Part shown: positions 1 to 64,000 of the stretch, in pieces
Position numbering within the stretch: position 1 is the stretch's first letter
Layout of the letters: the number at the start of each line of letters is the position of its first letter
Source: Thermoanaerobaculia bacterium
GTDB lineage: Bacteria > Acidobacteriota > Thermoanaerobaculia > Multivoradales > UBA5704
Reading direction: 5' to 3'
Length of the DNA: 64,000 nucleotides
Assembly (NCBI GenBank): GCA_035544875.1
Contig: DASZZP010000038.1
Coordinates: forward strand, 192,185-256,184
Translations under genes and position numbers: made by a program
The notes under the pieces: generated by a model
Told to the model about the DNA's origin: nothing
Databases searched by the model: none
Seen by the model: the letters and a program-made list of their open reading frames with translations, nothing else

Positions 1-509
1 GGCACCGGACGGACCGAGCGCCAGTGCAAGATGAAGCGGTCGCGCAGCAGCCGCGACACTCCGGCGTCGGGATAGAGGACGGTGCGGAAGAAGCGGCTGT
101 TGGCGCAGCTCATCTCCTCGTCGAGGCGGCCGAGCAGGCGCAGCGACAGGATCGGCTTGCCGCTCGCCAGCGCCGCCGCCTTCGCCAGCCCGAAATCCGT
201 GTACCAGTACAGTCGCGAGGCGGCGCAGTCGCGCTGCGCGCACACCGCGTCGAGCGCCCGCCGCCAGCGCGCCTCTTCGGCCGCCCGCTCTGCCGGCGCT
301 CCCGGCCGCGCGGCCAGCAGCGCCTCCATGCCCGGCGGTCCGGCCGCTCTGAGCGCGGCGACCGCGGCGCGCGAGACTTCGGGACCGCCGCGCAGCGCCT
401 GATCGGCCAGCGCCCCGAGAGCGAGTCCGCCGGTCGCACCCTCCAGCCGCGGCGCGCGCCATGCGGAGCGCAGGGAGAGCAGCAGGACGATACCCAGAAC
501 GAAGTTTCT
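1..509 (-). CDS. Secreted thioredoxin-fold-like protein (CxxS variant), 5' part only; gene runs off the window start
   Basis: Minus-strand translation from ATG at 509..507 gives MNRQRNFVLGIVLLLSLRSAWRAP (signal peptide), then ...AKAAALASGKPILSLRLLGRLDEEMSCANSRFF, which resembles the thioredoxin/DUF255 pattern with CxxS. An AAAGGGG Shine-Dalgarno sits upstream. The ORF track shows only shadow ORFs here. Confidence 0.4.
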
Positions 510-832
510 TTGCCGATTCATGTCGTGCCCCTTTCTCATCGGGCGCCAGAGCGCAGCGGCCGCGCCGGCGGCGCAAGCCTTCGAGAAACGACCACCCGCT
601 GACGGGTTCCGCGAACCACGGCGCTCCGCTCTACCACCGCCCGTCCCCCGACAACCGAGTTGCGTCGCTCGGGCCGCTCATTGCGACGGCGACCAGCAAC
701 CAGAGTAGGCCGGCCGAAGGGGGCTTGCGGTAACCGTTCTGTAACGTCGTGGGCCGGCTCGCCCGGCGGACCAGGCCCGTCCGGTTAAACTGATCGGGAA
801 CTGCGGGGAGAGCCCGCCCTGGGAGGTGAGAG

Positions 833-1525
833 GTGCAGCGCAGGGTCGTGCTGGTGATCGAGGACGACCTGCCGATCCGGCGCGGCGTCGCCGATGCGCT
901 GCGCCATGCCGGCCATGAGTGCCTCGAAGCCGGCGACGGCGCCGGCGGGCTGAGGCTCGCCATCGAGCGCGAGCTCAGCCTGGTCCTGCTCGATCTCGTG
1001 CTGCCGTTGCGCGGCGGCCTCGAGGTGCTGGCCGAGCTGCGGCGGGCCAAGCCCGGCCTGCCGGTGATTCTCCTCACCGCGCTCGGCAGCGAGGAGGAGC
1101 GGGTGCGCGGTCTGCGCCTGGGCGCCGACGACTACGTGGTCAAACCGTTCAGCGTGCGCGAGCTGCTGGCGCGTGTCGAGGCGGTGCTGCGGCGCTCCGT
1201 GGAACGCACGGAGGGCGTGGATTCGATCCGCCTGGCCGACGGCGAGGTCGATCTGCTGCGCCAGGAGGTGCGCTTCGACGACGGCTGCCGCCAGAGCTTG
1301 ACCGAGCTCGAGGCCCGTCTGCTGCGCTATCTCGCCTCGTGCCCCGACCGCCTGCTGTCGCGCGGCGAGCTACTGCTGCGCGTCTGGCAGGTCGATGCCC
1401 GGCGCGTGCGCACGCGCTCGGTCGACATGACGATCGCCCGCCTGCGCCGCAAGCTGCGCGACGATGGCAATCCCGGGCGGGTCATCGAGACGGCCCGCGG
1501 CAAGGGCTACCGGCTGAAGATATGA
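833..1525 (+). CDS. OmpR-family two-component response regulator (REC + winged-helix)
   Basis: VLVIEDDLPIRRGVADAL...LLDLVLP...DDYVVKPFSVRELLARVEAVLRR...GKGYRL. GTG start with GGGAGG RBS. Stop overlaps the kinase start (ATGA at 1522-1525). Confidence 0.9.
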   Translation: MQRRVVLVIEDDLPIRRGVADALRHAGHECLEAGDGAGGLRLAIERELSLVLLDLVLPLRGGLEVLAELRRAKPGLPVILLTALGSEEERVRGLRLGADDYVVKPFSVRELLARVEAVLRRSVERTEGVDSIRLADGEVDLLRQEVRFDDGCRQSLTELEARLLRYLASCPDRLLSRGELLLRVWQVDARRVRTRSVDMTIARLRRKLRDDGNPGRVIETARGKGYRLKI

Positions 1526-3792
1526 CGCGCCCGGGTGCGCTCGTCGGCGGCTTCGCTCTGATCTGCGCCGCGCTGCTCGGGGCGCTGGCCTGGATCTCGC
1601 ACCTGGCGCTCGAGCTCACCCGCGGCGAGGCCGACGCGCAGGTCCGTGCGGCGCGGGAGGAGAAGGTCCGCCTGGCGCTCTGGCGCATGGATTCACAGCT
1701 CGCGACCTACCTCGCGCAGCGCAACGCGTTGCCGGTGGCGAATCCCTGGCTGGCGGCGGGGAGCGCCGCCGGCTCCTCTCCTGGCGGCGCCCGCGGCTCT
1801 CCTGGCTTCTCGGGCCCTCCCGGCCTCTCTGGCCCCCCTGGCCTCGACGCCGCGGCGCGGGTCTCGCCCTTTCGCGAGATCCAGTTCGAGATCGATCCGG
1901 CCGGGCACCGCCGAACCGCCCCACCCGGACCGTTGCCGCCGCAGGCCAGCGACGACCCCCAGGTGGCGCGCGCCCTCGACCGCGACTCGCTGCTCGCCCT
2001 CCTGGCGCAGCAGCCCCTGGCCGCTCCCCCGCCCGCTCCGGCGGTGCCCATCACGACAATCACCGTGCGGCAGGCAGCCGGCGCACGCGGGGGTCGGCTG
2101 ACCGCGAAGGTCCAGGCGAGATCGGCCCCGGCGGCAGCTCCGCCGGCCACGGGGGTCCCGGCGCAGGCAGCCCCCCCGTCAACCCCACCTTCAGCGCCGT
2201 CGCCCGCACCGCCCCCGGCCCCGCGCGAGAACCCCGTGGTCCGCCAGGAAATGATCACCCAGTCGGCGCTCAACAGCGCCGAGTTCGAGCGCCGCAACGC
2301 CGCCGCGGCTAGCGCCCAGTCGCCGCTGCCGCTGCCCTCGGCGAACCCGCCCGCGCCGGCAGTTCCCCCTGCCGCAGAGGCAGCGGGCGCGGCTCGAGGT
2401 CCGTCCGCCGCCAAGGTTGAGGCGCGGGCAGCCCGTCCGGCCGCAGGGGTCGAGGCGCGGGCGACTCCGCCGGCTACTCCGCCGGCCGCACCGCACCCGG
2501 CAGCGCGCGACGACCCCATGGGCCGCCAGGAGGTGCTCACCCAGCCGGCGCTCAACCGCACCGAGCTCGAGCAGCGCAACGCGGCGGCGGCCAGTGCGCA
2601 GTCGCCGCCGCCGGCGCCGCCCCTGCCGCTGCCGCACTCGAGCCGCGCCGCCCCGCGGCCAGGACCGCCGGTGCGCCAACCCCAGCCGCCGGGCGAGACC
2701 CGGGTCGAGACGCCGCTCCTGCCAGTCTGGGTTGGCGGCGACCTGGTGCTCGCCCGGCGCGTGGTCAAGGACGGCACCGAGCATCTGCAGGGGAGCTGGG
2801 TCGAGGGGGCGGGCCTGCGCCGCTGGCTGCTCGCCATGATCGCCGACCTGCTGCCGGCGGCGAGCCTCGAGCCGCGGCACGCCGGCGAGCCGGCCGAACC
2901 CGGCCGCCAGCTCGCCCTGCTGCCGCTTCGCCTGGCGCCCGGACCCCTGCCGGCGGCACCGCGGGAAGGCTGGTCGCCGGCGCGCCTGGGCCTCGCCGTC
3001 GCCTTCCTGACCGCTCTCCTGCTGGTCGCCGCGGCGGCCGGCCTGCTGGCGGCGAGCCTGCGGCTGAGCCGGCGGCGCTCCGACTTCGCCTCCGCGGTGA
3101 CGCACGAGCTGCGCACTCCGCTCACCACCTTTCGGCTCTATACCGACATGCTCGCCGGCGGCATGCTGCCACCCCAGGCAGCGGCCGACTATCTCGCCAC
3201 CCTGCGCGACGAGGCCGGCCGCCTCGGCCACCTGGTCGAGAACGTGCTCTCCTTTGCCCGGCTCGAAGCGCACGGCCCGCGGGCCGCCGCCGGCGAGGCA
3301 ATGACTCTCGGCCTGCTGCTCGACGAGCTCGCGCCGCGCCTCGCCGAGCGCGCCCAGCGCGGCGGCCTCGCGCTCGAGCTGAGCTTCGATCCGGAGGCCG
3401 GCGCCGCCCGGGTGCTCGCCGACCGGGTCGGGGTCGAGCGCATCCTGATGAATCTCGTCGATAATGCTTGCAAGTATGGCAAGTACGCCGGCGCCGAGCC
3501 GGCGCGGCGCCACTTGCGCCTCGCGGGGCGCCTCGACGGCCGGGGCCGGCATGCCGTCGTGCGTCTGCGCGACCAGGGGCCTGGGATCCCGGCGCGCCAG
3601 CGGCGGCGGCTTTTCCGCCCGTTCCACCGCTCGGCGCGGCAGGCCGCGGCAGGCGGCGCCCCCGGCATCGGTCTCGGCCTGGCCCTCTCGCGTCGCCTGG
3701 CGCGCGCCGGCGGCGGCGACCTGTGCTATGCCGACCCCGGCCCCGGGGCCGGCGCCGCCTTCGATCTATGGCTGCCGCTCGCCCGGCAATGA
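1522..3792 (+). CDS. Sensor histidine kinase (HisKA + HATPase_c) with internally duplicated Pro/Ala-rich periplasmic region
   Basis: H-box SAVTHELRTPLTTFRLYTDML and N/G boxes RILMNLVDNACKYG...DQGPGIP...GIGLGLALSRRLARAGGGDL. Two TM segments. Same frame as track ORF 919..3792, but the plausible start is the ATG overlapping the response-regulator stop. Confidence 0.85.
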   Translation: MTRPGALVGGFALICAALLGALAWISHLALELTRGEADAQVRAAREEKVRLALWRMDSQLATYLAQRNALPVANPWLAAGSAAGSSPGGARGSPGFSGPPGLSGPPGLDAAARVSPFREIQFEIDPAGHRRTAPPGPLPPQASDDPQVARALDRDSLLALLAQQPLAAPPPAPAVPITTITVRQAAGARGGRLTAKVQARSAPAAAPPATGVPAQAAPPSTPPSAPSPAPPPAPRENPVVRQEMITQSALNSAEFERRNAAAASAQSPLPLPSANPPAPAVPPAAEAAGAARGPSAAKVEARAARPAAGVEARATPPATPPAAPHPAARDDPMGRQEVLTQPALNRTELEQRNAAAASAQSPPPAPPLPLPHSSRAAPRPGPPVRQPQPPGETRVETPLLPVWVGGDLVLARRVVKDGTEHLQGSWVEGAGLRRWLLAMIADLLPAASLEPRHAGEPAEPGRQLALLPLRLAPGPLPAAPREGWSPARLGLAVAFLTALLLVAAAAGLLAASLRLSRRRSDFASAVTHELRTPLTTFRLYTDMLAGGMLPPQAAADYLATLRDEAGRLGHLVENVLSFARLEAHGPRAAAGEAMTLGLLLDELAPRLAERAQRGGLALELSFDPEAGAARVLADRVGVERILMNLVDNACKYGKYAGAEPARRHLRLAGRLDGRGRHAVVRLRDQGPGIPARQRRRLFRPFHRSARQAAAGGAPGIGLGLALSRRLARAGGGDLCYADPGPGAGAAFDLWLPLARQ

Positions 3793-3829
3793 CCGGCGGC
3801 TAGCGCAGCGGCCCAGGAGGTCAGTGAGA

Positions 3830-4210
3830 ATGGCTGAGAAAATGGCTGAGAACGAGGAGTGGTTCCGCCACCTGGCGCATCTCTTCCGCGAAGCGGTCGG
3901 CGTTCGGGCCGTTTTCGGGGAGCCGGTGTCGGCGCATGGCAGGACGGTCATCCCGGTGGCGCGGATCGCCTTCGGCGGCGGCGGCGGCACCGGTCCGAGC
4001 GGCGCGCGGAGCGTGGCCGGCGCGGCCGACAAGAGTTCACGCCCCGGAGCCTACGGCGGCGGTGGCGGCGTCGTCGCCGCGCCGGTCGGCTTTCTCGAGA
4101 TCGACGGCGAGTGCACGCGCTTCGTCCGCTTCGACGAAGGCAAGCGGCTGCTGGCTGCCCTGGCTGCCGGCTTCGGGCTCGCCCTCTTGCTGACCCGCCG
4201 CAGAAGCTGA
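3830..4210 (+). CDS. GerW/YtfJ-family (sporulation-protein-YtfJ-like) small protein
   Basis: GEPVSAHGRTVIPVARIAFGGGGG...GGGGGVVAAPVGFLEIDG pattern typical of Spore_YtfJ/GerW. GGAGG RBS 10 nt upstream of ATG 3830. Confidence 0.55.
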   Translation: MAEKMAENEEWFRHLAHLFREAVGVRAVFGEPVSAHGRTVIPVARIAFGGGGGTGPSGARSVAGAADKSSRPGAYGGGGGVVAAPVGFLEIDGECTRFVRFDEGKRLLAALAAGFGLALLLTRRRS

Positions 4211-4293
4211 GCGGCAGGCCGCCCCATCTGCCGCCCTCGCCCCGCGCGCCTGCGGCCTCGGCTTGCCACCGGGCACCGCGGGCCGCCGGGCCA

Positions 4294-5691
4294 TCACGGA
4301 CTGGAGTGGCCGGCAGCGCAGCCGCTGTCGAGGCGGAAGGCGTCAAGCGCGACGGCGAAGTGACCGTGCGACGACTGCACGGCGACCACCCACGCTTGCG
4401 CCGCCAGCGGATCGATCGGCGGGTTCGGGGGGCTTCCCGGAACTGTCGGCGCGTTGAGATCGAGGTACAGCCAGCCGAAATTGAACGGCACCGGGAATTG
4501 CGCACTGTTCACGTGAACGCGCTGCGTCGCCGCCGGGAACGGCAGCAGATCCGAACCCGCTGGCGGCTCGGGAATCCTTATTACCTCCGAAGTGAACGGG
4601 TGTTCCTGCTCGTCGAAGAGCACGATGTTTTCCTGCGGCCGCGGATACCAGGCCGGATTGGCGATGCCCGCGGGACAGGGAAAGGCACCCTGCGCCACCT
4701 TCGGATCGCGCCAGACGATCAGGTCCGTGCCCCCCTCGAAGGCACCGCCGTTAGAGAACTGCGCCGCGAAGAGGGTCGCCAGCGGCTCGCGGTGGTCGGC
4801 GGCGCTCCAGCCGTCGTAGCGGCCATAGAAGCTGTAGCGCCCGGCGATCGAGGTGGCTGGATCGGCGCCGTCGGCCTCGATCGCCGCCAGGTCCGAGCCC
4901 TGCGCAAAGTTGTGCGCGGCGTCGACGATGGTCCATGCTCCCCAGAGCACGTTCTGATCGGTGAGGTCGCCGCCCGGCCCAAGGTAGCCCGGCTCTCCCG
5001 GAAAGCGCGGCGTGCACTTGCCCACCGTGTCCACGGTGATGTAGCCGCGGGCGACGTTGTCGCCGAGCGCCTGGCCCGCGCATCGGTTGCCCAGCAACGG
5101 CGATGGCTTGCCGGTGAGAGCGCTCTGCAGGTGCGCGAGAGCCGCCGGCGCGAGCGGAGGAGGGGGAAGCTGTCCCTGACAGCCGGGAAAGGCGACATCC
5201 TGCGAGAGTCTGCCCCGCGGGCTGATGGTGTCGTTGGGGTCCTCCGCGGCGTCGGCGGTCTGCGGCAGACGGCCGTAGAAGAGGATGTCGCGCAGGTTGA
5301 TCGTCTGCACGTCGTAGCCGGTCAGATAGACGTCGAAGTTGAATAGCGGCACCGCGAGATCGGACCAGATCACCGCATGGGCGAGGACCGCCGCCGCGGC
5401 AGAGTTGTTGATCGAGAAGAGCGTCGTCAGGCCGTTGGGGTCGTCGAGATTGACCTCGAAATAGGGCAACAGGAGCGTCGCCGCGGGGACCGTGTCCATC
5501 GTACAGATCTTGGCCTCGGCACGGCCACCGGCTGCCAGCGCACAGCCGCAGAGGAGAACGGTGGCCGCGGCTCCTGCCGCCGCGCGCCGCCCTGCTCTCG
5601 AGCCCGCCTCCTCCACCCTCGCCTCCCCCATCCTCGGTTCCGCCGCTGGCCCGCGGCCGGCGGGGAGAATGCTCCCGGCAGCTCGATGCAT
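4294..5691 (-). CDS. Secreted hypothetical protein (signal peptide), function unknown
   Basis: Long minus-strand ORF. First ATG (5691) has an AGGAGGA RBS; the track's 5715 start is a TTG. N-terminus RRAAAGAAATVLLCGCALAAG looks like a signal peptide. No recognisable catalytic motif. Confidence 0.5.
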   Translation of the reverse strand: MHRAAGSILPAGRGPAAEPRMGEARVEEAGSRAGRRAAAGAAATVLLCGCALAAGGRAEAKICTMDTVPAATLLLPYFEVNLDDPNGLTTLFSINNSAAAAVLAHAVIWSDLAVPLFNFDVYLTGYDVQTINLRDILFYGRLPQTADAAEDPNDTISPRGRLSQDVAFPGCQGQLPPPPLAPAALAHLQSALTGKPSPLLGNRCAGQALGDNVARGYITVDTVGKCTPRFPGEPGYLGPGGDLTDQNVLWGAWTIVDAAHNFAQGSDLAAIEADGADPATSIAGRYSFYGRYDGWSAADHREPLATLFAAQFSNGGAFEGGTDLIVWRDPKVAQGAFPCPAGIANPAWYPRPQENIVLFDEQEHPFTSEVIRIPEPPAGSDLLPFPAATQRVHVNSAQFPVPFNFGWLYLDLNAPTVPGSPPNPPIDPLAAQAWVVAVQSSHGHFAVALDAFRLDSGCAAGHSSP

Positions 5692-5869
5692 CGCTTCCTC
5701 CTGCGATCGGGACAAGTAGTGACGGCGGATATGCTATAAAGCCATCCAATCTATGTCAATACGCCGTCGCGGCGCCGCGCTGCCCCCGCCGCCGACGCCA
5801 CCGGCGCTACTTGTGAAGCCGTGCTTTCCGGCATAAGTTGAAGCTGTTCTCGCTCGAGGAAGCCCGGCA

Positions 5870-7039
5870 ATGGTGGATTTTTCGACCGTCAGCCTGCTGA
5901 TCCAGTGGGTCGGCATCCTGGTCATCCTGGGTTTGCTGCTCTTCCTGACCCAGTCGATCCGGCGCCCTTCGCTCGACTACTGGGCCGCGGCCTGGTGTTG
6001 CCTGGCGCTCGCGCTCGCCGCGCTGTACGTCGATGTGGAGTTCCAGCCGCAGTCCCATCTCCTGCGCGTCCCCTATTTCCTCGGCGAGTACGGCTTTGGC
6101 TTCCTGCTGGTCGCCGGCTGCCGCAACTTCGCCTCCGGGCCGGTTTTGACCTGGCGGTCCTTGCGATGGGTGCCGGCCGGCCTGGCCGCGGCGCTCCTGC
6201 TCATCTGGCTGACGCCCGATCTCAACGTCGAGTTCGCCATCCACGCGCCGATCGTGGCCGCCCTCTGCGTTGCCGCCTTCGCCGCCCTGCGCCCGGCGCG
6301 CCGCCTGCAGCGCGGCCCCGGCTTCACCGTCATGTCGGCGGGGCTCCTCCTGCTGGCGATCGACCTCGCCCACAACACGCCGGTGTTCCTGCTCGCGACC
6401 TATCTTGGCAGGACGCGGCGTTTCGCCTATCTGAATTACACCTCGGTCGTCGACCTGATCTTCGAGACCGTCCTCGGTTTCGGCATGGTCATGCTCACCA
6501 TGGAAAGCTTGCGCCAGCAGTCCGAGCAGGCCAACCGCGAGCTGCAGGACGCGCTTGGGCGCCTGGAGGTCCTCGCCAGGACCGATCCCCTGACCAGCGC
6601 CCTCAACCGCCACGCCTACCACAGCTTGCTGGGCAGCCACGATCCGGCGGATCTCGCCGGCAGCGTCGCCGTGGTCGACGTCAATGAGCTCAAGCAGATC
6701 AACGACCGCGACGGGCACCTGGCCGGCGACGTCGCGATCCGTCAGGTCGCGACCGCGATCCGCTCGGTGATCCGCGCCGACGACCTGCTCTTCCGCTGGG
6801 GTGGGGACGAGTTCCTGGTGGTCTTGCGGAGCCTCGACCCCGAGGAGACTCGCCGCCGCTTCGAGTCCGTCAACGCCATCCTCGCCGACTCCCGCCAGCG
6901 GCCCGCCGCGGCTGAGCAGCTCCCGCTCTCGGTCTCCTTCGGCATCGCCCCCTTCGGCGCCGGCGCGACGATCGAGCAGGCCGCCGAAAAGGCCGACAGC
7001 CTGATGTACCTGCGCAAGCGCGGCTCCGGGGAGCGCTGA
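5870..7039 (+). CDS. Membrane-anchored diguanylate cyclase (GGDEF domain)
   Basis: About 6 N-terminal TM helices, then ...VDVNELKQINDRDGHLAGD...RWGGDEFLVVL (GGDEF motif). GAGGA RBS before ATG 5870. Confidence 0.85.
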   Translation: MVDFSTVSLLIQWVGILVILGLLLFLTQSIRRPSLDYWAAAWCCLALALAALYVDVEFQPQSHLLRVPYFLGEYGFGFLLVAGCRNFASGPVLTWRSLRWVPAGLAAALLLIWLTPDLNVEFAIHAPIVAALCVAAFAALRPARRLQRGPGFTVMSAGLLLLAIDLAHNTPVFLLATYLGRTRRFAYLNYTSVVDLIFETVLGFGMVMLTMESLRQQSEQANRELQDALGRLEVLARTDPLTSALNRHAYHSLLGSHDPADLAGSVAVVDVNELKQINDRDGHLAGDVAIRQVATAIRSVIRADDLLFRWGGDEFLVVLRSLDPEETRRRFESVNAILADSRQRPAAAEQLPLSVSFGIAPFGAGATIEQAAEKADSLMYLRKRGSGER

Positions 7040-7044
7040 GGACC

Positions 7045-7130
7045 GACCTCCGGGAAGTGCCGCACGGCCACCACCGGCCGTGCGGCCGACCTCCGGGAAG
7101 TGCCGCACGTCCATAGCCGGACGTGCGGCC
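7045..7130. repeat. Tandem pair of 43-nt REP-like palindromic elements (first locus)
   Basis: Two units gacctccgggaagtgccgcacgNccaNNNccggNcgtgcggcc, each with an 11-bp perfect hairpin stem (gccgcacgNcc / ggNcgtgcggc). They lie between the convergent ends of the GGDEF and HAD genes. A near-identical pair recurs at 48630..48715. Confidence 0.7.
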
Positions 7131-7230
7131 GCGGCGGCGTCAGCCCGCGGGCGCACAGCTAGCCCAGCCAGTTCCCCTTCGGTCAAATTGCGGAGCGGTC
7201 AGTCCGCAGCGTGGTCAGATCGCGAGGCAG

Positions 7231-7875
7231 TCAGCCCGCGGCGCGGTCGACAAGATCGGCGAGCGCCAGCAGATCGCGGACCCGGTGGTCGGCGGGACCC
7301 GGGCGCGCGTGCGGGCGCTCGACGAAGACGGTCGTGAGGCCGAGACGGCGCGCCGCCTCGAGGTCGTAGTCGGTATAGGCCGAGACGTGCCACCAGGCGG
7401 CGGACAGCTGCTCGCCGATCCGCTCCGCGGTGCGGCGCCAGAAACGCTCGTCGGGCTTGTAGAGCCGCAGCTCCTCGGCGCATACCCAGGCGCTCAGCCG
7501 GACCCCGAGCTGAGCCTCCACTTCCTCCCGGTTCACCCGATCGCTGTTGGTCGTGGCCACGCAGGCGGCCTTGCCCAGCAGCCGGCGCAGCGCCGCCGCA
7601 GAGTCGGGAAAGAGCGGCCAGTGGCCGAGGCCGGCGGCGATCTCCTCCGCCGCCGCGCGCGGCAGTCCCACCACCGCCTCCAGGCTGCGCGCCGTGATCT
7701 CGCGATAGCTCAGGTACGCCCGCCCCTCCTCGGCGCCCTGGGCATCGACGATGCGGTCGAAGGTCGACTCGTCCACGTCGGCCCCTTGGCGCGCCAGCGC
7801 CGACAGCAGCCCGCGCCGCCAGTCGACCACCGTGCCGAAGATGTCGAACGAGAGCACTCTCGGCTGCGCGGTCAT
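7231..7875 (-). CDS. HAD-superfamily hydrolase (haloacid dehalogenase-like, subfamily IA)
   Basis: MTAQPRVLSFDIFGTVVDW (DxDxT-type motif I variant) ...VATTNSD...LYKPDERFW. The first ATG is at 7875; the track start 7893 is a TTG. Confidence 0.7.
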   Translation of the reverse strand: MTAQPRVLSFDIFGTVVDWRRGLLSALARQGADVDESTFDRIVDAQGAEEGRAYLSYREITARSLEAVVGLPRAAAEEIAAGLGHWPLFPDSAAALRRLLGKAACVATTNSDRVNREEVEAQLGVRLSAWVCAEELRLYKPDERFWRRTAERIGEQLSAAWWHVSAYTDYDLEAARRLGLTTVFVERPHARPGPADHRVRDLLALADLVDRAAG

Positions 7876-7900
7876 TTCCGGCCCCACCGGCAATACGCTT

Positions 7901-10549
7901 CTATTCGGAGCGCAGGGCGACCAGCGGGTCGACCCGGGTCGCCCGCCGGGCCGGGATGTAAGACGCGAGCAGCGCCACCGCGGCCAGCAGCAGCGCCACC
8001 GCGGCGAAGGTTACCGGGTCGGTCGCGCTCACCCCGAAGAGCAGCGACTGCATGGTACGGGTGAGCACGACCGCGCCGCCGACTCCGAGCGCCACCCCGA
8101 CGGCGGCCGCCAAGACACCCTGACCGAGAATGAGGCGCAAGACGTCGCCGGCGCGAGCTCCAAGCGCCATGCGCACTCCGACCTCGCGGGTGCGCCGCTC
8201 GACCGCATAACCCATCACGCCGTAGATGCCGATCAGCGCGAGCAGCAGCGCGGTGCCGGCGAAGCTGCCCAGCAGGATCAGATGGAAGCGCCGGGTCTGC
8301 AGCGAGCGGGCGAAAACCTGCCTGAAGGTGTTCAAGCTCGGCGGCACGGTGGGGTCGAGGTTGCGGACGATCGACCGCGCCGCCGCCAGCACCGCCGCGG
8401 GGTCTGCCTTGGCGCGCATCACCACGTCGAAGCTCCAGGTCTTGCGCGGCCGCTGGCGATAGTTCACATAGACGGTGGGGCGTGGCAGCGCTTCGAGGCT
8501 CTTGGCGCGGATGTCGCCGACGACCCCCACGACGGTGAGCACGCGCAGGTCGCCGTCCATGTTGCCGAACTCGATCGCACGACCGAGCGGATCCTGATTG
8601 GGCCACTTCTCGCGTGCCAGCGCCTGGCTGATGACAGCGGCGTGCGGCGCTTCCATGGTGTCGCGATCGTCGAACAGCCGGCCGCGCAGCAGGGGGATGC
8701 CGAGAGTCGGGAAGTAGCCGGCGCTGGCGACGCAAAAGTCCGCATCGCCGGTGCGGGTCGAGTCATGGAAGAGGCGCTCCAGGTCCTTCATCCGCGGCAA
8801 CACCTCCCCTGGGTTCAGCAGCAGAAACGTGCCGTTGGGCGGGGCTTCGACCAGCGGCAGGGCGGCGCTACCCCCCACCTCCCCGACCCCGGGAATGCCG
8901 CGCAGGCGGGCGAACAGCTCGTCGAGGAACCGCACCCGGCGGTGTCCATCCGCCTCCGAATCGACGCCCGGCAGCGCCAGATTCATAGTCGCGACCTGCT
9001 CGGTGCGGAAGCCGGGGTCGACGGCCAGCACTGACAGCAGGCTCCGGCCAAGAAGTCCTGCGCCGACCAGCAATACCAGGGTCATGGCGAGCTGCGCGGC
9101 AACGATCACCCGGCCGAGCCGCTGGCCGCGCACCGTGCCCGCCTGCGCGCGACCGCCCTCGACCAGGGCGCCCTGCAGCTCCCCCGAGGTGGCACGCCGC
9201 GCGGTCAGGATCCCCAGTCCGGCCGCCACCGCCACCGTCAGGCCCAAGGCGAAGAAGAGCACCGGCAAGCTCACCGCCACTTCGCCAAGGCGCGGCAGGT
9301 CGCGCGGCGCCTTGGCCACCAGCGCCTCGACCCCCCAGACCGCCGCCAGCACGCCCAGCGCTCCGCCGCTCAAAGAGAGCAGGAGCGATTCGGTGAGGAA
9401 CTGGCGGATGAGTCGGCGGCGCCCGGCGCCGAGCGCCGCCCGGATCGCCAGCTCCCCCTCGCGCACCGTGAGCTGGGCGAGCAGCAGGTTCACCACGTTC
9501 GCACAGGCGATCAGCAGCAGGAAGCCGACGCCGCCGAGCAGGATGAGCAGCGCCCCTCGGACGTCGCCGGTCAGCGCCTCACGCAGCGGCACAACCGCGG
9601 CATCGGCCATTTCGATGTCCTTGCCATACTGCCGCTTGAGCTGCTGAGCGATGCCCGCGATCTCGGCGCGGGCCTGGGAGAGCGCGATGCCATCGCGCAG
9701 CCGGCCGACGACCCGCCAGTTGTGCGCGGTGCGGCTAGGATACGGCGCCTCGAGCTCGCGCGGCGTCCAGATCTCGGCGTCCTCCGGGAAGCTGAAGCCA
9801 CGTGGCAACACCCCGACCACGGCGGTGGCGTGATTCTCGATCGTCAACCTGGTCCGGGTCAGATCGGTCGAGCTTCCCAGGTACCGTCTCCAGAAGGCGT
9901 CACTCACCAGGGCCACGGGGGCTGCGCCGAAGCGCTGGTCCTCGACCGCAAAGCCGCGGCCCAGCACGGGCTCGATTCCCATGACCAGGAAGAAGTCGCG
10001 GGAGACCGTGGCTACCGGCGTACGGGTCGGCTCGGAGCCACCCGAGACCGATTGCACCCAGGACGCATACTCCGCCAGACCCCGCAACGAATGGCTCTGG
10101 GCATGAATGTCCGCGAAGTTGGGGTCGGCGAAGGACATTTGGTGGCCCTGGGCGCTGACCTCCCAAAGCCGGACGATCCGCTCGGGTCTGGCGTAAGGCA
10201 AGGGGCGCAGGAGAACTCCGTAGACGACGCTGAAGATGGCGGTGGCGGCGCCGATGCCCAGGGCGAGCGTCAAGATGGCGACCAGGGAGAAGGCGCGGTT
10301 CTTGCGCAGCAGGCGTGCGCCGTAGCCCAGGTCCTGGACCAGGCGCTCCCACCACGTCCATCCCCACGCCTCGCGCGTCGCCTCCTTGATCAGGCCGACG
10401 TTGCCCAGCTCGCGGTGCGCCGCGTGGCGCGCCTCCTCGGCGCTCTCGCCGCGCTCGATGCGCTCGCGCACCGCCATCTGCAGATGGCTCTGAATCTCCT
10501 GCTCTAGGTCCTGTTCCCGTCGCTTCCGGCGCCAGAATCCAAGGCTCAT
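7901..10549 (-). CDS. ADOP-family ABC transporter permease (duplicated MacB-like FtsX domains)
   Basis: MSLGFWRRKRREQDLEQEIQSHLQMAVRE...RKNRAFSLVAILTLALGIGAATAIF... with two FtsX 4-TM modules. The true start is the internal ATG at 10549; the track's 128-aa N-terminal extension overlaps padR in another frame. Confidence 0.85.
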   Translation of the reverse strand: MSLGFWRRKRREQDLEQEIQSHLQMAVRERIERGESAEEARHAAHRELGNVGLIKEATREAWGWTWWERLVQDLGYGARLLRKNRAFSLVAILTLALGIGAATAIFSVVYGVLLRPLPYARPERIVRLWEVSAQGHQMSFADPNFADIHAQSHSLRGLAEYASWVQSVSGGSEPTRTPVATVSRDFFLVMGIEPVLGRGFAVEDQRFGAAPVALVSDAFWRRYLGSSTDLTRTRLTIENHATAVVGVLPRGFSFPEDAEIWTPRELEAPYPSRTAHNWRVVGRLRDGIALSQARAEIAGIAQQLKRQYGKDIEMADAAVVPLREALTGDVRGALLILLGGVGFLLLIACANVVNLLLAQLTVREGELAIRAALGAGRRRLIRQFLTESLLLSLSGGALGVLAAVWGVEALVAKAPRDLPRLGEVAVSLPVLFFALGLTVAVAAGLGILTARRATSGELQGALVEGGRAQAGTVRGQRLGRVIVAAQLAMTLVLLVGAGLLGRSLLSVLAVDPGFRTEQVATMNLALPGVDSEADGHRRVRFLDELFARLRGIPGVGEVGGSAALPLVEAPPNGTFLLLNPGEVLPRMKDLERLFHDSTRTGDADFCVASAGYFPTLGIPLLRGRLFDDRDTMEAPHAAVISQALAREKWPNQDPLGRAIEFGNMDGDLRVLTVVGVVGDIRAKSLEALPRPTVYVNYRQRPRKTWSFDVVMRAKADPAAVLAAARSIVRNLDPTVPPSLNTFRQVFARSLQTRRFHLILLGSFAGTALLLALIGIYGVMGYAVERRTREVGVRMALGARAGDVLRLILGQGVLAAAVGVALGVGGAVVLTRTMQSLLFGVSATDPVTFAAVALLLAAVALLASYIPARRATRVDPLVALRSE

Positions 10550-10551
10550 GT

Positions 10552-10911
10552 CTAGCTCTCCTGCGGCCGCCGGTCCAGGACCCCGGCCATCGCCGCCAGC
10601 AGTTGCCGCCAGCGCGAACGCTCGGCCGCCAGCTGCTTGCGGCCCGCCAGCGTCAGACGATAGATCTTGACCCGCTGCTTGTTCTCGGAGACCTTCCACG
10701 CGGCGCTGATCCAGCGCTGCTTCTCCAGCCGGTGCAGCGCCGGATACAGCGACCCGGTGTCGACCTGCAGCAGCTCGCCGGAGCTGGCCCGGATCGCCTG
10801 GCTGATGCCGTAGCCATGCCGGGGACCCCAGCGCAGCGTCTGCAGGATGAGCAGATCGAGCGTCCCCTGCAGCAGCTCGATCCGGTTCTGATAGCGCTCC
10901 TTCTTGGCCAT
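10552..10911 (-). CDS. PadR-family transcriptional regulator
   Basis: LDLLILQTLRWGPRHGYGISQAI...LYPALHRLEKQRWISAAW (winged-HTH PadR signature). Sits directly upstream of the ADOP permease, a pairing typical of Acidobacteria. Confidence 0.8.
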   Translation of the reverse strand: MAKKERYQNRIELLQGTLDLLILQTLRWGPRHGYGISQAIRASSGELLQVDTGSLYPALHRLEKQRWISAAWKVSENKQRVKIYRLTLAGRKQLAAERSRWRQLLAAMAGVLDRRPQES

Positions 10912-11152
10912 GTAGACATCCTACACCCATGGCAGTAGCGTGTCTACATGCTCCTACGGGCGAGGCACTGCCTTTGTTTCACTACGCAGGACGGTAGCTC
11001 CCGAGAAGGCCGCCCGCCGGTCGGCCCCACGGAGAGCAGCCAGCGCTTATGAACCACACGGCCGCAGAAGGACCGCATTTCAACCCCTTTCCAGCTCGAG
11101 GGCCGCGAAGGTACACTACGGACGTGTCCACCCCTCGGAGTGCTTACGCAAT

Positions 11153-11554
11153 ATGGAGTTGACGTCGTCCATTGACATGGATGAGACCACCCCCGACATC
11201 GTCATCGTCGAACGCAGGATAGAGCCAGCCGAGCTCGCCCGGCTCGTCCTTCTCCACTTCGAGGACATGGTGAAGTACGTGGTCGACGTCGAGCGTCGGC
11301 TCGCCGCCGTCGGTGGCGAGCTGCACGCGGATGCCGAGCAGCTCCTCCTTCAGTCCGGGAGCCGGCAGGCGGACCTCTGGGGAGCGAACTACTATCCCGG
11401 CAGAGGACCGGAGGAGTGCATCGAATACACCTCGCTCATCAACATCCGGCCCGCCCAGGGGAATCGCAGCATGCTCATTGCGGACCCCGGCCTCCGTCTG
11501 CGCGTCCGCGAGATCACGCTTGCCCTGATCGGCGTTGGTGAGCCGCTCCCATGA
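11153..11554 (+). CDS. Hypothetical protein (133 aa), first gene of a coupled two-gene module
   Basis: ATG at 11153. Stop overlaps the start of the next ORF (ATGA at 11551-11554). No recognisable motif. Confidence 0.4.
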   Translation: MELTSSIDMDETTPDIVIVERRIEPAELARLVLLHFEDMVKYVVDVERRLAAVGGELHADAEQLLLQSGSRQADLWGANYYPGRGPEECIEYTSLINIRPAQGNRSMLIADPGLRLRVREITLALIGVGEPLP

Positions 11555-11913
11555 CCCAGCACGCCTCCCTGTCCGCCGAGCGCTGGGCGTCCTTCCCTCG
11601 CGACCAACAGATCCTGATGATCGGCAATGAAATGAACCGCGCCACTCGCCTGCTTCGGCTCGCCGATCGGCCGGGCCTCCTCCTAGCCTACGAGAGGGTC
11701 CTGCGGCTGGTGGACCTCACGGTCGAGGTCCAGACTGGCTACGGTCTGCGCCGTGAGCTTCTCCGCTGGCGGGACCTCATCGCAGAGATGTACGTCAGCC
11801 CCGATCTGCATCCGGACCAGCACTTCGCCACTTTCCGAGCTCTCCTCCAACTCACCCCGACTTCAGCCCGCCAGATCCCCTTCGTGTTCGCCGCGCCGGG
11901 TAAGCACTCCTGA
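11551..11913 (+). CDS. Hypothetical protein (120 aa), second gene of the coupled module
   Basis: Start overlaps the upstream stop. No recognisable family. Confidence 0.4.
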   Translation: MTQHASLSAERWASFPRDQQILMIGNEMNRATRLLRLADRPGLLLAYERVLRLVDLTVEVQTGYGLRRELLRWRDLIAEMYVSPDLHPDQHFATFRALLQLTPTSARQIPFVFAAPGKHS

Positions 11914-12020
11914 TGCTCTTTCCTCAGCTGCTGTAACTCTGGCGGCGGTGGGTTCCCCTCCCACTCGTTATTCGAGAGGATGGAGACGATCCACCAGTGA
12001 TCGCCGTCGTGGAAGCGAGA

Positions 12021-13466
12021 TCACTTGCCGCGCCGGTGAGGCAGCAGCTCGGGCGGCGCCAGCCCGGCGCGGGCTTCGACCAAGAACGGCGCGTCGCCGG
12101 GCGACCACACGCTTGGGGCGATCGTGAGGCGATCCAGCGCCGGCGGGTAGTAGAGCTCGTCGCTCTTGCCTCTCGGATAGCAGAAAGCGCCGACCGCCTG
12201 GATCGCGATCCCGGCTGCCACCGTCAGGACGAAGCCCCGCAGCCCCCACCCGCGCAGCCGAGCGACGACCGGCACCAGCAGCCAGACCACGAAAGGCACG
12301 GCGTCCGTGAGGAAGCGCGGCCCGTAGCACGCGCCGGCCCGGAAGTCGGTCTGGGCATAGAAGAGGAGCTGCGCCAGGCAAGCCGCCGCAGCGCACAGCT
12401 CGAGCAGCCGGTCGGCCTGTCCGCGCGCGGCTCGCGGCGTCTCGAGCACCGGCCCCGCCGTTCGGCCCGCCGGCACCATCCTGCGCGCCAGGAAAAGGAG
12501 GAAGGGGGAGAAGACCAGCAGCCCCTTGGCTGGGCTGACCAGCAGTCCGGCGACCCCCGGCAGCAGGGGGTGGGCATAGTAAGGGTGCGGGCCGGCGAGA
12601 CCCAACGCACCATAGCCGCCGGCCAGATGCCGGAAGACCGCGAGGTTGTAGACGACGACCGGCGCGAGGGCCGCGGCGGCCGCCCCGAGCGCCCAGAGCG
12701 CCCGCCGGCCGTGGCGCACCGCGAGGTAGACCAGCACCGCCACTCCCAACGCCGCGTCGGGCGGTCGGTTGCCGGCCAGCAGGCCGGCTGCCATGCCGGC
12801 GGCGGCGAGACTCCAAGCCGTCGGCTCGGCGGTCGCCGCCAGCAGCGCGCAGACCGCCAGCAGCTCGCCCGTCCCGTGCAGCCAAAGCGCCTGACTCGAG
12901 ATCACCCAGGTGCTGGTCGCGAAGCCGTAGGCCACCGCCGCGAGCACGGCGCGGGGGCGCTCCGCCTGCCGTCTCGCCAGGAGGAAGAACAGGCCCACCG
13001 ACAGGGCGGCCAGCAGCGAGGCCGCGAGCTTCTCCATGCGCAGCGAGGTGTTCTCGAGCCGCCACGGCTCCCACCCTCGCCAGGCGAGGTACGCCACGGC
13101 GGGGGCGTAGAGCGGGGAGATCAGGACCGGCGTCACGATCGGGTATCTCGTGAAGAGATGGCCGTCGGGGGAGCGAAACAGCCAGTACGCCTCGTGGTAG
13201 GGCTTGCCGGGCGGCACCTGGGTGGCCGGCCCCGCCACCGCGTCGAGGCTCACGCTCCCGGTCTGCCACAGCGCAAACGGCAGAAGGCGGGCCGGCACTG
13301 TGTCGCCGTCCTGGATGACGCGAAAATTCAGGTTGTAGACGGCGAGCGCGAGCACCGCCAGCGCGAGCGCCGCGCGCCGATCAGCGCGCCGGGTAAGCGG
13401 AGATGCGCCGCCCTCCGGGGGGTTGCCGCCGGCAGGGCAGGCGCCGACTCGACCCCGCACGATCAC
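12021..13466 (-). CDS. Polytopic membrane protein, probable GT-C-type glycosyltransferase (ArnT/PMT/DUF2029-like)
   Basis: At least 10 predicted TM helices with loops typical of GT-C enzymes. GTG start at 13466 overlaps the GT4 stop (GTGA). The track start at 13559 would overlap the upstream gene by 97 nt. Confidence 0.5.
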   Translation of the reverse strand: MIVRGRVGACPAGGNPPEGGASPLTRRADRRAALALAVLALAVYNLNFRVIQDGDTVPARLLPFALWQTGSVSLDAVAGPATQVPPGKPYHEAYWLFRSPDGHLFTRYPIVTPVLISPLYAPAVAYLAWRGWEPWRLENTSLRMEKLAASLLAALSVGLFFLLARRQAERPRAVLAAVAYGFATSTWVISSQALWLHGTGELLAVCALLAATAEPTAWSLAAAGMAAGLLAGNRPPDAALGVAVLVYLAVRHGRRALWALGAAAAALAPVVVYNLAVFRHLAGGYGALGLAGPHPYYAHPLLPGVAGLLVSPAKGLLVFSPFLLFLARRMVPAGRTAGPVLETPRAARGQADRLLELCAAAACLAQLLFYAQTDFRAGACYGPRFLTDAVPFVVWLLVPVVARLRGWGLRGFVLTVAAGIAIQAVGAFCYPRGKSDELYYPPALDRLTIAPSVWSPGDAPFLVEARAGLAPPELLPHRRGK

Positions 13467-14776
13467 CGGCTCACGCCATCGCTCCGCTGCGGCTCCTGCG
13501 CCTCGGCCACGACCCCCAGCTCCGCGTACACCCGGCCCAGTGCCGCGGCGAAGGCGCACGCCGAGAAGCGCTCCTCGAAGACCATGCGGGCGCCGGTCGC
13601 GAGGCGGCGACGGAGGCTCGCGTCGCCGAGCAGCCGCGCCAGGGCGCCGGCGAGCGCCTCGGGATCTCCGGGCTCGACCAGCAGGGCGCTGGCGCCGTCG
13701 ACCACGTCCTCGGGGATGCCGTCGACCCGAGACGCGACCACGGCACAGCCGGCCTGTAGCGCCTCGAGCAGCGACAGCGAGCCGCTCTGCTCACTACGCG
13801 AGGGCAGCACGAACACGTCCGCGCGCTGCAAATAGGGATAGGGATCAGGCACCTCCCCCACGAGCGCCACCGAGCTGCCGCCGAGCCCGAGCCGGTGGGC
13901 GAGAGCCCGGTCCGCCGCGAGGTGCGGCCCGCCGCCTGCCAGGAAGGTGCGGAACGGCACCCCCTGCCGGCGCAGGCGGTCGAGGGCGGCGAGCAGCACG
14001 TCCCAACCCTTGCGCGGGTCGTGGCGGGAGACCGCGACGATCAGCGGCGCGCCTGGCGGCCCGAGCTGCTCCGCCAGCTCGGCGATCCCCTGCCACGTCC
14101 ACTCCGCGGCCCGTGGGTGGGGCGCCGGCTGACCCTCGTGCAAGAAGGCAGCCTCTGAGGCGTAGGTGAGCTTGACGCAGCGCGCCGCGGCGCCATACCT
14201 GGCGGCGACCAGGCGCCGCACCGATTCGTAGTTGAGCAGCACCCGCTCCGACTCGCAGTAGGCGCGCCGTTCCCAGCCTGCCACCGCCAGACGGATCCAG
14301 AGGTGAGCAGCGCCATAGCGCAGGCGCGCGCGCCAGCCGTAGCCCGCGGGGGAGCACAGCAGGGAGCGCGACTCGCTCTCGTAGGTGGTGTAGGAGCTCA
14401 CGATCGGAATCGCCTCGCACCCCGCCGCGCGCAGCCGCGCGCAGGCCAGCACCCCGGCATACCCCCAGACCCCGAAGCCATGCACCAGGAGCGGCCCGCG
14501 GCGCCCGGCGGCGAAGCGCGCGATGGCTGCCGCGATACGCGGCGCGTGCAGCCCGGCGAGAAGCTGGCGCACTGGACGCACCTGGGCGGCGCTGCGGTGA
14601 ATGACCCCGAAGTCGGTGACCACCTCCGCATCGTCGCGGCCGGCGCAGAACAGGTGCGGCGTAAAGCCGAGCCGGAGGACCGCCCGGGCATGGGAACGGA
14701 CATAGCTCGAATGGCCTCCTCCCGGCTCGTCGAGCGGGTCGCGGCCCGCCACCAGGACGACGTCAGGCGCCGGCAC
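13463..14776 (-). CDS. Glycosyltransferase family 4
   Basis: GT4 C-terminal motifs ...DVFVLPSRSEQSGSLSLLEALQAGCAVVASRVDGIPEDV... (E-x7-E region). GTG start at 14776, 3 nt after the DegT stop. Confidence 0.8.
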   Translation of the reverse strand: MPAPDVVLVAGRDPLDEPGGGHSSYVRSHARAVLRLGFTPHLFCAGRDDAEVVTDFGVIHRSAAQVRPVRQLLAGLHAPRIAAAIARFAAGRRGPLLVHGFGVWGYAGVLACARLRAAGCEAIPIVSSYTTYESESRSLLCSPAGYGWRARLRYGAAHLWIRLAVAGWERRAYCESERVLLNYESVRRLVAARYGAAARCVKLTYASEAAFLHEGQPAPHPRAAEWTWQGIAELAEQLGPPGAPLIVAVSRHDPRKGWDVLLAALDRLRRQGVPFRTFLAGGGPHLAADRALAHRLGLGGSSVALVGEVPDPYPYLQRADVFVLPSRSEQSGSLSLLEALQAGCAVVASRVDGIPEDVVDGASALLVEPGDPEALAGALARLLGDASLRRRLATGARMVFEERFSACAFAAALGRVYAELGVVAEAQEPQRSDGVSR

Positions 14777-14779
14777 TTC

Positions 14780-16033
14780 CTAGGGGTCGCCCGCCGCGCG
14801 CGCCACCTCGCACGCCACGAAATCGATCTCCGACTCGCTCAGCGTCGGGCCGGAGGGGAGATACAGCCCCTTGCGGCAAAGCTCTTCGGCCACCGGATAG
14901 CGCTCGCCGCGGTGGCGCCGGAAATAGATCGGTTGCAGGTGCACCGGAATGAAGAAGGTCCGCGTCTCGATGCCCTGTCGCGCCAGACGGCGGCGCAGCT
15001 CGTCCCGCGAGCAGCCGAAGTCGTCCTCGACCAGCAAGCCGTACATCCAGAAGACGCTTTCGACTTCCGGGCGCTCGCCGGGAAGGGTGAGGCCGTGCAC
15101 CGCGGCCAGGCGCTCGCCATAGCGCCGGGCGTTGCGCCGCCGCGTCTCGACCAGCTGCGGCAGGCGCTCGGTCTGGGCGAGCCCCACCGCCGCCTGGAGG
15201 TTGCTCATGCGGTAGTTGAAGCCGAGATACGAGTGCCAGAAGTGGCGGTCTGGCGAAAAGGCGTGATCGCGCAGCCGGCGGGCGGTGGCCGCGACGCGCG
15301 CATCGTTGGTGGTCACCATCCCGCCCTCGCCGGTGGTGACGATCTTGTTGCCGTAAAACGAGAAGACGGCCGCGTCACCCAGGCTGCCCACGGGCGCGCC
15401 GCGATAGACGGCGCCGTGCGCCTCGGCCGCATCTTCCAGCAGGGCGAGCCGGTGGCGGCGGGCGATCTCGTCGAGCGGCCGCATCTCCGCCGGATGGCCA
15501 TAGGTGTGCACCGCGACGATGGCGCGAGTGCGCGGCGTGACCTTGGCCTCGACCTGCGCCACGTCCAGATTCCAGCTCTCCGCCTCGGCATCTACCAGCA
15601 CCACCCGCGCCCCGGTGTAGGTCACCGCGTTGGCGGTGGCGATCATGGTGAAGGTGGGTACGATGACCTCGTCGCCAGGGCCGATGCCGAGCGTCGCCAG
15701 GGCGAGGTGGAGGGCGGTGGTGCCGCTGGCGCAGGCGACGCCGTGGGCGCAGCCCATCGCTGCGGCAAAGCGTTCTTCGAAGGCGGGGACGAAGCGCCCC
15801 GCCGAGGAGATCCAGTTCGACTCGATGCACTCGGTCACGTAGCGCAGCTCGTTGCCGTCGAGCAGCGTGTCGCAGACCGGCAGGATGCGCCGCGCCGCGC
15901 CGCCGCGCCCGCCATCGCCTTCGCCGCTGCCCGGCGGCAGCGTCGGCTCGGGCTCCGGGCCGGGAATCAGCTGCCGCCAGGGACCCATCTCCTCGTCGCT
16001 CAACTCGAGCTCGAGCACCGTCCCCCGGATCAT
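14780..16033 (-). CDS. DegT/DnrJ/EryC1/StrS-family PLP-dependent sugar aminotransferase
   Basis: ...ILPVCDTLLDGNELRYVTECIESNWISSAGRFV...SFYGNKIVTTGEGGMVTTND... ATG at 16033 overlaps the upstream stop (ATGA). Confidence 0.85.
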   Translation of the reverse strand: MIRGTVLELELSDEEMGPWRQLIPGPEPEPTLPPGSGEGDGGRGGAARRILPVCDTLLDGNELRYVTECIESNWISSAGRFVPAFEERFAAAMGCAHGVACASGTTALHLALATLGIGPGDEVIVPTFTMIATANAVTYTGARVVLVDAEAESWNLDVAQVEAKVTPRTRAIVAVHTYGHPAEMRPLDEIARRHRLALLEDAAEAHGAVYRGAPVGSLGDAAVFSFYGNKIVTTGEGGMVTTNDARVAATARRLRDHAFSPDRHFWHSYLGFNYRMSNLQAAVGLAQTERLPQLVETRRRNARRYGERLAAVHGLTLPGERPEVESVFWMYGLLVEDDFGCSRDELRRRLARQGIETRTFFIPVHLQPIYFRRHRGERYPVAEELCRKGLYLPSGPTLSESEIDFVACEVARAAGDP

Positions 16034-17559
16034 GGCGCGGAGTTCCTCTGTTGCTTCCGGCAGGCGAGCGGCGCGGCGACGAAGCTCGCCAGCCGCTCGC
16101 CGCGCTCCAGCACGGCGGCATCGGCGCCGCTCGCGGCGAGCTCGAAGTGCTCGGCGAAGACCGCCCCGACCGGCTCCGCGATCGACGGGTCGAGCCCGCG
16201 CAGGAAATCCGCACGGTAGCCCGGAGCCGGCGGCGCCGTCGCGACCGCGGCGACGCGCCGCCGCAGGCGCACGTAGGCGGCGAACGCGCGCCAGCCGCTG
16301 GGCTGCAGCAGCCGCGCCGGACCTCCCGCGGCCAGGGCCGCCAGCACCCGGCTGGGGGCCGTGGCGGCGAGCGCGCGCACCACCTGGGCATGCAGCCGGG
16401 CGGCCACGATCGCGGCCGGCAGGGCGCCGTTCGCGATCTCCCGCGGCCGCCAGTCGGCCAAGGCGGGGAACAGCGTCACCAGATCGATCCCCATGCGCTC
16501 CGGTCGCTCGCCCAGGGCCAGCAGCGAAAGCGCCACGCGCAGGCACTGAGAGCAGCGACTGCACGCCGCCTCGTTCGCCCCCACCCGCCAGCAGGAGTAC
16601 TGGAGGTCGCAGAGATCGGTATAGCGGGTCCACAGCAGCAGCTGCACCTGCTCGCTGTGCAAGGCGCTGATCAGCGAGCCGTAGCGCAGGCCAAGCGGCG
16701 CGAGCAGCGACTCGATCGACTGCTGCGTGGCGCGCGAGTACATGAAGTGCGGGTGCTGGACGATGCGCCCGTCGAGCTCGACGTTCTCCTGCACCTCCGC
16801 CTCCGCGGCCAGGAACAGGCGGGTGGCGCCGAGCGCAACCGCACACACCAGCAGCGCCGCGAAATAGAGGAACGTGTCGGTGATCTCGTTGACCGCCACC
16901 GGATAGCCGACGAGCGGCGGGAAATCGTTCTTCCAGCTCGTGCGCAGATCGGACTCGACCTCGACCAGCGTGACGTCGCGGCGCGCCGCCATCGCCGCCA
17001 GCACCTGGCGGCGGCGGGCGGTCTGATGGTCGTGCAGCGGCGGCATCGGCGAGGTGGTGGTGACCAGCAGCGGCGCCGCCGTGAAGTCGCACAGGAGCGC
17101 CGCCTGCAGCAGGCTGTCCTTGCCACCGCTGAAGGCGGCGGCGCAGCGCCGGCCGGCGGCCAGGCGCTGGGGCGACGGCAGGCGGGGACCGCGCGCATGG
17201 AGCTCGAACGCCGCCAGTGGGGGCCAGGGCGACGCCGCGGATCTCCCGCTGCGATAGGCCTCGAGCGTCGCCGCCTCGGTCTCGAGCAGGCGGCACCAGA
17301 ACTCCGCCTCACCCGGCGGCAGCTCGACAGGCAGCTCGACGCGGCAAGGGCGCAGCAGGTTCCAGTGCGAGTGCAGGCAGAGCAGCGCCACCGTCCACCA
17401 GAGCGGCTGTGGCAAGCGCGCCAGCTCGACCTCCGCAGGGAACCTGAGCGTGAAGCTGGTGCGGTGATAGAGGTCCGTCTCCGGCTCGACGCGCCAGCGG
17501 AAGGTTGCCGTCCGCCGCTCCGCGTCGAGCGCCGGCGGGGCGAGCGTGATGACGTTCAT
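16030..17559 (-). CDS. PP-loop ATP-pyrophosphatase-family protein with unique ~160-aa N-terminal domain and CxxCxxC tail (possible sugar amidotransferase)
   Basis: AAAFSGGKDSLLQAALL (SGGxDS PP-loop) in the middle of the protein and ...CSRCSQC near the C-terminus. Translationally coupled on both sides (ATGA overlaps at 17559 and 16033). Confidence 0.6.
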   Translation of the reverse strand: MNVITLAPPALDAERRTATFRWRVEPETDLYHRTSFTLRFPAEVELARLPQPLWWTVALLCLHSHWNLLRPCRVELPVELPPGEAEFWCRLLETEAATLEAYRSGRSAASPWPPLAAFELHARGPRLPSPQRLAAGRRCAAAFSGGKDSLLQAALLCDFTAAPLLVTTTSPMPPLHDHQTARRRQVLAAMAARRDVTLVEVESDLRTSWKNDFPPLVGYPVAVNEITDTFLYFAALLVCAVALGATRLFLAAEAEVQENVELDGRIVQHPHFMYSRATQQSIESLLAPLGLRYGSLISALHSEQVQLLLWTRYTDLCDLQYSCWRVGANEAACSRCSQCLRVALSLLALGERPERMGIDLVTLFPALADWRPREIANGALPAAIVAARLHAQVVRALAATAPSRVLAALAAGGPARLLQPSGWRAFAAYVRLRRRVAAVATAPPAPGYRADFLRGLDPSIAEPVGAVFAEHFELAASGADAAVLERGERLASFVAAPLACRKQQRNSAP

Positions 17560-19661
17560 CGGCTCCTACCCGGCAGGCGAGAGAGGGCGGCGCCCAGGGC
17601 GCGGCGCGCGGACCAGTAAGCATGGGCGCCCCGCCACCAGCGGGAGTCGTGGATGGCGGCGAGCTCCCGGCGGGCCTGCCGCAGCCGCTCTTCGGCGGCG
17701 GCCAGCTCGGCACCGGTCGCCGCGAGCTCCCGGCCGGCCTGCCGCAACCGCTCTTCGGCGGCGGCCAGCTCGGCCTCAGGTCCGACGCCGGCCCGCAACA
17801 GCGGCGCGAGGCCGCCGTTGAGCCAGTTGAGCAGCGCCCAGTCGGTGCCTTTGGCCGCGATCAGCTCGAGCAGCAGCCGCGCTGCGGCAACGTCCTGCCG
17901 TCCGCCGCTGGCCAGCTCCGGCGCGAAGGCGAAGACGGTGTCGAGGACGCGGCCATGCAGCTGATGGAAGCGGGCGGCCGCGGCGAGGAAAGGGAGCGCG
18001 TCGCCGACGCCCACCAGTCCGCAACCGAGGCGCCCCTTCTCCTGCTGCTGATGCAGCGCCAGCGCCTCGACCGAGCGGCGCAGCGAACCCGGCCGCCAGG
18101 CATCGAGCCGGTAGCACCACTCGTTGTCTTCGAAGTAGGCCATCTCCACTTCCAGCGGCAAGGTGGCGAACGCCGACCAGCGCGCCAGGAGCAGCGCCCC
18201 GCTCACCCACCGGCACGGGCCGGAGCTCCCCAGCCCGGGGTCGTCGAAGCGCAGGCCGCGGCCGAGCGGCGCGAGGGTGAGGACAGCGCCGTCCTCGCGG
18301 TAGTCGCCCCCGCAAAGCTGTACCCGCCCGTCGGGGAGGACGATGGTGCCGCCGCAGGCGATGGCGGCGGAGTCGCTGTCGAGGACCTGCGCGAGGTGCT
18401 CGAGCGTGCCGGGAAGGACCTCGATGTCGTTGTCGATGAACAATACGTACTCGGTCGTGGCCCGTTCGACGCCGAGCTGCCGGCCGCCGGCACAACCCAG
18501 GTTGCGGTCGAGCTCGACGAGCTCGGCGCCGTGAGCCCGGCAGGACCGGCGCACGGCATCCCTGGCCGCCGCGGGCGAGTTGTTGTCGATCACCAGCAGA
18601 TGACAGGGAAGGCGCGCGAAGCGGCGCAGCGCGGCCAGCGCGGCCTCCGTGTGCGAGGCTCGGTTCCACGACAACATCACCACCGTGACCCGGGGCTCGC
18701 CGCCGCCCGCGAGCAGGCTGGCCGGCAGCGGGGCGAGGTTCGCCTCGGCATGGGCGACCAGCTCGCGGCGCAGGGCGTCCAGCGATCCTTCTTCGAGTGC
18801 GGCGCCGGCCGCGGGCGCCGCCTCCCGCACCCCGGGTCGTCGCACCTCGCGTTCGGGCGGCGCGGCGGACACCTCGAAGTCGGCGAGCGCGAACTCGGCG
18901 ATGGCCGGCAGTTTGTGGTAGGCGGAGGCGCGATACTGCACGGCCTTCCCCAGCAGTGCCGCGGCGATCATCACGTGAGCGCGGTCGGTGCGCACCAGCG
19001 CGGCGCCCGCGATGCGCGCCAGCCACTCCGGCAGAGCCTCGCAGACGTCCGAGATATCCACGTTGTCAGGCGGCAGGGCGAAGCTCGAGCTCGACTCGCG
19101 GTCGGTGCGATAGGCGTGCAGCACTCCGTCGCCGGCCCGTGCGAAGGGGGTGAAATCGAAGAAGAACGCGCAGTCGTGTGCGAGGCGCGCGTCGCAGAGG
19201 CCGCGGATCTGGCGCCAGGACTCCCGCTCGCGTGCGAAGACCAGGGCGCGGCTGCGCGACAGCGCGTCGCGCACGGCCTCTTCGGCGGGCTCGAAGGAGG
19301 AAGGCAAGATCACGACGCGGGCGAAACGCATCTCGGCCAGCGCCAGCACGCGCGGCATGATTTCGTGGTAGACGCGGCACCAGGCGCCTCCGCCCGAGAT
19401 CACCGCCAGCTCGCCGCTTGCCCCGGCGACCTCCTCGAAGCCGATCTCCCGGTAGTCGAGGCCGGCGAGCAGCCGTCTGGTGCCGGCCTGGATCAGCTCG
19501 TCGCCGCGATTGCCGACGCCGCGGACATAGGTGAAGCCGGCGGCGCCGCCGATCGCCGCCAGCAGCTGGCGCCGGCTCCGCTCGAGGCGCCGCCGATGGC
19601 TGGACGGCGGCGCGAAGGGCTGCGGCTCGGCGGCGGCGGGTGACGCCTCGCCCCGGCTCAC
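17556..19661 (-). CDS. Fusion protein: polysaccharide pyruvyl transferase-like domain + GT2 glycosyltransferase + C-terminal coiled-coil repeats
   Basis: N-terminus ...YVRGVGNRGDELIQAG (PS_pyruv_trans-like). Middle: VTVVMLSWNRASHTEAAL...LLVIDNNS...DNDIEV (GT2 DxD). C-terminus: ELAAAEERLRQAGRELAA repeated, from a 63-nt tandem DNA repeat. Start assigned to the GTG at 19661 (RBS GGTGAGG), which is conserved with the decayed paralog's start. Confidence 0.65.
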   Translation of the reverse strand: MSRGEASPAAAEPQPFAPPSSHRRRLERSRRQLLAAIGGAAGFTYVRGVGNRGDELIQAGTRRLLAGLDYREIGFEEVAGASGELAVISGGGAWCRVYHEIMPRVLALAEMRFARVVILPSSFEPAEEAVRDALSRSRALVFARERESWRQIRGLCDARLAHDCAFFFDFTPFARAGDGVLHAYRTDRESSSSFALPPDNVDISDVCEALPEWLARIAGAALVRTDRAHVMIAAALLGKAVQYRASAYHKLPAIAEFALADFEVSAAPPEREVRRPGVREAAPAAGAALEEGSLDALRRELVAHAEANLAPLPASLLAGGGEPRVTVVMLSWNRASHTEAALAALRRFARLPCHLLVIDNNSPAAARDAVRRSCRAHGAELVELDRNLGCAGGRQLGVERATTEYVLFIDNDIEVLPGTLEHLAQVLDSDSAAIACGGTIVLPDGRVQLCGGDYREDGAVLTLAPLGRGLRFDDPGLGSSGPCRWVSGALLLARWSAFATLPLEVEMAYFEDNEWCYRLDAWRPGSLRRSVEALALHQQQEKGRLGCGLVGVGDALPFLAAAARFHQLHGRVLDTVFAFAPELASGGRQDVAAARLLLELIAAKGTDWALLNWLNGGLAPLLRAGVGPEAELAAAEERLRQAGRELAATGAELAAAEERLRQARRELAAIHDSRWWRGAHAYWSARRALGAALSRLPGRSR

Positions 19662-19916
19662 CCTCACCGCCTCAACCTCGCCCGGTCGGGAGACGCTGGC
19701 CGGGAGGACTGGGCAGATGCACGGATGGCGACGCGGACCGGGAGCACTTGACGAACTGGGTTTTCCAGGCTTGGCGGCGCAGTATAGCACGCGCTCGCGC
19801 GTACCATGGCTCGTTCATGGCTTGTCGCCTTCCGCATCTCGACACCAAGCCGAGGGGTAGCCGGAAGAGTCTTGCACCTTGGGCGAGGACGTGACGGCGG
19901 TGGCTCGACAGGGTTC

Positions 19917-20219
19917 CTAGCGGGCTTGTCGTGATCGGCGGCCGTAGCGACCGATGTCGTCATGCTTGATCACGTCTACGAAGAAGATTGCGCCCTGCTC
20001 CACACGAAACACAATGCGGTCGCCGCTGCTAATCCGCGCCTCGAGATAGTACTTGTCCGGCAGGATCGGCTTCACGTTGAGGCCGGGAGTATCAGTCCCT
20101 TTGATGAGCGCCATTGCAACCCGATCACAGGAAGCTTGCCGTTCCGCAGGGAGCCGCGCGTAACTGTTCCACCACTGTTCCGTCCAGGTGGCGGATGCAA
20201 CAGCCGGACGGAGAGCCAA
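19917..20219 (-). CDS. RelE/ParE-family type II toxin
   Basis: ...PDKYYLEARISSGDRIVFRVEQGAIFFVDVIKHDDI matches the RelE/ParE core (RxxxGDyRiiyri...i.il.i.hR). Lies directly downstream of the antitoxin. Confidence 0.6.
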   Translation of the reverse strand: MALRPAVASATWTEQWWNSYARLPAERQASCDRVAMALIKGTDTPGLNVKPILPDKYYLEARISSGDRIVFRVEQGAIFFVDVIKHDDIGRYGRRSRQAR

Positions 20220-20225
20220 ACCTGC

Positions 20226-20543
20226 CTACCGATGCCCGCGCCGGCCCTTGCCCTTGAAGCTATCGAGGATTGCCCGAGCTTCTTCGGCCGAATGCGTAAC
20301 CTTGGCCCGGCCCTCGGCAAGGTCTGCCTCGGCCTTGCGGATTCGGCGCTGCATCTCGGGATGGTGAAACCAGAGCTGGTCGCGCGGCACAAGCGCCGCC
20401 GGCACCAGTTCGTAGGTCCCCCGCTCCGTTCGCTCGAGAAGCACGAAGTCTCCAGGTTTGAGGCCAAGCGAAGCGCGCACCTCCTCGGGCAGGGTCGCGC
20501 GCCCCTTCCGGTCGACGCTCAAGTACGAAACTGCGCTCGCCAT
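20226..20543 (-). CDS. AbrB/MazE/SpoVT-family antitoxin
   Basis: MASAVSYLSVDRKGRATLPEEVRASLGLKPGDFVLLE (swapped-hairpin AbrB/MazE fold signature). Internal ATG at 20543. 7 nt upstream of the toxin. Confidence 0.65.
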   Translation of the reverse strand: MASAVSYLSVDRKGRATLPEEVRASLGLKPGDFVLLERTERGTYELVPAALVPRDQLWFHHPEMQRRIRKAEADLAEGRAKVTHSAEEARAILDSFKGKGRRGHR

Positions 20544-20749
20544 CGTCCCTTCATCCCACAGTGGGAAAGTACCACTCGGCTTCTCACTTCGCAAGAGGTC
20601 GCTGTCTCTTGTCCGATCGTCTCCTCGTTCGGCAAAATGGCAACACAGCCCAGGGGTGTGGGGATCTCTTGCCATGTCACCTTGAGAGGACGGAAATCCC
20701 GCCCCGGCTACCCGGGGGAACCGCAAGTCTTGGGCGAAAGGGCGCTGCT

Positions 20750-21517
20750 CTACCATGAGCTGAGGACGACCACCTCGAGGTCGCGGCGGGGAGCGATCTC
20801 CGCCAGCACCTGCCGGCGGCGCGGCGTCACGTGGTCGCTGAGCGGGTGCATCGGCGAGGTGGTGGTCACCAGCACCGCCGGCAGTCCCAGCTCGGCGAGC
20901 AGCGCGGCCTGGAGCAGGCTGTCCTTGCCACCGCTGAAGGCCGCCGCACAGCGCCCCGCCTCGGCCAGCGGCGCCGGCCCGAGCAGCGGCGGCCCGTCGT
21001 CCAGCAGCTCGATCGAGCTCGCGCCGCCGGGGCCGCGCCCGGAGGCGCCGGCCGGCGCCTCCGCTAGGCCGCCACCGGGCTCACTCGCGGCGCCGCCCGC
21101 GGGCCGCTCCGCGCCGCCGCCTCGACGGTAGGCCCCGAGCGTCGTCAGCTCGCGCGCCAGCAGCCGGAGCCAAAACTCGCGGTGCCCGGGCTCGAGACCG
21201 ACCGGCAGCCGCACGGAGCAGGGGCGCAGGAGCGTCCAGTGCGAGTGCAGGCAGAGCAGCGCCACGGTCCACCAGAAGCCTTCAGGCAACCGGCGGCCGT
21301 CGAGGCCGGCAGGCAAACGCAAGCCGAAGGAGTGCGCGCTGTAGAGCGGTGTCGCAGGCTCGATCTGCCAGCGAAACCAGGCGCCCGCGCAGCTCACCTC
21401 CGGCGGATGGAGAACGATCCGGTGCATGGTCGGCGTCACCCGGGCGGCCGTCGCGCGCGGCCGCCCAGCCGCGCGGCGGCACGGCGCGAGCGCCAGTAGA
21501 GGTCGGCGACCCGCCAC
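20750..21517 (-). pseudogene. Truncated paralog of the PP-loop gene (N-terminal 250 aa only, ends in a premature stop)
   Basis: Protein aligns along its length to residues 1-260 of the 16030..17559 product (FRWRVEPxT..., WWTVALLCLHSHW, AAAFSGGKDSLLQAALL, LVTTTSPM) and then stops at LSSW*. Confidence 0.6.
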
Positions 21518-22511
21518 TACAGCGAGCCGTGGTCGGCGGCCAGCTCCCGCCGCAGGGCCGCCAACTCGGCCTGCGCCGCCGCCCGCTCTTGCTGCGTCGC
21601 GGCGAGCTCGCCCTGCGCCGTCGCCAGCTCACCTCGAGCCGGGCCGAGCGCCCCGCGCGCCTCGTGGAGCTCGGCCAGCAGCCCGCTCCGAAACAGCGGC
21701 GCCAGGCCGCCGCGCGTCCACTCCGTCGCCAGCCACGCTGGGCCGCGGGCGGCGAGCAGCTTGAGCAGTAGCCGCGCCCCGGCCGCGTCGCGGCCGCCAC
21801 CCGCCGAGAGCTCGGGAGCGAACACGAAGACCCCTTCGAGCACGCGCCCGTGCACGCGGTAGAAGTGGGGCAATCGCCTACAGGTAGGGAGCGATCGGCT
21901 GACCTCGGCCGCAACCTCAGGGGGCCCTTTGACGTCCAGCCCCCGTCCCAGGGGCTCGAAATGCAGCACCCCGTCGGGCTGCTCCCAGAAATCGCCGCCG
22001 CAGACAGTGCTGCGGCCGATCGCGCGTCAGCACGACTAAGGTCAAACGCGGTTCGCCGCCGCCCGACAGCAGTTCTGGCCTCAACAGCTCCAGGTTGCGC
22101 CGCGCGCGGGCGAGCAGCCGTTCGCGCGGCGGCGTCGGTGCCGGGGGAAGCGGCGGAGACGGCGCCGGCGGCACCGCCATCCCCGCCGGCAGCGGCCGGG
22201 CGAGCCGCCGGACGTCAAAACCGCCCAAGACGTACTCGGCGATCGCCGGCAGCTTGTGATAGGACGAGATGCGGTATGCCACCGTAGCCCACAGCCACTC
22301 GTCGAGAGAGCAGCAGCGGACGGAGAGGTCGATGCCGCCGGCGGGCGCCGGCGTAGATCAGCTCGTCGCCCAGATTGCCGGCGCCGCGCACGAATGTCAG
22401 GTCCGAAGGGTCGCCGATCGCTGCCAGTAGCCGCCGCCGGTTGTCCTCGATGCTGCCGGCGGGGGCCCTCGACCCCGGCTCCGGCGCCGCGGCCGGGTGC
22501 TCCGCGCTCAC
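21517..22511 (-). pseudogene. Decayed paralog of the pyruvyl-transferase::GT2 fusion gene (three out-of-frame fragments with internal deletions)
   Basis: ORF fragments 22215..22511, 21917..22282 and 21517..21969 align respectively to the N-terminus (RRRLLAAIG...FVRGAGNLGDELI), the middle (YHKLPAIAEYxLxxFxV...LSGGGEPRxTxVxL) and the C-terminus (HGRVLxxVFxFAPEL...coiled-coil) of the 17556..19661 product. Most of the catalytic domains are missing. Confidence 0.6.
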
Positions 22512-23011
22512 CGCCCGAGCTCCGGTGGCGGACGTCGCGCCGAGGTCGCGGAAGGGTGCGCGGACGGGCAGTCGGCCCGCCCCGCCGGGGGCGGCGCGAA
22601 CCCTTTGCCGCCGCTCCGCGATCAGCCGGGAGGCGCGACGGGCACACGGCAGTGAGCTGCATGATAGGGAAGTTACTATAGCACGCTCCCCCGTGCCTCC
22701 TCCGGGTAGCGAAATGCACGCCCAGAGGTAGATTTCGCTTGAAAGATGTCGCGGGCGGGGCTCTCAAGCGAGGCTCTCGCCCCGGCCAGCCTCCCGGCCC
22801 GCCCCCCGGACAGCAGCCGGAGCCCCCACGGGACGCGCACAAGGAGCAAGGGCGTGCTATAATCAGTAGCAAGGTAATCGCGAAGAGGTCGAAGTAGGGC
22901 ATTGGGGTCTGATCGGCCTGCTCGGAGGAATCGTTGAACTACGTCGGTTTCTCTTGCCCCGCAGAATGACCAAGAAATGGGCTATCAGACACACTCGAAG
23001 GAGAACTTATC

Positions 23012-23485
23012 GTGGGAATCTTGATACTCATCCTCATGGTGCTTCTGCCTCTGATCCCGGCCTTCCTTCTGTTCAAGTACCTGCCGCAGCCTAGGGCAAG
23101 CGTTGATGGAAAGGTTCCCGGCTTCACTATTAAGCTTGGCGGGGCAATCGCCGGGTATGCTGCTCTTCTCTTAATTGTGCTCTTTAACAATTCCAGGTTT
23201 ACAATACCACCAAACCCAAGCGCCTTCCAGAAATGGACGGTTGAAGGTACTGTCTCGTTCGATGACCAGCGGGGCACACTACTGTACGACAGTATTTATT
23301 TCTTACCGCCAACCCTAGTCATCAAGGAGAATCACTTTCTCTTCACGCTGTACGCACCCGCTCAGACGCATCTGCCGAAGCTATATATTGGTGTGGACGG
23401 CTACAAATCTAATGAACGGTCCTTGACTCTGGATGCTCGCGAGCGAGTCAGCAAGCTTATGGCGGTAGAGAGCAAAGGTCCATGA
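23012..23485 (+). CDS. Hypothetical membrane-anchored protein in a low-GC islet
   Basis: GTG start with AAGGAG RBS 8 nt upstream. N-terminal TM (ILILILMVLLPLIPAFLLF). Local GC is clearly below that of the flanks. Confidence 0.45.
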   Translation: MGILILILMVLLPLIPAFLLFKYLPQPRASVDGKVPGFTIKLGGAIAGYAALLLIVLFNNSRFTIPPNPSAFQKWTVEGTVSFDDQRGTLLYDSIYFLPPTLVIKENHFLFTLYAPAQTHLPKLYIGVDGYKSNERSLTLDARERVSKLMAVESKGP

Positions 23486-23908
23486 TTTGTGCGGAAATGT
23501 TGACTTGTGCGGAACTACGTAAGAAAGATAGGTGAGCGCGTTCGTGGTGTCCGTGTTGCTGCCATTGCGGACGCCCGACACGGTGTCGGCACCGAGGGTT
23601 GAGGTAAATGTACTGGGAGCATGGCCGCTGTCGGTAAACTGCGTCCGGTAAGTGAAGTGCTTGCCTTCCGTGGACACTTCCTGATGGTCAAAGGTCGTAG
23701 CCGCGAGACCCGCAGGGTTGGTAAAGGCAGTTGTGGCGTCGTCAGCAAGTCCGAGAAAGGCGCCGCCCATCGCTAGGCTCCTTGCACCGGGCGTTGAGAA
23801 GTTGAACTGGATACCGGTGCTGATCTCGTCATTGCTCTGAGCCAAGGAGTCGGCGGGTAGCAGGAGAAGAAGGGGCAAGAGCCGGAGAATCATGATCGAA
23901 CGGTACAT
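23381..23908 (-). CDS. FadL/OmpP1-like outer-membrane protein N-terminal fragment (probable remnant)
   Basis: Signal peptide MYRSIMILRLLPLLLLLPADSLAQ, then ...ARSLAMGGAFLGLADDATTAFTNPAGLA (FadL-family N-terminal signature). Only 176 aa against about 430 expected. The 3' end overlaps the opposite-strand ORF by about 105 nt. Confidence 0.35.
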   Translation of the reverse strand: MYRSIMILRLLPLLLLLPADSLAQSNDEISTGIQFNFSTPGARSLAMGGAFLGLADDATTAFTNPAGLAATTFDHQEVSTEGKHFTYRTQFTDSGHAPSTFTSTLGADTVSGVRNGSNTDTTNALTYLSYVVPHKSTFPHKSWTFALYRHKLADSLASIQSQGPFIRFVAVHTNI

Positions 23909-24274
23909 ATGCGGGTTCCTCTCTCTTGGATATAGCACAATCTCGATCGAAGTGAAGAAATCATAGCATAGCTGGGAGCAAGAAGGCAAGGTTAGCCGTT
24001 TCTGGTTGTCGAGTGGCCGGCCGCCGCCGGGGTTGCTCGTTGCGCGTCCGACGGCCAGGAAAACCGCCGCCCCTATGCTCGCCTCACCGGTGGCGCTGGC
24101 GTGCCTCGGCACGTCCGAGGGGATGAAGCCCACCGAGGCGCTTGCCATGGTCGCCGGCTACGGCGAGGGTTATCCGCACAAGTGGCCGCCGCCGCGAGGG
24201 CTCGCGGTGTCAGGGCGAGGCGCTATTCGATCGAAAGGCGGCTCCGGCCCGCCCGAACCGGCGGTCGGTCAGGG

Positions 24275-24850
24275 CTACGGCCGGGCGGCCGCCGACGGCG
24301 ACGACGTTGCGGATGCTGCGGGGCGCGCGGCCCGGGAGGCCGGCGGCGCCGGATTGGGCTTGTAGAGGGTGACCAGGCAGCCGCCGAGCGCGGCCAGCAC
24401 GATGCCGGCGAAGAAGGGCCAGCGGATGCCGCGCCAGCCGCCGGCCGGCGGCTGCAGGAGCAGCGCGACCACCGCGTTGACGATCGGCGCGCCGGCGAAG
24501 ACGATCGACATCACCACCGGCGGCGTGCCGCGGGCGCCGAAGGCGAGGAGGACGCCGAATGCTCCCACCGCCCCGGCCACGCCGGCGGCGAGCGACCAGA
24601 GCATGCCGGTGCCCGGAAAGCTCCAGGAGGTCCCGCCGCGCGCCGCCAGCCAGCCGAGCGGGGCCAGCACGGCGGTGAAGAAGTAAGCCACGCCGACGAA
24701 CAGGAAGGCCTTGTAGCGGCCGTTCACCGGGTCGGCCATGCCGACCTGCCCGCTGTGCAAGAGGATGCCGTAGAGCCCCCACGCGACCACCGACGACAGC
24801 GCGAACAGCAACCACGCGAGACCCGCCCCTGCACCTTCTCCGCTGGTCAT
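24275..24850 (-). CDS. Small 4-TM membrane protein, last gene of the large cluster
   Basis: AAGAGGA RBS, ATG 24850. Four hydrophobic helices. Lies 60 nt after the permease stop. Confidence 0.55.
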   Translation of the reverse strand: MTSGEGAGAGLAWLLFALSSVVAWGLYGILLHSGQVGMADPVNGRYKAFLFVGVAYFFTAVLAPLGWLAARGGTSWSFPGTGMLWSLAAGVAGAVGAFGVLLAFGARGTPPVVMSIVFAGAPIVNAVVALLLQPPAGGWRGIRWPFFAGIVLAALGGCLVTLYKPNPAPPASRAARPAASATSSPSAAARP

Positions 24851-24910
24851 GGCCTTTGTCCTCTTAGATCTGATTATCTGATTGATTCCCCGGCCTGGCC
24901 CCTGCCCGCC

Positions 24911-27900
24911 TCAACGCTCTGCCTTGAGCGCCGGCACCAGCGGCACCCGGAGCGCGCTGGCCGCGGCGACGGCGCTCGCCAGCATGCCGGCCAGCAGCAC
25001 GGCGGCCAGGGTCGCGGTCAGGGAGCGCCATGGCAATCCCCCGGCCAGTCCCGCGCCGAGCGCCTCCGGCAGCAGTCCGGCGGCGGTTCCCAGCGCCACC
25101 CCGAGTGCGAGCAGGGCCGCGTTCTCGAGCAGCAGCAGGCCGGCCAGCTGGTGCCTGCGGAAACCGAAGGCGCGAAGCGCCGCGAGCTCCCAGCGCCGCT
25201 CGACCACGTTGCGCAGCAGCACCACCGCGAGACCGCAGGTGCCGAGCAGCAGGCCGAGGCTGCCCAGGGCCTGGAAGCTCGCGAGGTAGGTCTCCTCCAC
25301 CTTGGCGTAGAGGCGCAGCCGCTCGGCAACCGGCACCACCTCGAATCCGAAGTCGCGCAGCTGGTCGCCGAGCAGGCCGGCGACGGCGTTTTCCCGCCCG
25401 CGAGCCGTGCGCACCAGGAAAAAGCTGCGCCCGCCATGGCGCGGGAAGTGGCGCGCCAGCTCTTTCTCCGGGATCAGCAGCGCGTCCTGCAAGGGGCTGC
25501 CGGCGAGCAGGCCGACGATGCGCAGCCGCACCGGCTCGCCGCGCTCGCCGGCCAGGCTCAGCTCGTCGCCGACCCCGAGATGGAGGATCCAGCGCACCGA
25601 CTGCTCGTCGCCGAGCGCCGGTACCACCTCGGACCCCGCTCCGCCAGCGCGCGCCGCGGAGCGCGCCTTGGCGAAGAGGTCCGCCAGGCTCCCCTCCCCC
25701 GCGGCCATCGCGAAGGTTCGGCGCGCCAGGAGAGGCGGCACGCCCAGCAGCCGCGGCCGCCGCGGCTGGTAGAGGTTGAGACAGCTCGCGTCGTCGCCCG
25801 GCACCGCCGGCAGGCCGACGATCTCGCCGCCGGCGAGCAGCCGCTCGGCCGGCTCGGGAAAGCCGAGCGCGCGGCGCCCGTCGCTCCGGCCGAGGTCGTG
25901 GTAGAGAGGGGTCGCGGACTCGGCGAGCAGTGTGAATCCTCCCCACTCCCGCCCCTCCCCCGCCGCGCCAGCGCGGCGGTTGGCCGCCACCAGCACCAGC
26001 ACGAAGCAGGCGCAGGCCACCAGGGCGACCGCGAGCACGCTGCGGCCCGGGTTGGCGGCGGTGTTGCGGACCCCCAGGATCATCAGGCCGCCGCCGGGCG
26101 ACTCCCGCTCGCCGACCGCCAGGCACCAGAGCGCGAAGGCGCTGACGCCGGCCGCGAGCAGACTGGCGCCGCTGCCGAAGGCGAGGGCCGGCGCGCCGCC
26201 CCCAGCGGCACGGAGAGCCACGGCCAGCACGACGCCGGCGGCGCCCGCGGCGAGGCCAACCGCCCGCCACCAGGGCCGGCGGCGCTCGCCGCGCCCCGCC
26301 GTCACGGCGCCGGCCAGCAGTTGCGCCACCGGCAGCCGGCCCATCCGGCGCACGCCGGCGGCGAGGAAGACGAGCACCGTGACGACGCTCCCCAGCCAGC
26401 CCCAGACGAAGGTCGAGGGGCTGGCCGCAAACGCGAGCCGCGGCGCGCCCGCCCCCGCTTGCAAACCGCCGAGCAGCGGCAAGGCGAAGGCGCCCGCGCC
26501 TGGGAGACCGAGCAGCGCGCCGGCGCCGGCTAGCACCAGCCCTTCGCCCAGGAAGCGGCGCCGCACCGCGCCGGCCGGGTAGCCCAGGGCCAGCAGCAGG
26601 CCGACCTCGCGCGCCCGGCGCTCGAGCCCGAGAGTGAAGAGCAGACCGGTCACCAGCGCCGCGGAGACGATCAGGAACGAGCTGAAGCTGACGAACAGCG
26701 AGCTGAAGTCGGTGCCCTCGGCGGCCGACCGCAGCCCCTCGGCGCGCACCGGGCGCAGGGCGAGGCCGAACGCCGCGGGCCGCAGGCGCGCCAGGAGGAG
26801 CGGCTCGAAACGCGCGGCGAAGGCGGCGGCGCTTTCACCCGCCGGGCAGCTGAGGCGCAGCGAGGTGAGGTCGCCGAAGCGGGTGTGCCAAAGCCGGCGG
26901 CCGGCGGCGAGGCTCACGAAGGCCTTGGGAGTGGGCCCGAAGCGCTGCCAGTATGCCTCGTCGCGCGGCCGCACCCGGTGGAGATCGACCGGAAAGGGCG
27001 GCGACCACGAGGCCATGTCGCGCGCCTGGTCGATGCCGGGGAAGGCAGGGGTCAGGCCGCGGTCCGCCGCCAGTCCGGCGAGAGCCACCACGCCGCGCAC
27101 CCTGAAGCTGGCGCTGGCGGTGGCGAGCGGCGCTCCGGCGCTGCCGCTGTCGGGCAGGAAGTAGCTCATCGCGACCCTGTCGCCGGGCCGCGCCGCGAGA
27201 TCCTCCGCCGCCCAGCTGTCGAGCAGGATGTCGTCGCCCTCGGGCAGCGCCGCCGGCTCACCGCTCGCCAGGAGCAGCTCGCCGGCGCCCAGGTCGGCTT
27301 TCGACCGAGGTACGTCAGGGGTGGTTTTCACAGCCTTCAAGCCGGTGGGAGGAGTCCCGGCCCCCCCGGCGAGCCAGCGCCTGGCAGGCCGCCTTCCGAC
27401 CGAGGTCCCAGAACGGCGGCGATCCTCTTCGCTCCATTCAAGCCGGTGGGAGGAGTCCCGGCCTCCCTGGCGAGTCAGCGCCTGGCGGGTCGCCTTCCGA
27501 CCGAGGTCCGCGAGCCGCCACTCCAAACCCCCATAGCGTCTTGCCTCACCCGCCCCACCAGCGAGCGGACCTCGGTCGGAAGGCGACCCGCGAGGCGCCC
27601 CCCGGCCATTCGCGAGCCCGGGACGGAGGGGTCCCACTGCGCTCACCATCGAGTAGGGAACGGCGCGCCCGTGGGCGGCGAGCTCGATCGCCAGGTAGGT
27701 CAGGACCGGCTGCGCCGCCGAGCCCAGCTCGACGGCGGCCGCCGCGGCGCCCTCCGCCACCGCCGGCGGCAGGAAGAACTCGCCGCTCTCGAGCGCGAGG
27801 CAGGCGGCGCCGCCGGCCGCGCCGAGCGGGCGCAGGGCAAGGCCGATGTCGTCGAGCCGCAGGCCAGCGGCAAGCGCCTTCTCCGCCCCCTGCGCCCTCA

Positions 27901-28738
27901 TCGCCCCCTGCGCCCTCATCGCCGACGGCGCACGGCCGTCCTCAGGCAGCTGGCCGATCAGCAGAGCGTTGGCGCGCCCTGCCTGCCCCAGCTCGCGCTG
28001 GAGCTCGGCGAGCGGCACGAAGGCGTTGGGCGGGGTCGCCTGCCCGGCCGCCAGGTCGAAGCTCCCCGAACCGCGGTCGGGGACCACGCCGGCGACGGTG
28101 AAGCGATGCGTCGCGAGCTGCCCCTCGGGGTCCTTGGCGGCCAGCAGCATCTCGCGTGGGATGGCGCTCGGCTGCTCCCAGGACAGCAGGACGTCGTCGC
28201 CGGGCCGCGCTCCGAGCTGCCGCGCCAGCGTCTCGTTGACCGTCAGAGGGGGCAGCAGCCCGGTGCCCGCCGGGCCTGCCGAGCCCGCCGGCAGCGGCGC
28301 CGGCGCGCCGGGGTAGAGCGCGGCGAAGCGCCGATCGACGCCGAGGACGGCGACCCGGGCGGCACGGCGGTTGAGGGCGGCGTGCACGGCGGTGCCGCGC
28401 AGCACGATCAGCGGGGCGACAATTGGCGTGGGCGGCGTGGGCAGCGTGGGCGGCATGGGTGCCGCGGGTGCCCCGCCCGCCGTCGCCTGCGCCACGGCCG
28501 TGGCCGCCGCCGGCCGGGCCAGCCGGCGCGCCATCTCCTCCGCCAGCTCCTCGCGGAAGAAGTGCGGCGCCACCGCCGCCAGCTCGATGTCGCCGAGCCG
28601 TTCGAGCCACAGCCGCCGCAGGCTGTCGCGCACCGAGTCGCCCACCGCCAGCGCGCCGGTCAGCACGCTGGTGGTGACCGCCGCGCCGAGCAGCACCGCG
28701 AGGTGGAGGCGCCAGAAGTGGGTCAGGCTGCGAAGCAC
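24911..28738 (-). CDS. Giant ABC-transporter permease with two MacB/FtsX-type modules (YbbP-like, ~1275 aa)
   Basis: N-terminal TM1 MLRSLTHFWRLHLAVLLGAAVTTSVL followed by a large extracytoplasmic domain and an FtsX 3-TM bundle. The second half repeats the arrangement (GVRNTAANPGRSVLAVALVACACFVLV...FtsX). GTG start overlaps the ATPase gene by 16 nt. Confidence 0.8.
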   Translation of the reverse strand: MLRSLTHFWRLHLAVLLGAAVTTSVLTGALAVGDSVRDSLRRLWLERLGDIELAAVAPHFFREELAEEMARRLARPAAATAVAQATAGGAPAAPMPPTLPTPPTPIVAPLIVLRGTAVHAALNRRAARVAVLGVDRRFAALYPGAPAPLPAGSAGPAGTGLLPPLTVNETLARQLGARPGDDVLLSWEQPSAIPREMLLAAKDPEGQLATHRFTVAGVVPDRGSGSFDLAAGQATPPNAFVPLAELQRELGQAGRANALLIGQLPEDGRAPSAMRAQGAMRAQGAEKALAAGLRLDDIGLALRPLGAAGGAACLALESGEFFLPPAVAEGAAAAAVELGSAAQPVLTYLAIELAAHGRAVPYSMVSAVGPLRPGLANGRGAPRGSPSDRGPLAGGAGEARRYGGLEWRLADLGRKATRQALTRQGGRDSSHRLEWSEEDRRRSGTSVGRRPARRWLAGGAGTPPTGLKAVKTTPDVPRSKADLGAGELLLASGEPAALPEGDDILLDSWAAEDLAARPGDRVAMSYFLPDSGSAGAPLATASASFRVRGVVALAGLAADRGLTPAFPGIDQARDMASWSPPFPVDLHRVRPRDEAYWQRFGPTPKAFVSLAAGRRLWHTRFGDLTSLRLSCPAGESAAAFAARFEPLLLARLRPAAFGLALRPVRAEGLRSAAEGTDFSSLFVSFSSFLIVSAALVTGLLFTLGLERRAREVGLLLALGYPAGAVRRRFLGEGLVLAGAGALLGLPGAGAFALPLLGGLQAGAGAPRLAFAASPSTFVWGWLGSVVTVLVFLAAGVRRMGRLPVAQLLAGAVTAGRGERRRPWWRAVGLAAGAAGVVLAVALRAAGGGAPALAFGSGASLLAAGVSAFALWCLAVGERESPGGGLMILGVRNTAANPGRSVLAVALVACACFVLVLVAANRRAGAAGEGREWGGFTLLAESATPLYHDLGRSDGRRALGFPEPAERLLAGGEIVGLPAVPGDDASCLNLYQPRRPRLLGVPPLLARRTFAMAAGEGSLADLFAKARSAARAGGAGSEVVPALGDEQSVRWILHLGVGDELSLAGERGEPVRLRIVGLLAGSPLQDALLIPEKELARHFPRHGGRSFFLVRTARGRENAVAGLLGDQLRDFGFEVVPVAERLRLYAKVEETYLASFQALGSLGLLLGTCGLAVVLLRNVVERRWELAALRAFGFRRHQLAGLLLLENAALLALGVALGTAAGLLPEALGAGLAGGLPWRSLTATLAAVLLAGMLASAVAAASALRVPLVPALKAER

Positions 28739-29559
28739 AGCCCGTCTCGCAGCTCGAGCCGGCGCGCGCAGCGGGCGGCGAGCGGACGACTATGGGTGGC
28801 GATGACCAGCATCGTCCCTTCCTGCCGCTGCAGCTCGAAGAGCAGCTCGGTGGCCGCCTCGGCCGTGGCGTGGTCGAGGCTGCCGGTCGGCTCGTCGCAC
28901 AGCAGCAGCGCCGGCCGGTGCAGCAGGGCGCGGGCGATGGCGGCGCGCTGGCGCTCGCCGCCCGACAGCTCGGCCGGCCGGTGGCGCAGGCGATCGGCGA
29001 GCCCGACCCGCGCCAGCAGCTCCTCGGCCCGCGGCCGCGCGCTCCCCCAGCGGCGCTGAAAGGCCAGCGCGGGCAACAAGACGTTCTCGAGCACCGAGTA
29101 CTGGGGCAGCAGATAGTGGTCCTGGAAGACGAAGCCGATGCGCTCGTTGCGCAGCCGCGCCAGGACCCGCTCGGGCAGCGTGTAGAGGTCGCGGCCGGCG
29201 AGCGTCACCGTGCCGCCGGTCGGCCGCTCGAGGGTCCCCAGGATGTGCAGCAGCGTGCTCTTTCCCGACCCCGACGGCCCGATGATGGCGAGCGTCTCCC
29301 CCGCCGCCAGGCGGAAGCCGACGCCGCGCAGCACCGGCAGCTCCCGTCCTCCCAGGGTGAAGCTCTTGCGCAGCTCGTGGACGGTCAGCAGGCGGGCCGG
29401 CTCCGGCTGGCGATTGCCGGAGCCAGTGGACTCGGCCGACTCGCCCGGATCGCCTGGATCTCCGGAGCCCGCGTGCTCGCCGGGACCGCCGGCAACGGCG
29501 GCCGCGGCAGGCTCGGCGGCGGCGCCGGTTGTGGAGTCGCCAGGTGCGCCGGGCGCCAT
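28723..29559 (-). CDS. ABC transporter ATP-binding protein (MacB/LolD-like)
   Basis: Walker A GPSGSGKST, Q-loop, signature LSGGERQRAAIARAL, Walker B LLLCDEPT. ATG at 29559 lies 2 nt after the GT4 stop. Confidence 0.85.
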   Translation of the reverse strand: MAPGAPGDSTTGAAAEPAAAAVAGGPGEHAGSGDPGDPGESAESTGSGNRQPEPARLLTVHELRKSFTLGGRELPVLRGVGFRLAAGETLAIIGPSGSGKSTLLHILGTLERPTGGTVTLAGRDLYTLPERVLARLRNERIGFVFQDHYLLPQYSVLENVLLPALAFQRRWGSARPRAEELLARVGLADRLRHRPAELSGGERQRAAIARALLHRPALLLCDEPTGSLDHATAEAATELLFELQRQEGTMLVIATHSRPLAARCARRLELRDGLCFAA

Positions 29560-29561
29560 GC

Positions 29562-30983
29562 TCAGCCCCGGCCGCCGCCCACTGCTGCGGTTGCTGCGCC
29601 CGCTGCGCGCGCCGTCCGCTCCCCGCCAGCGCCGTCTAGACAGCGCTCGTAGAGCGCCAGGGTGGCGGCGGCCATCGCCTCGGCGCTGAAGCGGCCGTGC
29701 ACCGCGGCGCGCCCGGCGCGGCCCAGGCGCTCGCGCCGCTCGGGGTCCGCGAGCAGCTCGCCGAGCGCCGCGGCCAGCTCGGCGGGAGCATCGGGCGCCA
29801 CCAGGACGCCGCCGCCGGTCTCCTCGAGCAGCTCGGGAAAAGCGCCGCGGCGCGGCGCCACCACCGGCACGCCGCTGGCGAGCGCCTCGAGCACGTACAG
29901 CCCTTTCGGCTCGGCGAAGAGGGCCGGCGCCGCCAGCACGTCGAGGCCGGCGAGGAAGCGCAGCTTCTCCTCGCGCGTCACCTCGCCGAAGTAGCGGTAG
30001 GCGCCGGCGAGGCCCCAGCCGGCGAGCTGGCGCTCGATGCCGCGCAGGTAGCCCCGGTGCTGCGCCGGCAGGTAGCCGGCGACGTGCAGCCGCACGCGCC
30101 CGGCGCCCAGCGACAACGCCACCTGGCGGAAGGCGTCGGCGAGCAGCTGCAGCCCCTTCTCCGGCGCGATGCGGGCCAGGTAGCCGATCACCCACGGCCG
30201 GCCGGCCTCCGGGGCTGCGGCCGGCGGCGGGCGGTAGCCGGCGAGGTCAGCGCCAGAGGAGTCAGAGGACCCCGTGGAGCCAGCGGAGCCATGGCCGGAG
30301 AGCTGGATGCCCAGCGGCACCACCGCCAGGCGGGTGCGCTCCACTCCCAGATAGGACGCCATGAAGTCGGCGTAGAAGCGGTTCGGGGCGACGAACAGGT
30401 CGATGTCGCGGGCGCGCTCGGCGAGCGCCGCGCGCACCTCGCCGCGGCTCGGCTCGGGCAGCGAGTCCAGGAACAGCTCCTCGCCCTGCACCGAGCACAG
30501 CACCGGCACGCCGAGCTCGGCCTTCAGGCGGCGCGCGAAGCCGGCGAACATCGAGTTCGTCAGGTGGACGACCTCGGGCTGAAAGGTGTCGCGCAGCCAG
30601 CCGAGGAGCTTGTCGAGCTCGCCCGCCTGGTGGCCCTCCTCGCCGCGCAGAATCGACAGCGTCAGCTCGCCCAGGCGCCGCGGATCGGTCGACGAGCCGA
30701 GCCGCGACACCAGCGCAAGCAGCCGCGGGCGGTCGAGCAGCCGCTCGAGGCGCGCCGGAGCGCGGCGCAGCAGCGGCGCGATCTGCTTGAGGTAGACGTT
30801 GAGGGCGCCGAAGAACACCCGGTCGATGCTCACGTCCGGCTCGTCGGTGCGCAGGCGGGTGTAGGTCGGCACCAGCACCGCGTCATGGCCCAGCCGCTGC
30901 AGCGCCGCCACCAGCGTGTTGTCGTGCAGGCAGCTGCCGCAGTACATGTGGGCCGCGCCGGCCGAGATATAGGCGATTCTCAC
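29562..30983 (-). CDS. Glycosyltransferase family 4 (cluster-associated)
   Basis: ...GYLARIAPEKGLQLL...FAEPKGLYVLEALASGVPVVAPRRGAFPEL... (GT4 donor-binding region). ATG at 30983. Confidence 0.8.
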   Translation of the reverse strand: MRIAYISAGAAHMYCGSCLHDNTLVAALQRLGHDAVLVPTYTRLRTDEPDVSIDRVFFGALNVYLKQIAPLLRRAPARLERLLDRPRLLALVSRLGSSTDPRRLGELTLSILRGEEGHQAGELDKLLGWLRDTFQPEVVHLTNSMFAGFARRLKAELGVPVLCSVQGEELFLDSLPEPSRGEVRAALAERARDIDLFVAPNRFYADFMASYLGVERTRLAVVPLGIQLSGHGSAGSTGSSDSSGADLAGYRPPPAAAPEAGRPWVIGYLARIAPEKGLQLLADAFRQVALSLGAGRVRLHVAGYLPAQHRGYLRGIERQLAGWGLAGAYRYFGEVTREEKLRFLAGLDVLAAPALFAEPKGLYVLEALASGVPVVAPRRGAFPELLEETGGGVLVAPDAPAELAAALGELLADPERRERLGRAGRAAVHGRFSAEAMAAATLALYERCLDGAGGERTARAAGAATAAVGGGRG

Positions 30984-30990
30984 CGCTGCC

Positions 30991-32568
30991 TCAGGCTGGC
31001 CCGGGACGGTCCCGCCGCGGGTGGCCGCCGGCCAGCGGCGGCGCGGCAGCCGGCGCCCCCACCACCCCCGGCGCGACAGGCGGCGTTCCCTCCTCCCCCG
31101 GCCCGGGCGCCGCGGGGAAGAACAGCGCCAGCGTCGCGGCGTCGGGCGGGCGGGTGAGCAGCGACACCACGACCAGCGCCGCCGCCGACACCGCTAGCAG
31201 CAGGGCCACCGGCAGGATGCCGGTGCCGCCCAGGGTGTAGTCGGGCGAGCGCCACCCGGCGACCACCAGGTAGCTCCACAGGGCGACCACGCTCAGCACG
31301 GCGGCGGCGATCCCCTGCTTCGTGCTGCGCCGCCAGAAGAGCGCCGCCAGCAAGACCGGGAAGAGCGCCGCGAAGGCGGTGAAGCACCAGACGCCGAGCT
31401 TGAACAGGCTGGGATCGAAGACCAGCGACAGCAGGTAGGTGACGAACAGGACGCCGATCACGAACAGGCGTCCGACCCACACCCGCTGGCGCTCGCTCAG
31501 GCGGTCGCGGTAGCCGTAGTGGTGCACGATGTCCTGGGTGAACATCGTGCTCACCGCCAGCACCTGGTGATCGAAGGAGTTCATGATCGCCGACAGCAGG
31601 GTGGCGGCGAGCAGGCCGACCAGCACCCCGGGGGCATGGTGCTCGACGATCCTGACCAGCAGCGAGTTGGCGGCCGCCGGCGGCAGGCGGGGAAAATCGA
31701 TCCGCGACAGCACTCCGAGGACCACGGTCGGCACCCAGACGACGGCGATGCACAGCGGATAGACGGCGACCGGCAGGCGGAAGGCGCGGGCGCTGCGCGC
31801 CGTCAGCCACTGGATGAAGATGTGCGGGAACATCCCGACCGAGAGCGGGATGAAGGTATAGGTGAGCAGCTGCAGGGGACGGATGTGGCCGGCGCGCGCC
31901 AGCAGGTCGGGGTGCGTCGCGCCGACCCGGGTCATGGCGCTCTCGAGGCCGCCCAGCTGGTGGACGATGACCCAGCAGGAGATCCCGCCCAGGACCAGCA
32001 GCAGCAGCGCCTGGAAGGCGTTGACCAGGATCGCGCCGCGCATGCCGCCGTAGGCAACATAGCTCAGCACGACCGCGACGATGATCAGGCTCCCCAGCCA
32101 CTTCGGAATCAGCCCGTGGGTGATCTGGGCGAGGGCGATGCCGCCTCCCCCCAGACCGATCAGCAGGTACGGGATCAGCAGGCCGGTGACCACGACGAAG
32201 AGCAGCAGTCCCAGGCCGTCCGATTGGTAGCGCTCGCGGAAAAACTCGATCGGCGACACGTAGCCGCGCCGCTTGCCGATCTCCCACACCCGGGTGCCGA
32301 CGAAGTAAAAGACCAGCGGGATGACCAGCGCCGACGACGAGGCCATCAAGGCGAAGACGCCGATCCCCGTGGTATAGGCCTCGCCGCTCGCGCCGAGCAC
32401 GGCAAAAGCCGTCATGTTGGCGCCGAACAGGTTGAGCAGCAGCAGCGCCGGGCCCAGGCTGCGGGTGGCGACGAAGAAGTCCTCGCTGGTGCCGTGGAAC
32501 AGGCGGTGGCTGAAGCCGCCGATCACCAGGACGGCGGTCAGGTAGAGCGCAATGACGAAGATGATCAC
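30991..32568 (-). CDS. Sodium:solute symporter (SSS family)
   Basis: 13 TM helices, ...FFVATRSLGP...GASGEAYTTGIG... GTG start overlaps the DUF3311 stop (GTGA). Confidence 0.8.
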   Translation of the reverse strand: MIIFVIALYLTAVLVIGGFSHRLFHGTSEDFFVATRSLGPALLLLNLFGANMTAFAVLGASGEAYTTGIGVFALMASSSALVIPLVFYFVGTRVWEIGKRRGYVSPIEFFRERYQSDGLGLLLFVVVTGLLIPYLLIGLGGGGIALAQITHGLIPKWLGSLIIVAVVLSYVAYGGMRGAILVNAFQALLLLVLGGISCWVIVHQLGGLESAMTRVGATHPDLLARAGHIRPLQLLTYTFIPLSVGMFPHIFIQWLTARSARAFRLPVAVYPLCIAVVWVPTVVLGVLSRIDFPRLPPAAANSLLVRIVEHHAPGVLVGLLAATLLSAIMNSFDHQVLAVSTMFTQDIVHHYGYRDRLSERQRVWVGRLFVIGVLFVTYLLSLVFDPSLFKLGVWCFTAFAALFPVLLAALFWRRSTKQGIAAAVLSVVALWSYLVVAGWRSPDYTLGGTGILPVALLLAVSAAALVVVSLLTRPPDAATLALFFPAAPGPGEEGTPPVAPGVVGAPAAAPPLAGGHPRRDRPGPA

Positions 32569-32816
32569 CGGCGCTCTCCCTGCTCTCGTTCATCGCGCGC
32601 CGCCGGCAGCGCGCCCTCGCCCCAGGGTGGCCAGGCGAAAACGACCAGCAGCCCGAGCAGCGCCGAGGCCGCGACGCAGAAGCCGATGTGATAGAGCAGG
32701 CCGGCCGGCAGGCCGAGCCACAGCCGGCGGTCGTTCCACAACCAGAGATCGTTGTGCAGCAGGTAGAGCACCGCGAGCGCGCTGTAGAGCAGCGCGGCCC
32801 ATCCACGGCGTCTCAT
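32565..32816 (-). CDS. DUF3311-like small membrane protein partnered with the SSS transporter
   Basis: 83 aa, two TM helices, LYLLHNDLWLWND motif. Canonical partner gene immediately upstream of SSS permeases. Confidence 0.6.
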   Translation of the reverse strand: MRRRGWAALLYSALAVLYLLHNDLWLWNDRRLWLGLPAGLLYHIGFCVAASALLGLLVVFAWPPWGEGALPAARDEREQGERR

Positions 32817-34171
32817 GTCCGGTCTCCCGTGACGGCGTTGCTGGCGAGGGCGAGGCCCCCTTCGGCCGGCGCCGCATCCGTAGCCGCCGGCGCGTCGGGC
32901 ACGGCGGTCGCGGCCAGCGCCGCGAACAGGCGCGAGAAATCGTGATCGAAGACGTCGCCGCGCAACACCCGAATGAGGTCCAGGCGGCAGTCGGGGAAGC
33001 GGCGGATGAATTTCGAAAAGCGGAAGTTCGGATCGTAGAAGGTGTAGACCAGGCGGCGCATGGCGTCCATACCGGCACTGAAGCGCGGCCCGAAAGCGCC
33101 GAGGCGGGCGGCCGAGAAGTCGCCCGTGGCGAGCGCGCCCAGGATCGCGTCGGCGGCGAACTCGCCCGAGCTGAAGGCGAGCAGCACTCCAGAGGAGTAG
33201 ATCGGGTCGAGGAAGCCGAAGGCGTCGCCGACCAGCACCCAGCCGTCGCCGGCGATCTGGCGCGAGCGGTAGGAGAAGTCGCGGGTGGCGAGGAAATCCA
33301 TCACCCGCCGCGCCCCGGCCAGGCGCGGCTGCAGCGGCGGGCAGCGTGCCACCTCCTCGTCGAACACCCGCTGCAGGTCGCCGCCGCGGCCGGTGACCAG
33401 GTACTCGACCGAGCCGACGACGCCGACGCTCACCCGGTCGTGCGGCAGCGGGATGTACCAGAACCACGACTCCTGCTGCTCGGTGTGCAGCACCAGCGTG
33501 GCCCCCTCGTCGATCCCGGGGTCGCGCAGGGCGCCCTCGAAGTGGGAGAAGATGGCGGCCTTCTTGAGCCGCGGATCGATCTCGCGCAGACCCAGGCGGC
33601 GCCCCAGCACCGCGCTCTGGCCTGTCGCGTCCACCACCACCTTGGCGGCGAGCTCGCGGCGGCCCTCGCCCGGCAGGTCGGCGAGGACGCCGGCCGCCCG
33701 CTCGCCGGCAAAGAGCACCTCGCGCACAGTGGCTCCCTGGCGCACTTCGACGCCGTGGTCGCGCGCGTTTTCGAGCAGCAGGCGATCGAAGTCGCGGCGC
33801 GGCACCTGCCAAGTGATCGAGCCCTCGCCCGGGTCGGTCTCCTGGAAATAGAAGGGGGCCGAGGCGCGGCCGCTCTTGGAGTAGAACTGAACGCTGTACT
33901 TGCGCGGGAACGGGCTGGCGTAGAGCCGCTCGAGCAGGCCGAGCCGGGCGAAGGTGCGGTAGGTCTCCGGCATCAGCGACTCGCCGATCTTGAACCCGGT
34001 TTCGGGCAGGCGCTCGAGCAGCGCCACCCGATGGCCGGCATCCGCGACCAGGGTGGCGACGGTCGACCCGGCAGGTCCGCCGCCCATCACGATGACGTCA
34101 TAGTCCGGGGAGTCCGCGCTCGGCGCTCTCGCCACTCTCGGCGCTCTCGCCACTCTCAGCGCTCTCAGCAT
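32813..34171 (-). CDS. FAD-dependent oxidoreductase of the flavin-dependent halogenase / geranylgeranyl-reductase fold
   Basis: DVIVMGGGPAGSTVATLVADAGHRVALLER (GxGxxG Rossmann motif) ...FKIGESLMPETY...GDAFGFLDPIYSSG. A 21-nt tandem repeat at the 5' end encodes ARAPRVARAP. Confidence 0.65.
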   Translation of the reverse strand: MLRALRVARAPRVARAPSADSPDYDVIVMGGGPAGSTVATLVADAGHRVALLERLPETGFKIGESLMPETYRTFARLGLLERLYASPFPRKYSVQFYSKSGRASAPFYFQETDPGEGSITWQVPRRDFDRLLLENARDHGVEVRQGATVREVLFAGERAAGVLADLPGEGRRELAAKVVVDATGQSAVLGRRLGLREIDPRLKKAAIFSHFEGALRDPGIDEGATLVLHTEQQESWFWYIPLPHDRVSVGVVGSVEYLVTGRGGDLQRVFDEEVARCPPLQPRLAGARRVMDFLATRDFSYRSRQIAGDGWVLVGDAFGFLDPIYSSGVLLAFSSGEFAADAILGALATGDFSAARLGAFGPRFSAGMDAMRRLVYTFYDPNFRFSKFIRRFPDCRLDLIRVLRGDVFDHDFSRLFAALAATAVPDAPAATDAAPAEGGLALASNAVTGDRT

Positions 34172-34187
34172 GGCGTCGCGGTCCTCG

Positions 34188-36365
34188 TCAAGGCTGCCTC
34201 GGGGCCGGCGCCTGGGGGGCGAGGCTGGGCGCGGTCCAGCGCGCCTCGAACCCGGCGTAGACCGCCCGCCCGCTGGCCGGAATGACCGAGGTGGTGCCGA
34301 GCCCGCGCGTGTAAGTGCGCTCGCCGGTCAAGTTCTTGACCTCGATCCTGCCCCGCAGCGGTCCGAGCGGCAGCGACAGGGCGGCGTCGGCGGTGAAGGC
34401 GCCGGGAATGGCGAAGGCGTCGTCGGCCGCGATGAACTGCCGCGACACGTAGCGTCCGCCGGCGGCGAGCTCGAGGCCGCCCGGCAGGCGGCGGGTGAGC
34501 CACAGGTTGGCGATGTGGGCCGGCGCCAGCGGCGGCGTCTTGCCGCTGCGGTCGATGGTGGCGAAGGTGGGCGGCGCGAAGCTGACCAGCACGCTCTCGG
34601 CAAAGCGGGTGAAGACGGCGCGGTCGTAGGCGTAGCTGAACACCACGTCGAGGCCCGCCAGCCGGTGCGCCACCAGCTCGAGCTCGACGCCGCGCGAGCG
34701 CTCGCTGCCGCTCTGCTCGGTGAAGCCGTTGGCATCCGGGATCGCCTGGTTCCGGCGCCGCAGATCGTAGACCGCGAGCGTGCCGCGCAGCCGGCCGCCC
34801 AGCAGCTCGCTCTTGAGCCCCGCCTCGGCCTGGGTGCCGGTCTCCGGCCGGCGCGGCCCGGCGACGCGGGTCGAGGGCGGCGCGAAGCCGCGCCCGGCGT
34901 TGGCGTAGATCGACCAGCCGGCGGCCGGCGAGAAGACGGCGCCGGCCATCGGCGAGAGCTGCGAGTCGCGCCGCGCGGTCGCCGTCGCCCGGTCGCGGTA
35001 GTCGAGATGGTCGAAGCGCCCGCCGAGCAGCAGCTGGAAGCGCTCCGACACCAGCACGCGGTCGAGCACGTAGGGAGCGGCGATCAGCATCCGCGTGTTG
35101 GCGGCCGCCGACTGCCCGGGCAGGGGAACCACCGGGCGCCGCGCCGTCTCCACCGGCGCCAGCAGGTCGATCGGCGGCAGCCCTCCGACGTCGAGCGTGA
35201 AGTTGTCGCCGCGGCGCGCCAGCTCGACTCCGGCCATGAGTTGGTGGGTGAGGCGGCCGGTCCTGGCCTCGACGCTCCCCTCGAGCTGGTTGCCCCAGAA
35301 GCGCTGCCGGTCGTCGAGCAGCACCAGCGCGCGCGCCAGCTCGAGGCGGCCAGTGAAATCGGGAAAAACGCCGGCGAGCAGGGTGCCGTCCGACCGCCAG
35401 GAGAGCTCCCTGTAGTACGCCTTGTCGTGCAGGGTGAAGCCGCCGGCCTTGCCCTGCCAGTCGAGCTGCAACCGGCTGAGCCGCTGGTCCGAGCGATCGA
35501 ACGGCGACTGGTAGGAGCGGCGGACGGGGACGCCGGCGACCCGGTTGCCCACCAGCGGCAGCCCGGCGTCGGGGTGGAAGGAATCCTCGACCCGCTCGAC
35601 GCTCAGGATCAGCGAGCTGTCGGCGTCGCGGCGCCAGGCGAAGGTGGGATTGGCGCCCCAGGCGCGGCCGGAGCGGCCGTCGCGCCAGCCGTCGGTCGCC
35701 TGCCAGAGGCCGTTGAGGCGCAATCCGAGCCGTCCGTCCTGGCCGCTCCAGTTGCCGTCGACGGCGCCCTGGCGGGTGCCGAAGGAGCCGCCCAGCCCCG
35801 ACAGCTGCACGAAGGGATCGGACAGCGGCTGCTTGCGCACGATGTTGACCGCGCCGGCAAGCGGGTTGCCGCCGTAGAGAAAGCTCGCCGGCCCCTTGAG
35901 CAGCTCGACCCGCTCGGCGTTGTAGAGCTGGTAGAAGGTGGTCACCGGCTCGGGCGCGCCGTCGGTCATCACCAGGGCGCTGGTCTCCGAGTCGAGGCCG
36001 CGCACCACGAACAGGTCGGCCACCCCGGATTCGGTGTGAACGCCCACGCCGCTGGCGTTCTTGAGCGCGTCCCCGAGCACCCGCGCGTCCTGCTGCTCGA
36101 GCAGCGGCGCGCCGATCACGTCGACGCTCGCCGGCAGCAGCCGGGTGGGGAGCGGCAGCCGGGCGATCGCGGTGACCGCCGGCACCAGCTCCGCGGTCTC
36201 CTTGACCACCAGCTCCTCGTGATGTTGCAGCAGCGGCGGCCCGGCGGCGGGCTCTTGCGGCGCCGCGGCGGCGGCGGGCGCCTGCGCCGGTCCGCCAGAC
36301 GCCTGGGCCAGCACGGCCGGAGGGCAGGCGGCGAGCACGGCGGTCGCCACGATGGCCAGGGCCAT
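34188..36365 (-). CDS. TonB-dependent outer-membrane receptor
   Basis: Signal peptide MALAIVATAVLAACPPAVLAQA, plug domain (...ERVELLKGPASFLYGGNPLAGAVNIV), 22-strand barrel ending in the aromatic-rich terminal strand ...GFEARW. Confidence 0.85.
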   Translation of the reverse strand: MALAIVATAVLAACPPAVLAQASGGPAQAPAAAAAPQEPAAGPPLLQHHEELVVKETAELVPAVTAIARLPLPTRLLPASVDVIGAPLLEQQDARVLGDALKNASGVGVHTESGVADLFVVRGLDSETSALVMTDGAPEPVTTFYQLYNAERVELLKGPASFLYGGNPLAGAVNIVRKQPLSDPFVQLSGLGGSFGTRQGAVDGNWSGQDGRLGLRLNGLWQATDGWRDGRSGRAWGANPTFAWRRDADSSLILSVERVEDSFHPDAGLPLVGNRVAGVPVRRSYQSPFDRSDQRLSRLQLDWQGKAGGFTLHDKAYYRELSWRSDGTLLAGVFPDFTGRLELARALVLLDDRQRFWGNQLEGSVEARTGRLTHQLMAGVELARRGDNFTLDVGGLPPIDLLAPVETARRPVVPLPGQSAAANTRMLIAAPYVLDRVLVSERFQLLLGGRFDHLDYRDRATATARRDSQLSPMAGAVFSPAAGWSIYANAGRGFAPPSTRVAGPRRPETGTQAEAGLKSELLGGRLRGTLAVYDLRRRNQAIPDANGFTEQSGSERSRGVELELVAHRLAGLDVVFSYAYDRAVFTRFAESVLVSFAPPTFATIDRSGKTPPLAPAHIANLWLTRRLPGGLELAAGGRYVSRQFIAADDAFAIPGAFTADAALSLPLGPLRGRIEVKNLTGERTYTRGLGTTSVIPASGRAVYAGFEARWTAPSLAPQAPAPRQP

Positions 36366-36394
36366 GCCTGCCCGCGCTTGGAACCGCCGCGTTT

Positions 36395-37759
36395 TCAAGG
36401 CCGGGCCGCGGCGACGTCGTAGGCCGCCATCGCCTCGCGGTTGCGCAGGAAGAGCTTGCCGCCAGCCAGGCTCGGCCCGGTCCAGCAGCGGCCGGAGAGC
36501 GGCTGGAAGCTCCCCCGCTCGTGGTAGGCCTCCGGGGCGGCGTCGGCCAGCACCAGCTTGCCGCTCTCCGAAAGCACCAGCAGAAGGCCGTCGGCGAGGA
36601 TCACCGAGCCGTGGCCGAGCCCGCGCTCCTTCCAGCGCTCCTCCCCGTTCTGCGCCTTGATGCACTTGAAGGTGCCGTTGTCGAAGCCGTAGAGATAGTC
36701 GCCGGCGAGCACCGACGAGCTGAACTGATTCTTGAGCCCGCGGCTCTTCCACAGTGGCTCGGCAGTCATCTGGCGGGCGTCGCCGCGGATCTGGAAGAGC
36801 GCCGAGCCGGTGTCGTAGCCGGATGAGACAAAGAGTTTGTCGGGGGCCACGAAGAGCGGCGTCGCCGCGTTGACGTCGTAGCTGGTCTCCCAGGGAACCC
36901 GCCAGAGCAGACGCCCGTCCGCCACCGCGAGGCCGGAGACGTACCCGCCGGTGAAGAAGATCGCCTGGCGCACCCCGGCGGCGGTGAGAGCAATAGGGGA
37001 GGCGTAGCCCGGCCGGTCGTCGAGCGCCTTCCACACCACCCGCCCGCTGTGCTTGTCGAACGCCATCGCCGCGCGGCCGCCGCTGCCGCCGGCCGCCACC
37101 AGCAGCAGGTCGCCTTCGACCAGCGGCGAGCTGGAGCTGCCCCAGGTCGGCATCTGGGCTCCGAACTCCTGCGCCAGGTCGTGGCTCCACTCGACCTTGC
37201 CGCTCGCTGCCGCCACGGCGAGCAACTTGCCCTGGGCGCTCTGGACGTAAAGATTGCCATCGTCGAAAGTGGGCGTCGAGCGCGGGCCGTTGCCCTGATC
37301 GTTCATCAGCTCCGAGTCGGTGCGCCGCACCCATAGCTGGTGCCCGTTGGCGGCGTCGTAGGCCGCCAGGTTCTCGGCGTTGTTCGCGCCATACAGCGTG
37401 AAGATGCGCCCGCCGGCGACCGTCAGATGCGAGTAGCCCTCGCCGATCGGCACCTGCCAGAGCTGCCGCGGGCCGCCGGCCGGCCAGCTGTGCAGCAGGT
37501 GCGCCTGGGGCGCGATACCGTCGCGGTGCGGGCCGCGAAACTGCGGCCATTCGCTGCCCGCGGCAGTCGCCGCAGTCGCGGCGCTCGCGCTGCTTGCGTT
37601 GTTCGCAGCAGGGGCGGCGCCGGAGGTTGCCGCGGCGGCGAGGAGCACCGCCGCCATCGCTCCGAGCAGGACCGGAGCGGGCCGCAGCTTCCGCCGGTCG
37701 GTGAGCGCAGTGAGCAGGGTACGGCGGGGAACGGCTGCACGGTGTCTGTTGATGGTCAT
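36395..37759 (-). CDS. Secreted PQQ-like beta-propeller repeat protein 1 (BamB-like)
   Basis: Tat-like signal NRHRAAVPRRTLLTAL. Repeated ...G.lyal...tG..lW motifs (AYDAANGHQLWV, AVAAASGKVEW, AFDKHSGRVVWK, ...). Start assigned to the ATG at 37759 (RBS GGGAGG); the track start 37798 has no RBS. Confidence 0.7.
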   Translation of the reverse strand: MTINRHRAAVPRRTLLTALTDRRKLRPAPVLLGAMAAVLLAAAATSGAAPAANNASSASAATAATAAGSEWPQFRGPHRDGIAPQAHLLHSWPAGGPRQLWQVPIGEGYSHLTVAGGRIFTLYGANNAENLAAYDAANGHQLWVRRTDSELMNDQGNGPRSTPTFDDGNLYVQSAQGKLLAVAAASGKVEWSHDLAQEFGAQMPTWGSSSSPLVEGDLLLVAAGGSGGRAAMAFDKHSGRVVWKALDDRPGYASPIALTAAGVRQAIFFTGGYVSGLAVADGRLLWRVPWETSYDVNAATPLFVAPDKLFVSSGYDTGSALFQIRGDARQMTAEPLWKSRGLKNQFSSSVLAGDYLYGFDNGTFKCIKAQNGEERWKERGLGHGSVILADGLLLVLSESGKLVLADAAPEAYHERGSFQPLSGRCWTGPSLAGGKLFLRNREAMAAYDVAAARP

Positions 37760-37781
37760 GGTGGTCGGCCCTCCCTGGCGG

Positions 37782-39149
37782 TTAGGTGTAGCGCGCATTG
37801 CGGTAACGCTCGTCGTAGAGCTCGGGCAACAGCTGATCGACGCGCAGCAGCCCGGCGTGGGTGAGCTCGATGCGGTCGGCGAACGGCTGCAGCATGCCGC
37901 GCTGCCGCAGCCGCTCCCAGGCCGGCGCGAACTCGGCGCGCACGTCGACCCCGAACTTGTCCTGGAAATAGGCGCCGTCGAGCCGCCCGAGCTTGAGCTG
38001 CAACGCCGCCTCGCGGGTCAGCAGCTCGTGCGGGCTCGGCACCAGGCCACGCTCGAGCGGCAGCCGGCCGCCCTCCACCGCCCCCAGGTAGTCGCTCCAG
38101 GTGGCGGTGTTCTGGAAGTGGCAGCCGTTGACGTGCGAGAACGACGAGATGCCGGTGCCGAGCATGTCACAGCCGTGCCAGACGGCGTCGCGATAGACGA
38201 AGCGGCAGCTCTTGTCGCGGCGCACCAGGGTGTAGGCGCTCGACTGCTCGTAGCCGGCGGCGGTGAGCTGCTCGAAGGCGTATTCCTGCCAGGCGCGCCG
38301 GGTCTGCCAGCCGGCGAAGGTCATCGCCGGGGAGTCGAGCGAGCCGCCCAGCACGCTCTTCGAGAAATCCGTGTTGTAGGGCAGCTCGAGCTGATAGATG
38401 GTGACGCTGTCCGGCGCCAGGTCGAGCGTCTTCTTGACCGTCTCGCGCCACGCCGGCCACGACTCGCCGAGCATGCCGGCGATCAGGTCGATGTTGAGCT
38501 GATCGAACGCCAGCTCCTTGATCCACGGCATCACCCGGTAGATCTCCGCCGAGAGATGGGCCCGTCCGTTGGCGCTCAGGATCTCGTCGTCGAAGTTCTC
38601 GACGCCCAGCGACAGGCGGGTGACGCCGAAGGCGCGGACCGCCTCGAGCTTGGAGCGGGTCAGGGTGCCGGGCTCGCACTCGAAGGTCACTTCCTCGACG
38701 CCGTCCCACGGCATGACGCGGCGCATCCGCTCGACCAGGCCGGTCAGCTGGCGCACGCTGAGCAGCGACGGCGTGCCGCCGCCGAAATAGACGAAGCGCA
38801 GCGGGCGGCCGGCGGTCGCGGGCAGCTCGCCATAGTGCTCGATCTCCCTGCCGAGCGCCTCCAGGTAGCGGTTGATGGCTGCGCTGTCCATCTCGGTGAA
38901 GACCCGGAAATAGCAGAACTTGCAGCGCTTACGGCAGAAAGGCAGGTGCAGGTAGAGGCCGAAATCGGTGCCCGGGCGCGGCGGGGAGGCGAGCGCCGCC
39001 TCGACGCGCGGCAACTCCTCGCCGCTCCAGAACGAGAACGGCGGATAGTTGGCCACGAACAGGTTGCCCACCGGGGGCGGATCGGCCAGCAGCGAGGAGG
39101 CGAGCTCAGCGCCCTCCTGCCTCCGTGCTGGACTCGCGGGCTCGATCAT
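37782..39149 (-). CDS. HemN/HemW-like radical SAM enzyme (class C radical SAM family)
   Basis: LYLHLPFCRKRCKFCYF (CxxxCxxC) ...YFGGGTPSLL... plus the HemN C-terminal domain. ATG at 39149 overlaps the upstream stop (ATGA). Confidence 0.8.
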   Translation of the reverse strand: MIEPASPARRQEGAELASSLLADPPPVGNLFVANYPPFSFWSGEELPRVEAALASPPRPGTDFGLYLHLPFCRKRCKFCYFRVFTEMDSAAINRYLEALGREIEHYGELPATAGRPLRFVYFGGGTPSLLSVRQLTGLVERMRRVMPWDGVEEVTFECEPGTLTRSKLEAVRAFGVTRLSLGVENFDDEILSANGRAHLSAEIYRVMPWIKELAFDQLNIDLIAGMLGESWPAWRETVKKTLDLAPDSVTIYQLELPYNTDFSKSVLGGSLDSPAMTFAGWQTRRAWQEYAFEQLTAAGYEQSSAYTLVRRDKSCRFVYRDAVWHGCDMLGTGISSFSHVNGCHFQNTATWSDYLGAVEGGRLPLERGLVPSPHELLTREAALQLKLGRLDGAYFQDKFGVDVRAEFAPAWERLRQRGMLQPFADRIELTHAGLLRVDQLLPELYDERYRNARYT

Positions 39150-40378
39150 GATGCGCCGTCTCCCTTTCCCGGTCTCGCCGCAAAGCAGTAGAGCGTGCCG
39201 TCGAGCGTGCCGACCACCAGCCGGCCGCCGGCGATCGCCGGCGAGGCCTCGATCGCCGCGCCGGCGGCGAACTGCCAGACCGGCTTGCCGGTGCGGTCGT
39301 CGAGGGCGAAGATGTCGCCGCTGCGCGCCGCCGCGACCGCGAGGCCACCGACCAGCACGGGCGAGGAGTCGACCGCGGCGCGGGCGGCGAAGGTCCAGAG
39401 CTCCTCGCCGGTGCGCGGCGACAGCGCGTGCACCAGCTTATCGCGGCCGCCCACCACCAGCAGGTCGTCGCGCACCGCCGCTGAGGAGTAGTACGGAAAC
39501 TTGAGCCGCGAGTTCTCGTAGCGCCACGCCACCCTGCCGGAACGCAGGTCGACCGCCACCAGCTGGTTCTCGAAAGTGCCGACGAACGCCCGCCCCAGGG
39601 CGACCGCCGGGCTGGCGCCGAGATAGCCGCCGAGGGCGACCTTCCAGACCTCGGCGCCGTTGCGCGCCCGCAGCCGCCGCAGGTTGCCGTCGCAGCCGGC
39701 GATCAGCACCGCGTCGCCTGAGACCGCGGGCGTGGCATTGACGTAGCCCCCGGTCTCCCGGCTCCAGCGCCGCGCGCCGTCGGCCGCGGACAGGCAGTAG
39801 ACGCTGCGGTCGTAGGAGCCGAAGAGCACGCAGCCGGCGGCAAAATTGGCCGCCGAGACGATCTCGGCGCCGGTGCGGAAGCTCCAGCGGCGCCGCCCGG
39901 TGGCGGCGTCGATGGCGTGGAAGACTCCATGCCCGTCGCCGAAGTAGACGACGCCGTCGCGCACCGCCGGCGAGGAGCGAATAGGACCCTCGGCGCGATA
40001 CTTGAAACGCAGCGCGCCGCTGTCCAGGCTGAGGGCGTATAGATTGCCGTCGAGCGAACCGACGTAGGCGCTGCCGTGCCAGATCGCCGCCGTCGAGGCG
40101 ATGCCGGCGCCCGCCTTGAACGTCCACACGGGGGCGAGCTCCCGGCCGAGAGCGCCAGCGGCGCGCCCGGTGAGCTCGGGATCGCCGCGGAACAGGGCCC
40201 AGGCGGCGCCGGCCGCCTCGCCCGCTGCTTTGCCTGCCGCTGTGCAAGCCGCCTTGCCTGCCGTTTTGGAAGACGCTTTGCCTCCAACACCCGCCGCGGC
40301 ATCGACCCCTGTCGCCGCCAGCCGCAGGCAGGCCAGCGCGAGCAGCGCGGCGGTTGCGGGACGTGGGCGAGGTCGCAT
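39146..40378 (-). CDS. Secreted PQQ-like beta-propeller repeat protein 2
   Basis: Signal peptide MRPRPRPATAALLALACLRLAATG. Repeats ...GNLYALSLDSGALRFKY, VFHAIDAATGRRRWSF, VYCLSAADGARRWS, LVAVDLRSGRVAWRY, IFALDDRTGKPVWQF. Confidence 0.75.
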   Translation of the reverse strand: MRPRPRPATAALLALACLRLAATGVDAAAGVGGKASSKTAGKAACTAAGKAAGEAAGAAWALFRGDPELTGRAAGALGRELAPVWTFKAGAGIASTAAIWHGSAYVGSLDGNLYALSLDSGALRFKYRAEGPIRSSPAVRDGVVYFGDGHGVFHAIDAATGRRRWSFRTGAEIVSAANFAAGCVLFGSYDRSVYCLSAADGARRWSRETGGYVNATPAVSGDAVLIAGCDGNLRRLRARNGAEVWKVALGGYLGASPAVALGRAFVGTFENQLVAVDLRSGRVAWRYENSRLKFPYYSSAAVRDDLLVVGGRDKLVHALSPRTGEELWTFAARAAVDSSPVLVGGLAVAAARSGDIFALDDRTGKPVWQFAAGAAIEASPAIAGGRLVVGTLDGTLYCFAARPGKGDGAS

Positions 40379-40422
40379 GGCGCAATGGGTCTGGCGTGCG
40401 GGTCTTGCCGTCGTCACGGGAT

Positions 40423-41727
40423 TCAGTAGGCCTGCTGGTAGAGCCACAGCAAATCGGCTTCGCCGACCAGCCGCGGGTTGAAGCGGGCGGTCCACTGCCG
40501 CGCCGCCTCGCACGCCAGCTCCTCCAGGGCCGCCGCCTCGACGCCGACCTCGCGCAGGCGCGCCGGTAGACCGGCGGCGGCGCGCAGCGCCTCGATCCTC
40601 GCCGCCAGCTCCTCTCCCCCGGCGTATGGGCCGAGCCCGGGGTAGCCGCCGGTGTCTAGAGTCGGCGGAGTCGGCGGAGTCGGGGGAGTCGGCGGTGTCA
40701 GAGTCGTGGCCGGCGGCCGGGCGCTGTTGAAGCGCACCACGTGCGGCAGCAGCAGGGCGACCGCGGCGCCGTGCACGATGCCGTAGCGGGCGGTGAGCGG
40801 GTTGGCGCAGGCGTGCGCCGCCCCCAGCATCGAGACCTCGATTGCCGCGCCGGCGAGATGGGCGCCGAGCAGCATGGCGCCGCTGGCGCCGGCATCCTCC
40901 GGCGCCGCGAACGCGCGCTCGAGGCTCGGCTCGAGCAGCCGCCAGGCCTCGCGCGACAGCATCCGCGACACCGGGTTGGCGCGCCGGCATACCAGACTCT
41001 CGACGGCATGCGAGAGGGCGTCGAGCCCGGCTGCCGCCGCCACCCGGCGCGGTGCGCTCCCGACCAAGGCCGGATCCAGGACCACGATGCGGAAACGCGC
41101 CTTGCGGTCGCCGCAGGCCATCTTCTGGTGGCTCTCCTCCTGCGAGATCAGGGCGTAGGACTGCGCCTCGCTGCCGGTGCCGGCAGTGGTGGGAACGCCG
41201 ATCGCCGGCAGCATCGGCCGCCGGGCGCGGCCAAAGCCCTGGTAGTCCTCCATGCGGCCGCCGTTGGTGAGCAGGAAGTTGATCCCCTTGGCGCAGTCCA
41301 TGGCGCTGCCGCCGCCGAGGCCCACCAGCAGGTCGGCGCCCCACTCTGCTGCGGCGTCGCGGCCGGCCTCCACCTGCCGCGTCGTGGGGTTCTCGCCCAC
41401 CCCGTCGAAGACCCGCGCCGCCACCTCCGCCGCGCCCAGGACGACCGCGGCGCGCTCGACGTGGCCCGCGGCGCGCACCCCGGGGTCGCTGACCAGCAGC
41501 GCACGGCGGCCGCCGAGCTCGCGCGCCAGCTCGCCCAGGGCCGCCACCGCGCCGTGGCCGAAGAGCACGTCGATGCCGCCCACCTCGGCCCGCCACTCGG
41601 CTGCCCGCCACTCCGCCGCCGCGGGCGGCGTCCGGGAGCCGGGATCGGTGCTGGGTTCGCTGGCTGCGCCGGCGTCGCTGGCGCCGCCGGCTCCACTGGC
41701 TACGCTGCCTCTGAACACCGCGCTCAT
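40423..41727 (-). CDS. Iron-containing (group III) alcohol dehydrogenase
   Basis: ...LVGLGGGSAMDCAKGINFLL...GVPTTAGTGSE...LDALSHAVES... Contains an inserted PPTPPTPPTPPT stretch from a 9-nt tandem DNA repeat. ATG at 41727 overlaps the LuxC-like stop (ATGA). Confidence 0.8.
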   Translation of the reverse strand: MSAVFRGSVASGAGGASDAGAASEPSTDPGSRTPPAAAEWRAAEWRAEVGGIDVLFGHGAVAALGELARELGGRRALLVSDPGVRAAGHVERAAVVLGAAEVAARVFDGVGENPTTRQVEAGRDAAAEWGADLLVGLGGGSAMDCAKGINFLLTNGGRMEDYQGFGRARRPMLPAIGVPTTAGTGSEAQSYALISQEESHQKMACGDRKARFRIVVLDPALVGSAPRRVAAAAGLDALSHAVESLVCRRANPVSRMLSREAWRLLEPSLERAFAAPEDAGASGAMLLGAHLAGAAIEVSMLGAAHACANPLTARYGIVHGAAVALLLPHVVRFNSARPPATTLTPPTPPTPPTPPTLDTGGYPGLGPYAGGEELAARIEALRAAAGLPARLREVGVEAAALEELACEAARQWTARFNPRLVGEADLLWLYQQAY

Positions 41728-43361
41728 CGGCCCTCGCCCTCCGGCGCCGACACGAGCGCCGGCGGCTGAGGCAGCGGCGCCGGGGGCGCCGCCAGGCCGG
41801 GGCCCAGGCCGGCCACGCGCAGCGCGCGGCGGCGGTAGAGCAGGTCGAAGAGGTTGCCTTCGTGCGGCTGGGCAAAGGAGACCTGCCAGGTCGGCACGGC
41901 GCCCAGGTGCAGGTGATCGACGTCGCGGCAGGCGAGCAGCTCGCCGCGCAGCTCCTCGTCCGCGGTCAGGACGGTCGCCACTAGCGTCGGACCGAGGCGC
42001 GCCGGCAGCTCGGCGCGCGGTACTTCGACCACCGCGCCGAACGGGAAGAGCAGCTCGGCGCGGGCCAGCGGGTGGTCGGCATCGCGCACCCAGATCAGGG
42101 TCGGCAGCAAGAAGGTGCAGCCGTCGACCTCAACCACGCGCCCGCCACTCCGATCGCCGCGCGCCGCGGCGGTCAGGTCTTCGGCCTCCCCCGGGGCCAG
42201 CCGGCGATCGATCCACTCCGAGATGCGGCGCGCCGCCGCGGGGTCGGGCCACGCCGCCAGCTCTGCGCGCGGGTCGTCGAGCGGACGCGCCTCGACCGCG
42301 GCCAGGCGCCGCGCCAGCGCCTCGGCGAATTCGCGCGCCGGCGTGGAGCGGCCACCGCGCGCCGGGCCGGCGCCGCTGGCGGCCTGGGCGCCGTCAACGG
42401 CTTCCAGCCAGACCCCCGAGGCGTTGATGCACGAGCGGCCGCCATTGGCGAGCAGCGAGCTCGCCACCAGCTCGAGGTGGGAAGGCCACTCGGCGAGCTG
42501 GTCGGCACCCATGATCACCTTGCTGAAACCCGGCCCATGGACCTCGATCCGCCGGTCGCCGCGCCACGGGCTGACCGTCGCCGCGTCGCCAAATAGCAGC
42601 GAGCGGCCGCAGCGCAGCAGGATCTCGGCGGCGCCGGCGTGGTCGGTGGGATAGAACGAGAGCGCCGCCGGCGGGCAGCCCGCCGCCGCCAGGGCGCGCA
42701 GCAGGCGCAGTGGGGTCCAGGGCTCGTCGCGCCCCGGCTTGAGCGCCAACCCGACACCCAGCGCCGGCGCGGCCAGCCACAGCCCATGCACCCCCGGCGA
42801 GTTGCTCGGCAGCACGGCGCCCAGGGTGTCGGCGAGGCGCTGGAAGTGCGCGCCGCCGGCGTCGCGCTCCGGAGCCGAGGAATCGAGGGCGGCGGCCGGC
42901 AGGCCGCGCGTCAGCCCGGCAACCACCTCTTCCATCCCGGCGAGCGTGGCGCGCAGCTTCTCGAGGTTGGCGCGCGCCAGGGTCAGCGGCAGGCCGGTGG
43001 TGGCCGAGACGTCGCGCAGGTAGTCGGCGGGCGCCTGCGTCTCGCCGTCAAAGCCGACCGCCAGCTCGCCTTCGGCGAACAGCGCCGCCGCCCGGCGGCA
43101 GATCGCCAGCCGCTCGCCGAGCGGCAGCGCACCCAGGGGCGCCGCCAGCCGGCTCTCGCGGCTCTCGGGTACGCGCGCCGCCGCGGCGGCCGGAGCAAGG
43201 CTCGCGCCCAGATCGCGGGCGATCAGGGCGGCATTGGCCTGGCTCACCTCGGCCACCAGCTCGCCGCTGCGCAGATCGCGCAGCCGCGCCACCTCGGCGC
43301 TGCGATAGGCGGCGCCGCCGCGCAGCACCGGCAGGTGCAAGGCCACCGGCCGCCGCGCCAT
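41724..43361 (-). CDS. LuxC-like acyl-CoA reductase / aldehyde-dehydrogenase-superfamily protein
   Basis: ...LPSNSPGVHGLWLAAPALGVGLALKPGRDEP... and the catalytic region ...LANGGRSCINASGVW (conserved Cys). 545 aa. ATG at 43361 overlaps the stop of the adenylating-enzyme gene (ATGA). Confidence 0.55.
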   Translation of the reverse strand: MARRPVALHLPVLRGGAAYRSAEVARLRDLRSGELVAEVSQANAALIARDLGASLAPAAAAARVPESRESRLAAPLGALPLGERLAICRRAAALFAEGELAVGFDGETQAPADYLRDVSATTGLPLTLARANLEKLRATLAGMEEVVAGLTRGLPAAALDSSAPERDAGGAHFQRLADTLGAVLPSNSPGVHGLWLAAPALGVGLALKPGRDEPWTPLRLLRALAAAGCPPAALSFYPTDHAGAAEILLRCGRSLLFGDAATVSPWRGDRRIEVHGPGFSKVIMGADQLAEWPSHLELVASSLLANGGRSCINASGVWLEAVDGAQAASGAGPARGGRSTPAREFAEALARRLAAVEARPLDDPRAELAAWPDPAAARRISEWIDRRLAPGEAEDLTAAARGDRSGGRVVEVDGCTFLLPTLIWVRDADHPLARAELLFPFGAVVEVPRAELPARLGPTLVATVLTADEELRGELLACRDVDHLHLGAVPTWQVSFAQPHEGNLFDLLYRRRALRVAGLGPGLAAPPAPLPQPPALVSAPEGEGR

Positions 43362-44502
43362 CAGTACACCCCGACCACCACCGAGCTGGCGAGCGCCTCG
43401 AGCAGGCGCACGTTGCGCACCCCGTCCCACGGGAACCCGGCGACCGGGGCGGCGCGCTCGGCCTGGTCGCGCTCGAGGAAGCGCGGCATGAAAAACTCGC
43501 GCGTCAGGGTGGTGAGCATCACCTGTCCGGTTTCGCCGTACTCCACCCGCCGCTCGGGATCGTCGGGATCCACCAGCTCGAGCACGGCGCGCGGTTGCGG
43601 CGCGTAGTAGGTGATGGCCCAGCGCGACTCGGGCGGCTCGGGCGACTCGGAGACGCCGCCGCCGGCGCCGTCCGCCGCGCCCGCCCCCCCGGGGGCGGGA
43701 CAGGCGAGCCCCATCAACGTGTTGCCGTAGACCGGGTAGAAGACGACGCCCGGGATCAGCTCCTCGCGCGCGAAGCGGTGGAACTGCGGGCTCATCTCGG
43801 TGCCGCCGCAGAAGACGCCGCGGATGCCCAGCCGCGGCAGCGCGACCCGCTCGGCAAGCGCGGCGAGCAGCTTCGGCGTGGTGAACAGGCAGCGGATGCT
43901 CTCGTGCGCCCGCAGCAGCTTGAGCCCCTGCTCGACGACGTGGCGCTTGTAGGCCTCGAGCTCCCGCGGCCGGCCGTCCCTGATCAGCTCGTTGACCCAG
44001 CGCGGATCGAGGTCGACCAGGAAGCAGATGCCGCCGCGGTGCTGGGCCAGGTGCTCGATCGCCAGGCGCAAGCGGCGCGGCCCGGTCGGCCCCAGCATCA
44101 GCCAGTCGGCGCCGCGCGGGAAGCCGTCCTCCGGGAGGCGCTCGCTCAGCTGCTCGTAGTCGATGCGGAAGTCCTCGATGTTGATGCGCGACTTCGGCAG
44201 GCCGGTCGAGCCGCCGGTCTCGAACACCGCGATCGGGCGGTCGGCCAGGGCGCGCGGCACCCAGCGCCGGATCGGACCGCCGCGCAGCCACTCGTCCTCG
44301 AAGTGGCCCAGCCGCCGCAGGTCGTCGTAGCCGCCGATCTCGCGCCGCGGATCGAAGTCGAGGCGTCGGGCGTAGTCGAGCCAGAACGGCGAGCCGGTCG
44401 CGGGGTCGAAGTGCCAGCGCACGACCTCGCGCACGTGCTCGTCGAGCCGCTCGCGGGCAGCCCTCACCGCCGCGGCCAACGAGCTCTCGAGGATGGCGGT
44501 CA
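43361..44502 (-). CDS. LuxE/PaaK-like adenylate-forming enzyme (acyl-protein synthetase / phenylacetate-CoA-ligase fold)
   Basis: AMP-binding P-loop FETGGSTGLPKSR, ...VFCGGTEMSP..., about 380 aa. No in-frame ATG is available, so a TTG start at 44502 (RBS GGAGAG) is proposed. Start is uncertain. Confidence 0.5.
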
Positions 44503-44577
44503 AGATCTTCTCTCCGGCGTCGTAGCCCGCTCGTCCTGCCCGCTCGTCCTGCCCGGTCGTCCTGCCAAGAGCCTCCG

Positions 44578-46233
44578 CTACCGCGGAGGCCTGACGGGAG
44601 CGGCTGATGCCGGGTCCGCTGAGGCCGCCGCCTTGTGCTCCGGAATGCCTTCGGCGATCGCGAACAGCTTCGAGCGGGAGGTGACGTAGAGCACGCCGTC
44701 GCGCGCCACCGGGGTGCTGAACACGGCGCTCCCCAGATTGATCTTGCTCAGCACTTCGAGCTGGCGGGCCGCCCGCAGCACCGCGACGTCGCCGTCCTCG
44801 TTGCCGATATAGACCTTGCCGTCGGCGAGGAGCGGCGAGCCCCAGATCGCGCCGTAGGAGTTGTAGACCCAGTACGGCTTGCCGGTCTGGGCGTCGAGGC
44901 AGTAGACGTAGCCCGAGAAATCGGCCGTGAACAGCAGTCCGTCGCGCACCGCAACCGTCGACAGGCTGCGATGGAAGTCCTCGCCGCCGCGTTGCCAGAC
45001 CACCGCCTTGCCGGTCAGGTCGCCCTCGCCGCGCGGCCGCAGCGCCCACAGGTGGCCGATGCCTTCGCCGTGTTCGGGGTCCTCGCCGACCGCGACGTAG
45101 ACCATGTCGCCGGCGATCACCGGCATCGCTAGGATGCCGTTGCGCGTCGAGCCGGGACCGATGGTGTAGACCGAGTCCTTGGGGTTGCAGTCGAAGCGCC
45201 AGATGACCTTGCCGGTCTTCGGCTCGAGGGCGTAGAGCCAGCCGTCGCCGCCGGCGAAGAGCACCTGCGGCTTGCCGTCGAGGACGCCATAGGAGGGGCT
45301 CGACCACTGCCCGTGCAGGATCTTCTCGCCCGGCAGCGAGCTCTGCCAGACGACCTTGCCGGTGTGCTTGTCGACGGCGAGGAAGCTGGGCGCCCGCGGC
45401 GCCGGGATGTTGATATGCCCTTCGTCGACGCCGTTGCCGGTGACCACGTAGACCAGGTCGTCGATGACCAGCGGGCTGCTCGCCGCTTGGTTGTGCGGGT
45501 AGACGCCGAGCTCGCCGATCATGTCGAGCTTCCAGACGAAATCGGCGTCGATCTCGCTGGTCTCGGTCTCGGCGGTGAAGGGGCCGTCGTTCTTGCCGTC
45601 GCGGAACCCCTCGGTGTCGGCGCACACCAGCTCGGCGCGGTTCGAGACGTAATAGAGCCGGTTGCCCTCGACCGCCGGCGTCGAGCAGATGCCTTGCAGC
45701 GGCCAGTCGTTGACCTTGCCCTGGCTCAGCTTGTCGTGTGCGGCCTGCCAGAGGAACTGGCCGTCGGCGGCGCGGAAAGCCATGATCACACCGCGGTCGC
45801 CGGTGATCTTCGGATTGCGCTTGCCCTGGTTGTTGGTGCCGACGAAGACCTTGCCGCCGGCCACCAGCGGCCCGCCATAGCTCTGCGACCCCAGGTCGGC
45901 GGCCCACTTGACATTGAGGCCGGTCGCGGGGTCCCAGCGGCTGGGCAGGTGGGTCGCGTCCGAGACCATGTTGCGCGCCGGAGTGCCGCCGTACATCGCC
46001 CGGTCGGCCGCGCCGCCCGGCGCCGATGCCGCCGGCAGTGCCTGCGCCGCCGCGGTTGCCGGCGCCGGCCGGGCCGCCGATCCGCCAGGCGGTGCCGGAG
46101 AAGCTGGCGCCGCTGCCGGCGCGGACGGCGCGGTCGGCGCTGTCGGAGACATGGGCGCCGGCTCGAGGCGGCCGGCGGCGAACAGCGCCGCGAGCGCCAG
46201 CAGCTGACCTTTACCGATCATCCTTGCCATCAC
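44578..46233 (-). CDS. Secreted PQQ-like beta-propeller repeat protein 3 (551 aa)
   Basis: Signal peptide MMARMIGKGQLLALAALFAAG, Pro/Ala-rich linker, then 8 propeller-blade repeats (...GQFLWQ, ...GKVVWQS, ...GKVIWRF, ...GKPYWVY). Confidence 0.75.
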   Translation of the reverse strand: MMARMIGKGQLLALAALFAAGRLEPAPMSPTAPTAPSAPAAAPASPAPPGGSAARPAPATAAAQALPAASAPGGAADRAMYGGTPARNMVSDATHLPSRWDPATGLNVKWAADLGSQSYGGPLVAGGKVFVGTNNQGKRNPKITGDRGVIMAFRAADGQFLWQAAHDKLSQGKVNDWPLQGICSTPAVEGNRLYYVSNRAELVCADTEGFRDGKNDGPFTAETETSEIDADFVWKLDMIGELGVYPHNQAASSPLVIDDLVYVVTGNGVDEGHINIPAPRAPSFLAVDKHTGKVVWQSSLPGEKILHGQWSSPSYGVLDGKPQVLFAGGDGWLYALEPKTGKVIWRFDCNPKDSVYTIGPGSTRNGILAMPVIAGDMVYVAVGEDPEHGEGIGHLWALRPRGEGDLTGKAVVWQRGGEDFHRSLSTVAVRDGLLFTADFSGYVYCLDAQTGKPYWVYNSYGAIWGSPLLADGKVYIGNEDGDVAVLRAARQLEVLSKINLGSAVFSTPVARDGVLYVTSRSKLFAIAEGIPEHKAAASADPASAAPVRPPR

Positions 46234-46237
46234 CGCG

Positions 46238-48484
46238 TCACCGGTTCCTTGTCACGCTCAGGTTGGTGAACAGGATCTCCGCCGGCGAGTAGCCGTAGAG
46301 TCCCGGGCTGCCGTTGCGCACCGGGCGCGGGTCGCGCGCGGTGACCGTCCAGCCGGCGGGCTCCGGCTCGCCGCGCGGCCACACCTTGCCGCGGATCAGC
46401 CCCTGGTCGCCTTGCACTTCGGCCCGCAGCTTCATCGTGTACCAGACGTCCGGCGTCCACTTGAAATCGACCTGCTCCATCAGCCGCAGCTCGGTGTCCC
46501 AGGCGCGCAGCTGCAGGCGCTGGCTCGCCCCCATCAGGTCGAGGACGTAGCCGCTGGCGATCAGCCCCATGTCCGGCAGCACCTGGCCGGCCTGGGTGCC
46601 GAGCAGGTCGGCCTGCACCGTGTAGTCGCGCAGCGTCGGCGGGCCGATATAGGTGTTCGCGCGGTGGAGGCCGCGCGGCGCCGGGGGCTTGGCCAGGACC
46701 CTGCCGTAACGGGTCTCCTTGACCACGAACTTGCCGGGAGCGCCCACCCAGCCGGGCGGCGAGCTGGGCGCCAGCGCCGCGAAGTCCTCTTTCCAGGGGA
46801 GATCGGGCACCACGCGCACCCGCGCCTTGGCGGCGAGCTCGCCCCAGCGTGCGTTGATCTCTCCGGTCTGGAATCCGCGGCCGGGGTCGGCGACAAACGT
46901 GCCGTCCGCGTCGAGGCGGCCGGCCAGCCCCGCCAGCGACCAGCTCACTGCTGAGGACGCTCCGGGCGGCGGCGCCACCGCCAGGCCCTGCTCGTCGAAG
47001 GCCACGCCGCGGAAGCGCGCCGGCTCGCCCGGCCGGATCAGCACCTCGGCAGGCACCACCTGCAGCAGGCGCGCGCCCCCGGCGGCCGGCGTGCCCGCCC
47101 CGGCCGCCCTGCCTGCCGGCTCGGCCGCGCTCTCGGCCCGCAGCGGCTGCGACTTTTCGCCCAGGCAGTAGAGCCCGCTCTCGGCGGCGAAGTAGATCCG
47201 CCCGTAGGCCACCGCCGGCGAGCCGTAGATCTCGGCGAAGCGGCTGCCGTCGGCGGTGCGCAGGCGCTGCTCGTCGAGCACCTCCACGCTGCCGCGGCTG
47301 GGCTTCAGGATGTCGAACCGGCCGTTGACCTCGGCGACGTAGAGCTTGCCGTCGGCCCACACCGGCGACGCCTTGCCGATGGTGCCGAGCTTGTGCCTCC
47401 AGAGGATCTTGCCGGTCGTTGCGTCGAGGGCGGCGAGGGCGGCCGCGTTGTCCACGACGTAGAGCAGCCCGTCGTGGTAGAGCGGCGACGGGAAGCCCGA
47501 CACCACCTCGTCATTGCGCCAGAGCTCGTGCGTGCGCGTCACGTCGCCGGTGCCGGTGGCGTCGATCGCTACCACCCTGCCCTGCAGCCCGGTGTCGAGG
47601 TTCTCCTCGCCGTGGGCGGCGAAGACCACCTTGTCGTGCACGACCACCGTGTTGTTGAACGCGCCCTTGCTCAGGTGAAAGCTCCAGACCTTCTCGCCGG
47701 TGCGCGCCTTGAGCGCGTAGATCCAGCCGTCGCCCTGACCTTCGATGAGCAGCCGCTGGCCGCCGATCTCGGCCACCACCGGCGTCGTCTGGATGTTGAA
47801 ATCCTGCGGCAGCTCGCCGGGGGTCGACACCCAGCGCAGCTCGCCGGTGCGCTTGTCAAAGGCGAAGACGCGGTGGCGGGGGGGACCCTGGTCGCCCCAG
47901 CCGGCGTTGACGAAGCTGACGATCAGCCGGTCCTCGTCCACCAGCGGCGAGTGCGTGCGGCCGCCGACCCCGGAGATGAGTCCGAACTCCTCGGTCAGCG
48001 ACCGCCACCACGCGATCTTGCCGTCGCGGTCGAAGCAATACAGCAGCCCGCCGACGCCGAGCGCGTAGACGTTGCCGGTCTCGCGGTCGGCAGCCAGGCT
48101 GCCCCAGCCGACGCGGCTGAACGGCACCGCCGTGAGATAAACGTCGAGAAAACGCTCCCAGAGCTTGCGGCCGCTGGCCGCGTCGAAGCAGGCCACGCTC
48201 TCCTGGCGAGTTGGACCGTTGCCGACGCGGCCGTTGGCACAGACCCGGCCGCCGACCACCACCGGCGTCGAGCGGCCGCTCAGATCGGCCCGCCAGACCA
48301 GGTTCTCGCCCGCGGGGCTCCACTTCGAGATCAGCTGGACGTCGCTCGCGACGCCGTTCTGCTGCGGCCCGCGCCAGGAAGGCCAGTCAGCCCGGACGCG
48401 CCGTGCCCCGAGCCCGCCCGCCAGCAGGATGCATCCCAACCCGATCAGCAAGCGCCGCCACGGCATCGCTCTCGCTCCATTCAT
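46238..48484 (-). CDS. Secreted PQQ-like beta-propeller repeat protein 4 with an extra ~300-aa C-terminal domain
   Basis: Signal peptide MNGARAMPWRRLLIGLGCILLAGG, propeller repeats (...GRKLWER, ...GELRWVS, ...GEKVWSF, ...GKILWRH), then a non-propeller domain of unknown family. Start assigned to the ATG at 48484 (RBS GGTGAGGA). Confidence 0.7.
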   Translation of the reverse strand: MNGARAMPWRRLLIGLGCILLAGGLGARRVRADWPSWRGPQQNGVASDVQLISKWSPAGENLVWRADLSGRSTPVVVGGRVCANGRVGNGPTRQESVACFDAASGRKLWERFLDVYLTAVPFSRVGWGSLAADRETGNVYALGVGGLLYCFDRDGKIAWWRSLTEEFGLISGVGGRTHSPLVDEDRLIVSFVNAGWGDQGPPRHRVFAFDKRTGELRWVSTPGELPQDFNIQTTPVVAEIGGQRLLIEGQGDGWIYALKARTGEKVWSFHLSKGAFNNTVVVHDKVVFAAHGEENLDTGLQGRVVAIDATGTGDVTRTHELWRNDEVVSGFPSPLYHDGLLYVVDNAAALAALDATTGKILWRHKLGTIGKASPVWADGKLYVAEVNGRFDILKPSRGSVEVLDEQRLRTADGSRFAEIYGSPAVAYGRIYFAAESGLYCLGEKSQPLRAESAAEPAGRAAGAGTPAAGGARLLQVVPAEVLIRPGEPARFRGVAFDEQGLAVAPPPGASSAVSWSLAGLAGRLDADGTFVADPGRGFQTGEINARWGELAAKARVRVVPDLPWKEDFAALAPSSPPGWVGAPGKFVVKETRYGRVLAKPPAPRGLHRANTYIGPPTLRDYTVQADLLGTQAGQVLPDMGLIASGYVLDLMGASQRLQLRAWDTELRLMEQVDFKWTPDVWYTMKLRAEVQGDQGLIRGKVWPRGEPEPAGWTVTARDPRPVRNGSPGLYGYSPAEILFTNLSVTRNR

Positions 48485-48513
48485 CGTTCGAGTCCTCACC
48501 GCCAGTGCTGATC

Positions 48514-48778
48514 CCGAGGGATGAACGGCACTGCGATGCGGCAGTGGAGGCCTACTCGAAGCATCCATCGGATCGCCACCCGCATCCCCCGCGAGTCCCC
48601 TTCCCGGTTGTCGGAAGCCGCCGGGTCCCGACCTCCGGGAAGTGCCGCACGTCCATCACCGGACGTGCGGCCGACTTCCGAGGAGTGCCGCCCGGCCATA
48701 GCCGGACGGGCGGCCTGCCCGGGGGCGCCGGGGGGGAAGGGGACGCCCCCTCCCCCTCACAGCGGGGAGTTTCGTCTT
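48514..48778. repeat. Copy A of a ~150-nt repeated intergenic element carrying a nested REP pair
   Basis: Shares the ccgagggatgaaNggcNctgcgatNNggcNgtggaggcctactcgaagcatcNatcgg...ccccttccc core, a G-rich palindrome (gggggaaggggacgccccctcccc) and a tcgtctt tail with 63045..63192. A REP pair (48630..48715) is inserted between the core and the palindrome. Confidence 0.65.
48630..48715. repeat. Tandem pair of 43-nt REP-like palindromic elements (second locus, nested inside the larger repeat)
   Basis: gacctccgggaagtgccgcacgtccatcaccggacgtgcggcc followed by a diverged unit whose changes largely preserve the stem, though the right arm has one mismatch (ggacgggcggc where ggccgggcggc is needed). Confidence 0.7.
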
Positions 48779-49042
48779 ACCGCACGCCGCGCCATCCTGC
48801 CTCCCCCGGCGCACGCCAGCCTGCGGCTGAGCATACATCGACCTGCCGGAATCGGCTATCACCCTCCCCCTTCAGCAATGGTGTTGAAGGAAGCGCTGCC
48901 AAGAATGTCCTCCCCTGGCACTGGGTCATTCTAAAGTGACCCCGTACCCCTCCCCCTGCAGCGCGACCACGAGCGCGTAGACTGCTGGTTTCGGACTCAC
49001 CGGCGATTCAGCCGGCCGGAAGCTGGGTGAGGAGGATTCCCG

Positions 49043-49837
49043 ATGCGCATGCGTCTCGGAAGCTGGCTCATGATCGCGGCGGTGGCGGCCGGCGGGGTGG
49101 TGATCGGTCGGGTGTCCAGAGGCGCCCAACCGGGCGCCGGCGAGATGGCCGTCCGTTTGGCGCAAGAGATGGCTGTCTCGGCCTCGCGCCGGGACGCCGC
49201 CAGCAACGGCAAGCTCATCCCGCAAACCGATCGGGTGGTCTATGTGAGCAACGGCAATCCAGTCACCGGACGGCAGTATGTCGAGACCCTGGGCAAGTAC
49301 TACGCGTCGCTCAAGACGCTCGACTTCCGCTGGGACCGATGGGAGGCTTCGCCGCTGGGCGACAGCGCGGCGGTCTTCACCGGCTGGGCCACCGCCAAGA
49401 CCGTGGACCAGATGGGTAAGACCGAAGCGGGCCGAGCGCTCTTCACCATGGTCTTCGCGCGCGACGCCACCGGTTGGAAGCGGGTGATCGCTCAGAAGTG
49501 GCAGGCCCAGGTGCCGAAGGTGAGCGCTGCCTGGGCCGTCGCGCCGTCGCGCAGCGTGCCGCCTGACAGCCCGATCGCGGTCCACTTCAGCCCGGCGGTG
49601 AATGCTTCCGGCTCAGCCTTCAAGCTGGAGTGTCCGGCTGGCTCTCCGATCCCCGCGACCGCGACGCCCGAGACGCCAGGCGATGGCACGTCATTCTTGG
49701 TACGCGCGGACCACGGCCTTCCGGCGGGCGCCAATTGCCTGCTCACGGTGGCGGCGCCGCAGATCTCCGACGACCACTTCGGCCAGCCGATGGCCGAGGA
49801 CTATCGGTTCACCTTCACCGTAGCGGCCGCATCGTGA
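49043..49837 (+). CDS. Secreted SnoaL/NTF2-like (DUF4440-type) domain protein with C-terminal beta-rich domain
   Basis: GTGAGGAGG RBS, signal/anchor MRMRLGSWLMIAAVAAGGVVIG. ...YVSNGNPVTGRQYVETLGKYYASLKTLDFRWDRWEA...FTMVFARDATGWKRVIAQKW (NTF2-like fold signature). Confidence 0.55.
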   Translation: MRMRLGSWLMIAAVAAGGVVIGRVSRGAQPGAGEMAVRLAQEMAVSASRRDAASNGKLIPQTDRVVYVSNGNPVTGRQYVETLGKYYASLKTLDFRWDRWEASPLGDSAAVFTGWATAKTVDQMGKTEAGRALFTMVFARDATGWKRVIAQKWQAQVPKVSAAWAVAPSRSVPPDSPIAVHFSPAVNASGSAFKLECPAGSPIPATATPETPGDGTSFLVRADHGLPAGANCLLTVAAPQISDDHFGQPMAEDYRFTFTVAAAS

Positions 49838-49926
49838 AGCTCGCCCTTTTCGTCTATGCTGCTGCAATAGCTCCGGCACCTTGCCCCGATCACGCATCGT
49901 TGCCAGCCCAGCGGAGGGAGCCGACC

Positions 49927-50979
49927 ATGAGAAAAGAAATCGGAATCGGAACCATTGCGCTTCTGGTCGCCACGGCGGCCGCCACCCTGGCCGCCGGCAA
50001 CGTCAAGACCGCGGACGAGGCACCCAGGGTGCGGGTGTTCGAGCTGTCTTACAAGGCGGTCGTGCGAGAGCTTCCGGCAGAGGCCGGCAAGATCGACATC
50101 TGGCTGCCGTATCCGCAGAGCGACGACACGCAGCAGGTGGAGGTGACGGCAGTCTCCTCGCCCTACCCCAAGGAGATCCGCAAGGAGTCGAAGCTCGGCA
50201 ACGGGGTCCTGCACATTGCAGCCGAACACCCAGGGCGGACCGAGATCGAGATCAGCATGATCGCGCGGGTCACGAGGAGCGAGCGTATCCGCCGGGCCTT
50301 CGGCACGGCGCGGGATCACTGGCAGGGACACCTCGACCCGGCGGTGGCGCCCTGGCTCGAGCCCGACCGGCTGGTGCCGCTCGACGAGCGTATCCGCGGC
50401 CTCGCCCGCGAGGTGACCGCGGGCAAGAAGACCGACCTCGAGAAGGCGCGAGCGATCTACGACTACGTCGTCGCGACGATGAGCTATGACAAGTCAGGCA
50501 CCGGCTGGGGCAAGGGCGACATCTACTGGGCGTGCGACGCCAAGCGGGGCAACTGCACCGATTTTCACGCCCTATTCACCGGGCTAGCCCGGGCGTCGGG
50601 GATCCCGGCCAAGTTCGAGATCGGCTTTCCGATTCCGCCCGAGCGCGGAGAAGGCAAGATCGGCGGCTATCACTGCTGGTCGCAGTTCTATCTCGACGGC
50701 TACGGCTGGGTGCCGGTCGACGCTTCCGAAGCCTGGAAGCACAAGGAGAAGAAGGAGTACTTCTTCGGCGCCCTCGACGAGGACCGCGTCAAGTTCTCCG
50801 AGGGCAGGGACCTGGTCCTCGAGCCGCCGCAGAAAGGCCAGCCGCTGAACTACTTCGTCTATCCCTATGTCGAAGTGGACGGCAAGCCCCACACGCCGGT
50901 GGAGCTGACATTCACCTATCGCGACCGTCCACCCCAGCCAGCGGTCAGTGCGCCCGCGGCGAGCTCCGGCAGGCGGTAA
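49927..50979 (+). CDS. Transglutaminase-like cysteine protease-fold protein
   Basis: Cys-His-Asp triad context: KRGNCTDFHALFTGLARASGIPAKF ... GYHCWSQFYLDGYGWVPVDASE. GGAGGGA RBS before ATG 49927. Confidence 0.8.
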   Translation: MRKEIGIGTIALLVATAAATLAAGNVKTADEAPRVRVFELSYKAVVRELPAEAGKIDIWLPYPQSDDTQQVEVTAVSSPYPKEIRKESKLGNGVLHIAAEHPGRTEIEISMIARVTRSERIRRAFGTARDHWQGHLDPAVAPWLEPDRLVPLDERIRGLAREVTAGKKTDLEKARAIYDYVVATMSYDKSGTGWGKGDIYWACDAKRGNCTDFHALFTGLARASGIPAKFEIGFPIPPERGEGKIGGYHCWSQFYLDGYGWVPVDASEAWKHKEKKEYFFGALDEDRVKFSEGRDLVLEPPQKGQPLNYFVYPYVEVDGKPHTPVELTFTYRDRPPQPAVSAPAASSGRR

Positions 50980-50986
50980 GTAGCGT

Positions 50987-51143
50987 CTAAGACTGAGTTG
51001 GTGGTGCGGGGGAAGAGAGCCAGTCTCCAATCTCAAACTCTTCCTCGAGCAGAGTGACATTCGTACCCTGCTTGTAGCTCTGGTAGTACTTTCCTCGAAC
51101 CGCATTCGAAAAGTCATACTCAGGCTGCAGATCGTCGTCGTCT

Positions 51144-51160
<17 letters not shown>
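50987..51160 (-). CDS. Small BrnA/DUF4415-like putative antitoxin (57 aa)
   Basis: MSQEPEDDDDLQPEYDFSNAVRGKYY... (the DFS.A.RGK motif seen in BrnA-type antitoxins). Lies directly downstream of, and overlapping, the brnT-like reading frame. Low-GC patch. Confidence 0.4.
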
Positions 51161-51460
<300 letters not shown>

Positions 51461-52501
51461 TCAGCCAGCCACGCGCCCGAGCTCGAGCAGCACGGCACCG
51501 GTGACATCTTCGGTGCGAGCGCTGCCGCCCAGATCGGGGGTGCGATGGTTGGCGAGGGCGGCGGTCACCGCGCGCTCGACCCGCTCGCCGAGGTCGGCCC
51601 TGCCCAGAGCGTGGGTCAGGAGGAGGGCGGCGGTCAGGATGGCCCCGGTGGGATTGGCGGTGCCGCGGCCGGCGAGGTCGGGCGCGGAGCCGTGCACCGG
51701 CTCGAAAAGGCCGGGCCCCGGCCCCAGCGAGGCGGAAGGGAGGACGCCGATCGAGCCCGCGAGAGCGGCGGCTTCGTCGCTCAGGATGTCGCCGAACAGG
51801 TTCTCGGTCAGCAGCACGTCGAAGCGCCGCGGGTTGCGCAACAGCTCGAAGCTCGCGGCGTCGACGTACAGGTGCTCCAAGGTCACCTCGGGGAAGTCGC
51901 GGCCGACCTCGGTCACCACCCGCCGCCAGAGCCGCGACGCCTCGAGCACGTTGGCCTTGTCGACCGAGGCGACGCGGCGCCGCCGGCCGCGGGCGAGGCT
52001 GAACGCCACCTTCGCCACTGCCCGCACCTCGGCCGCCGTCTGCCGCCAGCTGTTCCATGCCTCCTCGGCGTTGGCGCCGCGCGGCTCGCCGAAGTAGACG
52101 CCGCCCTGGAGCTCGCGCACCACCAGCAGGTCGGCGCCGCGCGCCAGCTCGGGGCGCAGCGGCGTCGGCAGCCCCAGATCGCGCGCCGGCCGCAGGTTGG
52201 CGTAGACCCCGAGCGCGCGGCGCAGGCCGAGCAGCCCCTCCTCCGGCCGCCGCGGCGCCCCGTCCCAGCGCGGCCCGCCCACCGCCCCCAGGAAGACGGC
52301 GTCGCAGCCGGCGCACAGCTCGAGCGTCGCCCGCGGCAGGGGCTCGCCGGCCGCGTCGATCGCCGCGCCGCCGATCAGGCCGCGCCGCAGCCGCCGCACC
52401 GCCGACGGCATCACGGCGCCCAGCACCGACAGCGCCGCTTCCGTCACCTCCGGTCCGATGCCGTCGCCCGGCAGGATCGCCAGGATCGGCCCGCCGCTCA
52501 C
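51461..52501 (-). CDS. leuB: 3-isopropylmalate dehydrogenase
   Basis: ILAILPGDGIGPEV...ANLRP...DLLVVRELQGGVYFG...NLFGDILSDEAAALAGSIGVLPSASL (LeuB/IDH family). GTG start overlaps the leuD stop (GTGA). Confidence 0.9.
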   Translation of the reverse strand: MSGGPILAILPGDGIGPEVTEAALSVLGAVMPSAVRRLRRGLIGGAAIDAAGEPLPRATLELCAGCDAVFLGAVGGPRWDGAPRRPEEGLLGLRRALGVYANLRPARDLGLPTPLRPELARGADLLVVRELQGGVYFGEPRGANAEEAWNSWRQTAAEVRAVAKVAFSLARGRRRRVASVDKANVLEASRLWRRVVTEVGRDFPEVTLEHLYVDAASFELLRNPRRFDVLLTENLFGDILSDEAAALAGSIGVLPSASLGPGPGLFEPVHGSAPDLAGRGTANPTGAILTAALLLTHALGRADLGERVERAVTAALANHRTPDLGGSARTEDVTGAVLLELGRVAG

Positions 52502-53130
52502 CGCTCCGCCGCCGGCCCCGCGGCCGGATCTCCGGCCCCCCTTCGCTCCGCCTCGAAGGCAGCGATCGCCGCCTCTTGGCCGAGCAGGAACTCGAGCTCG
52601 TCGAGCCCCGACAGCAGGCAGTGGCGGGCGAAGCTATCGATCGCGAAGGCGGCCGGCGCGCCGCCGCCGAGGGTGAGGGTCTGCGCCGCCAGATCGAGCG
52701 TCACCTCGCCGCCGGGCTCGGCGAGCAGGCGGGCATGGGCCGCGGCATCCACCTCGACCGCCAGCAGACCGTTCTGGAGGGCGTTGCGGCGGAAGATGTC
52801 GGCCAGCGATCGGGCGAGCACCGCGGCGAAGCCGAAGTCCTGCAGCGCCCAGACCGCGTGCTCCCGCGACGAGCCGCAGCCGAAGTTGCGCCCGGCGATC
52901 AGGATGCGCGCCCCGGCCGCCCCCGGCTGGTCGAGCGGCGAGTCGGGGCGCGGCCCGCCCTGGGCGTCGTAGCGCCAGTCGGCAAAGAGCTTCGTCCCCA
53001 GCCCGTCGCGGGTGGTGACCGTCAGGAAGCGGGCCGGGATGATCTGATCGGTATCCACGTTGTCGGCCGCCAGCACCAGGGTGCGCGAGCGCAGGGTGTG
53101 GAGCGGCTCGCGCCGCACGATTGATTGCAT
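52498..53130 (-). CDS. leuD: 3-isopropylmalate dehydratase small subunit
   Basis: ...VLAADNVDTDQIIPARFL...ILIAGRNFGCGSSREHAVWALQDFGF... (aconitase swivel domain). Confidence 0.9.
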   Translation of the reverse strand: MQSIVRREPLHTLRSRTLVLAADNVDTDQIIPARFLTVTTRDGLGTKLFADWRYDAQGGPRPDSPLDQPGAAGARILIAGRNFGCGSSREHAVWALQDFGFAAVLARSLADIFRRNALQNGLLAVEVDAAAHARLLAEPGGEVTLDLAAQTLTLGGGAPAAFAIDSFARHCLLSGLDELEFLLGQEAAIAAFEAERRGAGDPAAGPAAER

Positions 53131-53207
53131 GCCGCGGGTCCCAACCCGCGGCGAGGGTTGGATGCCGCGGGTCCCATCCCGCGGCGAGGGTTGGATGCGG
53201 TCCGCGC
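53131..53207. repeat. Tandem 33-nt palindromic repeat filling the leuC-leuD intergenic spacer
   Basis: gccgcgggtcccaacccgcggcgagggttggat appears twice plus a partial copy. Each unit contains the hairpin ccgcggg-N6-cccgcgg. Confidence 0.7.
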
Positions 53208-54626
53208 TCACCGCAGCACCTGCCGCGGGTCGGCGATCTTGCCCGCCACCGCCGCCGCCGCCGCGGTCAGCGGGCTGGCCAGGAAGGTGCGGCCGCCCGA
53301 CCCCTGCCGCCCCTCGAAGTTGCGGTTGCTGGTCGACACCGCATACTCGCCCGCCGCCAGCCGGTCGTCGTTCATCGCCAGACACATCGAGCAGCCCGCC
53401 TCCCGCCACTCGGCGCCCGCCTCGCGAAAGATCCGGTCGAGCCCCTCGGCCTCCGCCTGGCGCTTGATCTGCTGCGAGCCGGGGACGACCAGCGCCCGCA
53501 CGCCGGCTGCGACGCGGCGGCCGGCGAAGATGCTTGCGGCCAGGCGCAGGTCCGACAGCCGCGAGTTGGTGCAGCTGCCGATAAACACGACGTCGATCGG
53601 CCACCCCAGCAGCGGCTGACCGGGCGCCAGCCCCATGTAGCGCAGCGCCTTCTCCTGCCCGGCGTCGCCGGCCGGGTCGGGGATGACCCCGCCGATCGGG
53701 ATCCCCATGCCGGGGTTGGTGCCATAGGTGATCATCGGCTCGAGCGCCGCGGCGTCGATCCGCACCGTGCGGTCGAAGCGCGCACCCTCGTCGGAGGGGA
53801 GCGCCCGCCAGCGGCCGAGCGCTGCCTCCCACTCCCGCCCCTGCGGCGCGCCCGGGCGGCCGCTCAGGTACTGATAGGTATGGTCGTCGGGAGCGATCAT
53901 GCCGGCCCGCGCCCCGGCCTCGATCGACATGTTGCACACCGTCATCCGCTCCTCCATCGACAGGGCGCCGGCGCACTCGCCGCGGTACTCGACAGCGAGG
54001 CCGGTGGCGCCGCCGACGCCGATCTGGGCGATCACCCCCAGGATCAGGTCCTTGGCGGTCACTCCCGGCTGCAGGCGGCCGTCGATCTCGACCGCCATGG
54101 TGCGCGGACGGCCGAGCAGCAGGCATTGCGTGGCCAGCACCTGGGCGACTTCGCTGGTGCCGATGCCGAAGGCCAGCGCGCCGAAAGCGCCATGAGTGCT
54201 GGTGTGGCTGTCGCCGCAGACGATGGTCATTCCCGGCTGGGTGAGCCCGAGCTCGGGGCCGATGACGTGCACGATCCCCTGCCTCCCGCTCTCCACGCCA
54301 TACAGGCGGATCCCGAGCTCGGCGCAGTTGCTCTCCAGCGCCGCCACCTGCGCCGCCGCCTGCGGGTCGTGCACCACCAGCCGGCCGCCGGCCGGGCGCG
54401 GCGTGGTGGGGATCGCATGGTCGACTGTCGCCACGGTGCGCTCCGGCCGGCGCACCGGCAGGCCGCGCTCGCGCAGCTGGGCAAAGGCCTGCGGCGAGGT
54501 CACCTCGTGCACCAGGTGGAGATCGACGTAGACCACCGCCGGCGTCTCGGCAGAGGCCGCGCGGACCAGGTGAGCGTCCCAGATCTTGGCAAACAGCGTG
54601 CGCGGCGCTCCGCTGCCGTCCATCAT
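53208..54626 (-). CDS. leuC: 3-isopropylmalate dehydratase large subunit
   Basis: ...[25 protein letters not shown]...[14 protein letters not shown]...[10 protein letters not shown]... (aconitase-family 4Fe-4S ligands). Tandem ATG start at 54626 with a GGAAGG...GGTGGA RBS. Confidence 0.9.
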
Positions 54627-54658
54627 TCCACCGCCTTCCGCCCGGCTCTGTCCGCCCG

Positions 54659-56203
<1,545 letters not shown>

Positions 56204-56227
56204 CGGATCCTCCTCGCAAGCTGTCCA

Positions 56228-56258
56228 TAAAAGCGAAAACCCCCGATCGGTCTCGGGG
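56228..56258 (-). terminator. Intrinsic terminator / putative attenuator hairpin immediately upstream of leuA
   Basis: On the minus strand: cccccga-gaccga-tcggggg (7-bp GC stem, 6-nt loop) followed by ttttcgctttt, 25 nt before the leuA RBS GAGGAGGA. The upstream neighbour is divergent, so this is not a terminator for an upstream gene. Confidence 0.6.
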
Positions 56259-56288
56259 GTTCTCGGCGGAGCGGCTTGAGCGTCGTTG

Positions 56289-56423
56289 CTTAGCGGGCCG
56301 CCGGCCCCCCCGAGATGGAGAGGGTAAGAGCCAGCAGCGCCAGCGACTGGGCAGAGAGGCCCAGCGGCGCCGGCGTCGCGGCGGCGAATCCCGAGCTGCG
56401 GAAGCTTGGCCGGCTAGTGCTCA
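56289..56423 (-). promoter_or_regulatory. Putative Leu-rich leader peptide ORF of a leucine attenuator (44 aa)
   Basis: Minus-strand ORF MSTSRPSFRSSGFAAATPAPLGLSAQSLALLALTLSISGGPAAR* has 7 Leu in a 16-residue stretch. Its TAA stop lies about 30 nt before the terminator hairpin. Confidence 0.35.
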
Positions 56424-56564
56424 TTGGCAGCGCACCCTAAGGCATGCTCCGACACCCTGTCAAGTGTCAGGGGTCGCTTGGTCGCTTGCGCCAGGGGCGC
56501 GCTGAGGCCGAGCCGCGAGCGTCAAGGCGCGCAAGGTGTGTTATGATTGTTATGGAGATGTTCT

Positions 56565-58758
56565 ATGCATAGAGAAGCTTGGATTCGCGCGGCGCGCCTG
56601 GCCCTCCGCCGACTGGCGCTTGCCGCATTCGCCTTCCTCCTGGCGGTGCTCGCAGAGCTCCCGCTGGCGGCGGGGGATGGTGTCTGGACACCGGTCGGTC
56701 CCACCGGCGGTTCGGTGACCGCCCTGGCGATGTCGCCGTCCACGGGGACGATCTACGCGGCGACCGCCAATGGCGGCGTCTTCAAACGAGCAACCAGCCG
56801 CGGCGGCCCCTGGGTCCCGGCGCGCGCCGGGCTGCCCACGAATTTCTACAACGCGGTGCTTGCCCTGGCCCTGGCGCCGGTCACTCCCGACGTGCTCTAT
56901 GCGAGCACCGCGACCGCGCTCTCGCGCTCCGCCGACGGCGGCGCCAGCTGGTCGCGCATTCTCGGCGGAGAGTTCTTCCCCGTGGCGGTCGCCCCACGAG
57001 ACCCGGCGACGGTTTACGTAATTGCCGAAAGCGTCGGCATCGGAAAGAGTACCGACGGCGGAGCCAGCTGGCAGTTCTCGACCCAGGGCCTGACGTTCCC
57101 GTACTTGTTCAATGCGATCGCGGTCGATCCACGCAGCGCGGACACGGCCTACGTGGCCGGCTTCGGCATCGTCTTCAAGACCACGGACGGCGGCGGACAC
57201 TGGACTCCAGCCGGTCCCATGCCGAGATCGCTCGACGTGGCGAGCTTGACGATCGATGCCGCGGACCCCGACACGGTGTACGTGGCGGGCCGGCAGCAGA
57301 TCCTGAGGAGCGCCGATGGCGGCGCGAGCTGGACCGACATCACCCCCGACCCGAATTTCGGCTACGGACCGCTCGCCCTCGCACACTCCCCGGCGGCACC
57401 CTCTTCACCTGGGGCGATCCTCTACGCGGCGGCGGGCCGGTTCCTCTTCGGCAGCCTGAACGGAGGAACCACCTGGACCCGGCAGCACCTGCCCGCGATG
57501 ATCCTGTCCGTCGCGGCCGATCCCGCCGACCCCGGCCACGTCGAGATTGGGCTCGACGGCCTGGGCGTCTGGCGAAGCCTGGATGGCGGACACAGCTGGC
57601 GGCCCGCCAACCGCGGGCTGCGGGCCACGACGGTCACCCTGGTGGCGGCAGACCCGCATGTCTCGGGAAGCCTCTACGTCGCCGACGAGAGCGGCCAGAA
57701 CCACGAGAGCCTGGGCGTGCGGACGAGCCGCGATGGCGGGGTGAGCTGGAGCGCCGCAAGCGGCGGGCCCGCCCTCGCCGGCGGTGACCCTCTGCAAGTC
57801 AGCCGGATCGTCGTCGATCCCCGCCGGGCCGGCGCTCTCTATGCGCTCACCATCTCCGGGCTGTTCGCGAGCGGCGACGGCGGCGCGAGCTGGCAGCGTC
57901 GAGCGGAGAGCCTCGCCGGTCACCTCGACTGGATGCTCGACATGGCTTTCGATCCGCGCAACCCGAACTGGATCTACCTGGTCCGGCCTCACTTTCTACT
58001 GTCCATCCACCGAGCCAGATATCTGCCTTCATCATACGATCACGGTCTACCACGCGGCGCGCAGCCGCGACGGCGGCGCCCACTGGACCATCGTCTCAGG
58101 CGGTCCCTTCGGGCCGCCCGGCGTCGGCGCCGGCAACGGCGCCACCTGGACCTCCATCGCCGTCACCCCGGAAGGCTTCGTCTATGTCGCCGGCTCACAG
58201 CTCGTGTCGAGCCTCGACGGCGGCATCACCTGGCAGCCCATCCACCCGCCGCCGGCAACGACGAGCGCGACGCCCATCGCACGCCTCTTCCTCGCGCCCC
58301 CGCCGCCCGCGGCGAGCAAGACGGCAGGGCTCGGAACCGCGGATGAAGCGGCTCCCTCCGCCGCCGCCGGCGCCAGAACGGCGGCGCGCGAGCTCTACGC
58401 TGTGGTCCCAACCGCGCCGGGCTTTGGCCAGTTCGAGGCGCTCTTCGGCAGCCGCGACGGCGGCCGCAGCTGGAGCGCTGCAGGAGCGGGCCTGCCCGTG
58501 CCCATCCACATCGGAGACCTGGTCACCGCGCCTCCTGCCGCCGCCACGGGCACTCAAGCCCGTCCCTCGTTGGCGCTCTATCTGTCCACCGATCAGGGCG
58601 TCTTCACCGCCGAGCCCGGCCAGAGCTGGCAGCCGCTCGCCGAGGGGCTCGAGGATCTGACCGTCCACTCCCTGGCCGTCGATCCGGCGACCGGCACCCT
58701 CTATGCGGGCACCGAGCGCGCGGGCGGCCTCTTCTCCTTCACGCCGCCGCCGCCGTAG
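56565..58758 (+). CDS. Secreted BNR/Asp-box repeat protein (Ycf48/sortilin-like multi-propeller), reading frame interrupted near 58000
   Basis: Signal peptide MHREAWIRAARLALRRLALAAFAFLLA. At least 10 repeats of the form xxYxxT....S.DGGxSW. Frame 1 (to about 57985) and frame 2 (from about 58020) both carry the repeats. The switch coincides with a 55-nt AT-rich patch. GGAGA RBS before ATG 56565. Confidence 0.6.
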
Positions 58759-59009
58759 CCGGCGCCTCCACTCCACTTGACAGCCGCCCGGGAGCTTCGG
58801 GTAGAGTGTCGTTCTTCTGCAGCTGAGCGCAGAAACCGACTTCAATGCACGGCCGCCGATTTACCTACGCCACCTACATCTGGCGCTTCTCCTTTGCGGG
58901 AGGAGCGGTAGGAGCGGGACCGTGCGCGGGCCCTGGCTCTGCTGGCCCTGAAGGGTGAGAGTGATCCAAGACCAGACAAGCTAAACCGGCGCAGCAGATT
59001 GCAACCCGA

Positions 59010-59050
59010 ACCAGCCGCGACTCCCGCAAGGGATCGCGGCTGGTTTTTTT
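59010..59050 (+). terminator. Strong rho-independent terminator (GNRA-loop hairpin + T8)
   Basis: ccagccgcgac-tccc-gcaa-ggga-tcgcggctgg followed by tttttttt. Lies 33 nt upstream of the DAHP synthase start codon. Confidence 0.7.
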
Positions 59051-59082
59051 TCCTCCGGCCGGCTACCAGGAAAGAGGAAAAG

Positions 59083-59991
59083 ATGCGAACTGAGACCCGC
59101 CCCGACCCGCCGCCCGCCTGCCTGCCGGCGCCCGCCTGCCTGCTCTCCAGCCGGCAAGCCAGGCAGCAACCGACCGTGGTGCGGATGCGAGGAGTCGCGA
59201 TCGGCGGCGGCGCCGTCGCGGTGATCGCCGGTCCGTGCTCCGTCGAGTCGCGCCCCCAGCTCCTGGCCACGGCGCGCGCGGTACGCGCCGCCGGCGCCTC
59301 GATGCTGCGCGGCGGCGCCTACAAGCCCCGCACCTCGCCCTATGACTTCCAGGGGCTGGGGCTCGAGGCGCTGGGGCTGCTGCGCGAAGCGAGCGCCGAG
59401 ACCGGGCTCCCCGTGGTCACCGAGGTGATGGGCACCGAGGACGTCGACATCGTGGCGGATCATGCCGACATGCTGCAGGTCGGTGCCCGCAACATGCAGA
59501 ACTTCCCTCTGCTGCGCTGCCTGGCGCGCATCGACCGCCCCGTCCTGCTCAAGCGCGCTCCCTCGGCCACCATCAAGGAGTGGCTGCTCGCCGCCGAGTA
59601 CCTCCTGGCCGGCGGCAACTCCCAGGTGGTGCTCTGCGAGCGCGGCATCCGCTCCTTCGACACCGAGATGCGCAACACCTTGGACATCGCCGCCGTGGCC
59701 CGGGTGCGTGAGCTCTCCCACCTGCCGGTCATCGTCGACCCCTCGCATGCCACCGGCCGCCGATCGCTGGTCCCCGCCGCCGCCCGCGCCGCCCTGGCCG
59801 TCGGCGCCGACGGCCTGATGATCGAAGTCCATCCCGATCCCGACCGCGCCCTCTCCGACGGTGCCCAGTCGCTCCCCCTGGACGCCTTCGCCCGCCTCAT
59901 GGAGAGCCTCGCCGCTCCGGCAGCGATCTTTCATCCCTCGGGATCGGCACCGCCGGTGGGACCTAAGATCAGAAAGAAGGTGTTGAACTGA
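59083..59991 (+). CDS. aroF: 3-deoxy-7-phosphoheptulonate (DAHP) synthase, type I-beta (KDO8PS-like fold)
   Basis: ...[46 protein letters not shown]...VVTEVMG...[12 protein letters not shown]... AAGAGGA RBS before ATG 59083. Confidence 0.85.
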
Positions 59992-60218
59992 TATTACTAG
60001 CGGAATGTGAAAGAGGCAGGTTATCCGTCTGGAGCCGGCATCGCGGTGAAGAGGTTTGCGTTACAGCTGCGCGATCGCGGCTGAAGACACGGCGGACATC
60101 ACCTTGCGAATTGGGACGGCGGCACGCGGCTACGGCGATCAGCGGACCACGCGCCGCTCAGCGACCTGGGCCCTCGAGCGCTCGCCGACGGCGCGGCAAG
60201 GCCAGAGGGAGGCTCTCT

Positions 60219-60428
60219 TCAAGCTTTGCGCGCGCGCTTGGTGGCTGTCTTCTGCTCTTTCTTGCCGCGCTTGTTCCACTCTTCCACCGCTTCGTCGAGA
60301 CTGTTCCGGTCGCTCGACCGGCCCAGGCAGGATGCGCACTGGATCCAGAACCAGCGCCCCCTAATGTATGAAACACTCTTCGCTTCGGCTTTGCCCCCGC
60401 ATTCACATGGTGCAAGCTGCTGTCTCAT
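60219..60428 (-). CDS. Lar-family (restriction-alleviation protein-like) small zinc-ribbon protein
   Basis: MRQQLAPCECGGKAEAKSVSYIRGRWFWIQCASCLGRSSDRNSLDEAVEEWNKRGKK matches the Lar family pattern (C-x-C...C-x2-C...eA...WN.R). Strong GGGAGGA RBS. Low-GC island. Confidence 0.55.
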   Translation of the reverse strand: MRQQLAPCECGGKAEAKSVSYIRGRWFWIQCASCLGRSSDRNSLDEAVEEWNKRGKKEQKTATKRARKA

Positions 60429-60701
60429 CAGATCCTCCCTCGTCGTTAGCGCGTAGGATAGCACTTCTCCGCGATCTTTGATCATAACGCGGCGATTTTC
60501 GTACCGCAGCCAGCCAGTGTTTGCGCATAGCACGCGGCAGTGTTTGCGCACATCCCAGCATGATCGGCGGGCGGTCAAGACGATTGAAGATCGTGATGCG
60601 GGAAATCTTCAGTCAACTCGTTGCGGCTCGAGCCCGGTTGCCGCCCGTATACTGCTGCCGAGCGTGAAGCCTTTCTCTGAACGCGCGGGCCTTGCGCGGC
60701 C

Positions 60702-61218
60702 TTGCCCGCGCCTCATTCGAGCGGAGGTCGGCAAACCTTGCCGAGAGACAGTCCCGCCACCGGCCGGCCGCTGCGCGAGCTGGCGTGGCTCTATCTGAAG
60801 CTGGGCACCATCGCCTTTGGCGGCCCGGCGGCGCACATCGCCATGATGGAGGACGAGGTGGTCCGCCGCCGCGGCTGGCTCAACCGCGAGCGCTTCGCCG
60901 GCGGCGCGCGGCGCGCTCTACGGGATCAAGCCGGTGGTCATCGCGATCGTGTTGCAGGCCCTCTGGCGGCTGGGCACGAAGGCGGTCAAGGGCCGGCTCC
61001 TTGCCGGCATCGGCATCGCCGCCCTGGTTGCCGCGGCGCTCGGCGCCAACCTGGTGATCGTGCTCCTCCTCGCGGCGCTCTGCGCCGCGGGCGGCGCTGA
61101 TCGACCTCCCCGCGCTCCTGATCGCCGCCGCCGCCGCGGCGCTCCTGCTCTGGCGCAACGTCAACTCCGCCTGGCTGGTGCTGGCCGGCGCCCTAGCCGG
61201 CATGGCCCTCGCCCGCTG
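60702..61218 (+). pseudogene. chrA: Chromate transporter (ChrA) gene remnant with ~60-aa internal deletion and two frameshifts
   Basis: Frame 1: LRELAWLYLKLGTIAFGGPAAHIAMMEDEVVRRRGWLNRERF (ChrA N-terminal motif). Frame 2: ALYGIKPVVIAIVLQALWRLGTKAVKGRLLAGIGIAALVAAALGANLVIVLLLAAL. Frame 3: LIDLPALLIAAAAAALLLWRNVNSAWLVLAGALAGMALAR*. Confidence 0.55.
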
Positions 61219-61399
61219 ATCGGCGGCGAGCCCGCCTACCAACCGGTTTGAGAAAGCCTCTCTTTCGAGGCTCGGCGAAATCCCTACGCAAAGCGGTTGA
61301 AGAAGCGGATCACGATCTGGCTGGAGGTCGGACCCTTGACTACTTCGGGGCACTCTCCGATGAGCCAACTAAACTCATCGCACTTCTCGAGCAATGCAC

Positions 61400-61600
61400 G
61401 TCATGGTCGTGCTTCGGCATGAATGCCCAAGTCGGCTAGGCCGCATGCCCGCGCAGACAATCGATGCTGCCGGGCAGATCCCGAATGAGTCGAAGCAGCA
61501 TGTCCATTGCGGCAGCTTGCACGTTCCGCCCCGCTTCCCAGCGAGACACCGTGTTCGCTCCGAGCCGCAGCAAGCGCGCGAGGACGGGCGCTCAACTTTT
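61400..61600 (-). pseudogene. Degenerate XRE-family HTH regulator remnant (frameshifted, N-terminally truncated)
   Basis: Minus-strand frames give ...REKLSARPRALAAARSEHGVS then, with a +1 shift, TVSRWEAGRNVQAAAMDMLLRLIRDL, which is the LA...gvS..TVSRWE.G helix-turn-helix signature. No intact start. Confidence 0.3.
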
Positions 61601-61759
61601 CCCGCTCTCCTCCGTACCTAGCAGCTGGAAGTCCCGTGCCGGTCTCCCCGCGGTGCCGCTCGCAGGCGCCCCGGGCTCGGGCGCCAGCGGTCCTCCGCCG
61701 AGGGCCGCGGCGCCAGCGCAGCGGCGCGGTCCCAACTCACCTCATTGGAGGAAAAGCTC

Positions 61760-63022
61760 ATGGCAAGGAAATCTCGTCATCCCGAGGCGTTCAGAGCACG
61801 CGCCCTGCTGCGGTCGCTGCGGTCGCTGCCGTCGGTGCGGTCGCTGCCCGCTCTGCCTGCTCTGATCATCGGCCTCGTCAGCCCCGCTCCGATCGCCCTG
61901 CTGGCGGTCATGGCCCTGGCGGCCCCCGCCGCCGCCCAGTTCACCGGCCCCACCACACCGCCCTCCGGCGGCGCCCAGCGGCAAGCCATCACCCAGCAAA
62001 TCGGCCTGGTCAAGGTCACCATCGACTACAGCAGCCCCCACGTGCACAGCCCCGCCGGCGTCGACCGCCGCGGCAAGATCTGGGGCAAGGGGAATCTGGT
62101 GCCCTACGGCATGGCCAACCTGGGCTTCGGCACCTGCGGCGACGAGTGCCCCTGGCGGGGCGGCGCCAACGAGAACACCGTCTTCACCACGACGAACGAC
62201 GTCAAGGTGCAGGGGCAGACACTGCCCGCCGGATCCTACGGCCTCCACTTCATCCCCGGCCCGGACGAGTGGACGATCATCTTCTCCAAGAACCACACCG
62301 CTTGGGGAAGCTTCTTCTATGACGCGAAGGAAGATGCCCTGCGCGTCAAGGCCAAGCCGGCCAAGAGCGAGTACTACGAGGACGTGACCTACGAGTTCCG
62401 CGACCGCAAGCTCGACCATGCGACCGCAGTGCTGCGCTGGGAAGAGCTCGAGTTGCCCTGGGCGATCACGGTCGACAACGCCAACGACCTCTATGTCGAC
62501 AACATGCGCCGCGAGCTGCAGTCGGCCGCCGGCTTTAGCTGGGAGGGCTGGAACATCGCCGCCGGCTTCTGCCTCCTGAACAAGACCCACGTCGACCAGG
62601 GTCTGGAGTGGGCCAAGAAGGCGGCCGACCCGGCCGGCCCCGGGCAGGAGAACTTCACCACCCTCATCACTCTGGCCGAGCTCGAGCAGGCCAACGGCCA
62701 TGCCGCGGAGTCCAAGAAGGCGCGCGACAAGGCGTTGCGCCACCCGACGGCCAACCCTGCCGATCTCCACCAGTACGGCCGCCAGCTCATCGGCCAGAAG
62801 CGCGCGGCCGACGCGATGGAGGTCTTCCAGCTCAACGCCAAGCTCCACCCCAACGCCTGGCCTGTCCACGTCGGGCTCGCCCGCGGTCACTCGGCCCTCG
62901 GCCACTACAAGGAAGCGCTGGCGGAGGCCCAGCTCGCCCTGCCGCAGGCGCCGAACTCGCCCAGCCGCAAGCAGCTCGAGCAGCTGATCGAGACGCTCAA
63001 GGGGGGCAAAGACATCAACTGA
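61760..63022 (+). CDS. Secreted DUF2911-domain protein with C-terminal TPR-like region
   Basis: GGAGGA RBS, ATG 61760, signal peptide with an LRSLRSLPSVRSLPALPAL tandem repeat. ...VKVTIDYSSPHVHSPAGVDRRGKIWGKGNLVPYGMANLGFG...WRGGANENTVFTTTNDVKVQGQTLPAGSYGLHFIPG..EWTIIFSKN (DUF2911 signature). Confidence 0.65.
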   Translation: MARKSRHPEAFRARALLRSLRSLPSVRSLPALPALIIGLVSPAPIALLAVMALAAPAAAQFTGPTTPPSGGAQRQAITQQIGLVKVTIDYSSPHVHSPAGVDRRGKIWGKGNLVPYGMANLGFGTCGDECPWRGGANENTVFTTTNDVKVQGQTLPAGSYGLHFIPGPDEWTIIFSKNHTAWGSFFYDAKEDALRVKAKPAKSEYYEDVTYEFRDRKLDHATAVLRWEELELPWAITVDNANDLYVDNMRRELQSAAGFSWEGWNIAAGFCLLNKTHVDQGLEWAKKAADPAGPGQENFTTLITLAELEQANGHAAESKKARDKALRHPTANPADLHQYGRQLIGQKRAADAMEVFQLNAKLHPNAWPVHVGLARGHSALGHYKEALAEAQLALPQAPNSPSRKQLEQLIETLKGGKDIN

Positions 63023-63044
63023 GGTCCCACCGACGGTGCCGTTA

Positions 63045-63192
63045 CCGAGGGATGAAAGGCGCTGCGATATGGCGGTGGAGGCCTACTCGAAGCATCGATC
63101 GGGTCTCCCCCCGCAACCCCTCGATCCCCTTCCCACCCCTCCGGGGGGGAAGGGGACGCCCCCTCCCCTGCGCACGGACCAATCTCGTCTTT
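63045..63192. repeat. Copy B of the ~150-nt repeated intergenic element (no REP insertion)
   Basis: About 85% identical to the core of 48514..48778, including the G-rich palindrome ggggggaaggggacgccccctcccc at 63149..63172. Lies 53 nt upstream of the lipoprotein gene start. Confidence 0.65.
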
Positions 63193-63244
63193 GCCTGGTC
63201 CGCGGCATTGTGCCCGGCGATGAGAAGCGGATGGCGGGTATACT

Positions 63245-64000
63245 TATGCGCGTGCATCCAGTGCGGACCGGGGTGCGCCGTCTCGGCGCTTCGCTCGCGG
63301 GAGCGCTCGCCTTGGGCGCTTGCGCTCAGGCGCCGCCCCCGGCTCTGGTCTACAACAAAACGGACCCCCCTGCCGCTCCAGGCAAGAGCGCGCCCGCCGG
63401 CCAGAGCGAGGCCGACGAATACACCCGCTACGAGCTGCTCGAGCCGGCGAGCTCGAAGTTCCACATCCTCTACGAGGTGACCGCCACCACGCCGGGCGCC
63501 GCGGCCTTCTATAACCCGATCCGCAAGGGGAGCGAGGCGAGCGGCGAGGCGGTCTTTGACCAGGCCACCTCGGCGCCGCTCCCTTTCACCGTGGTGAGCG
63601 GCGCCGAGGCCAAGGCCGCCGGCCTCGACGACGCCGATCCGGCGACCAGCTACATCCGCGCCGCGCTGCCCCACCCGGTGCCGGCAACGGGAGGCGTGCG
63701 GCTGCTGATCGAAAAGACTTACCTCGACCCGAAGAGCTACTACCGCGAAGGGGACGACCGCATCGTCTTCTCCCGCTCGCTGGGCATTCGCCGCAACGCG
63801 GTCGTGCTGCCCGCCGGCTATGAGGTGGTCGCCGCCAACGTCCCGGCCCAGGTCCTGACCGAGCCGGACGGCCGCATCAAGGTGAGCTTCGTCACGACCG
63901 GCCCCGGCGCGCCGCCGGTGCTGATCCGGGCTAGGGCCGCCACCCGTCCGGCGCCACCTGCCGCCGCCGCGCCGATCGCCCCGAACGCTCCAGGCTCCGC
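63245..64000 (+). CDS. Putative lipoprotein, 3'-truncated by the window end
   Basis: MRVHPVRTGVRRLGASLAGALALGACAQ (lipobox LALGAC). Open reading frame continues to the last base. No recognised domain. Confidence 0.55.

What the first reader, a model, noticed from the sequence alone, without database searches (positions are those of the whole stretch)
7045..7130. 43-nt REP-like palindromic element present as tandem pairs at two distant loci
Seen in sequence: the unit gacctccgggaagtgccgcacgtccatNNccggacgtgcggcc, with an 11-bp perfect stem, occurs twice at 7045..7130 and twice at 48630..48715 (about 41 kb away). Substitutions in the diverged unit largely preserve the stem, leaving one mismatch. 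Both loci are intergenic.

Inference: a mobile REP/BIME-like family, possibly mobilised by a RAYT transposase elsewhere in the genome.
Basis: seen in the sequence. Interest (0 to 1): 0.5.

Follow-up and report, generated by a model that had tools for sequence, protein, structure and literature searches.

The report
Paired hairpin repeat at two loci
An 86-base pair of GC-rich hairpins sits in two intergenic gaps 41 kb apart in an uncultured Thermoanaerobaculia (Acidobacteriota) genome; it is an ordinary REP-like interspersed repeat, and nothing ties it to a RAYT transposase.

Summary
Four 43-nt units, all on the + strand, form two head-to-tail pairs at 7045-7130 and 48630-48715. Shuffled sequence gives none. 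Each unit is a 14-nt near-palindromic linker followed by an 11-bp hairpin with a 6-nt loop.

New points:
- Loop sequences depend on position in the pair (first units AYCACC, second units ATAGCC), so the 86-nt pair was probably copied as one piece.
- At locus 2 the pair lies in 122 nt that replace 6 nt of a paralogous ~170-nt element at 63023-63190. The replaced 6 nt sit in the loop of a hairpin that is intact there. This suggests insertion.
- Independent short-read contigs stop exactly 30 nt (k-1) into locus 1 from both sides, yet the window shares no 30-mer. This points to further copies or array-length variants.

No other copy was found in the window, in relatives or in public collections, and the source genome could not be searched. 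The element has no GTAG or CGTC tag, is not in inverted (REPIN) arrangement, and none of 30 window ORFs scanned is a transposase.

Verdict: a lineage-specific REP-like repeat, a new member of a known kind. RAYT mobilisation is unsupported and untested. Interest is low to moderate.

The parts
7045..7087 (+). Unit 1, first unit of pair 1. Loop ACCACC; stem carries a compensated G-C in place of T-A.
7088..7130 (+). Unit 2, second unit of pair 1. Canonical stem, loop ATAGCC.
48630..48672 (+). Unit 3, first unit of pair 2. Canonical stem, loop ATCACC.
48673..48715 (+). Unit 4, second unit of pair 2. Loop ATAGCC, one compensated pair, one G.A mismatch and three linker changes that keep the linker mini-palindrome.
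48606..48727 (+). 122-nt segment (24 nt, then the 86-nt pair, then 12 nt) that stands where the paralogous element at 63 kb has 6 nt. Candidate inserted segment.
   Evidence: the 24-nt and 12-nt flanks are not derived from the repeat
48596..48605 (+). Left arm TCCCCTTCCC of the host hairpin. In this copy it is separated from its partner by the extra segment.
48734..48743 (+). Right arm GGGAAGGGGA of the host hairpin.
63125..63156 (+). The same hairpin intact in the paralogous copy, which acts as an 'empty site'. It forms a 10+3-bp stem, and the 6 nt ACCCCT (63135-63140) stand where the 122 nt are at locus 2.
48490..48780 (+). Host repeat: a ~170-nt intergenic element, here interrupted by the pair. 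It ends in a terminator-like hairpin on the + strand at 48750-48779.
   Evidence: (D12)
63023..63190 (+). Uninterrupted paralogue of the host repeat. It starts right after the stop codon of the DUF2911 gene.

Best explanation
This is a lineage-specific REP-like interspersed repeat of an uncultured Thermoanaerobaculia genome. Its unit of dispersal is an 86-nt head-to-tail heterodimer: unit A with loop AYCACC followed by unit B with loop ATAGCC. Each unit is a 13-nt mini-palindrome linker plus an 11-bp GC-rich hairpin. The pair was copied at the DNA level into intergenic sites, in one case into the loop of a hairpin belonging to another intergenic repeat. It now forms very stable double hairpins in transcripts from either strand, so it can act as a transcript 3'-end barrier or terminator-like element. 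Shown: the repeat itself, its structure, the position-specific loops and the indel relative to a paralogue. Inferred: that the indel is an insertion, that more copies exist, and any RNA-level effect. The enzyme that copies it is unknown.
For: The four units are far beyond chance. Both pairs have identical boundaries, CC|GACC...GCGGCC, with unrelated flanks. Loops are position-specific: units 1 and 3 have AYCACC and units 2 and 4 have ATAGCC. The stems are kept through two double, compensated substitutions. At locus 2, 122 nt containing the pair replace 6 nt in the loop of a hairpin that is intact in the paralogue at 63125-63156; the flanking blocks match at about 85% and at 28/28. Independent Logan contigs of the same sample end at 7072 and 7102. 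These are exactly the points where the last 30-mer becomes 'CC + unit' or 'unit + G'. No 30-mer is shared among the window's own units, which is the signature of a graph branch caused by other copies or longer arrays. The placements match published REP behaviour: between convergent genes close to stop codons, and inside palindromic targets (PMC3733652). The genome carries other intergenic hairpin repeats.
Against: Only two loci were actually seen. They differ at 9 of 86 positions, so neither is a recent copy of the other. No copy was found in any public collection or in the nearest relatives, which are only 67% identical in the neighbouring protein. A search with the translated repeat found nothing. 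There is no target-site duplication. No transposase was found among the 30 window ORFs scanned. The indel relative to the paralogue could be a deletion. The contig breaks could reflect array-length variation at the same locus rather than other loci. The tool's shuffle control for covariation is weak (58 of 500 shuffles reach the observed value), and compensated changes in palindromes can also arise by templated mutation without selection.
Confidence: 0.6

Rival explanations
1. It is a classical REP/REPIN/BIME family mobilised in trans by a single-copy RAYT (Y1 HUH transposase) encoded elsewhere in the genome.
For: The element is a short GC-rich extragenic palindrome occurring as dimers, and its hairpins are kept by compensated changes, as expected if a structure-specific enzyme recognises it. 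Acidobacteria do encode RAYT-like tyrosine transposases (TIRYTs), some with repeat families (PMC3733652).
Against: No GTAG tag is adjacent to the stem; the flanking bases are AAGT and CGAC. The dimers are head-to-tail, a type that is absent or rare in REP families, whereas REPINs are inverted pairs. No Y1_Tnp domain was found among the 30 window ORFs scanned. Whether a RAYT is flanked by these units elsewhere could not be tested.
Confidence: 0.15
2. It is a one-off event: a single ectopic duplication or gene conversion placed the 86 nt at a second site. There is no family and no ongoing mobility.
For: Only two loci are seen in 64 kb and none in any collection. The 10% divergence between the pairs suggests an old, inactive event.
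Against: Short-read contigs break at exactly k-1 depth on both sides of locus 1 although the window shares no 30-mer. The boundaries are precise with unrelated flanks. A possibly related tandem hairpin pair in another Acidobacteria MAG carries the same linker.
Confidence: 0.15
3. It is a host-selected cis-acting element: either a bidirectional terminator or RNA-stability hairpin, or an array of palindromic protein-binding sites spaced 43 bp apart that co-regulates the flanking genes. On this reading it is not mobile DNA.
For: The hairpins are strong on both strands (-23 to -29.5 kcal/mol). Locus 1 starts 6 nt after the GGDEF stop codon, between convergent genes. Both the linker and the stem are palindromic, as sites for dimeric proteins are.
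Against: Locus 2 lies between divergent genes, where a terminator has no obvious role for either. There is no T-run after the stems. There is no Rfam match. The flanking genes are functionally unrelated. This reading does not explain the identical 86-nt boundaries or the indel relative to the paralogue.
Confidence: 0.1

Closest known systems
REP elements (GTAG and CGTC superfamilies) and their dimers, as catalogued in PMC3733652
   Same: Short (28-nt) GC-rich extragenic palindrome with an unpaired conserved flank. It occurs as dimers, lies close to stop codons of convergent genes, and has one copy inside a palindromic target, as reported for T. roseum GTAG-23 and A. variabilis GTAG-15.
   Different: It has no GTAG or CGTC tag. 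The dimers are head-to-tail, which is rare or absent in those families. The copy number is unknown, and no associated tyrosine transposase has been seen.
REPINs and E. coli BIMEs (own knowledge, and abstracts listed)
   Same: The unit that disperses appears to be a pair of hairpins with a conserved linker, not a single hairpin.
   Different: REPINs and BIMEs pair the hairpins in inverted or alternating orientation so that they form one long hairpin. Here the two units are direct repeats with a 43-nt period.
Mycobacterial interspersed repetitive units (MIRU/VNTR) (own knowledge)
   Same: Direct tandem repeats of 40-100 nt, present as short arrays at several intergenic loci. The contig breaks hint at array-length variation.
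   Different: MIRUs are not dominated by a strong hairpin, and this element is unrelated to them in sequence.
TIR repeat families associated with TIRYT genes in Acidobacteria, such as Koribacter versatilis ORF1552 (PMC3733652)
   Same: Same phylum, and non-GTAG repeats that can be self-complementary and organised as dimers or clusters.
   Different: The shared GGGGWSAS motif is absent here, and the association with a TIRYT gene could not be examined.

Membership tests
REP, GTAG superfamily (RAYT-associated) | Palindrome of 20-40 bp with a 5-13 bp stem | tested here: met
   11-bp stem and 6-nt loop, 28 nt in total
REP, GTAG superfamily (RAYT-associated) | Unpaired GTAG tag at one end of the palindrome | tested here: not met
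   Bases flanking the stem are AAGT (5') and CGAC (3'), or GTCG and ACTT on the other strand
REP, GTAG superfamily (RAYT-associated) | A RAYT gene flanked by the same repeats (REPtron) | not testable with these tools
   No Y1 transposase among 30 window ORFs scanned. The rest of the MAG is not in any searchable collection.
REP, GTAG superfamily (RAYT-associated) | Tens to thousands of copies per genome | not testable with these tools
   Two loci in 64 kb. Contig breaks give indirect evidence for more copies or variants.
REP, CGTC superfamily | Terminal CGTC (or TGTC/CCTC) tag, 8-9 bp stem starting with A-T pairs, 4-5 nt loop | tested here: not met
   The stem is 11 bp and starts G-C, the loop is 6 nt, and there is no CGTC next to the stem (criteria)
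REPIN / BIME | Two REPs in inverted or alternating orientation | tested here: not met
   All four units are on the + strand, head-to-tail with a 43-nt period. Minus-strand model hits only reflect the palindromic stem.
MIRU-like interspersed minisatellite | Direct tandem units of 40-100 nt at several intergenic loci | tested here: met
   43-nt units, two per locus, at two loci
MIRU-like interspersed minisatellite | Copy number varies between strains | tested here: inconclusive
   The contig break points fit a longer-array variant in the same sample but do not prove one
Any Rfam RNA family | Score at or above the family's gathering threshold | tested here: not met
   No hit in the whole window. 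The best local hit was livK at 21.6 bits against a threshold of 65.

The most novel reading that the evidence does not exclude
This is a so far undescribed class of Acidobacteriota hairpin repeats defined by a conserved linker, (GAC)CTCCGRGRAGTGCCGC, rather than by the hairpin. It would spread as head-to-tail hairpin pairs into the loops of existing intergenic hairpins, using an enzyme other than a RAYT. The hint is a tandem hairpin pair in an unrelated Acidobacteria MAG (L002 2605-2675, also between convergent genes). It carries 21 of 22 linker bases of unit 4 but a completely different hairpin.
Probability: 0.15. Interest if true: 0.55.

Novelty: new member of a known kind. Interest (0 to 1): 0.25.

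Why it matters
REP-like repeats are well studied in Proteobacteria but hardly at all in Acidobacteriota. A family that lacks the GTAG tag and travels as a direct pair would add a data point on how such repeats spread without a recognisable RAYT. On a practical level, these repeats fragment short-read assemblies of this lineage at predictable points. On present evidence it is an ordinary repeat family in a new host.

Tried and rejected
- **Public collection scans.** I scanned genome contigs, metagenome contigs and viral contigs with GACYTCCGRGRAGTGCCGCNCGNCC. This returned five chance hits inside genes, one doubtful relative (L002) and no viral hit.
- **Plasmids.** BLAST of the pair against plasmids gave no match.
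- **Translated repeat.** A protein search with all reading frames of the repeat, meant to catch ORFs called across other copies, gave no hit at E <= 1.
- **Relatives.** The covariance model found nothing convincing in relatives' contigs. The L011 hit (21 bits) has only a 5-bp stem and was rejected on inspection. Synteny downstream of the GGDEF gene is not conserved in relatives, so no orthologous empty site was available.
- **Decayed partial units.** I tested whether the extra 24-nt and 12-nt flanks at locus 2 are degenerate partial units. They are not (shuffle p about 0.9).
- **Neighbouring gene at locus 2.** The PQQ-propeller protein is not on record in the contig index, so the break points around locus 2 could not be examined from that side. 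Contig L008 starts 35 nt beyond the pair and is uninformative.
- **Suspected 16-nt periodicity.** A periodicity I suspected downstream of the HAD gene (7150-7240) was not confirmed by TRF.
- **Other classes.** CRISPR was rejected on anatomy (no spacers). attC sites, iterons and ECF promoters were considered only from own knowledge and not tested. Rfam was searched and gave no match.

Full report
**Observation.** Four 43-nt units lie on the + strand at 7045-7087, 7088-7130, 48630-48672 and 48673-48715. A hairpin pattern and a 19-nt linker pattern each match four times with up to 3 mismatches, against 0.00 and 0.08 expected from dinucleotide shuffles. TRF reports period 43 with 2.0-2.1 copies at both places. 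The unit is GACCTCCGGGAAGT, then stem GCCGCACGTCC, a 6-nt loop, stem GGACGTGCGGC, and a final C. Each unit folds at -23.6 to -27.8 kcal/mol as + strand RNA and at -23 to -29.5 kcal/mol as - strand RNA, well below shuffles for most units.

Two units are diverged, not one. Unit 1 carries T23>G with A34>C. Unit 4 carries A20>C with T37>G, plus an uncompensated T23>G that gives a G.A mismatch. The tool's shuffle control is weak with only four sequences (58 of 500 shuffles reach the observed value). By simple counting, two of two stem changes in unit 1 and two of three in unit 4 fall on partner positions with complementary bases, which is unlikely by chance (roughly 1 in 1,000; my estimate). Templated mutation within palindromes could produce this without selection (own knowledge).

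The 13-nt core of the linker, ACCTCCGGGAAGT, is itself a 5-bp mini-palindrome. The three linker changes in unit 4 keep it.

**Context and source.** Locus 1 begins 6 nt after the stop codon of a GGDEF gene (5870-7039 +) and lies 100 nt from the end of a convergent HAD hydrolase gene (7231-7875 -). Locus 2 lies between divergent genes: a PQQ-propeller gene (46238-48466 -) and an unknown gene (49043-49837 +).

The proteins match NCBI entries of a 'MAG TPA: Thermoanaerobaculia bacterium' on a 350,704-bp contig, and Logan contigs of run SRR12277194. The window is 71.6% G+C. It is ordinary chromosome: glycosyltransferases, leuABCD, a TonB receptor and ADOP permeases. None of the 30 ORFs scanned against Pfam is a transposase. 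Rfam has no match.

**Is it a family?** This could not be tested directly. The source genome is not in the searchable genome or metagenome collections. Pattern scans returned only chance hits inside genes plus L002. The viral scan returned nothing and plasmids gave no match. The nearest relative of the neighbouring GGDEF protein is only 67% identical. Its contigs are not syntenic downstream and carry no copy. A model built from the four units finds nothing else in the window. A protein search with the translated repeat found nothing.

Three indirect observations bear on the question.

1. *The pair was copied as a whole.* Both pairs start at CC|GACC and end at GCGGCC, and the flanks are unrelated. 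The loops are position-specific: first units have ACCACC or ATCACC, and second units both have ATAGCC. The pairs differ at 9 of 86 positions, so the copying is not recent.

2. *Locus 2 looks like an insertion.* The stretch 48490-48780 is a paralogue of a ~170-nt intergenic element at 63023-63190. The two align at about 85% up to TCCCCTTCCC (48596-48605 and 63125-63134). They align again, 28 of 28, from CCGGGGGGGAAGGGGACGCCCCCTCCCC (48728-48755 and 63141-63168). Between these blocks the 63 kb copy has 6 nt and locus 2 has 122 nt: 24 nt, the 86-nt pair, then 12 nt. In the 63 kb copy the two blocks form a 10+3-bp hairpin, and the 6 nt lie in its loop. An insertion into a hairpin loop is the simpler reading, and it matches published cases of REPs sitting inside palindromic targets (PMC3733652). 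A deletion in the other copy cannot be excluded.

3. *An independent short-read assembly breaks at the repeat.* Logan contig L007 ends at window position 7072 and L009 ends at 7102. The final 30-mers are 'CC + unit 1 bases 1-28' and 'unit 2 bases 15-43 + G'. A k=31 graph would branch exactly there if a unit-1-type unit is preceded by another unit somewhere in the sample, and a unit-2-type unit is followed by one. No 30-mer is shared among the window's own units. The branch therefore needs other copies, or a longer array at the same locus in a co-existing strain.

**Comparison with known families.** The element behaves like a REP: a short extragenic palindrome, found as dimers, close to stop codons and nested in a palindromic target. 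It fails the defining features of the RAYT-associated GTAG superfamily and of the CGTC superfamily. There is no tag next to the stem, and the stem and loop dimensions differ from CGTC elements. [quoted passage not shown] In architecture it also resembles MIRU-type interspersed minisatellites (own knowledge). Acidobacteria encode RAYT-like TIRYT transposases with their own repeat families, so a tyrosine transposase remains possible. It is untested here.

**A possible distant relative.** L002, from an Acidobacteria MAG (JANLHE010000032), carries a 40-nt head-to-tail hairpin pair between convergent genes. Its linker, GACCTCCGAGGAGTGCCGCCCG, matches unit 4 at 21 of 22 bases, while its hairpin (GTCCCGGGC-TGAA-GCCCGGGAC) is unrelated. 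About one chance hit to the pattern is expected in GC-rich genomes (my estimate), and two independent hits inside genes were indeed seen. The match alone is therefore not significant. Its position inside another tandem hairpin pair is suggestive only.

**Verdict.** The feature is real and more than chance. It is best explained as a lineage-specific REP-like interspersed repeat that spreads as an 86-nt direct hairpin pair (confidence about 0.6). The RAYT idea is neither supported nor refuted (about 0.15). It is a new member of a known kind, of low to moderate interest.

Noticed in passing
window 48490-48780, 63023-63190, and inverted partial copy 59928-59967: A second intergenic repeat family of about 170 nt. 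It has a 40-nt core, AGGTCCCACCGNCGGTGCCGNTNCCGAGGGATGAA, containing two small palindromes. The two long copies also share a G-rich hairpin, and the 48 kb copy ends in a terminator-like site on the + strand (48750-48779). The 63 kb copy starts right at the stop codon of a DUF2911 gene. The 59.9 kb partial copy overlaps the 3' end of a DAHP-synthase-like gene. No Rfam match. It could be a small RNA, a 3'UTR element or a MITE-like repeat.
   Followed up: partly
window 53125-53198: A 33-nt head-to-tail hairpin repeat (TGCCGCGGGTCCCAACCCGCGGCGAGGGTTGGA, 2.2 copies, 95% identical) fills the leuC-leuD intergenic gap inside the leu operon. It has the same linker-plus-hairpin architecture as the finding but an unrelated sequence.
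   Followed up: partly
window 27312-27600: A cluster of repeats: a 101-nt tandem duplication plus a 34-nt inverted copy (27478-27511 against 27565-27598, 97% complementary) of a motif containing GGACCTCGGTCGGAAGGCGACC. It lies in an open but non-protein-like stretch that is probably the upstream region of an ADOP/FtsX permease gene. The motif loosely resembles the linker of the finding (GACCTC...GGAAG).
   Followed up: no
L002 2605-2675 (Acidobacteria MAG JANLHE010000032): A 40-nt head-to-tail hairpin pair between convergent genes. Its linker matches unit 4 of the finding at 21 of 22 bases and its hairpin is different. It is either a distant relative or a coincidence.
   Followed up: partly
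L010 19467-19527 (JGI contig Ga0599136_0000082, nearest relative): A 32-nt tandem hairpin repeat (TGGGGGAAGGGCCCCCCACATCAAATAGATCC, 1.9 copies) lies between two genes of an efflux operon. Head-to-tail hairpin pairs in short intergenic gaps may be a recurring feature of this clade.
   Followed up: no
window 16962-17402 against 20767-21276, and 19469-19588 against 22334-22453: Diverged duplicated segments (73-79% identical) about 3.8 kb and 2.9 kb apart, within the polysaccharide gene cluster. They are probably paralogous genes.
   Followed up: no
window 39200-47750: Many weak direct repeats (families D1, D2 and D4). They are the blade motifs of at least two adjacent PQQ-like beta-propeller genes; this is ordinary protein-repeat signal.
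   Followed up: partly

Follow-up and report, generated by a model that had tools for sequence, protein, structure and literature searches.

Background

In O-antigen and capsule clusters, cassettes of genes are replaced in a process that leaves remnant genes behind, amounting to xenologous gene displacement in situ. Here, we describe a locus of comparable layout in a metagenome-assembled genome of Thermoanaerobaculia, contained in a stretch of 64,000 nucleotides (the window, from whose first letter all positions are counted) of a 350,704 bp contig. One glycan cassette, of clade I type, is intact (cassette A; 12024-19661, minus strand), and its five genes encode, in order, a pyruvyl-transferase::GT2 fusion (Pv::GT2), a QueC-like PP-loop ATPase, a DegT aminotransferase, a GT4 transferase and a membrane protein. 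Immediately upstream of it, on that strand too, lies copy B, of which the gutted first gene and the first 40% of the second gene of a clade II cassette survive, and a toxin-antitoxin pair separates the two. Most probably (at a rough probability of 0.8), horizontal exchange placed two xenologous cassettes side by side here, and deletion of the redundant one is under way.

Results

The intact cassette

The features of the locus are collected in Table 1. Both domains of Pv::GT2 A score above the Pfam gathering thresholds (PF04230, 53.7 bits vs 25.3; PF00535, 66.3 bits vs 23.3); its ORF is open up to 19790, and alignment of the N-terminus with orthologues makes the GTG at 19661 the likely start. 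The aminotransferase, 92-96% identical to its orthologues in loci L050 and L061, matches the LegC-family model at 1e-102 and 343 bits, under the curated cutoff of 420. For the glycosyltransferase, the match to EpsE (2e-23, 83 bits) is likewise below the NCBIfam cutoff (400 bits); PF00534 is present in its sister-locus orthologues. The fifth gene matched no Pfam family, and a crude Kyte-Doolittle scan found at least seven hydrophobic segments in its product.

Table 1. Positions of genes, gene remnants and spacers at the locus
Position	Strand	Feature	Basis or composition
12024..13430	-	Gene 5, multi-pass membrane protein, ~460 aa	tblastx synteny with L001, L050, L053, L054
13463..14776	-	GT4-type glycosyltransferase	NCBIfam GT4 family matches, all below cutoff
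14780..16000	-	DegT/DnrJ/EryC1-type sugar aminotransferase	NCBIfam best match, LegC-family aminotransferase model
16030..17559	-	PP-loop ATPase A, 509 aa, clade I, NCBI tag VHR45_08540	motif and fold; self match P0030
17556..19661	-	Pyruvyl-transferase::GT2 fusion A (Pv::GT2 A)	PF04230 and PF00535
19662..19895	.	Spacer, toxin-antitoxin unit to cassette A	composition, GC 0.66
19896..20622	-	Mobile toxin-antitoxin unit	bounds set by DNA similarity to L058
19917..20219	-	Putative toxin, 100 aa, RelE/ParE-superfamily fold, TTG start	AF2 and Foldseek
20226..20543	-	Antitoxin, 105 aa, AbrB/MazE (SpoVT) DNA-binding domain	PF04014 and TIGR01439
20623..20749	.	127-nt spacer, truncated PP-loop B to toxin-antitoxin unit	composition, GC 0.63
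20750..21427	-	PP-loop B, N-terminal 225 codons, clade II type, NCBI tag VHR45_08560	tblastn vs L055; self match P0001; GC3 0.907
21469..22017	-	Pv::GT2 B C-terminal piece (~residues 469-500 and 559-717 of L055)	tblastn and translation; GC3 0.88
22007..22366	-	Pv::GT2 B middle piece (~residues 185-350 of L055), second frame	tblastn; GC3 0.85
22347..22598	-	Pv::GT2 B N-terminal piece (~residues 8-76 of L057), third frame	tblastn; GC3 0.89
22600..24250	.	Low-GC (0.50-0.57) foreign-looking stretch bordering B remnant	composition
23012-23485	+	Membrane ORF, 157 aa	
23381-23908	-	PorV/PorQ-like N-terminal fragment	NF033709 5.7e-7, below cutoff

PP-loop A consists of a QueC-like core with additional N- and C-terminal domains. 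It belongs to the PP-loop superfamily by its SGGxDS motif and adenine-nucleotide alpha-hydrolase fold: S144, G145, G146, K147 and D148 (SGGKD) are invariant in 49 sequences, and the AF2 model (pLDDT 93.5) retrieved QatC, TtuA, MnmA, QueC, ThiI and LarE with Foldseek. With QueC/QatC/Cap9, TtuA and MnmA the protein shares the invariant SGGKDS motif, the Rossmann-like alpha-hydrolase core and four Cys residues, invariant in the alignment, that cluster past the core. It differs from them in an extra beta-rich N-terminal domain of 130 residues, an extra helical C-terminal domain of 170 residues, its place in a glycan cassette and the lack of a sequence-family match, the Pfam and NCBIfam searches having returned no family, including the curated QueC model. 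Assignment to the QueC family proper (7-cyano-7-deazaguanine synthase) was rejected on this last point and on length, 509 aa with the extra domains vs ~220-240 aa. As an enzyme outside the curated families that other genomes fuse to pyruvyl transferase or DegT, it might conceivably carry out a sugar modification not yet described.

A collinear remnant of a second cassette

Comparison of 20544-22900 with 16030-19800 by blastn yielded five collinear matches on the same strand (20767-21015 to 16962-17210, 75%, E 7e-41; 21126-21854 to 17252-17959, 65.5%, E 2e-35; 22047-22118 to 18691-18762; 22231-22276 to 18890-18935; 22334-22461 to 19469-19595, 75%, E 4e-19), so that copy B (20750-22600) runs in the orientation of 16962-19595 at 65-80% nucleotide identity, with tblastn E-values down to 2e-51. 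In the tblastn comparison, 21427..20777 matches residues 1-196 of PP-loop A (53% identity, E 2e-51), and residues 52-103, 233-380, 488-518 and 595-731 of Pv::GT2 A are matched by 22490..22347, 22366..22007, 22017..21922 and 21903..21478, respectively, spread over three different frames. The similarity of A and B in these alignments is far above chance.

Copy B is a pseudogene, carrying disabling lesions relative to intact homologues. The ORF of PP-loop B ends at 20750, after ~220 homologous codons out of 510-600; up to that point it aligns in frame and without gaps to residues 1-218 of the L055 protein (64.7% identity, E 2e-72, tblastn). Pv::GT2 B has undergone at least two frame changes and, compared with an intact clade II gene, three internal deletions of ~132, ~118 and up to 58 codons, which remove most of the pyruvyl-transferase domain (past the N-terminal piece) and the GT2 core (past the middle piece); at 21519-21517, the codon of a conserved Trp has become an in-frame stop. 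The initial annotation had reported a collinear, co-oriented second copy of the gene pair, decay of the upstream copy and a toxin-antitoxin pair between the copies, and all three hold: the matches fall in order, the truncation, frame changes, deletions and Trp-to-stop change are there, and both toxin-antitoxin genes are intact.

The toxin-antitoxin unit and the flanking DNA

The pair resembles type II systems of the RelE/ParE and AbrB/MazE kinds in the order of its genes (antitoxin upstream of toxin, with a 6-nt gap), in the sizes of the products and in forming a mobile two-gene module, and the antitoxin passes the cutoffs of Pfam (PF04014, 30.3 bits, cutoff 24.7) and NCBIfam (TIGR01439, 39.6 bits, cutoff 28.3). 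The toxin differs from these systems in matching no sequence family in Pfam, NCBIfam or PDB sequences, even at E <= 10, and its putative assignment to the RelE/ParE superfamily is based on the fold. Its 328 homologues are conserved across all 100 residues, and the AF2 model (pLDDT 89.1), a small alpha/beta fold with two N-terminal helices on an antiparallel sheet, superposes on YafQ, RelE and YoeB; these and ParE are the top Foldseek matches, with HigB also found (TM 0.6-0.77, E 2e-5, probability 1.00).

At the nucleotide level, the unit is 82.8% identical over 727 nt to a copy in locus L058 and 75% identical to one in L059; these copies sit in unrelated neighbourhoods and both keep the two genes together. 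GC content is 0.585 in L058 vs 0.724 for that locus, and 0.62-0.64 here vs ~0.72 for the window. In the initial annotation, the pair was proposed to have been inserted with the rearrangement or to have stabilised it; what comparison of these sequences shows is that the pair is an independent low-GC mobile unit. No terminator was predicted between the pair and Pv::GT2 A, so that the co-oriented pair might conceivably now add transcription into the glycan cassette.

On the side of copy B, PP-loop homology stops at ~20774-20750 and the similarity to L058 starts at 20622; the intervening spacer, 20623..20749, is a deletion/insertion scar. The spacer on the side of cassette A showed no similarity to upstream regions of sister cassettes, and the blastn alignment with L061 begins only at 19623. 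Beyond the other end of copy B, the low-GC stretch had no Pfam match and no plasmid match. GC is low on both sides of B, but no island is bounded here by mobile-element genes or flanking repeats. Farther out, the genes are host-like, with GC3 of 0.93 at 24275-24850 and 0.91 at 24911-28738.

Ancestry of the two copies

Homologous cassettes fall into clade I (L001, L050-54 and L061) and clade II (L055-57). PP-loop B is 59-63% identical to the clade II proteins P0044-P0057 (213-253 bits) vs 52% to A (194 bits), and a neighbour-joining tree places it inside a 14-member clade II that excludes A, with 99% bootstrap support. At 10 of 11 diagnostic columns it has the clade II residue, equal to leave-one-out controls, and its alignment is gap-free to L055 vs 25 gap positions to A. 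The dN of B is 0.24-0.25 to clade II vs 0.38-0.47 to clade I; that of A to clade I is 0.10-0.25 (0.25 to L001). The Pv::GT2 B pieces score 115, 92, 59 and 58 bits against the L055 gene vs 72, 52, 47 and 32 bits against A; all pieces score higher with L055 and L056 than with A, L050 and L054, and the two longest do so with L057 as well. These comparisons indicate that A and B are not each other's closest relatives and that both B genes belong with clade II.

Copy B is about as distant from A as from the orthologues of A (58.7% vs 59.7% for L001). Its dN/dS relative to L055 is 0.49 vs 0.42 between two intact clade II genes, and GC3 in its ancestral frames is 0.85-0.91. This retained codon-position signal and ordinary dN/dS argue that the ~50% protein divergence between A and B reflects old ancestry under selection rather than post-duplication decay. 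The GC content of copy B, 0.75, resembles that of the host, so that B itself does not stand out as foreign by composition. No donor of B was identified, the nearest clade II relatives having only ~63-65% protein identity.

Single cassettes in relatives

In other genomes, cassettes of either clade are found singly and intact, and they share their gene order. Sister genomes had been proposed as the place to find a single-copy state, and none of 58 related loci, viewed for up to 10 kb on either side, contains a second cassette copy or a toxin-antitoxin pair beside the cassette. In the nearest relative, L061 (86.4% nucleotide identity across 4.4 kb), there is a single cassette and neither the pair nor copy B. 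The cassette neighbourhood differs in every genome examined, which points to mobility rather than stable vertical descent; no shared host marker genes were present in the retrieved flanks of relatives. The named carriers of clade I are all Thermoanaerobaculia.

Discussion

The locus holds two versions of one cassette that come from distinct clades, each of which is a single intact cassette elsewhere, as juxtaposition of xenologues predicts. The two cassettes would be xenologues, or paralogues of great age at the most, that became neighbours when genes were exchanged horizontally at a variable glycan locus. Deletions, frameshifts and a nonsense mutation would then have silenced the redundant clade II cassette, with loss of its 3' part and three downstream genes, and the self-contained low-GC RelE-fold/AbrB unit would have been inserted independently at the deletion scar or together with it. 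The horizontal origin of the second cassette and the order of events are what we infer from the comparisons above. We lean towards cassette A as the first resident, since every named carrier of clade I belongs to the Thermoanaerobaculia and low-GC DNA borders B at either end. It is unlikely, by our estimate, that the locus instead captures a displacement in the act, in which a resident clade II cassette lost its 3' part to an incoming block of toxin-antitoxin pair and clade I cassette, whose fixation was helped by addiction to the pair.

About equally doubtful is an ancient tandem duplication in an ancestor shared by the hosts of both clades, followed by reciprocal loss of one copy in nearly every descendant; this genome would then be a late exception in which loss of the clade II copy is still in progress. 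Duplication would give the tandem, co-oriented layout; the similar dN between B and clade II (0.24-0.25) and between A and L001 (0.25) could fit a shared host history, and the hosts of the two clades are similar in GC and come from the same sample series. Such a history requires, however, independent and complete loss in every relative examined, including the one 86% identical in DNA; a genome with both copies intact was not seen among these relatives, and the ever-changing neighbourhood favours mobility.

Much less probable still is a chimera, in which the metagenome assembler joined DNA of two populations at shared cassette sequence. The contig is metagenome-assembled and organisms of the two clades are found together in similar samples, but a mis-join does not create the lesions of B, with its three frames, deletions and nonsense codon; the A-B nucleotide identity of only 65-75% is too low for collapse or bridging in the assembly graph, and the genes on both sides are host-like, as in the two stretches with GC3 of 0.93 and 0.91.

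Least probable of all is the origin proposed in the initial annotation, in which the Pv::GT2 and PP-loop genes were recently duplicated in tandem at this site and the upstream copy decayed neutrally: the copies do lie side by side, collinear and co-oriented, and sister genomes have a single copy, but the copies are not mutual closest relatives, the B PP-loop (by bootstrap, diagnostic columns and dN) and Pv::GT2 pieces alike group with clade II, B is equally far from A and from A's orthologues, decay would not be expected to converge on clade II residues and clade II linker length, and neutral divergence down to 53% protein identity would have brought dN/dS near 1 and wiped out the codon-position signal, neither of which is seen in B. 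Of that annotation's picture of a remodelled locus, the remodelling, the degraded co-oriented copy and the toxin-antitoxin pair between the copies stand, whereas the origin by tandem duplication of an intact pair falls.

Under juxtaposition of xenologous cassettes, the decayed copy beside the intact one would be ordinary debris of cassette exchange at a surface-glycan locus, and not the product of a fresh tandem duplication. We identified no IS elements, recombination junctions or conserved 'anchor' genes on the flanks, which sets the locus apart from cassette replacement at O-antigen and capsule clusters. It resembles such replacement in having two divergent homologous sets of glycan genes at one locus, one version intact and the other reduced to pseudogene fragments, with low-GC foreign DNA close by and a neighbourhood that varies among relatives.

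Organization of the locus

All the relevant genes in the high-GC window (GC 0.716) are carried on the minus strand, with transcription running from 24850 down to 12024 through the broken remnant of a gene pair (copy B), a toxin-antitoxin unit, and an intact five-gene glycan cassette (cassette A). The products of the PP-loop genes of A and B are exact matches to the NCBI proteins VHR45_08540 and VHR45_08560; exact-sequence look-ups with proteins encoded in the window matched no record. A search for features that might delimit an island (flanking direct or inverted repeats, tRNA genes, and RNA families) gave none that was convincing. At 37041-37131, ARAGORN called a 91-nt tRNA-Thr (GGT), and an Rfam scan of the whole window found no tRNA at the gathering score; the call is either doubtful or represents an unusual gene.

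Features of the glycan locus in transcription order (window coordinates)
Feature	Coordinates	Strand	Remark
Host-like membrane-protein gene	24275-24850	-	First in transcription order
Low-GC stretch	22600-24250		GC 0.50-0.57
Copy B	22598-20750	-	
Spacer			127 nt, between copy B and toxin-antitoxin unit
Toxin-antitoxin unit	20622-19896	-	
Spacer			234 nt, between toxin-antitoxin unit and cassette A
Pv::GT2 A	19661-17556	-	First gene of cassette A
PP-loop A protein	17559-16030	-	Cassette A
DegT aminotransferase	16000-14780	-	Cassette A
GT4 transferase	14776-13463	-	Cassette A
Multi-pass membrane protein	about 13430-12024	-	Last gene of cassette A

Against a genomic GC of 0.72, the low-GC stretch resembles foreign DNA that was acquired recently and is partly broken. 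It yielded no plasmid match and no Pfam match, and contains an N-terminal fragment resembling PorV/PorQ that carries a signal peptide (23381-23908, minus strand; NF033709 at 5.7e-7, below cutoff), a 157-aa ORF with two TM segments that overlaps this fragment (23012-23485, plus strand), and a promoter-like site at 23989..23960.

A degraded second copy of the gene pair

The initial annotation described a collinear, co-oriented second copy of the gene pair encoding the pyruvyl-transferase::GT2 fusion (Pv::GT2) and the PP-loop protein, and this copy is confirmed. Nucleotide comparison with blastn produced five collinear same-strand matches (20767-22461 against 16962-19595; 65-80% identity, E values down to 7e-41), and a repeat search of the window gave the same pairs. 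At the protein level, residues 1-196 of PP-loop A match 21427..20777 (53% identity, E 2e-51), and four pieces of Pv::GT2 A are matched in copy B in the correct order and in three frames.

Comparison with the intact gene of a related locus (L055) bears out the premature stop, frameshifts, and large deletions also ascribed to this copy. Relative to L055, Pv::GT2 B lacks approximately residues 53-184, comprising most of the pyruvyl-transferase domain, approximately residues 351-468, corresponding to the GT2 core, and part of residues 501-558, and shows two frame changes. An in-frame stop of copy B, at 21519-21517, occupies the position of a Trp conserved in relatives. The PP-loop B ORF ends at 20750, with about 220 homologous codons of 510-600 kept; a search across the whole window for the other three cassette genes of the L055 type found no trace.

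Ancestry of copy B

A search with PP-loop A recovered close relatives graded at 85, 82, 77, 76, and 74% identity and lower (clade I), and, at 55-62% identity, a further group comprising P0044-P0057 and others (clade II, which includes L055). PP-loop B is 59-63% identical to clade II members (213-253 bits), compared to only 52% (194 bits) for A. In a neighbour-joining tree (Kimura distances, 300 bootstraps, 196 columns), PP-loop B is lodged inside the 14-member clade II with 99% bootstrap, on a branch that is not unusually long, and PP-loop A groups with P0031-P0042 and the clade I locus L001. Measured as dN across 202 shared codons, B lies 0.24-0.25 from clade II genes and 0.38-0.47 from clade I genes, and A lies 0.10-0.25 from clade I and 0.33-0.35 from clade II. 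A strict requirement for disjoint residue sets left only 5 diagnostic columns and was relaxed to majority states, with controls; of the resulting 11 clade-distinguishing columns, 10 show the clade II state in B and 10 show the clade I state in A, and left-out clade II control members have the clade II state at 9-11 of 11-12 columns and the clade I state at none. PP-loop B aligns with L055 free of gaps across 218 residues, compared to 25 gap positions against A. With the L055 gene as reference, the Pv::GT2 B pieces score 115, 91.7, 59.3, and 57.8 bits, versus 72.4, 52.4, 47.4, and 31.6 bits with A, and other clade I genes score like A. Collectively, these sequence comparisons indicate that both surviving genes of copy B are of clade II ancestry and that B is not a duplicate of A. 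Thus, the initial annotation was correct in recognizing a second, degraded copy and erred in interpreting it as a tandem duplicate, given that B falls in clade II.

The point divergence between A and B accumulated in separate lineages under selection, as judged from the GC3 of the four B pieces in their ancestral frames (0.85-0.91, with 0.89-0.93 in intact neighbours), the dN/dS of B versus L055 (0.49, with 0.42 for the intact clade II locus L057 versus L055), and the extra dN of B towards clade I relative to its clade II kin, which is only about 0.05-0.08. Decay in B consists of structural lesions only, and these are comparatively recent. The lower GC3 of the middle and N-terminal B ORFs, as initially delimited, was considered as a trace of older decay and rejected, because those ORFs lie partly outside the ancestral frame; in the correct frame, their GC3 is 0.85-0.89.

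The cassette in other genomes

Comparison with sister genomes revealed single-copy relatives with unrelated flanks. One cassette each is present in the clade I loci (L001, L050-L054, and L061) and the clade II loci (L055-L057), in the order Pv::GT2, PP-loop, DegT, and usually GT4 and a protein of ~460 aa, within the reach of each contig. None of the 58 loci with a PP-loop homologue contained a second copy within the fetched DNA (up to 10 kb on either side). L061, 86.4% identical at the DNA level to window 19623..15321, carries neither B nor the toxin-antitoxin pair, and its DNA upstream bears no relation to the window. Synteny outside the cassette was sought in seven relatives to locate an ancestral upstream neighbour, and none was found, each genome being different; in the genomes examined, similarity to the window never extends past the cassette ends, and the cassette has other neighbours in each of them, including the one at 86% DNA identity. 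The PP-loop family is patchily distributed among Acidobacteriota, Eremiobacterota/Vulcanimicrobiota, Binatia, an alphaproteobacterium, Actinomycetota, and Rokubacteria. Single cassettes, changing neighbours, and patchy spread fit a cassette that seems to move as a unit, or else occupies a rearrangement hotspot. In L057, a VapB/PIN toxin-antitoxin pair (16067-16692) lies directly downstream of the clade II cassette, so that toxin-antitoxin modules of different families border the cassette in at least two genomes.

Predicted functions of the encoded proteins

The functional labels originally given to the cassette proteins (PP-loop and pyruvyl-transferase::GT2) and to the pair between the copies (RelE/AbrB-type toxin-antitoxin) agree with motifs, profile cutoffs, and structural models. 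Pv::GT2 A exceeds the Pfam cutoffs for PF04230 and PF00535. Its 3' part contains a 63-nt direct repeat in two copies (17656-17774, 95% identical), encoding the 21-residue repeat ELAAAEERLRQA.RELAA where the predicted structure is mostly helical. The 509-aa PP-loop A protein matched no family in Pfam or NCBIfam. It is predicted to be a QueC-like PP-loop ATPase with additional N-terminal (about residues 1-130) and C-terminal helical (about 340-509) domains, given that S144-G-G-K-D148 and four cysteines (C323, C333, C336, and C339) are invariant in 49 homologues and that the confident model (pLDDT 93.5) matches QatC (E 3e-6), TtuA, MnmA, QueC, ThiI, Cap9, and LarE. The enzyme has more than 390 homologues across several phyla and is fused elsewhere to PS_pyruv_trans (P0100, P0115, P0132, P0136, P0140, and P0144) or DegT (P0109); together with the conserved cassette, these fusions point to a putative undescribed sugar-modification step.

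Both PF04014 and TIGR01439 recognise the antitoxin (20226-20543) above cutoff. The toxin (19917-20219, TTG start) had no sequence match in Pfam, NCBIfam, or PDB, even at E <= 10, and was identified through structure only: its predicted model (pLDDT 89.1) matches YafQ, RelE, YoeB, ParE, and HigB at TM 0.6-0.77. The toxin family comprises at least 328 proteins of 100 residues conserved end to end, including the first residues, which fits the TTG start at 20219; the public annotation (VHR45_08550, 65 aa) begins at an internal Met. The pair is of an already known kind, and its sequence family is new. The two genes occur together again in L058, with protein identities of 88% and 86% and a DNA identity of 82.8% across window 20622..19896, and the GC of the unit there is far below that of the host; they also occur together in L059. 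In both loci the neighbourhood is unrelated to that in the window, and the pair is thus an autonomous mobile module. The stabilising effect on the rearrangement that the initial annotation offered as one option found no support in these analyses.

Discussion

We consider it probable (roughly 0.8) that two xenologous cassettes were juxtaposed at a variable glycan locus. Under this scenario, the cassettes would have been brought side by side, and the redundant clade II cassette would have been stripped of its final three and a half genes and become riddled with deletions in the rest. The remnant is now flanked by a mobile toxin-antitoxin unit and the low-GC patch. The direction and order of these events are inferred. 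We lean towards A as the resident type, because the named clade I carriers are all Thermoanaerobaculia and because DNA of foreign appearance borders B on both sides; a history in the other direction, in which a resident B was overwritten by A and perhaps by the toxin-antitoxin pair as well, is possible. An ancient duplication with reciprocal loss is unlikely. The locus lies on a 350,704-bp contig of a Thermoanaerobaculia metagenome-assembled genome, and an assembly chimera is highly improbable. Least credible is a recent tandem duplication, which the collinearity of the copies might suggest and the closer relationship of B to clade II than to A contradicts.

What appeared to be a decayed tandem duplicate is thus best read as what is left of the same cassette from another lineage. 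On this reading, the locus would bear witness to glycan-modification cassettes being exchanged horizontally between soil Acidobacteriota and not to local gene birth. The more useful by-product, and the one most worth pursuing, is the widespread five-gene cassette itself (Pv::GT2, PP-loop, DegT, GT4, and membrane protein), the central PP-loop enzyme of which is without a curated family or known reaction. Cassette exchange is what one expects at surface-glycan loci and, taken alone, holds modest interest. At polysaccharide loci, leftover pseudogenes next to a complete, divergent set of genes are a well-known mark of cassette exchange and of in situ xenologous displacement.

What the first reader, a model, noticed from the sequence alone, without database searches (positions are those of the whole stretch)
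24275..48484. 24-kb single-strand, translationally coupled cluster that combines an acyl-activation/reduction triad with a radical SAM enzyme, a halogenase-like flavoenzyme, GT4, a giant MacB-type exporter, a TonB receptor and four secreted PQQ-like propellers
Seen in sequence:
- Sixteen consecutive minus-strand CDS with intergenic gaps of 65 nt or less.
- Five 4-nt ATGA/GTGA stop-start overlaps, at 43361, 41727/41724, 39149/39146, 32816/32813 and 32568/32565.
- This strongly suggests one transcription unit.

Established knowledge:
- LuxE-type adenylating enzymes with LuxC-type reductases convert fatty acids to fatty aldehydes.
- Fe-alcohol dehydrogenases reduce aldehydes to alcohols.
- GT4 enzymes glycosylate lipids and alcohols.
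- MacB/FtsX-type ABC exporters (for example DevBCA for heterocyst fatty-alcohol glycolipids) export glycolipids.
- HemN-like class C radical SAM enzymes often act as C-methyltransferases.
- Trp-halogenase-fold flavoenzymes halogenate or reduce lipids and aromatics.

Inference: the locus builds and exports a tailored (possibly methylated or halogenated) fatty-alcohol-derived glycolipid or envelope lipid. The propellers and the TonB receptor would provide outer-membrane handling, and the SSS/DUF3311 pair would import a precursor. I do not recognise this exact gene combination as a described pathway.
Basis: partly seen in the sequence, partly recalled or inferred. Interest (0 to 1): 0.85.

Follow-up and report, generated by a model that had tools for sequence, protein, structure and literature searches.

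The report
Conserved acid-reducing, halogenating export gene cluster
Sixteen tightly packed genes, conserved across at least four little-studied bacterial phyla, appear to turn a carboxylic acid into a reduced, halogenated, sugar-tagged small molecule and move it across the cell envelope. Nobody has identified the product.

Summary
The 16 minus-strand genes are real (24275-48466). The contig is a Thermoanaerobaculia (Acidobacteriota) MAG, and the gene order recurs in Acidobacteriota, Poribacteria, Latescibacterota and Gemmatimonadota: at least 600 species-level genomes carry the hub gene.

The "LuxE/LuxC" pair is not LuxE/LuxC, since neither Pfam model matches. It is homologous to EhpF/EhpG of phenazine biosynthesis. 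EhpF is an ANL adenylase without the C-terminal domain. EhpG is an ALDH-fold protein that keeps the catalytic Cys but lacks the usual ELGGK Glu motif.

Natural fusions of the ALDH-like protein to an Fe-ADH exist, which supports acid to aldehyde to alcohol.

The flavoenzyme carries the three halogenase signatures checked (GxGxxG, WxWxIP, Lys). The radical SAM enzyme is HemN-like (class C).

GT4, a LolD-like ATPase and a 10-TM FtsX permease travel with the core pair. No membrane-fusion or TolC partner is present. A TonB siderophore-type receptor, an SSS/DUF3311 pair, an EamA-like protein and four distinct periplasmic PQQ-like propellers complete the locus.

The fatty-alcohol glycolipid reading is not supported. 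Every clue to the substrate points to an aromatic acid, but the substrate remains unproven. The cluster is uncharacterised, and only a 2026 preprint mentions clusters of this kind.

The parts
46238..48466 (-). g16: secreted PQQ-like beta-propeller, 742 aa, with an unmatched C-terminal region of about 250 aa
   Evidence: Pfam PQQ_2 127.8 bits. The deposited protein HVT58458.1 matches exactly. The N-terminus looks like a signal peptide. Positional orthologues share 45-55% identity in other phyla. A profile search against the PDB matches only generic blade repeats, BamB and PQQ-dehydrogenase fragments.
44578..46221 (-). g15: secreted PQQ-like beta-propeller, 547 aa, with many invariant Asp/His/Glu/Trp positions
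   Evidence: Pfam PQQ_2 101.5 bits. HVT58457.1 matches exactly. Orthologues share 54-64% identity and sit immediately upstream of g14 in type A loci. Invariant acidic and His positions include D381-P-E-H-G-E386. No specific PDB relative was found.
43361..44503 (-). g14: EhpF-type ANL adenylase, 380 aa, without the ANL C-terminal domain. It is the hub gene of the cluster.
   Evidence: The profile hits PDB 3HGU/3L2K (EhpF) at E = 1e-50, across the full length of both proteins. Identity to Pantoea EhpF is 31% (E 2e-47), including the C-terminal GVY. The P-loop FETGGSTGLPK is invariant. Pfam AMP-binding scores below its cut-off and LuxE does not match. More than 8000 homologue clusters were found, at 63-70% identity across phyla.
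41724..43361 (-). g13: EhpG-type ALDH-fold reductase, 545 aa
   Evidence: Identity to the ALDH-family gene that follows ehpF in Pantoea agglomerans is 27% over 430 aa (E 6e-34). Cys311 (GGRSCINAS) is conserved in at least 95% of 52 sequences. I read VHGPGFSK as occupying the place of the ALDH ELGGK Glu motif, from motif order and knowledge of ALDHs, not from an alignment to a canonical ALDH. Only 1226 cluster representatives match at E <= 0.001 among 1.84 billion. Fusions to Fe-ADH exist. The gene lies near g14 in 40 of 44 long loci, usually immediately downstream.
40423..41727 (-). g12: iron-containing alcohol dehydrogenase (start codon uncertain)
   Evidence: Pfam Fe-ADH 150.8 bits and ADH_Fe_C 112.3 bits. 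The GGGS motif and D236/H240/H305/H319 are conserved; I take these to be the Fe-ADH metal ligands from knowledge of the family. No NCBIfam equivalog cut-off is reached. None of the four starts tried matched a deposited protein.
39146..40378 (-). g11: secreted PQQ-like beta-propeller (PF13570 family; start codon uncertain)
   Evidence: Beta-prop_ACSF4 188.7 bits, above its cut-off of 133, and PQQ_2 156.8 bits. The N-terminus looks like a signal peptide. It lies between Fe-ADH and the radical SAM gene in most type A loci that hold them (L090 lacks it).
37782..39149 (-). g10: HemN-like (class C) radical SAM enzyme, 455 aa
   Evidence: Radical_SAM 72.7 bits and HemN_C 25.2 bits. CRKRCKFC lies at residues 72-79. 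PDB matches are HemN 1OLT (7e-35) and the methyltransferase NocN 9P2U (7e-28). HutW, STM4012 and HemN equivalogs all score about 175 bits, below their cut-offs. HVT58452.1 matches exactly.
36395..37759 (-). g9: secreted PQQ-like beta-propeller, 454 aa
   Evidence: PQQ_2 124.1 bits. HVT58451.1 matches exactly. Orthologues share 44-56% identity at the same position in L009, L012, L014 and L055, and a propeller holds that position in L091.
34188..36365 (-). g8: TonB-dependent receptor of the siderophore-receptor subfamily, 725 aa
   Evidence: Plug and TonB_dep_Rec_b-barrel domains. TIGR01783 scores 241.3 bits against a cut-off of 223.5. This is the only NCBIfam model that reaches its cut-off for any of the 16 proteins. 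HVT58450.1 matches exactly.
32813..34135 (-). g7: flavin-dependent halogenase, 440 aa
   Evidence: The best PDB matches are halogenases: 8ZOP (5e-64), PltA (6e-59), 5BUK, ChlB4, 3E1T, 5BVA and CmlS. GGGPAG, WFWYIP (236-241) and Lys91 are invariant in 26 orthologues. Lys91 aligns with a Lys in PltA and 8ZOP.
32565..32816 (-). g6: small DUF3311 membrane protein, 83 aa
   Evidence: DUF3311 scores 28.5 bits against a cut-off of 30. HVT58448.1 matches exactly. It has 4-nt overlaps with both neighbours. The same pairing with the SSS gene is seen in L086 and L091, and in L012 and L079 by similarity.
30991..32568 (-). g5: sodium:solute symporter family transporter, 525 aa
   Evidence: SSF 106.3 bits. 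The nearest equivalogs, PanF, PutP and MctP, are all far below their cut-offs. HVT58447.1 matches exactly.
29562..30983 (-). g4: GT4 glycosyltransferase with a conserved N-terminal MYCGSCxxDN motif
   Evidence: Glycos_transf_1 84.7 bits, plus Glyco_transf_4. It follows g13 in about 26 type B loci. PDB matches cover only the donor-binding half (MshA, sucrose-phosphate synthase, PimB, pterin glucosyltransferase). The Cys motif is conserved in at least 90% of 37 sequences.
28723..29559 (-). g3: ABC ATPase of the LolD/YbbA/MacB type
   Evidence: ABC_tran 120.8 bits. LolD scores 251.6, YbbA 220.9 and the MacB ATPase 191.4 bits, all below equivalog cut-offs. It follows GT4 in 23 long loci.
24911..28738 (-). 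g2: 1275-aa permease with two FtsX matches, about 10 TM helices and two large periplasmic domains
   Evidence: FtsX has two matched stretches (79.9 bits). MacB_PCD scores 25.8 bits, below its cut-off of 27. Hydropathy predicts TM helices at about 14-32, 687-919 (six helices) and 1157-1260 (three helices). No PDB relative was found by sequence. Orthologues of 1107-1151 aa follow the ATPase.
24275..24850 (-). g1: 5-TM DMT/EamA-like membrane protein, 191 aa. It is the loosest member of the locus.
   Evidence: The window protein has no Pfam hit. JGI names homologues 'DMT-like permease'. The positional equivalent in L091 hits Pfam EamA. It lies on the opposite strand in type B loci. Homologues also occur in unrelated contexts.

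Best explanation
The locus is a conserved system that makes, tailors and transports a small molecule. It is built around a two-protein carboxylic-acid reductase.

Proposed steps:
1. g14, an EhpF-type adenylase, activates a free carboxylic acid as an acyl-AMP.
2. g13, an EhpG-type ALDH-fold enzyme, takes the acyl group on Cys311 and reduces it with NAD(P)H to an aldehyde.
3. g12, an Fe-ADH, reduces the aldehyde to an alcohol.
4. g7 halogenates the scaffold, and the HemN-like radical SAM enzyme g10 modifies it, most likely by C-methylation.
5. g4, a GT4 enzyme, adds a sugar.
6. The LolD-like ATPase g3 and the 10-TM FtsX permease g2 expel the product from the inner membrane or periplasm.
7. The TonB receptor g8 and the SSS/DUF3311 pair g5/g6 bring either the precursor acid or the released product back in.
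8. The four secreted propellers (g9, g11, g15, g16) act on or bind the molecule in the periplasm.

The scaffold is more likely an aromatic acid than a fatty acid.

Shown here: gene content, homologies, motifs, synteny and the fusions. Inferred: every chemical step, the order of steps, the direction of transport and the substrate class.
For: Core pair:
- g14 matches EhpF (PDB 3HGU) at E = 1e-50 over the full length of both proteins, with 31% identity.
- g13 matches EhpG at 27% identity over 430 aa, E 6e-34.
- The F-then-G gene order is the same as in the Pantoea ehp cluster and a related E. coli plasmid cluster.
- g13 keeps the catalytic Cys, while VHGPGFSK sits where I place the ALDH ELGGK Glu motif.

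Second reduction:
- g13-like::Fe-ADH fusion proteins of 872 and 856 aa exist.
- g12 keeps the residues I take to be Fe-ADH metal ligands.

Tailoring:
- g7 has the three halogenase signatures checked, invariant in 26 orthologues.
- g10 has the CxxxCxxC motif and matches HemN and NocN.

Synteny:
- g13 lies near g14 in 40 of 44 long loci, GT4 in 26, the ATPase in 23 and the permease in 21.
- The full 16-gene order recurs in L091 and nearly in L086, L079, L012 and L044.

Transport:
- g8 reaches the TIGR01783 siderophore-receptor cut-off.
- Type B loci also carry a TonB-like barrel.

Aromatic substrate:
- The annotated relatives of the pair that were inspected lie in phenazine or chorismate-derived clusters.
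- Variant loci add an Rv2949c-like chorismate pyruvate-lyase, PaaK-like ligases, 4HBT thioesterases and a TPP enzyme.
Against: - No activity has been measured for any of these proteins. To my knowledge the EhpF/EhpG reaction itself is a proposal from structure and genetics.
- No scaffold-forming genes (chorismate lyase, NRPS, PKS) lie in the window, so the source of the acid is unknown.
- There is no carrier protein, yet the closest solved halogenases (PltA, Bmp2, Mpy16) are, to my knowledge, ones that act on carrier-tethered pyrroles.
- No flavin reductase partner is present.
- Type B loci lack the Fe-ADH, the radical SAM enzyme and the halogenase within the stretch fetched. The common denominator is therefore only acid to aldehyde, plus GT4, the exporter and a propeller.
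- Some Poribacteria keep only g16-g15-g14, with no g13 within 10 kb.
- L090 has the rest of the cluster without g14/g13.
- The role of the four propellers is unexplained.
- An ATP- and NAD(P)H-consuming reduction sitting next to two importers could equally be a salvage route.
Confidence: 0.4

Rival explanations
1. The triad reduces a fatty acid to a fatty alcohol. This is methylated or halogenated, glycosylated by GT4 and exported as an envelope glycolipid by the MacB-type pump, in the manner of heterocyst glycolipid and DevBCA.
For: - The acid to aldehyde to alcohol logic is supported.
- GT4 followed by ATPase and FtsX permease is the most conserved accessory block.
- The ATPase has a DevA-family hit of 158.7 bits.
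- To my knowledge, FtsX-type transporters such as LolCDE handle membrane-embedded lipidic substrates.
- A hotdog thioesterase sits before the ATPase in L086 and L091.
Against: - LuxE and LuxC Pfam models do not match, even at E <= 10.
- No ACP, KAS, PKS or acyltransferase genes are conserved in 87 loci.
- No DevB/MacA-type membrane-fusion protein or TolC is present among the 16 products.
- The DevA hit is far below its cut-off of 295.8 bits.
- The closest annotated relatives of the pair act in aromatic pathways.
- The halogenase groups with pyrrole/phenol halogenases.
Confidence: 0.12
2. Metallophore reading. The product is a secreted metal chelator. It is made in the cytoplasm, pumped out by g3/g2, and taken up as the metal complex by the siderophore-type TonB receptor g8. 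The propellers handle it in the periplasm. This is a special case of the best explanation.
For: - g8 is the only product that reaches a curated NCBIfam cut-off, and that model is the TonB-dependent siderophore receptor subfamily.
- Type B loci also keep a TonB-like barrel next to the cluster.
- To my knowledge the layout of synthesis, FtsX-type exporter and receptor mirrors pyoverdine (PvdRT-OpmQ).
- The preprint 10.64898/2026.08.03.742642 remarks that TonB transporters in such clusters are normally a metallophore feature.
Against: - There are no recognisable chelator-building enzymes such as NRPS, NIS synthetase, or DHB or hydroxamate genes.
- An inner-membrane SSS importer is unusual for siderophore uptake.
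- No metal-responsive regulator or Fur box was looked for or seen.
- Subfamily membership of a TonB receptor does not fix its ligand.
Confidence: 0.15
3. Uptake and conversion reading. The locus imports an environmental carboxylic acid, for example a plant- or lignin-derived aromatic acid, through g8 and g5/g6. It processes the acid with periplasmic propeller enzymes, then reduces, halogenates and glycosylates it as a detoxification or salvage route. The ABC pump expels the conjugate.
For: - Two importers (a TonB receptor and SSS/DUF3311) are embedded in the operon, with 4-nt overlaps.
- No scaffold-synthesis genes are present in the window.
- Glycosylation followed by export is a classic detoxification pattern (established knowledge).
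- The carriers are soil, sediment and sponge heterotrophs.
Against: - Spending ATP and two NAD(P)H to reduce a nutrient acid is not catabolic logic.
- Halogenation and radical SAM chemistry are typical of biosynthesis.
- The 63-70% identity of g14 across phyla argues for one fixed substrate rather than a range of xenobiotics.
- Some variant loci carry their own chorismate-lyase-like gene.
Confidence: 0.15
4. Juxtaposition reading. The 16 genes are not one system. They are two or three independent modules that happen to be adjacent here: the propeller/reductase/radical SAM block, the receptor/halogenase/symporter block, and the GT4/ABC/EamA block.
For: - Modules occur separately. Type B loci carry g14-g13-GT4-ABC-FtsX without g12, g10 or g7 within the stretch fetched, and type A Poribacteria carry g16-g15-g14 alone.
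- g7 homologues also occur in unrelated contexts (L087).
- g1 homologues occur next to Gfo/Idh/MocA genes.
- The 60-nt gap before g1 and the 74-nt gap before g14 could hold promoters.
Against: - Both module types share the same hub, g14-g13.
- The complete 16-gene order recurs in L091, where the halogenase is 62% identical, and almost completely in L086, L079, L012 and L044.
- Junctions between the supposed modules are as tight as those within them: g9 to g8 is 29 nt, g5 to g4 is 7 nt and g4 to g3 is 2 nt.
Confidence: 0.1

Closest known systems
EhpF/EhpG of the D-alanylgriseoluteic acid (phenazine) pathway, Pantoea agglomerans Eh1087. The EhpF structures are PDB 3HGU and 3L2K (Bera et al. 2010, Acta Cryst D 66:664, cited in PMC3175449).
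   Same: - An ANL adenylase without the C-terminal domain is followed directly by an ALDH-family protein, in the same order.
- Homology runs over the full length: 31% and 27% identity.
- The P-loop, the C-terminal GVY and the Cys-containing ALDH motif are shared.
- From my knowledge of the 2010 paper, the proposed chemistry is carboxylate to acyl-AMP to aldehyde.
   Different: - Identity is only about 30%.
- The window holds no phenazine (phzA-G) genes.
- The partners here are a halogenase, a class C radical SAM enzyme, GT4, an FtsX pump, a TonB receptor and four propellers. In ehp they are a methyltransferase, an SDR, an MFS transporter and an NRPS-like D-Ala ligase.
- The g14 family is much more conserved, at 63-70% identity across phyla.
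LuxC/LuxE (with LuxD) fatty-acid reductase of luminous bacteria
   Same: The logic is the same. An adenylating enzyme without a CoA or PCP step, together with an ALDH-superfamily reductase, makes an aldehyde from a free acid.
   Different: Pfam LuxE (PF04443) and LuxC (PF05893) do not match g14 or g13 at any E-value up to 10. There is no LuxD-like transferase. There is no evidence for a fatty substrate.
AdhE-type bifunctional aldehyde/alcohol dehydrogenase (ALDH domain fused to Fe-ADH)
   Same: Relatives of g13 occur fused to an Fe-ADH domain in the same N-to-C order. g12 hits the AdhE model over its ADH half (187.4 bits).
   Different: To my knowledge AdhE reduces acyl-CoA. Here the acyl donor is predicted to be an acyl-AMP made by g14. 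In the window the two domains are separate genes.
MacAB-TolC, DevBCA and LolCDE/YbbAP (type VII, FtsX-family ABC transporters)
   Same: There is a LolD/YbbA/MacB-like ATPase. The permease has two FtsX matches and large periplasmic domains. To my knowledge the 10-TM fused architecture resembles YbbP.
   Different: - No membrane-fusion (MacA/DevB) or TolC-like gene is present among the 16 products.
- MacB_PCD scores below its cut-off.
- The permease is about 1275 aa.
- No solved relative is found by sequence.
- All equivalog cut-offs are missed.
PltA/Bmp2/Mpy16/CmlS-type flavin-dependent halogenase pathways, and the 'Halo_AMP' pseudoclass of sponge-symbiont clusters (bioRxiv 10.64898/2026.08.03.742642)
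   Same: - g7 matches these halogenases at E values from 1e-41 to 1e-64 and has their signature motifs.
- The preprint reports halogenase plus AMP-binding clusters in Acidobacteriota, Latescibacterota and Poribacteria. It notes frequent PQQ-like domains, radical SAM enzymes, glycosyltransferases and TonB transporters, and found no MIBiG match.
   Different: - There is no carrier protein, pyrrole or proline-activating gene, or P450 in the window.
- The preprint's focus cluster (CC A) has P450s and is tied to sponges.
- This cluster occurs widely in MAGs of free-living lineages.
- Identity with any of the preprint's clusters could not be checked, because its figures and supplements are not held.

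Membership tests
LuxE acyl-protein synthetase (PF04443) | Match to the family HMM | tested here: not met
   g14 has no hit at E <= 10. The only Pfam hit is AMP-binding at 25.6 bits, below its cut-off of 29.9.
LuxC acyl-CoA reductase (PF05893) | Match to the family HMM | tested here: not met
   g13 has no hit at E <= 10. Its only hit is generic Aldedh at 26.6 bits.
EhpF-type adenylase (atypical ANL) | Full-length homology to EhpF | tested here: met
   A profile built from g14 orthologues hits 3HGU at E 1.2e-50, covering profile positions 18-363 of 363 and chain residues 21-369 of 369. BLASTP gives 31% identity and E 2e-47.
EhpF-type adenylase (atypical ANL) | Absence of the ANL C-terminal (CoA/Ppant) domain | tested here: met
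   g14 is 380 aa and aligns to the last residue of the 366-aa EhpF. AMP-binding_C is not detected.
EhpF-type adenylase (atypical ANL) | ANL phosphate-binding loop (S/T)GG(S/T)TGxPK | tested here: met
   FETGGSTGLPKSR is present. T96, G97, G98, T100, G101, P103 and K104 are invariant in 11 orthologues.
EhpF-type adenylase (atypical ANL) | Adenylation of a carboxylate | not testable with these tools
   This needs an ATP-PPi exchange or AMP-release assay.
EhpG-type ALDH-fold reductase | Homology to EhpG and position directly after the adenylase gene | tested here: met
   Identity is 27% over 430 aa, E 6e-34. The gene lies near g14 in 40 of 44 long loci. There is a 1-nt overlap with g14 in the window.
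EhpG-type ALDH-fold reductase | Catalytic Cys kept, hydrolytic general-base Glu (ELGGK) absent | tested here: inconclusive
   Cys311 is conserved in at least 95% of 52 sequences, and EhpG has GGAACVCAS and VQGPGRSK at the aligned positions. That VHGPGFSK stands where ELGGK would be is my reading from motif order. It was not aligned to a canonical ALDH.
Flavin-dependent halogenase | GxGxxG, WxWxIP and the conserved Lys | tested here: met
   GGGPAG lies at 30-35 and WFWYIP at 236-241. Lys91 aligns with a Lys in PltA and 8ZOP. All are invariant in 26 orthologues.
Flavin-dependent halogenase | Partner flavin reductase, and carrier protein for the PltA-type subclass | tested here: not met
   None of the 16 products has a flavin-reductase or PP-binding domain. 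A partner could be encoded elsewhere.
HemN / HutW(ChuW) / HemW equivalogs | Score at or above the curated equivalog cut-off | tested here: not met
   HutW scores 179.3 against a cut-off of 400, HemN 172.6 against 324.95, and HemW 139.5 against 205.4. g10 is a HemN-like (class C) radical SAM enzyme at superfamily level only, with CxxxCxxC and HemN_C at 25.2 bits against a cut-off of 24.
MacAB-TolC / DevBCA tripartite exporter | Membrane-fusion (MacA/DevB) and outer-membrane (TolC) partners | tested here: not met
   No HlyD, MFP or OEP domain occurs in any of the 16 products, or in conserved neighbours.
MacAB-TolC / DevBCA tripartite exporter | FtsX permease with MacB periplasmic core domain, plus MacB-type ATPase | tested here: inconclusive
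   FtsX has two matched stretches (79.9 bits). MacB_PCD scores 25.8 bits, below its cut-off of 27. The ATPase resembles LolD, YbbA and MacB but misses every cut-off.
TonB-dependent siderophore receptor (TIGR01783) | Plug and barrel domains, and score above the subfamily cut-off | tested here: met
   Plug scores 64.9 bits and the barrel 154.9 bits. TIGR01783 scores 241.3 bits against a cut-off of 223.5. The ligand is unknown.
PQQ-dependent dehydrogenases (TIGR03075, TIGR03074) | Full-length match above cut-off | tested here: not met
   Scores of 18-80 bits compare with cut-offs of 480-833. Only single blades match solved quinoproteins. These are PQQ_2 / PF13570 repeat propellers.
Fe-ADH (PF00465) | Family HMM above cut-off, NAD GGGS motif and Asp/His3 metal site | tested here: met
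   The HMM scores 150.8 bits. G138-S141, D236, H240, H305 and H319 are conserved in at least 90% of 16 sequences. Assigning these residues to the NAD and metal sites rests on my knowledge of the family.
EamA/DMT transporter | Match to PF00892 | tested here: inconclusive
   The window protein has no Pfam hit. The positional equivalent in L091 hits EamA. JGI names homologues DMT-like. The AF2 model was too poor to judge.

The most novel reading that the evidence does not exclude
The locus may encode a so-far unrecognised envelope system that spans several phyla. In it, a halogenated, glycosylated aryl aldehyde or alcohol is made in the cytoplasm and pumped into the periplasm. There it serves the four dedicated PQQ-like propellers as a new cofactor or metallophore, and a dedicated TonB receptor recycles it. 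This would give a function to the abundant 'PQQ-like' propellers of Acidobacteriota, Poribacteria and their relatives.
Probability: 0.12. Interest if true: 0.85.

Novelty: new variant of a known kind. Interest (0 to 1): 0.62.

Why it matters
- **Distribution.** The hub gene occurs in at least 600 species-level genomes, and there are more than 8000 protein clusters at 90% identity. The carriers are phyla that dominate soils, sediments and sponges and are almost unexplored biochemically.
- **No curated family.** Apart from the TonB receptor, no NCBIfam model reaches its cut-off for any of the 16 proteins, and g14 falls below its Pfam cut-off.
- **Fixed target.** A 63-70% identity across phyla for a biosynthetic-type adenylase implies one fixed, important substrate.
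- **What identifying the product would show.** It would reveal a widespread metabolite, possibly halogenated and possibly metal-binding. It would test the proposed EhpF/EhpG two-protein carboxylate reductase chemistry. It would also assign a first function to conserved periplasmic PQQ-like propellers.
- **A caution for current work.** Sponge-centred interpretations of related 'Halo_AMP' clusters need care, because this family is common in MAGs of free-living lineages.

Tried and rejected
- **Structure of g1.** The AF2 model from a 40-sequence alignment had pLDDT 68.6 and pTM 0.44. Foldseek against the PDB found nothing with E <= 0.001.
- **Structure of g14.** The AF2 model from an 11-sequence alignment had pLDDT 50.5 and was unusable, so no fold search was run.
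- **Propellers.** Profile searches of g15 and g16 against PDB sequences matched only repeat blades, designed 'Cake' proteins, BamB and fragments of quinoproteins. No enzyme identity emerged.
- **g2.** It has no solved relative by sequence.
- **GT4.** PDB matches cover only the donor-binding half, so the acceptor cannot be inferred.
- **RNA elements.** Rfam finds no riboswitch or other RNA family in the window. The structured region upstream of g16 (z = -4.2) is a REP-like hairpin pair that also occurs at 7056-7129. It is therefore not a cluster-specific leader.
- **Promoters and terminators.** The consensus scan is no better than shuffled sequence in this 72% GC DNA.
- **Window's own contig.** The look-up of encoding contigs does not hold it.
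- **Start codons.** The deposited starts of g12 and g11 were not found among the alternatives tried.
- **EhpF paper.** It could not be read, so its content is cited from memory and from the reference list of PMC3175449.
- **Preprint supplements.** They are not held.
- **Low-GC stretch downstream.** It has no Pfam or PADLOC hits.
- **Rejected identities for g10 and g7.** I considered heme degradation (ChuW/HutW-like g10 plus a TonB receptor) and quinohemoprotein amine dehydrogenase maturation (QhpG-like g7 plus a propeller). The scores are far below the equivalog cut-offs (for HutW; for QhpG, 144.1 bits against a cut-off of 240), and g7 matches solved halogenases much more strongly.

Full report
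**1. Observation**

The window is 72% G+C. GC3 periodicity and a codon log-odds model give 16 consecutive minus-strand genes between 24275 and about 48470. The exact protein of g14 is deposited as a hypothetical protein of a Thermoanaerobaculia (Acidobacteriota) MAG on a 350-kb contig.

Twelve of my 16 predicted proteins exist as deposited proteins of that contig. The accessions seen run HVT58447-58458 and leave no room for extra genes. The deposited starts put g16 at 48466, g15 at 46221 and g7 at 34135.

With my own starts, junction gaps run from -16 to 74 nt.
- Three 4-nt overlaps rest on deposited starts: 39149/39146, 32816/32813 and 32568/32565.
- The overlap at 41727/41724 depends on an unverified g12 start.
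- The overlap at 43361 is 1 nt (TGATG).

One transcript remains an inference, because the promoter/terminator scans are uninformative.

**2. Gene content**

Pfam and NCBIfam confirm these domain calls:

| Gene(s) | Call |
|---|---|
| g16, g15, g11, g9 | PQQ_2-type propellers, each with an N-terminus that looks like a signal peptide |
| g12 | Fe-ADH |
| g10 | Radical_SAM + HemN_C |
| g8 | TonB receptor. It is the only product to reach a curated NCBIfam cut-off (TIGR01783, siderophore-receptor subfamily) |
| g7 | Trp_halogenase family |
| g6 / g5 | DUF3311 / SSS |
| g4 | GT4 |
| g3 | LolD/YbbA/MacB-like ATPase |
| g2 | 1275-aa permease with two FtsX matches and about 10 TM helices |
| g1 | 5-TM protein without a Pfam hit. 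Homologues are called DMT-like, and the positional equivalent in L091 hits EamA |

The flanks are housekeeping genes: leuABCD upstream and polysaccharide genes downstream.

**3. The activation/reduction pair is EhpF/EhpG-like, not LuxE/LuxC**

- The LuxE and LuxC Pfam models do not match, even at E <= 10.
- A profile of g14 orthologues hits the solved EhpF structures at E = 1e-50 over the full length of both proteins.
- The best hits of g13 in annotated plasmids include the ALDH-family gene that follows ehpF in the Pantoea agglomerans ehp phenazine cluster.
- Pairwise BLASTP gives 31% identity for g14/EhpF and 27% for g13/EhpG.
- g14 keeps the ANL P-loop and has no C-terminal domain.
- g13 keeps the catalytic Cys. 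VHGPGFSK sits where I place the ALDH ELGGK Glu motif, and EhpG has VQGPGRSK at the aligned position.

From my knowledge of Bera et al. 2010 (cited in PMC3175449), EhpF/EhpG were proposed to convert a phenazine carboxylate to the aldehyde through an acyl-adenylate. I could not read the paper.

A scan of 1.84 billion representative proteins shows that the g13 family is small, with 1226 hits at E <= 0.001. It includes proteins of 872 and 856 aa in which the g13-like domain is fused to an Fe-ADH. This is independent evidence that g13 and g12 act in sequence, taking acid to aldehyde to alcohol.

**4. Conservation**

g14 has more than 8000 homologue clusters at E <= 1e-5, at 63-70% identity across phyla. 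The best 80 loci come from Acidobacteriota (Thermoanaerobaculia, Pyrinomonadaceae and other Blastocatellia, Bryobacteraceae, Vicinamibacteria), Poribacteria, Latescibacterota and Gemmatimonadota.

A tblastn search with all 16 proteins shows g13 near g14 in 40 of 44 long loci, and two arrangements:
- **Type A:** g16-g15-g14-g13-g12-g11-g10-(g9)-g8-g7-g6-g5(-g4). It is found in Poribacteria, Latescibacterota, Thermoanaerobaculia and Gemmatimonadota.
- **Type B:** g14-g13-GT4-ATPase-FtsX-(propeller), followed by g1 and a TonB-like barrel on the other strand. It is found in Pyrinomonadaceae and Bryobacteraceae.

The window joins both types. The complete order recurs in L091 and almost completely in L086, L079, L012 and L044. 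The 10-kb flank limit undercounts g8 to g1 in type A loci.

Each of the four propellers has its own positional orthologues, so they are distinct components and not recent duplicates.

**5. Tailoring enzymes**

- **g7.** Its best solved relatives are halogenases: 8ZOP, PltA, 5BUK, ChlB4, 3E1T, 5BVA and CmlS. The GxGxxG and WxWxIP motifs and Lys91 are invariant in 26 orthologues.
- **g10.** It has the CxxxCxxC motif and matches HemN and the methyltransferase NocN. It misses every equivalog cut-off, so its reaction cannot be named.

**6. Substrate class**

Nothing lipid-related is conserved around the core in 87 loci. All clues point to aromatic acids:
- The annotated relatives of the pair that were inspected lie in phenazine or chorismate-derived clusters.
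- The halogenase belongs with the pyrrole/phenol halogenases.
- Variant loci add an Rv2949c-like chorismate pyruvate-lyase with a PaaK-like ligase (L085), a PaaK-like ligase with a 4HBT thioesterase (L086), a 4HBT thioesterase alone (L091), or a TPP enzyme with PhyH (L001).

This evidence is circumstantial.

**7. Transport**

The ATPase and permease resemble type VII (FtsX-family) ABC systems. However, no membrane-fusion or TolC partner is present, so the locus is not a DevBCA or MacAB-TolC equivalent. A YbbAP-like stand-alone extractor is the nearer analogy; this comparison is from my own knowledge.

A siderophore-type TonB receptor and an SSS/DUF3311 importer sit inside the operon.

**8. Literature**

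Full-text searches found no characterisation of this cluster. One preprint (bioRxiv 10.64898/2026.08.03.742642, August 2026) mined sponge metagenomes for halogenase plus AMP-binding clusters. It reports them in Acidobacteriota, Latescibacterota and Poribacteria. It notes unusually frequent PQQ-like domains, radical SAM enzymes, glycosyltransferases and TonB transporters, found no MIBiG match, and established no product.

**9. Model and rivals**

- **Best explanation (0.40).** The locus is a biosynthesis, tailoring, export and uptake system for a reduced, halogenated, glycosylated, probably aryl-acid-derived small molecule. The propellers act in the periplasm.
- **Metallophore special case (0.15).**
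- **Uptake and conversion or detoxification (0.15).**
- **Mere juxtaposition of modules (0.10).**

Three observations fit no model. The propellers have no assigned role. The trio g16-g15-g14 stands alone in some Poribacteria. The L090 variant has the rest of the cluster but lacks g14/g13.

**10. Verdict**

The cluster is real, strongly conserved and uncharacterised. The LuxE/LuxC family assignment and the lipid product are not supported. I class the finding as a new variant of a known kind, namely a small-molecule biosynthetic and transport cluster built on the EhpF/EhpG pair, with interest 0.62.

Noticed in passing
window 48628-48715 and 7056-7129 (minus strand): A REP-like element made of two tandem 43-nt units, each a GC-rich hairpin (GCCGCNCGTCCGG..ATGG.CG.GCGGCACT). 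It occurs in two unrelated intergenic regions, with 4 copies against 0 expected by chance. It explains the strong predicted structure upstream of g16 (z = -4.2).
   Followed up: partly
window 44525-44566: The 74-nt gap between g15 and g14 holds 3.2 tandem copies of a 13-nt unit, GGGCAGGACGAGC on the coding strand. Its function is unknown.
   Followed up: no
window 22000-24200: A stretch just downstream of g1 has lower G+C (about 61% against about 72%). Its ORFs have no Pfam or PADLOC hit. ORF 23381-24148 (minus strand) reads like the signal peptide and N-terminus of an outer-membrane protein. ORF 23012-23485 (plus strand) reads like a small membrane protein. This may be a foreign or decayed insertion.
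   Followed up: partly
window 37041-37131 (minus strand): ARAGORN calls a 91-nt tRNA-Thr(GGU) inside the coding sequence of g9. Rfam finds no tRNA there at the gathering threshold, so this is most likely a false positive.
   Followed up: partly
window 7901-10477 (minus strand): A second MacB_PCD + FtsX permease of 858 aa looks like an orphan permease of the ADOP type that I know as common in Acidobacteria. The ADOP assignment and the neighbouring genes were not examined.
   Followed up: no
window 12021-19814 (minus strand): A polysaccharide-type gene block holds a GT4, a DegT/DnrJ aminotransferase and a 752-aa protein with polysaccharide pyruvyl-transferase and GT2 domains. Several ORFs there have no Pfam hit.
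   Followed up: no
window 51461-56203 (minus strand) and 58912-59991 (plus strand): A leuB-leuD-leuC-leuA operon lies directly upstream of the cluster, and a DAHP synthase lies 10 kb upstream. The DAHP synthase is probably housekeeping, but DAHP synthases do sit inside the phenazine-type clusters that hold EhpF/EhpG.
   Followed up: no
loci L029, L050, L061 (Blastocatellia and a contig labelled Clostridia): These loci carry a variant with two adenylase copies: g14, GT4, a second g14-like gene at 55% identity, then, in L029 and L061, a more divergent g13 at 38% identity.
   Followed up: no
locus L086 2060-3213; locus L090: In L086 an IS (rve/HTH_Tnp_1) is inserted between g14 and g13. L090 carries propellers, Fe-ADH, radical SAM, TonB receptor, halogenase, GT4 and the ABC genes, but no g14/g13 and a shortened radical SAM gene.
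   Followed up: no
locus L085 422-5811: A related locus carries other kinds of beta-propeller (an LDL-receptor YWTD type of 544 aa and a Kelch type of 387 aa) in place of some PQQ-like ones. This suggests the propeller fold, rather than a PQQ-type site, is what the system needs.
   Followed up: no
window 29562-30983 (g4): The GT4 family of this cluster has a conserved N-terminal Cys motif (M13-Y-C-G-S-C18..D21-N22) and Cys163. I have not seen this described for GT4 enzymes. It may be a metal or redox site.
   Followed up: no
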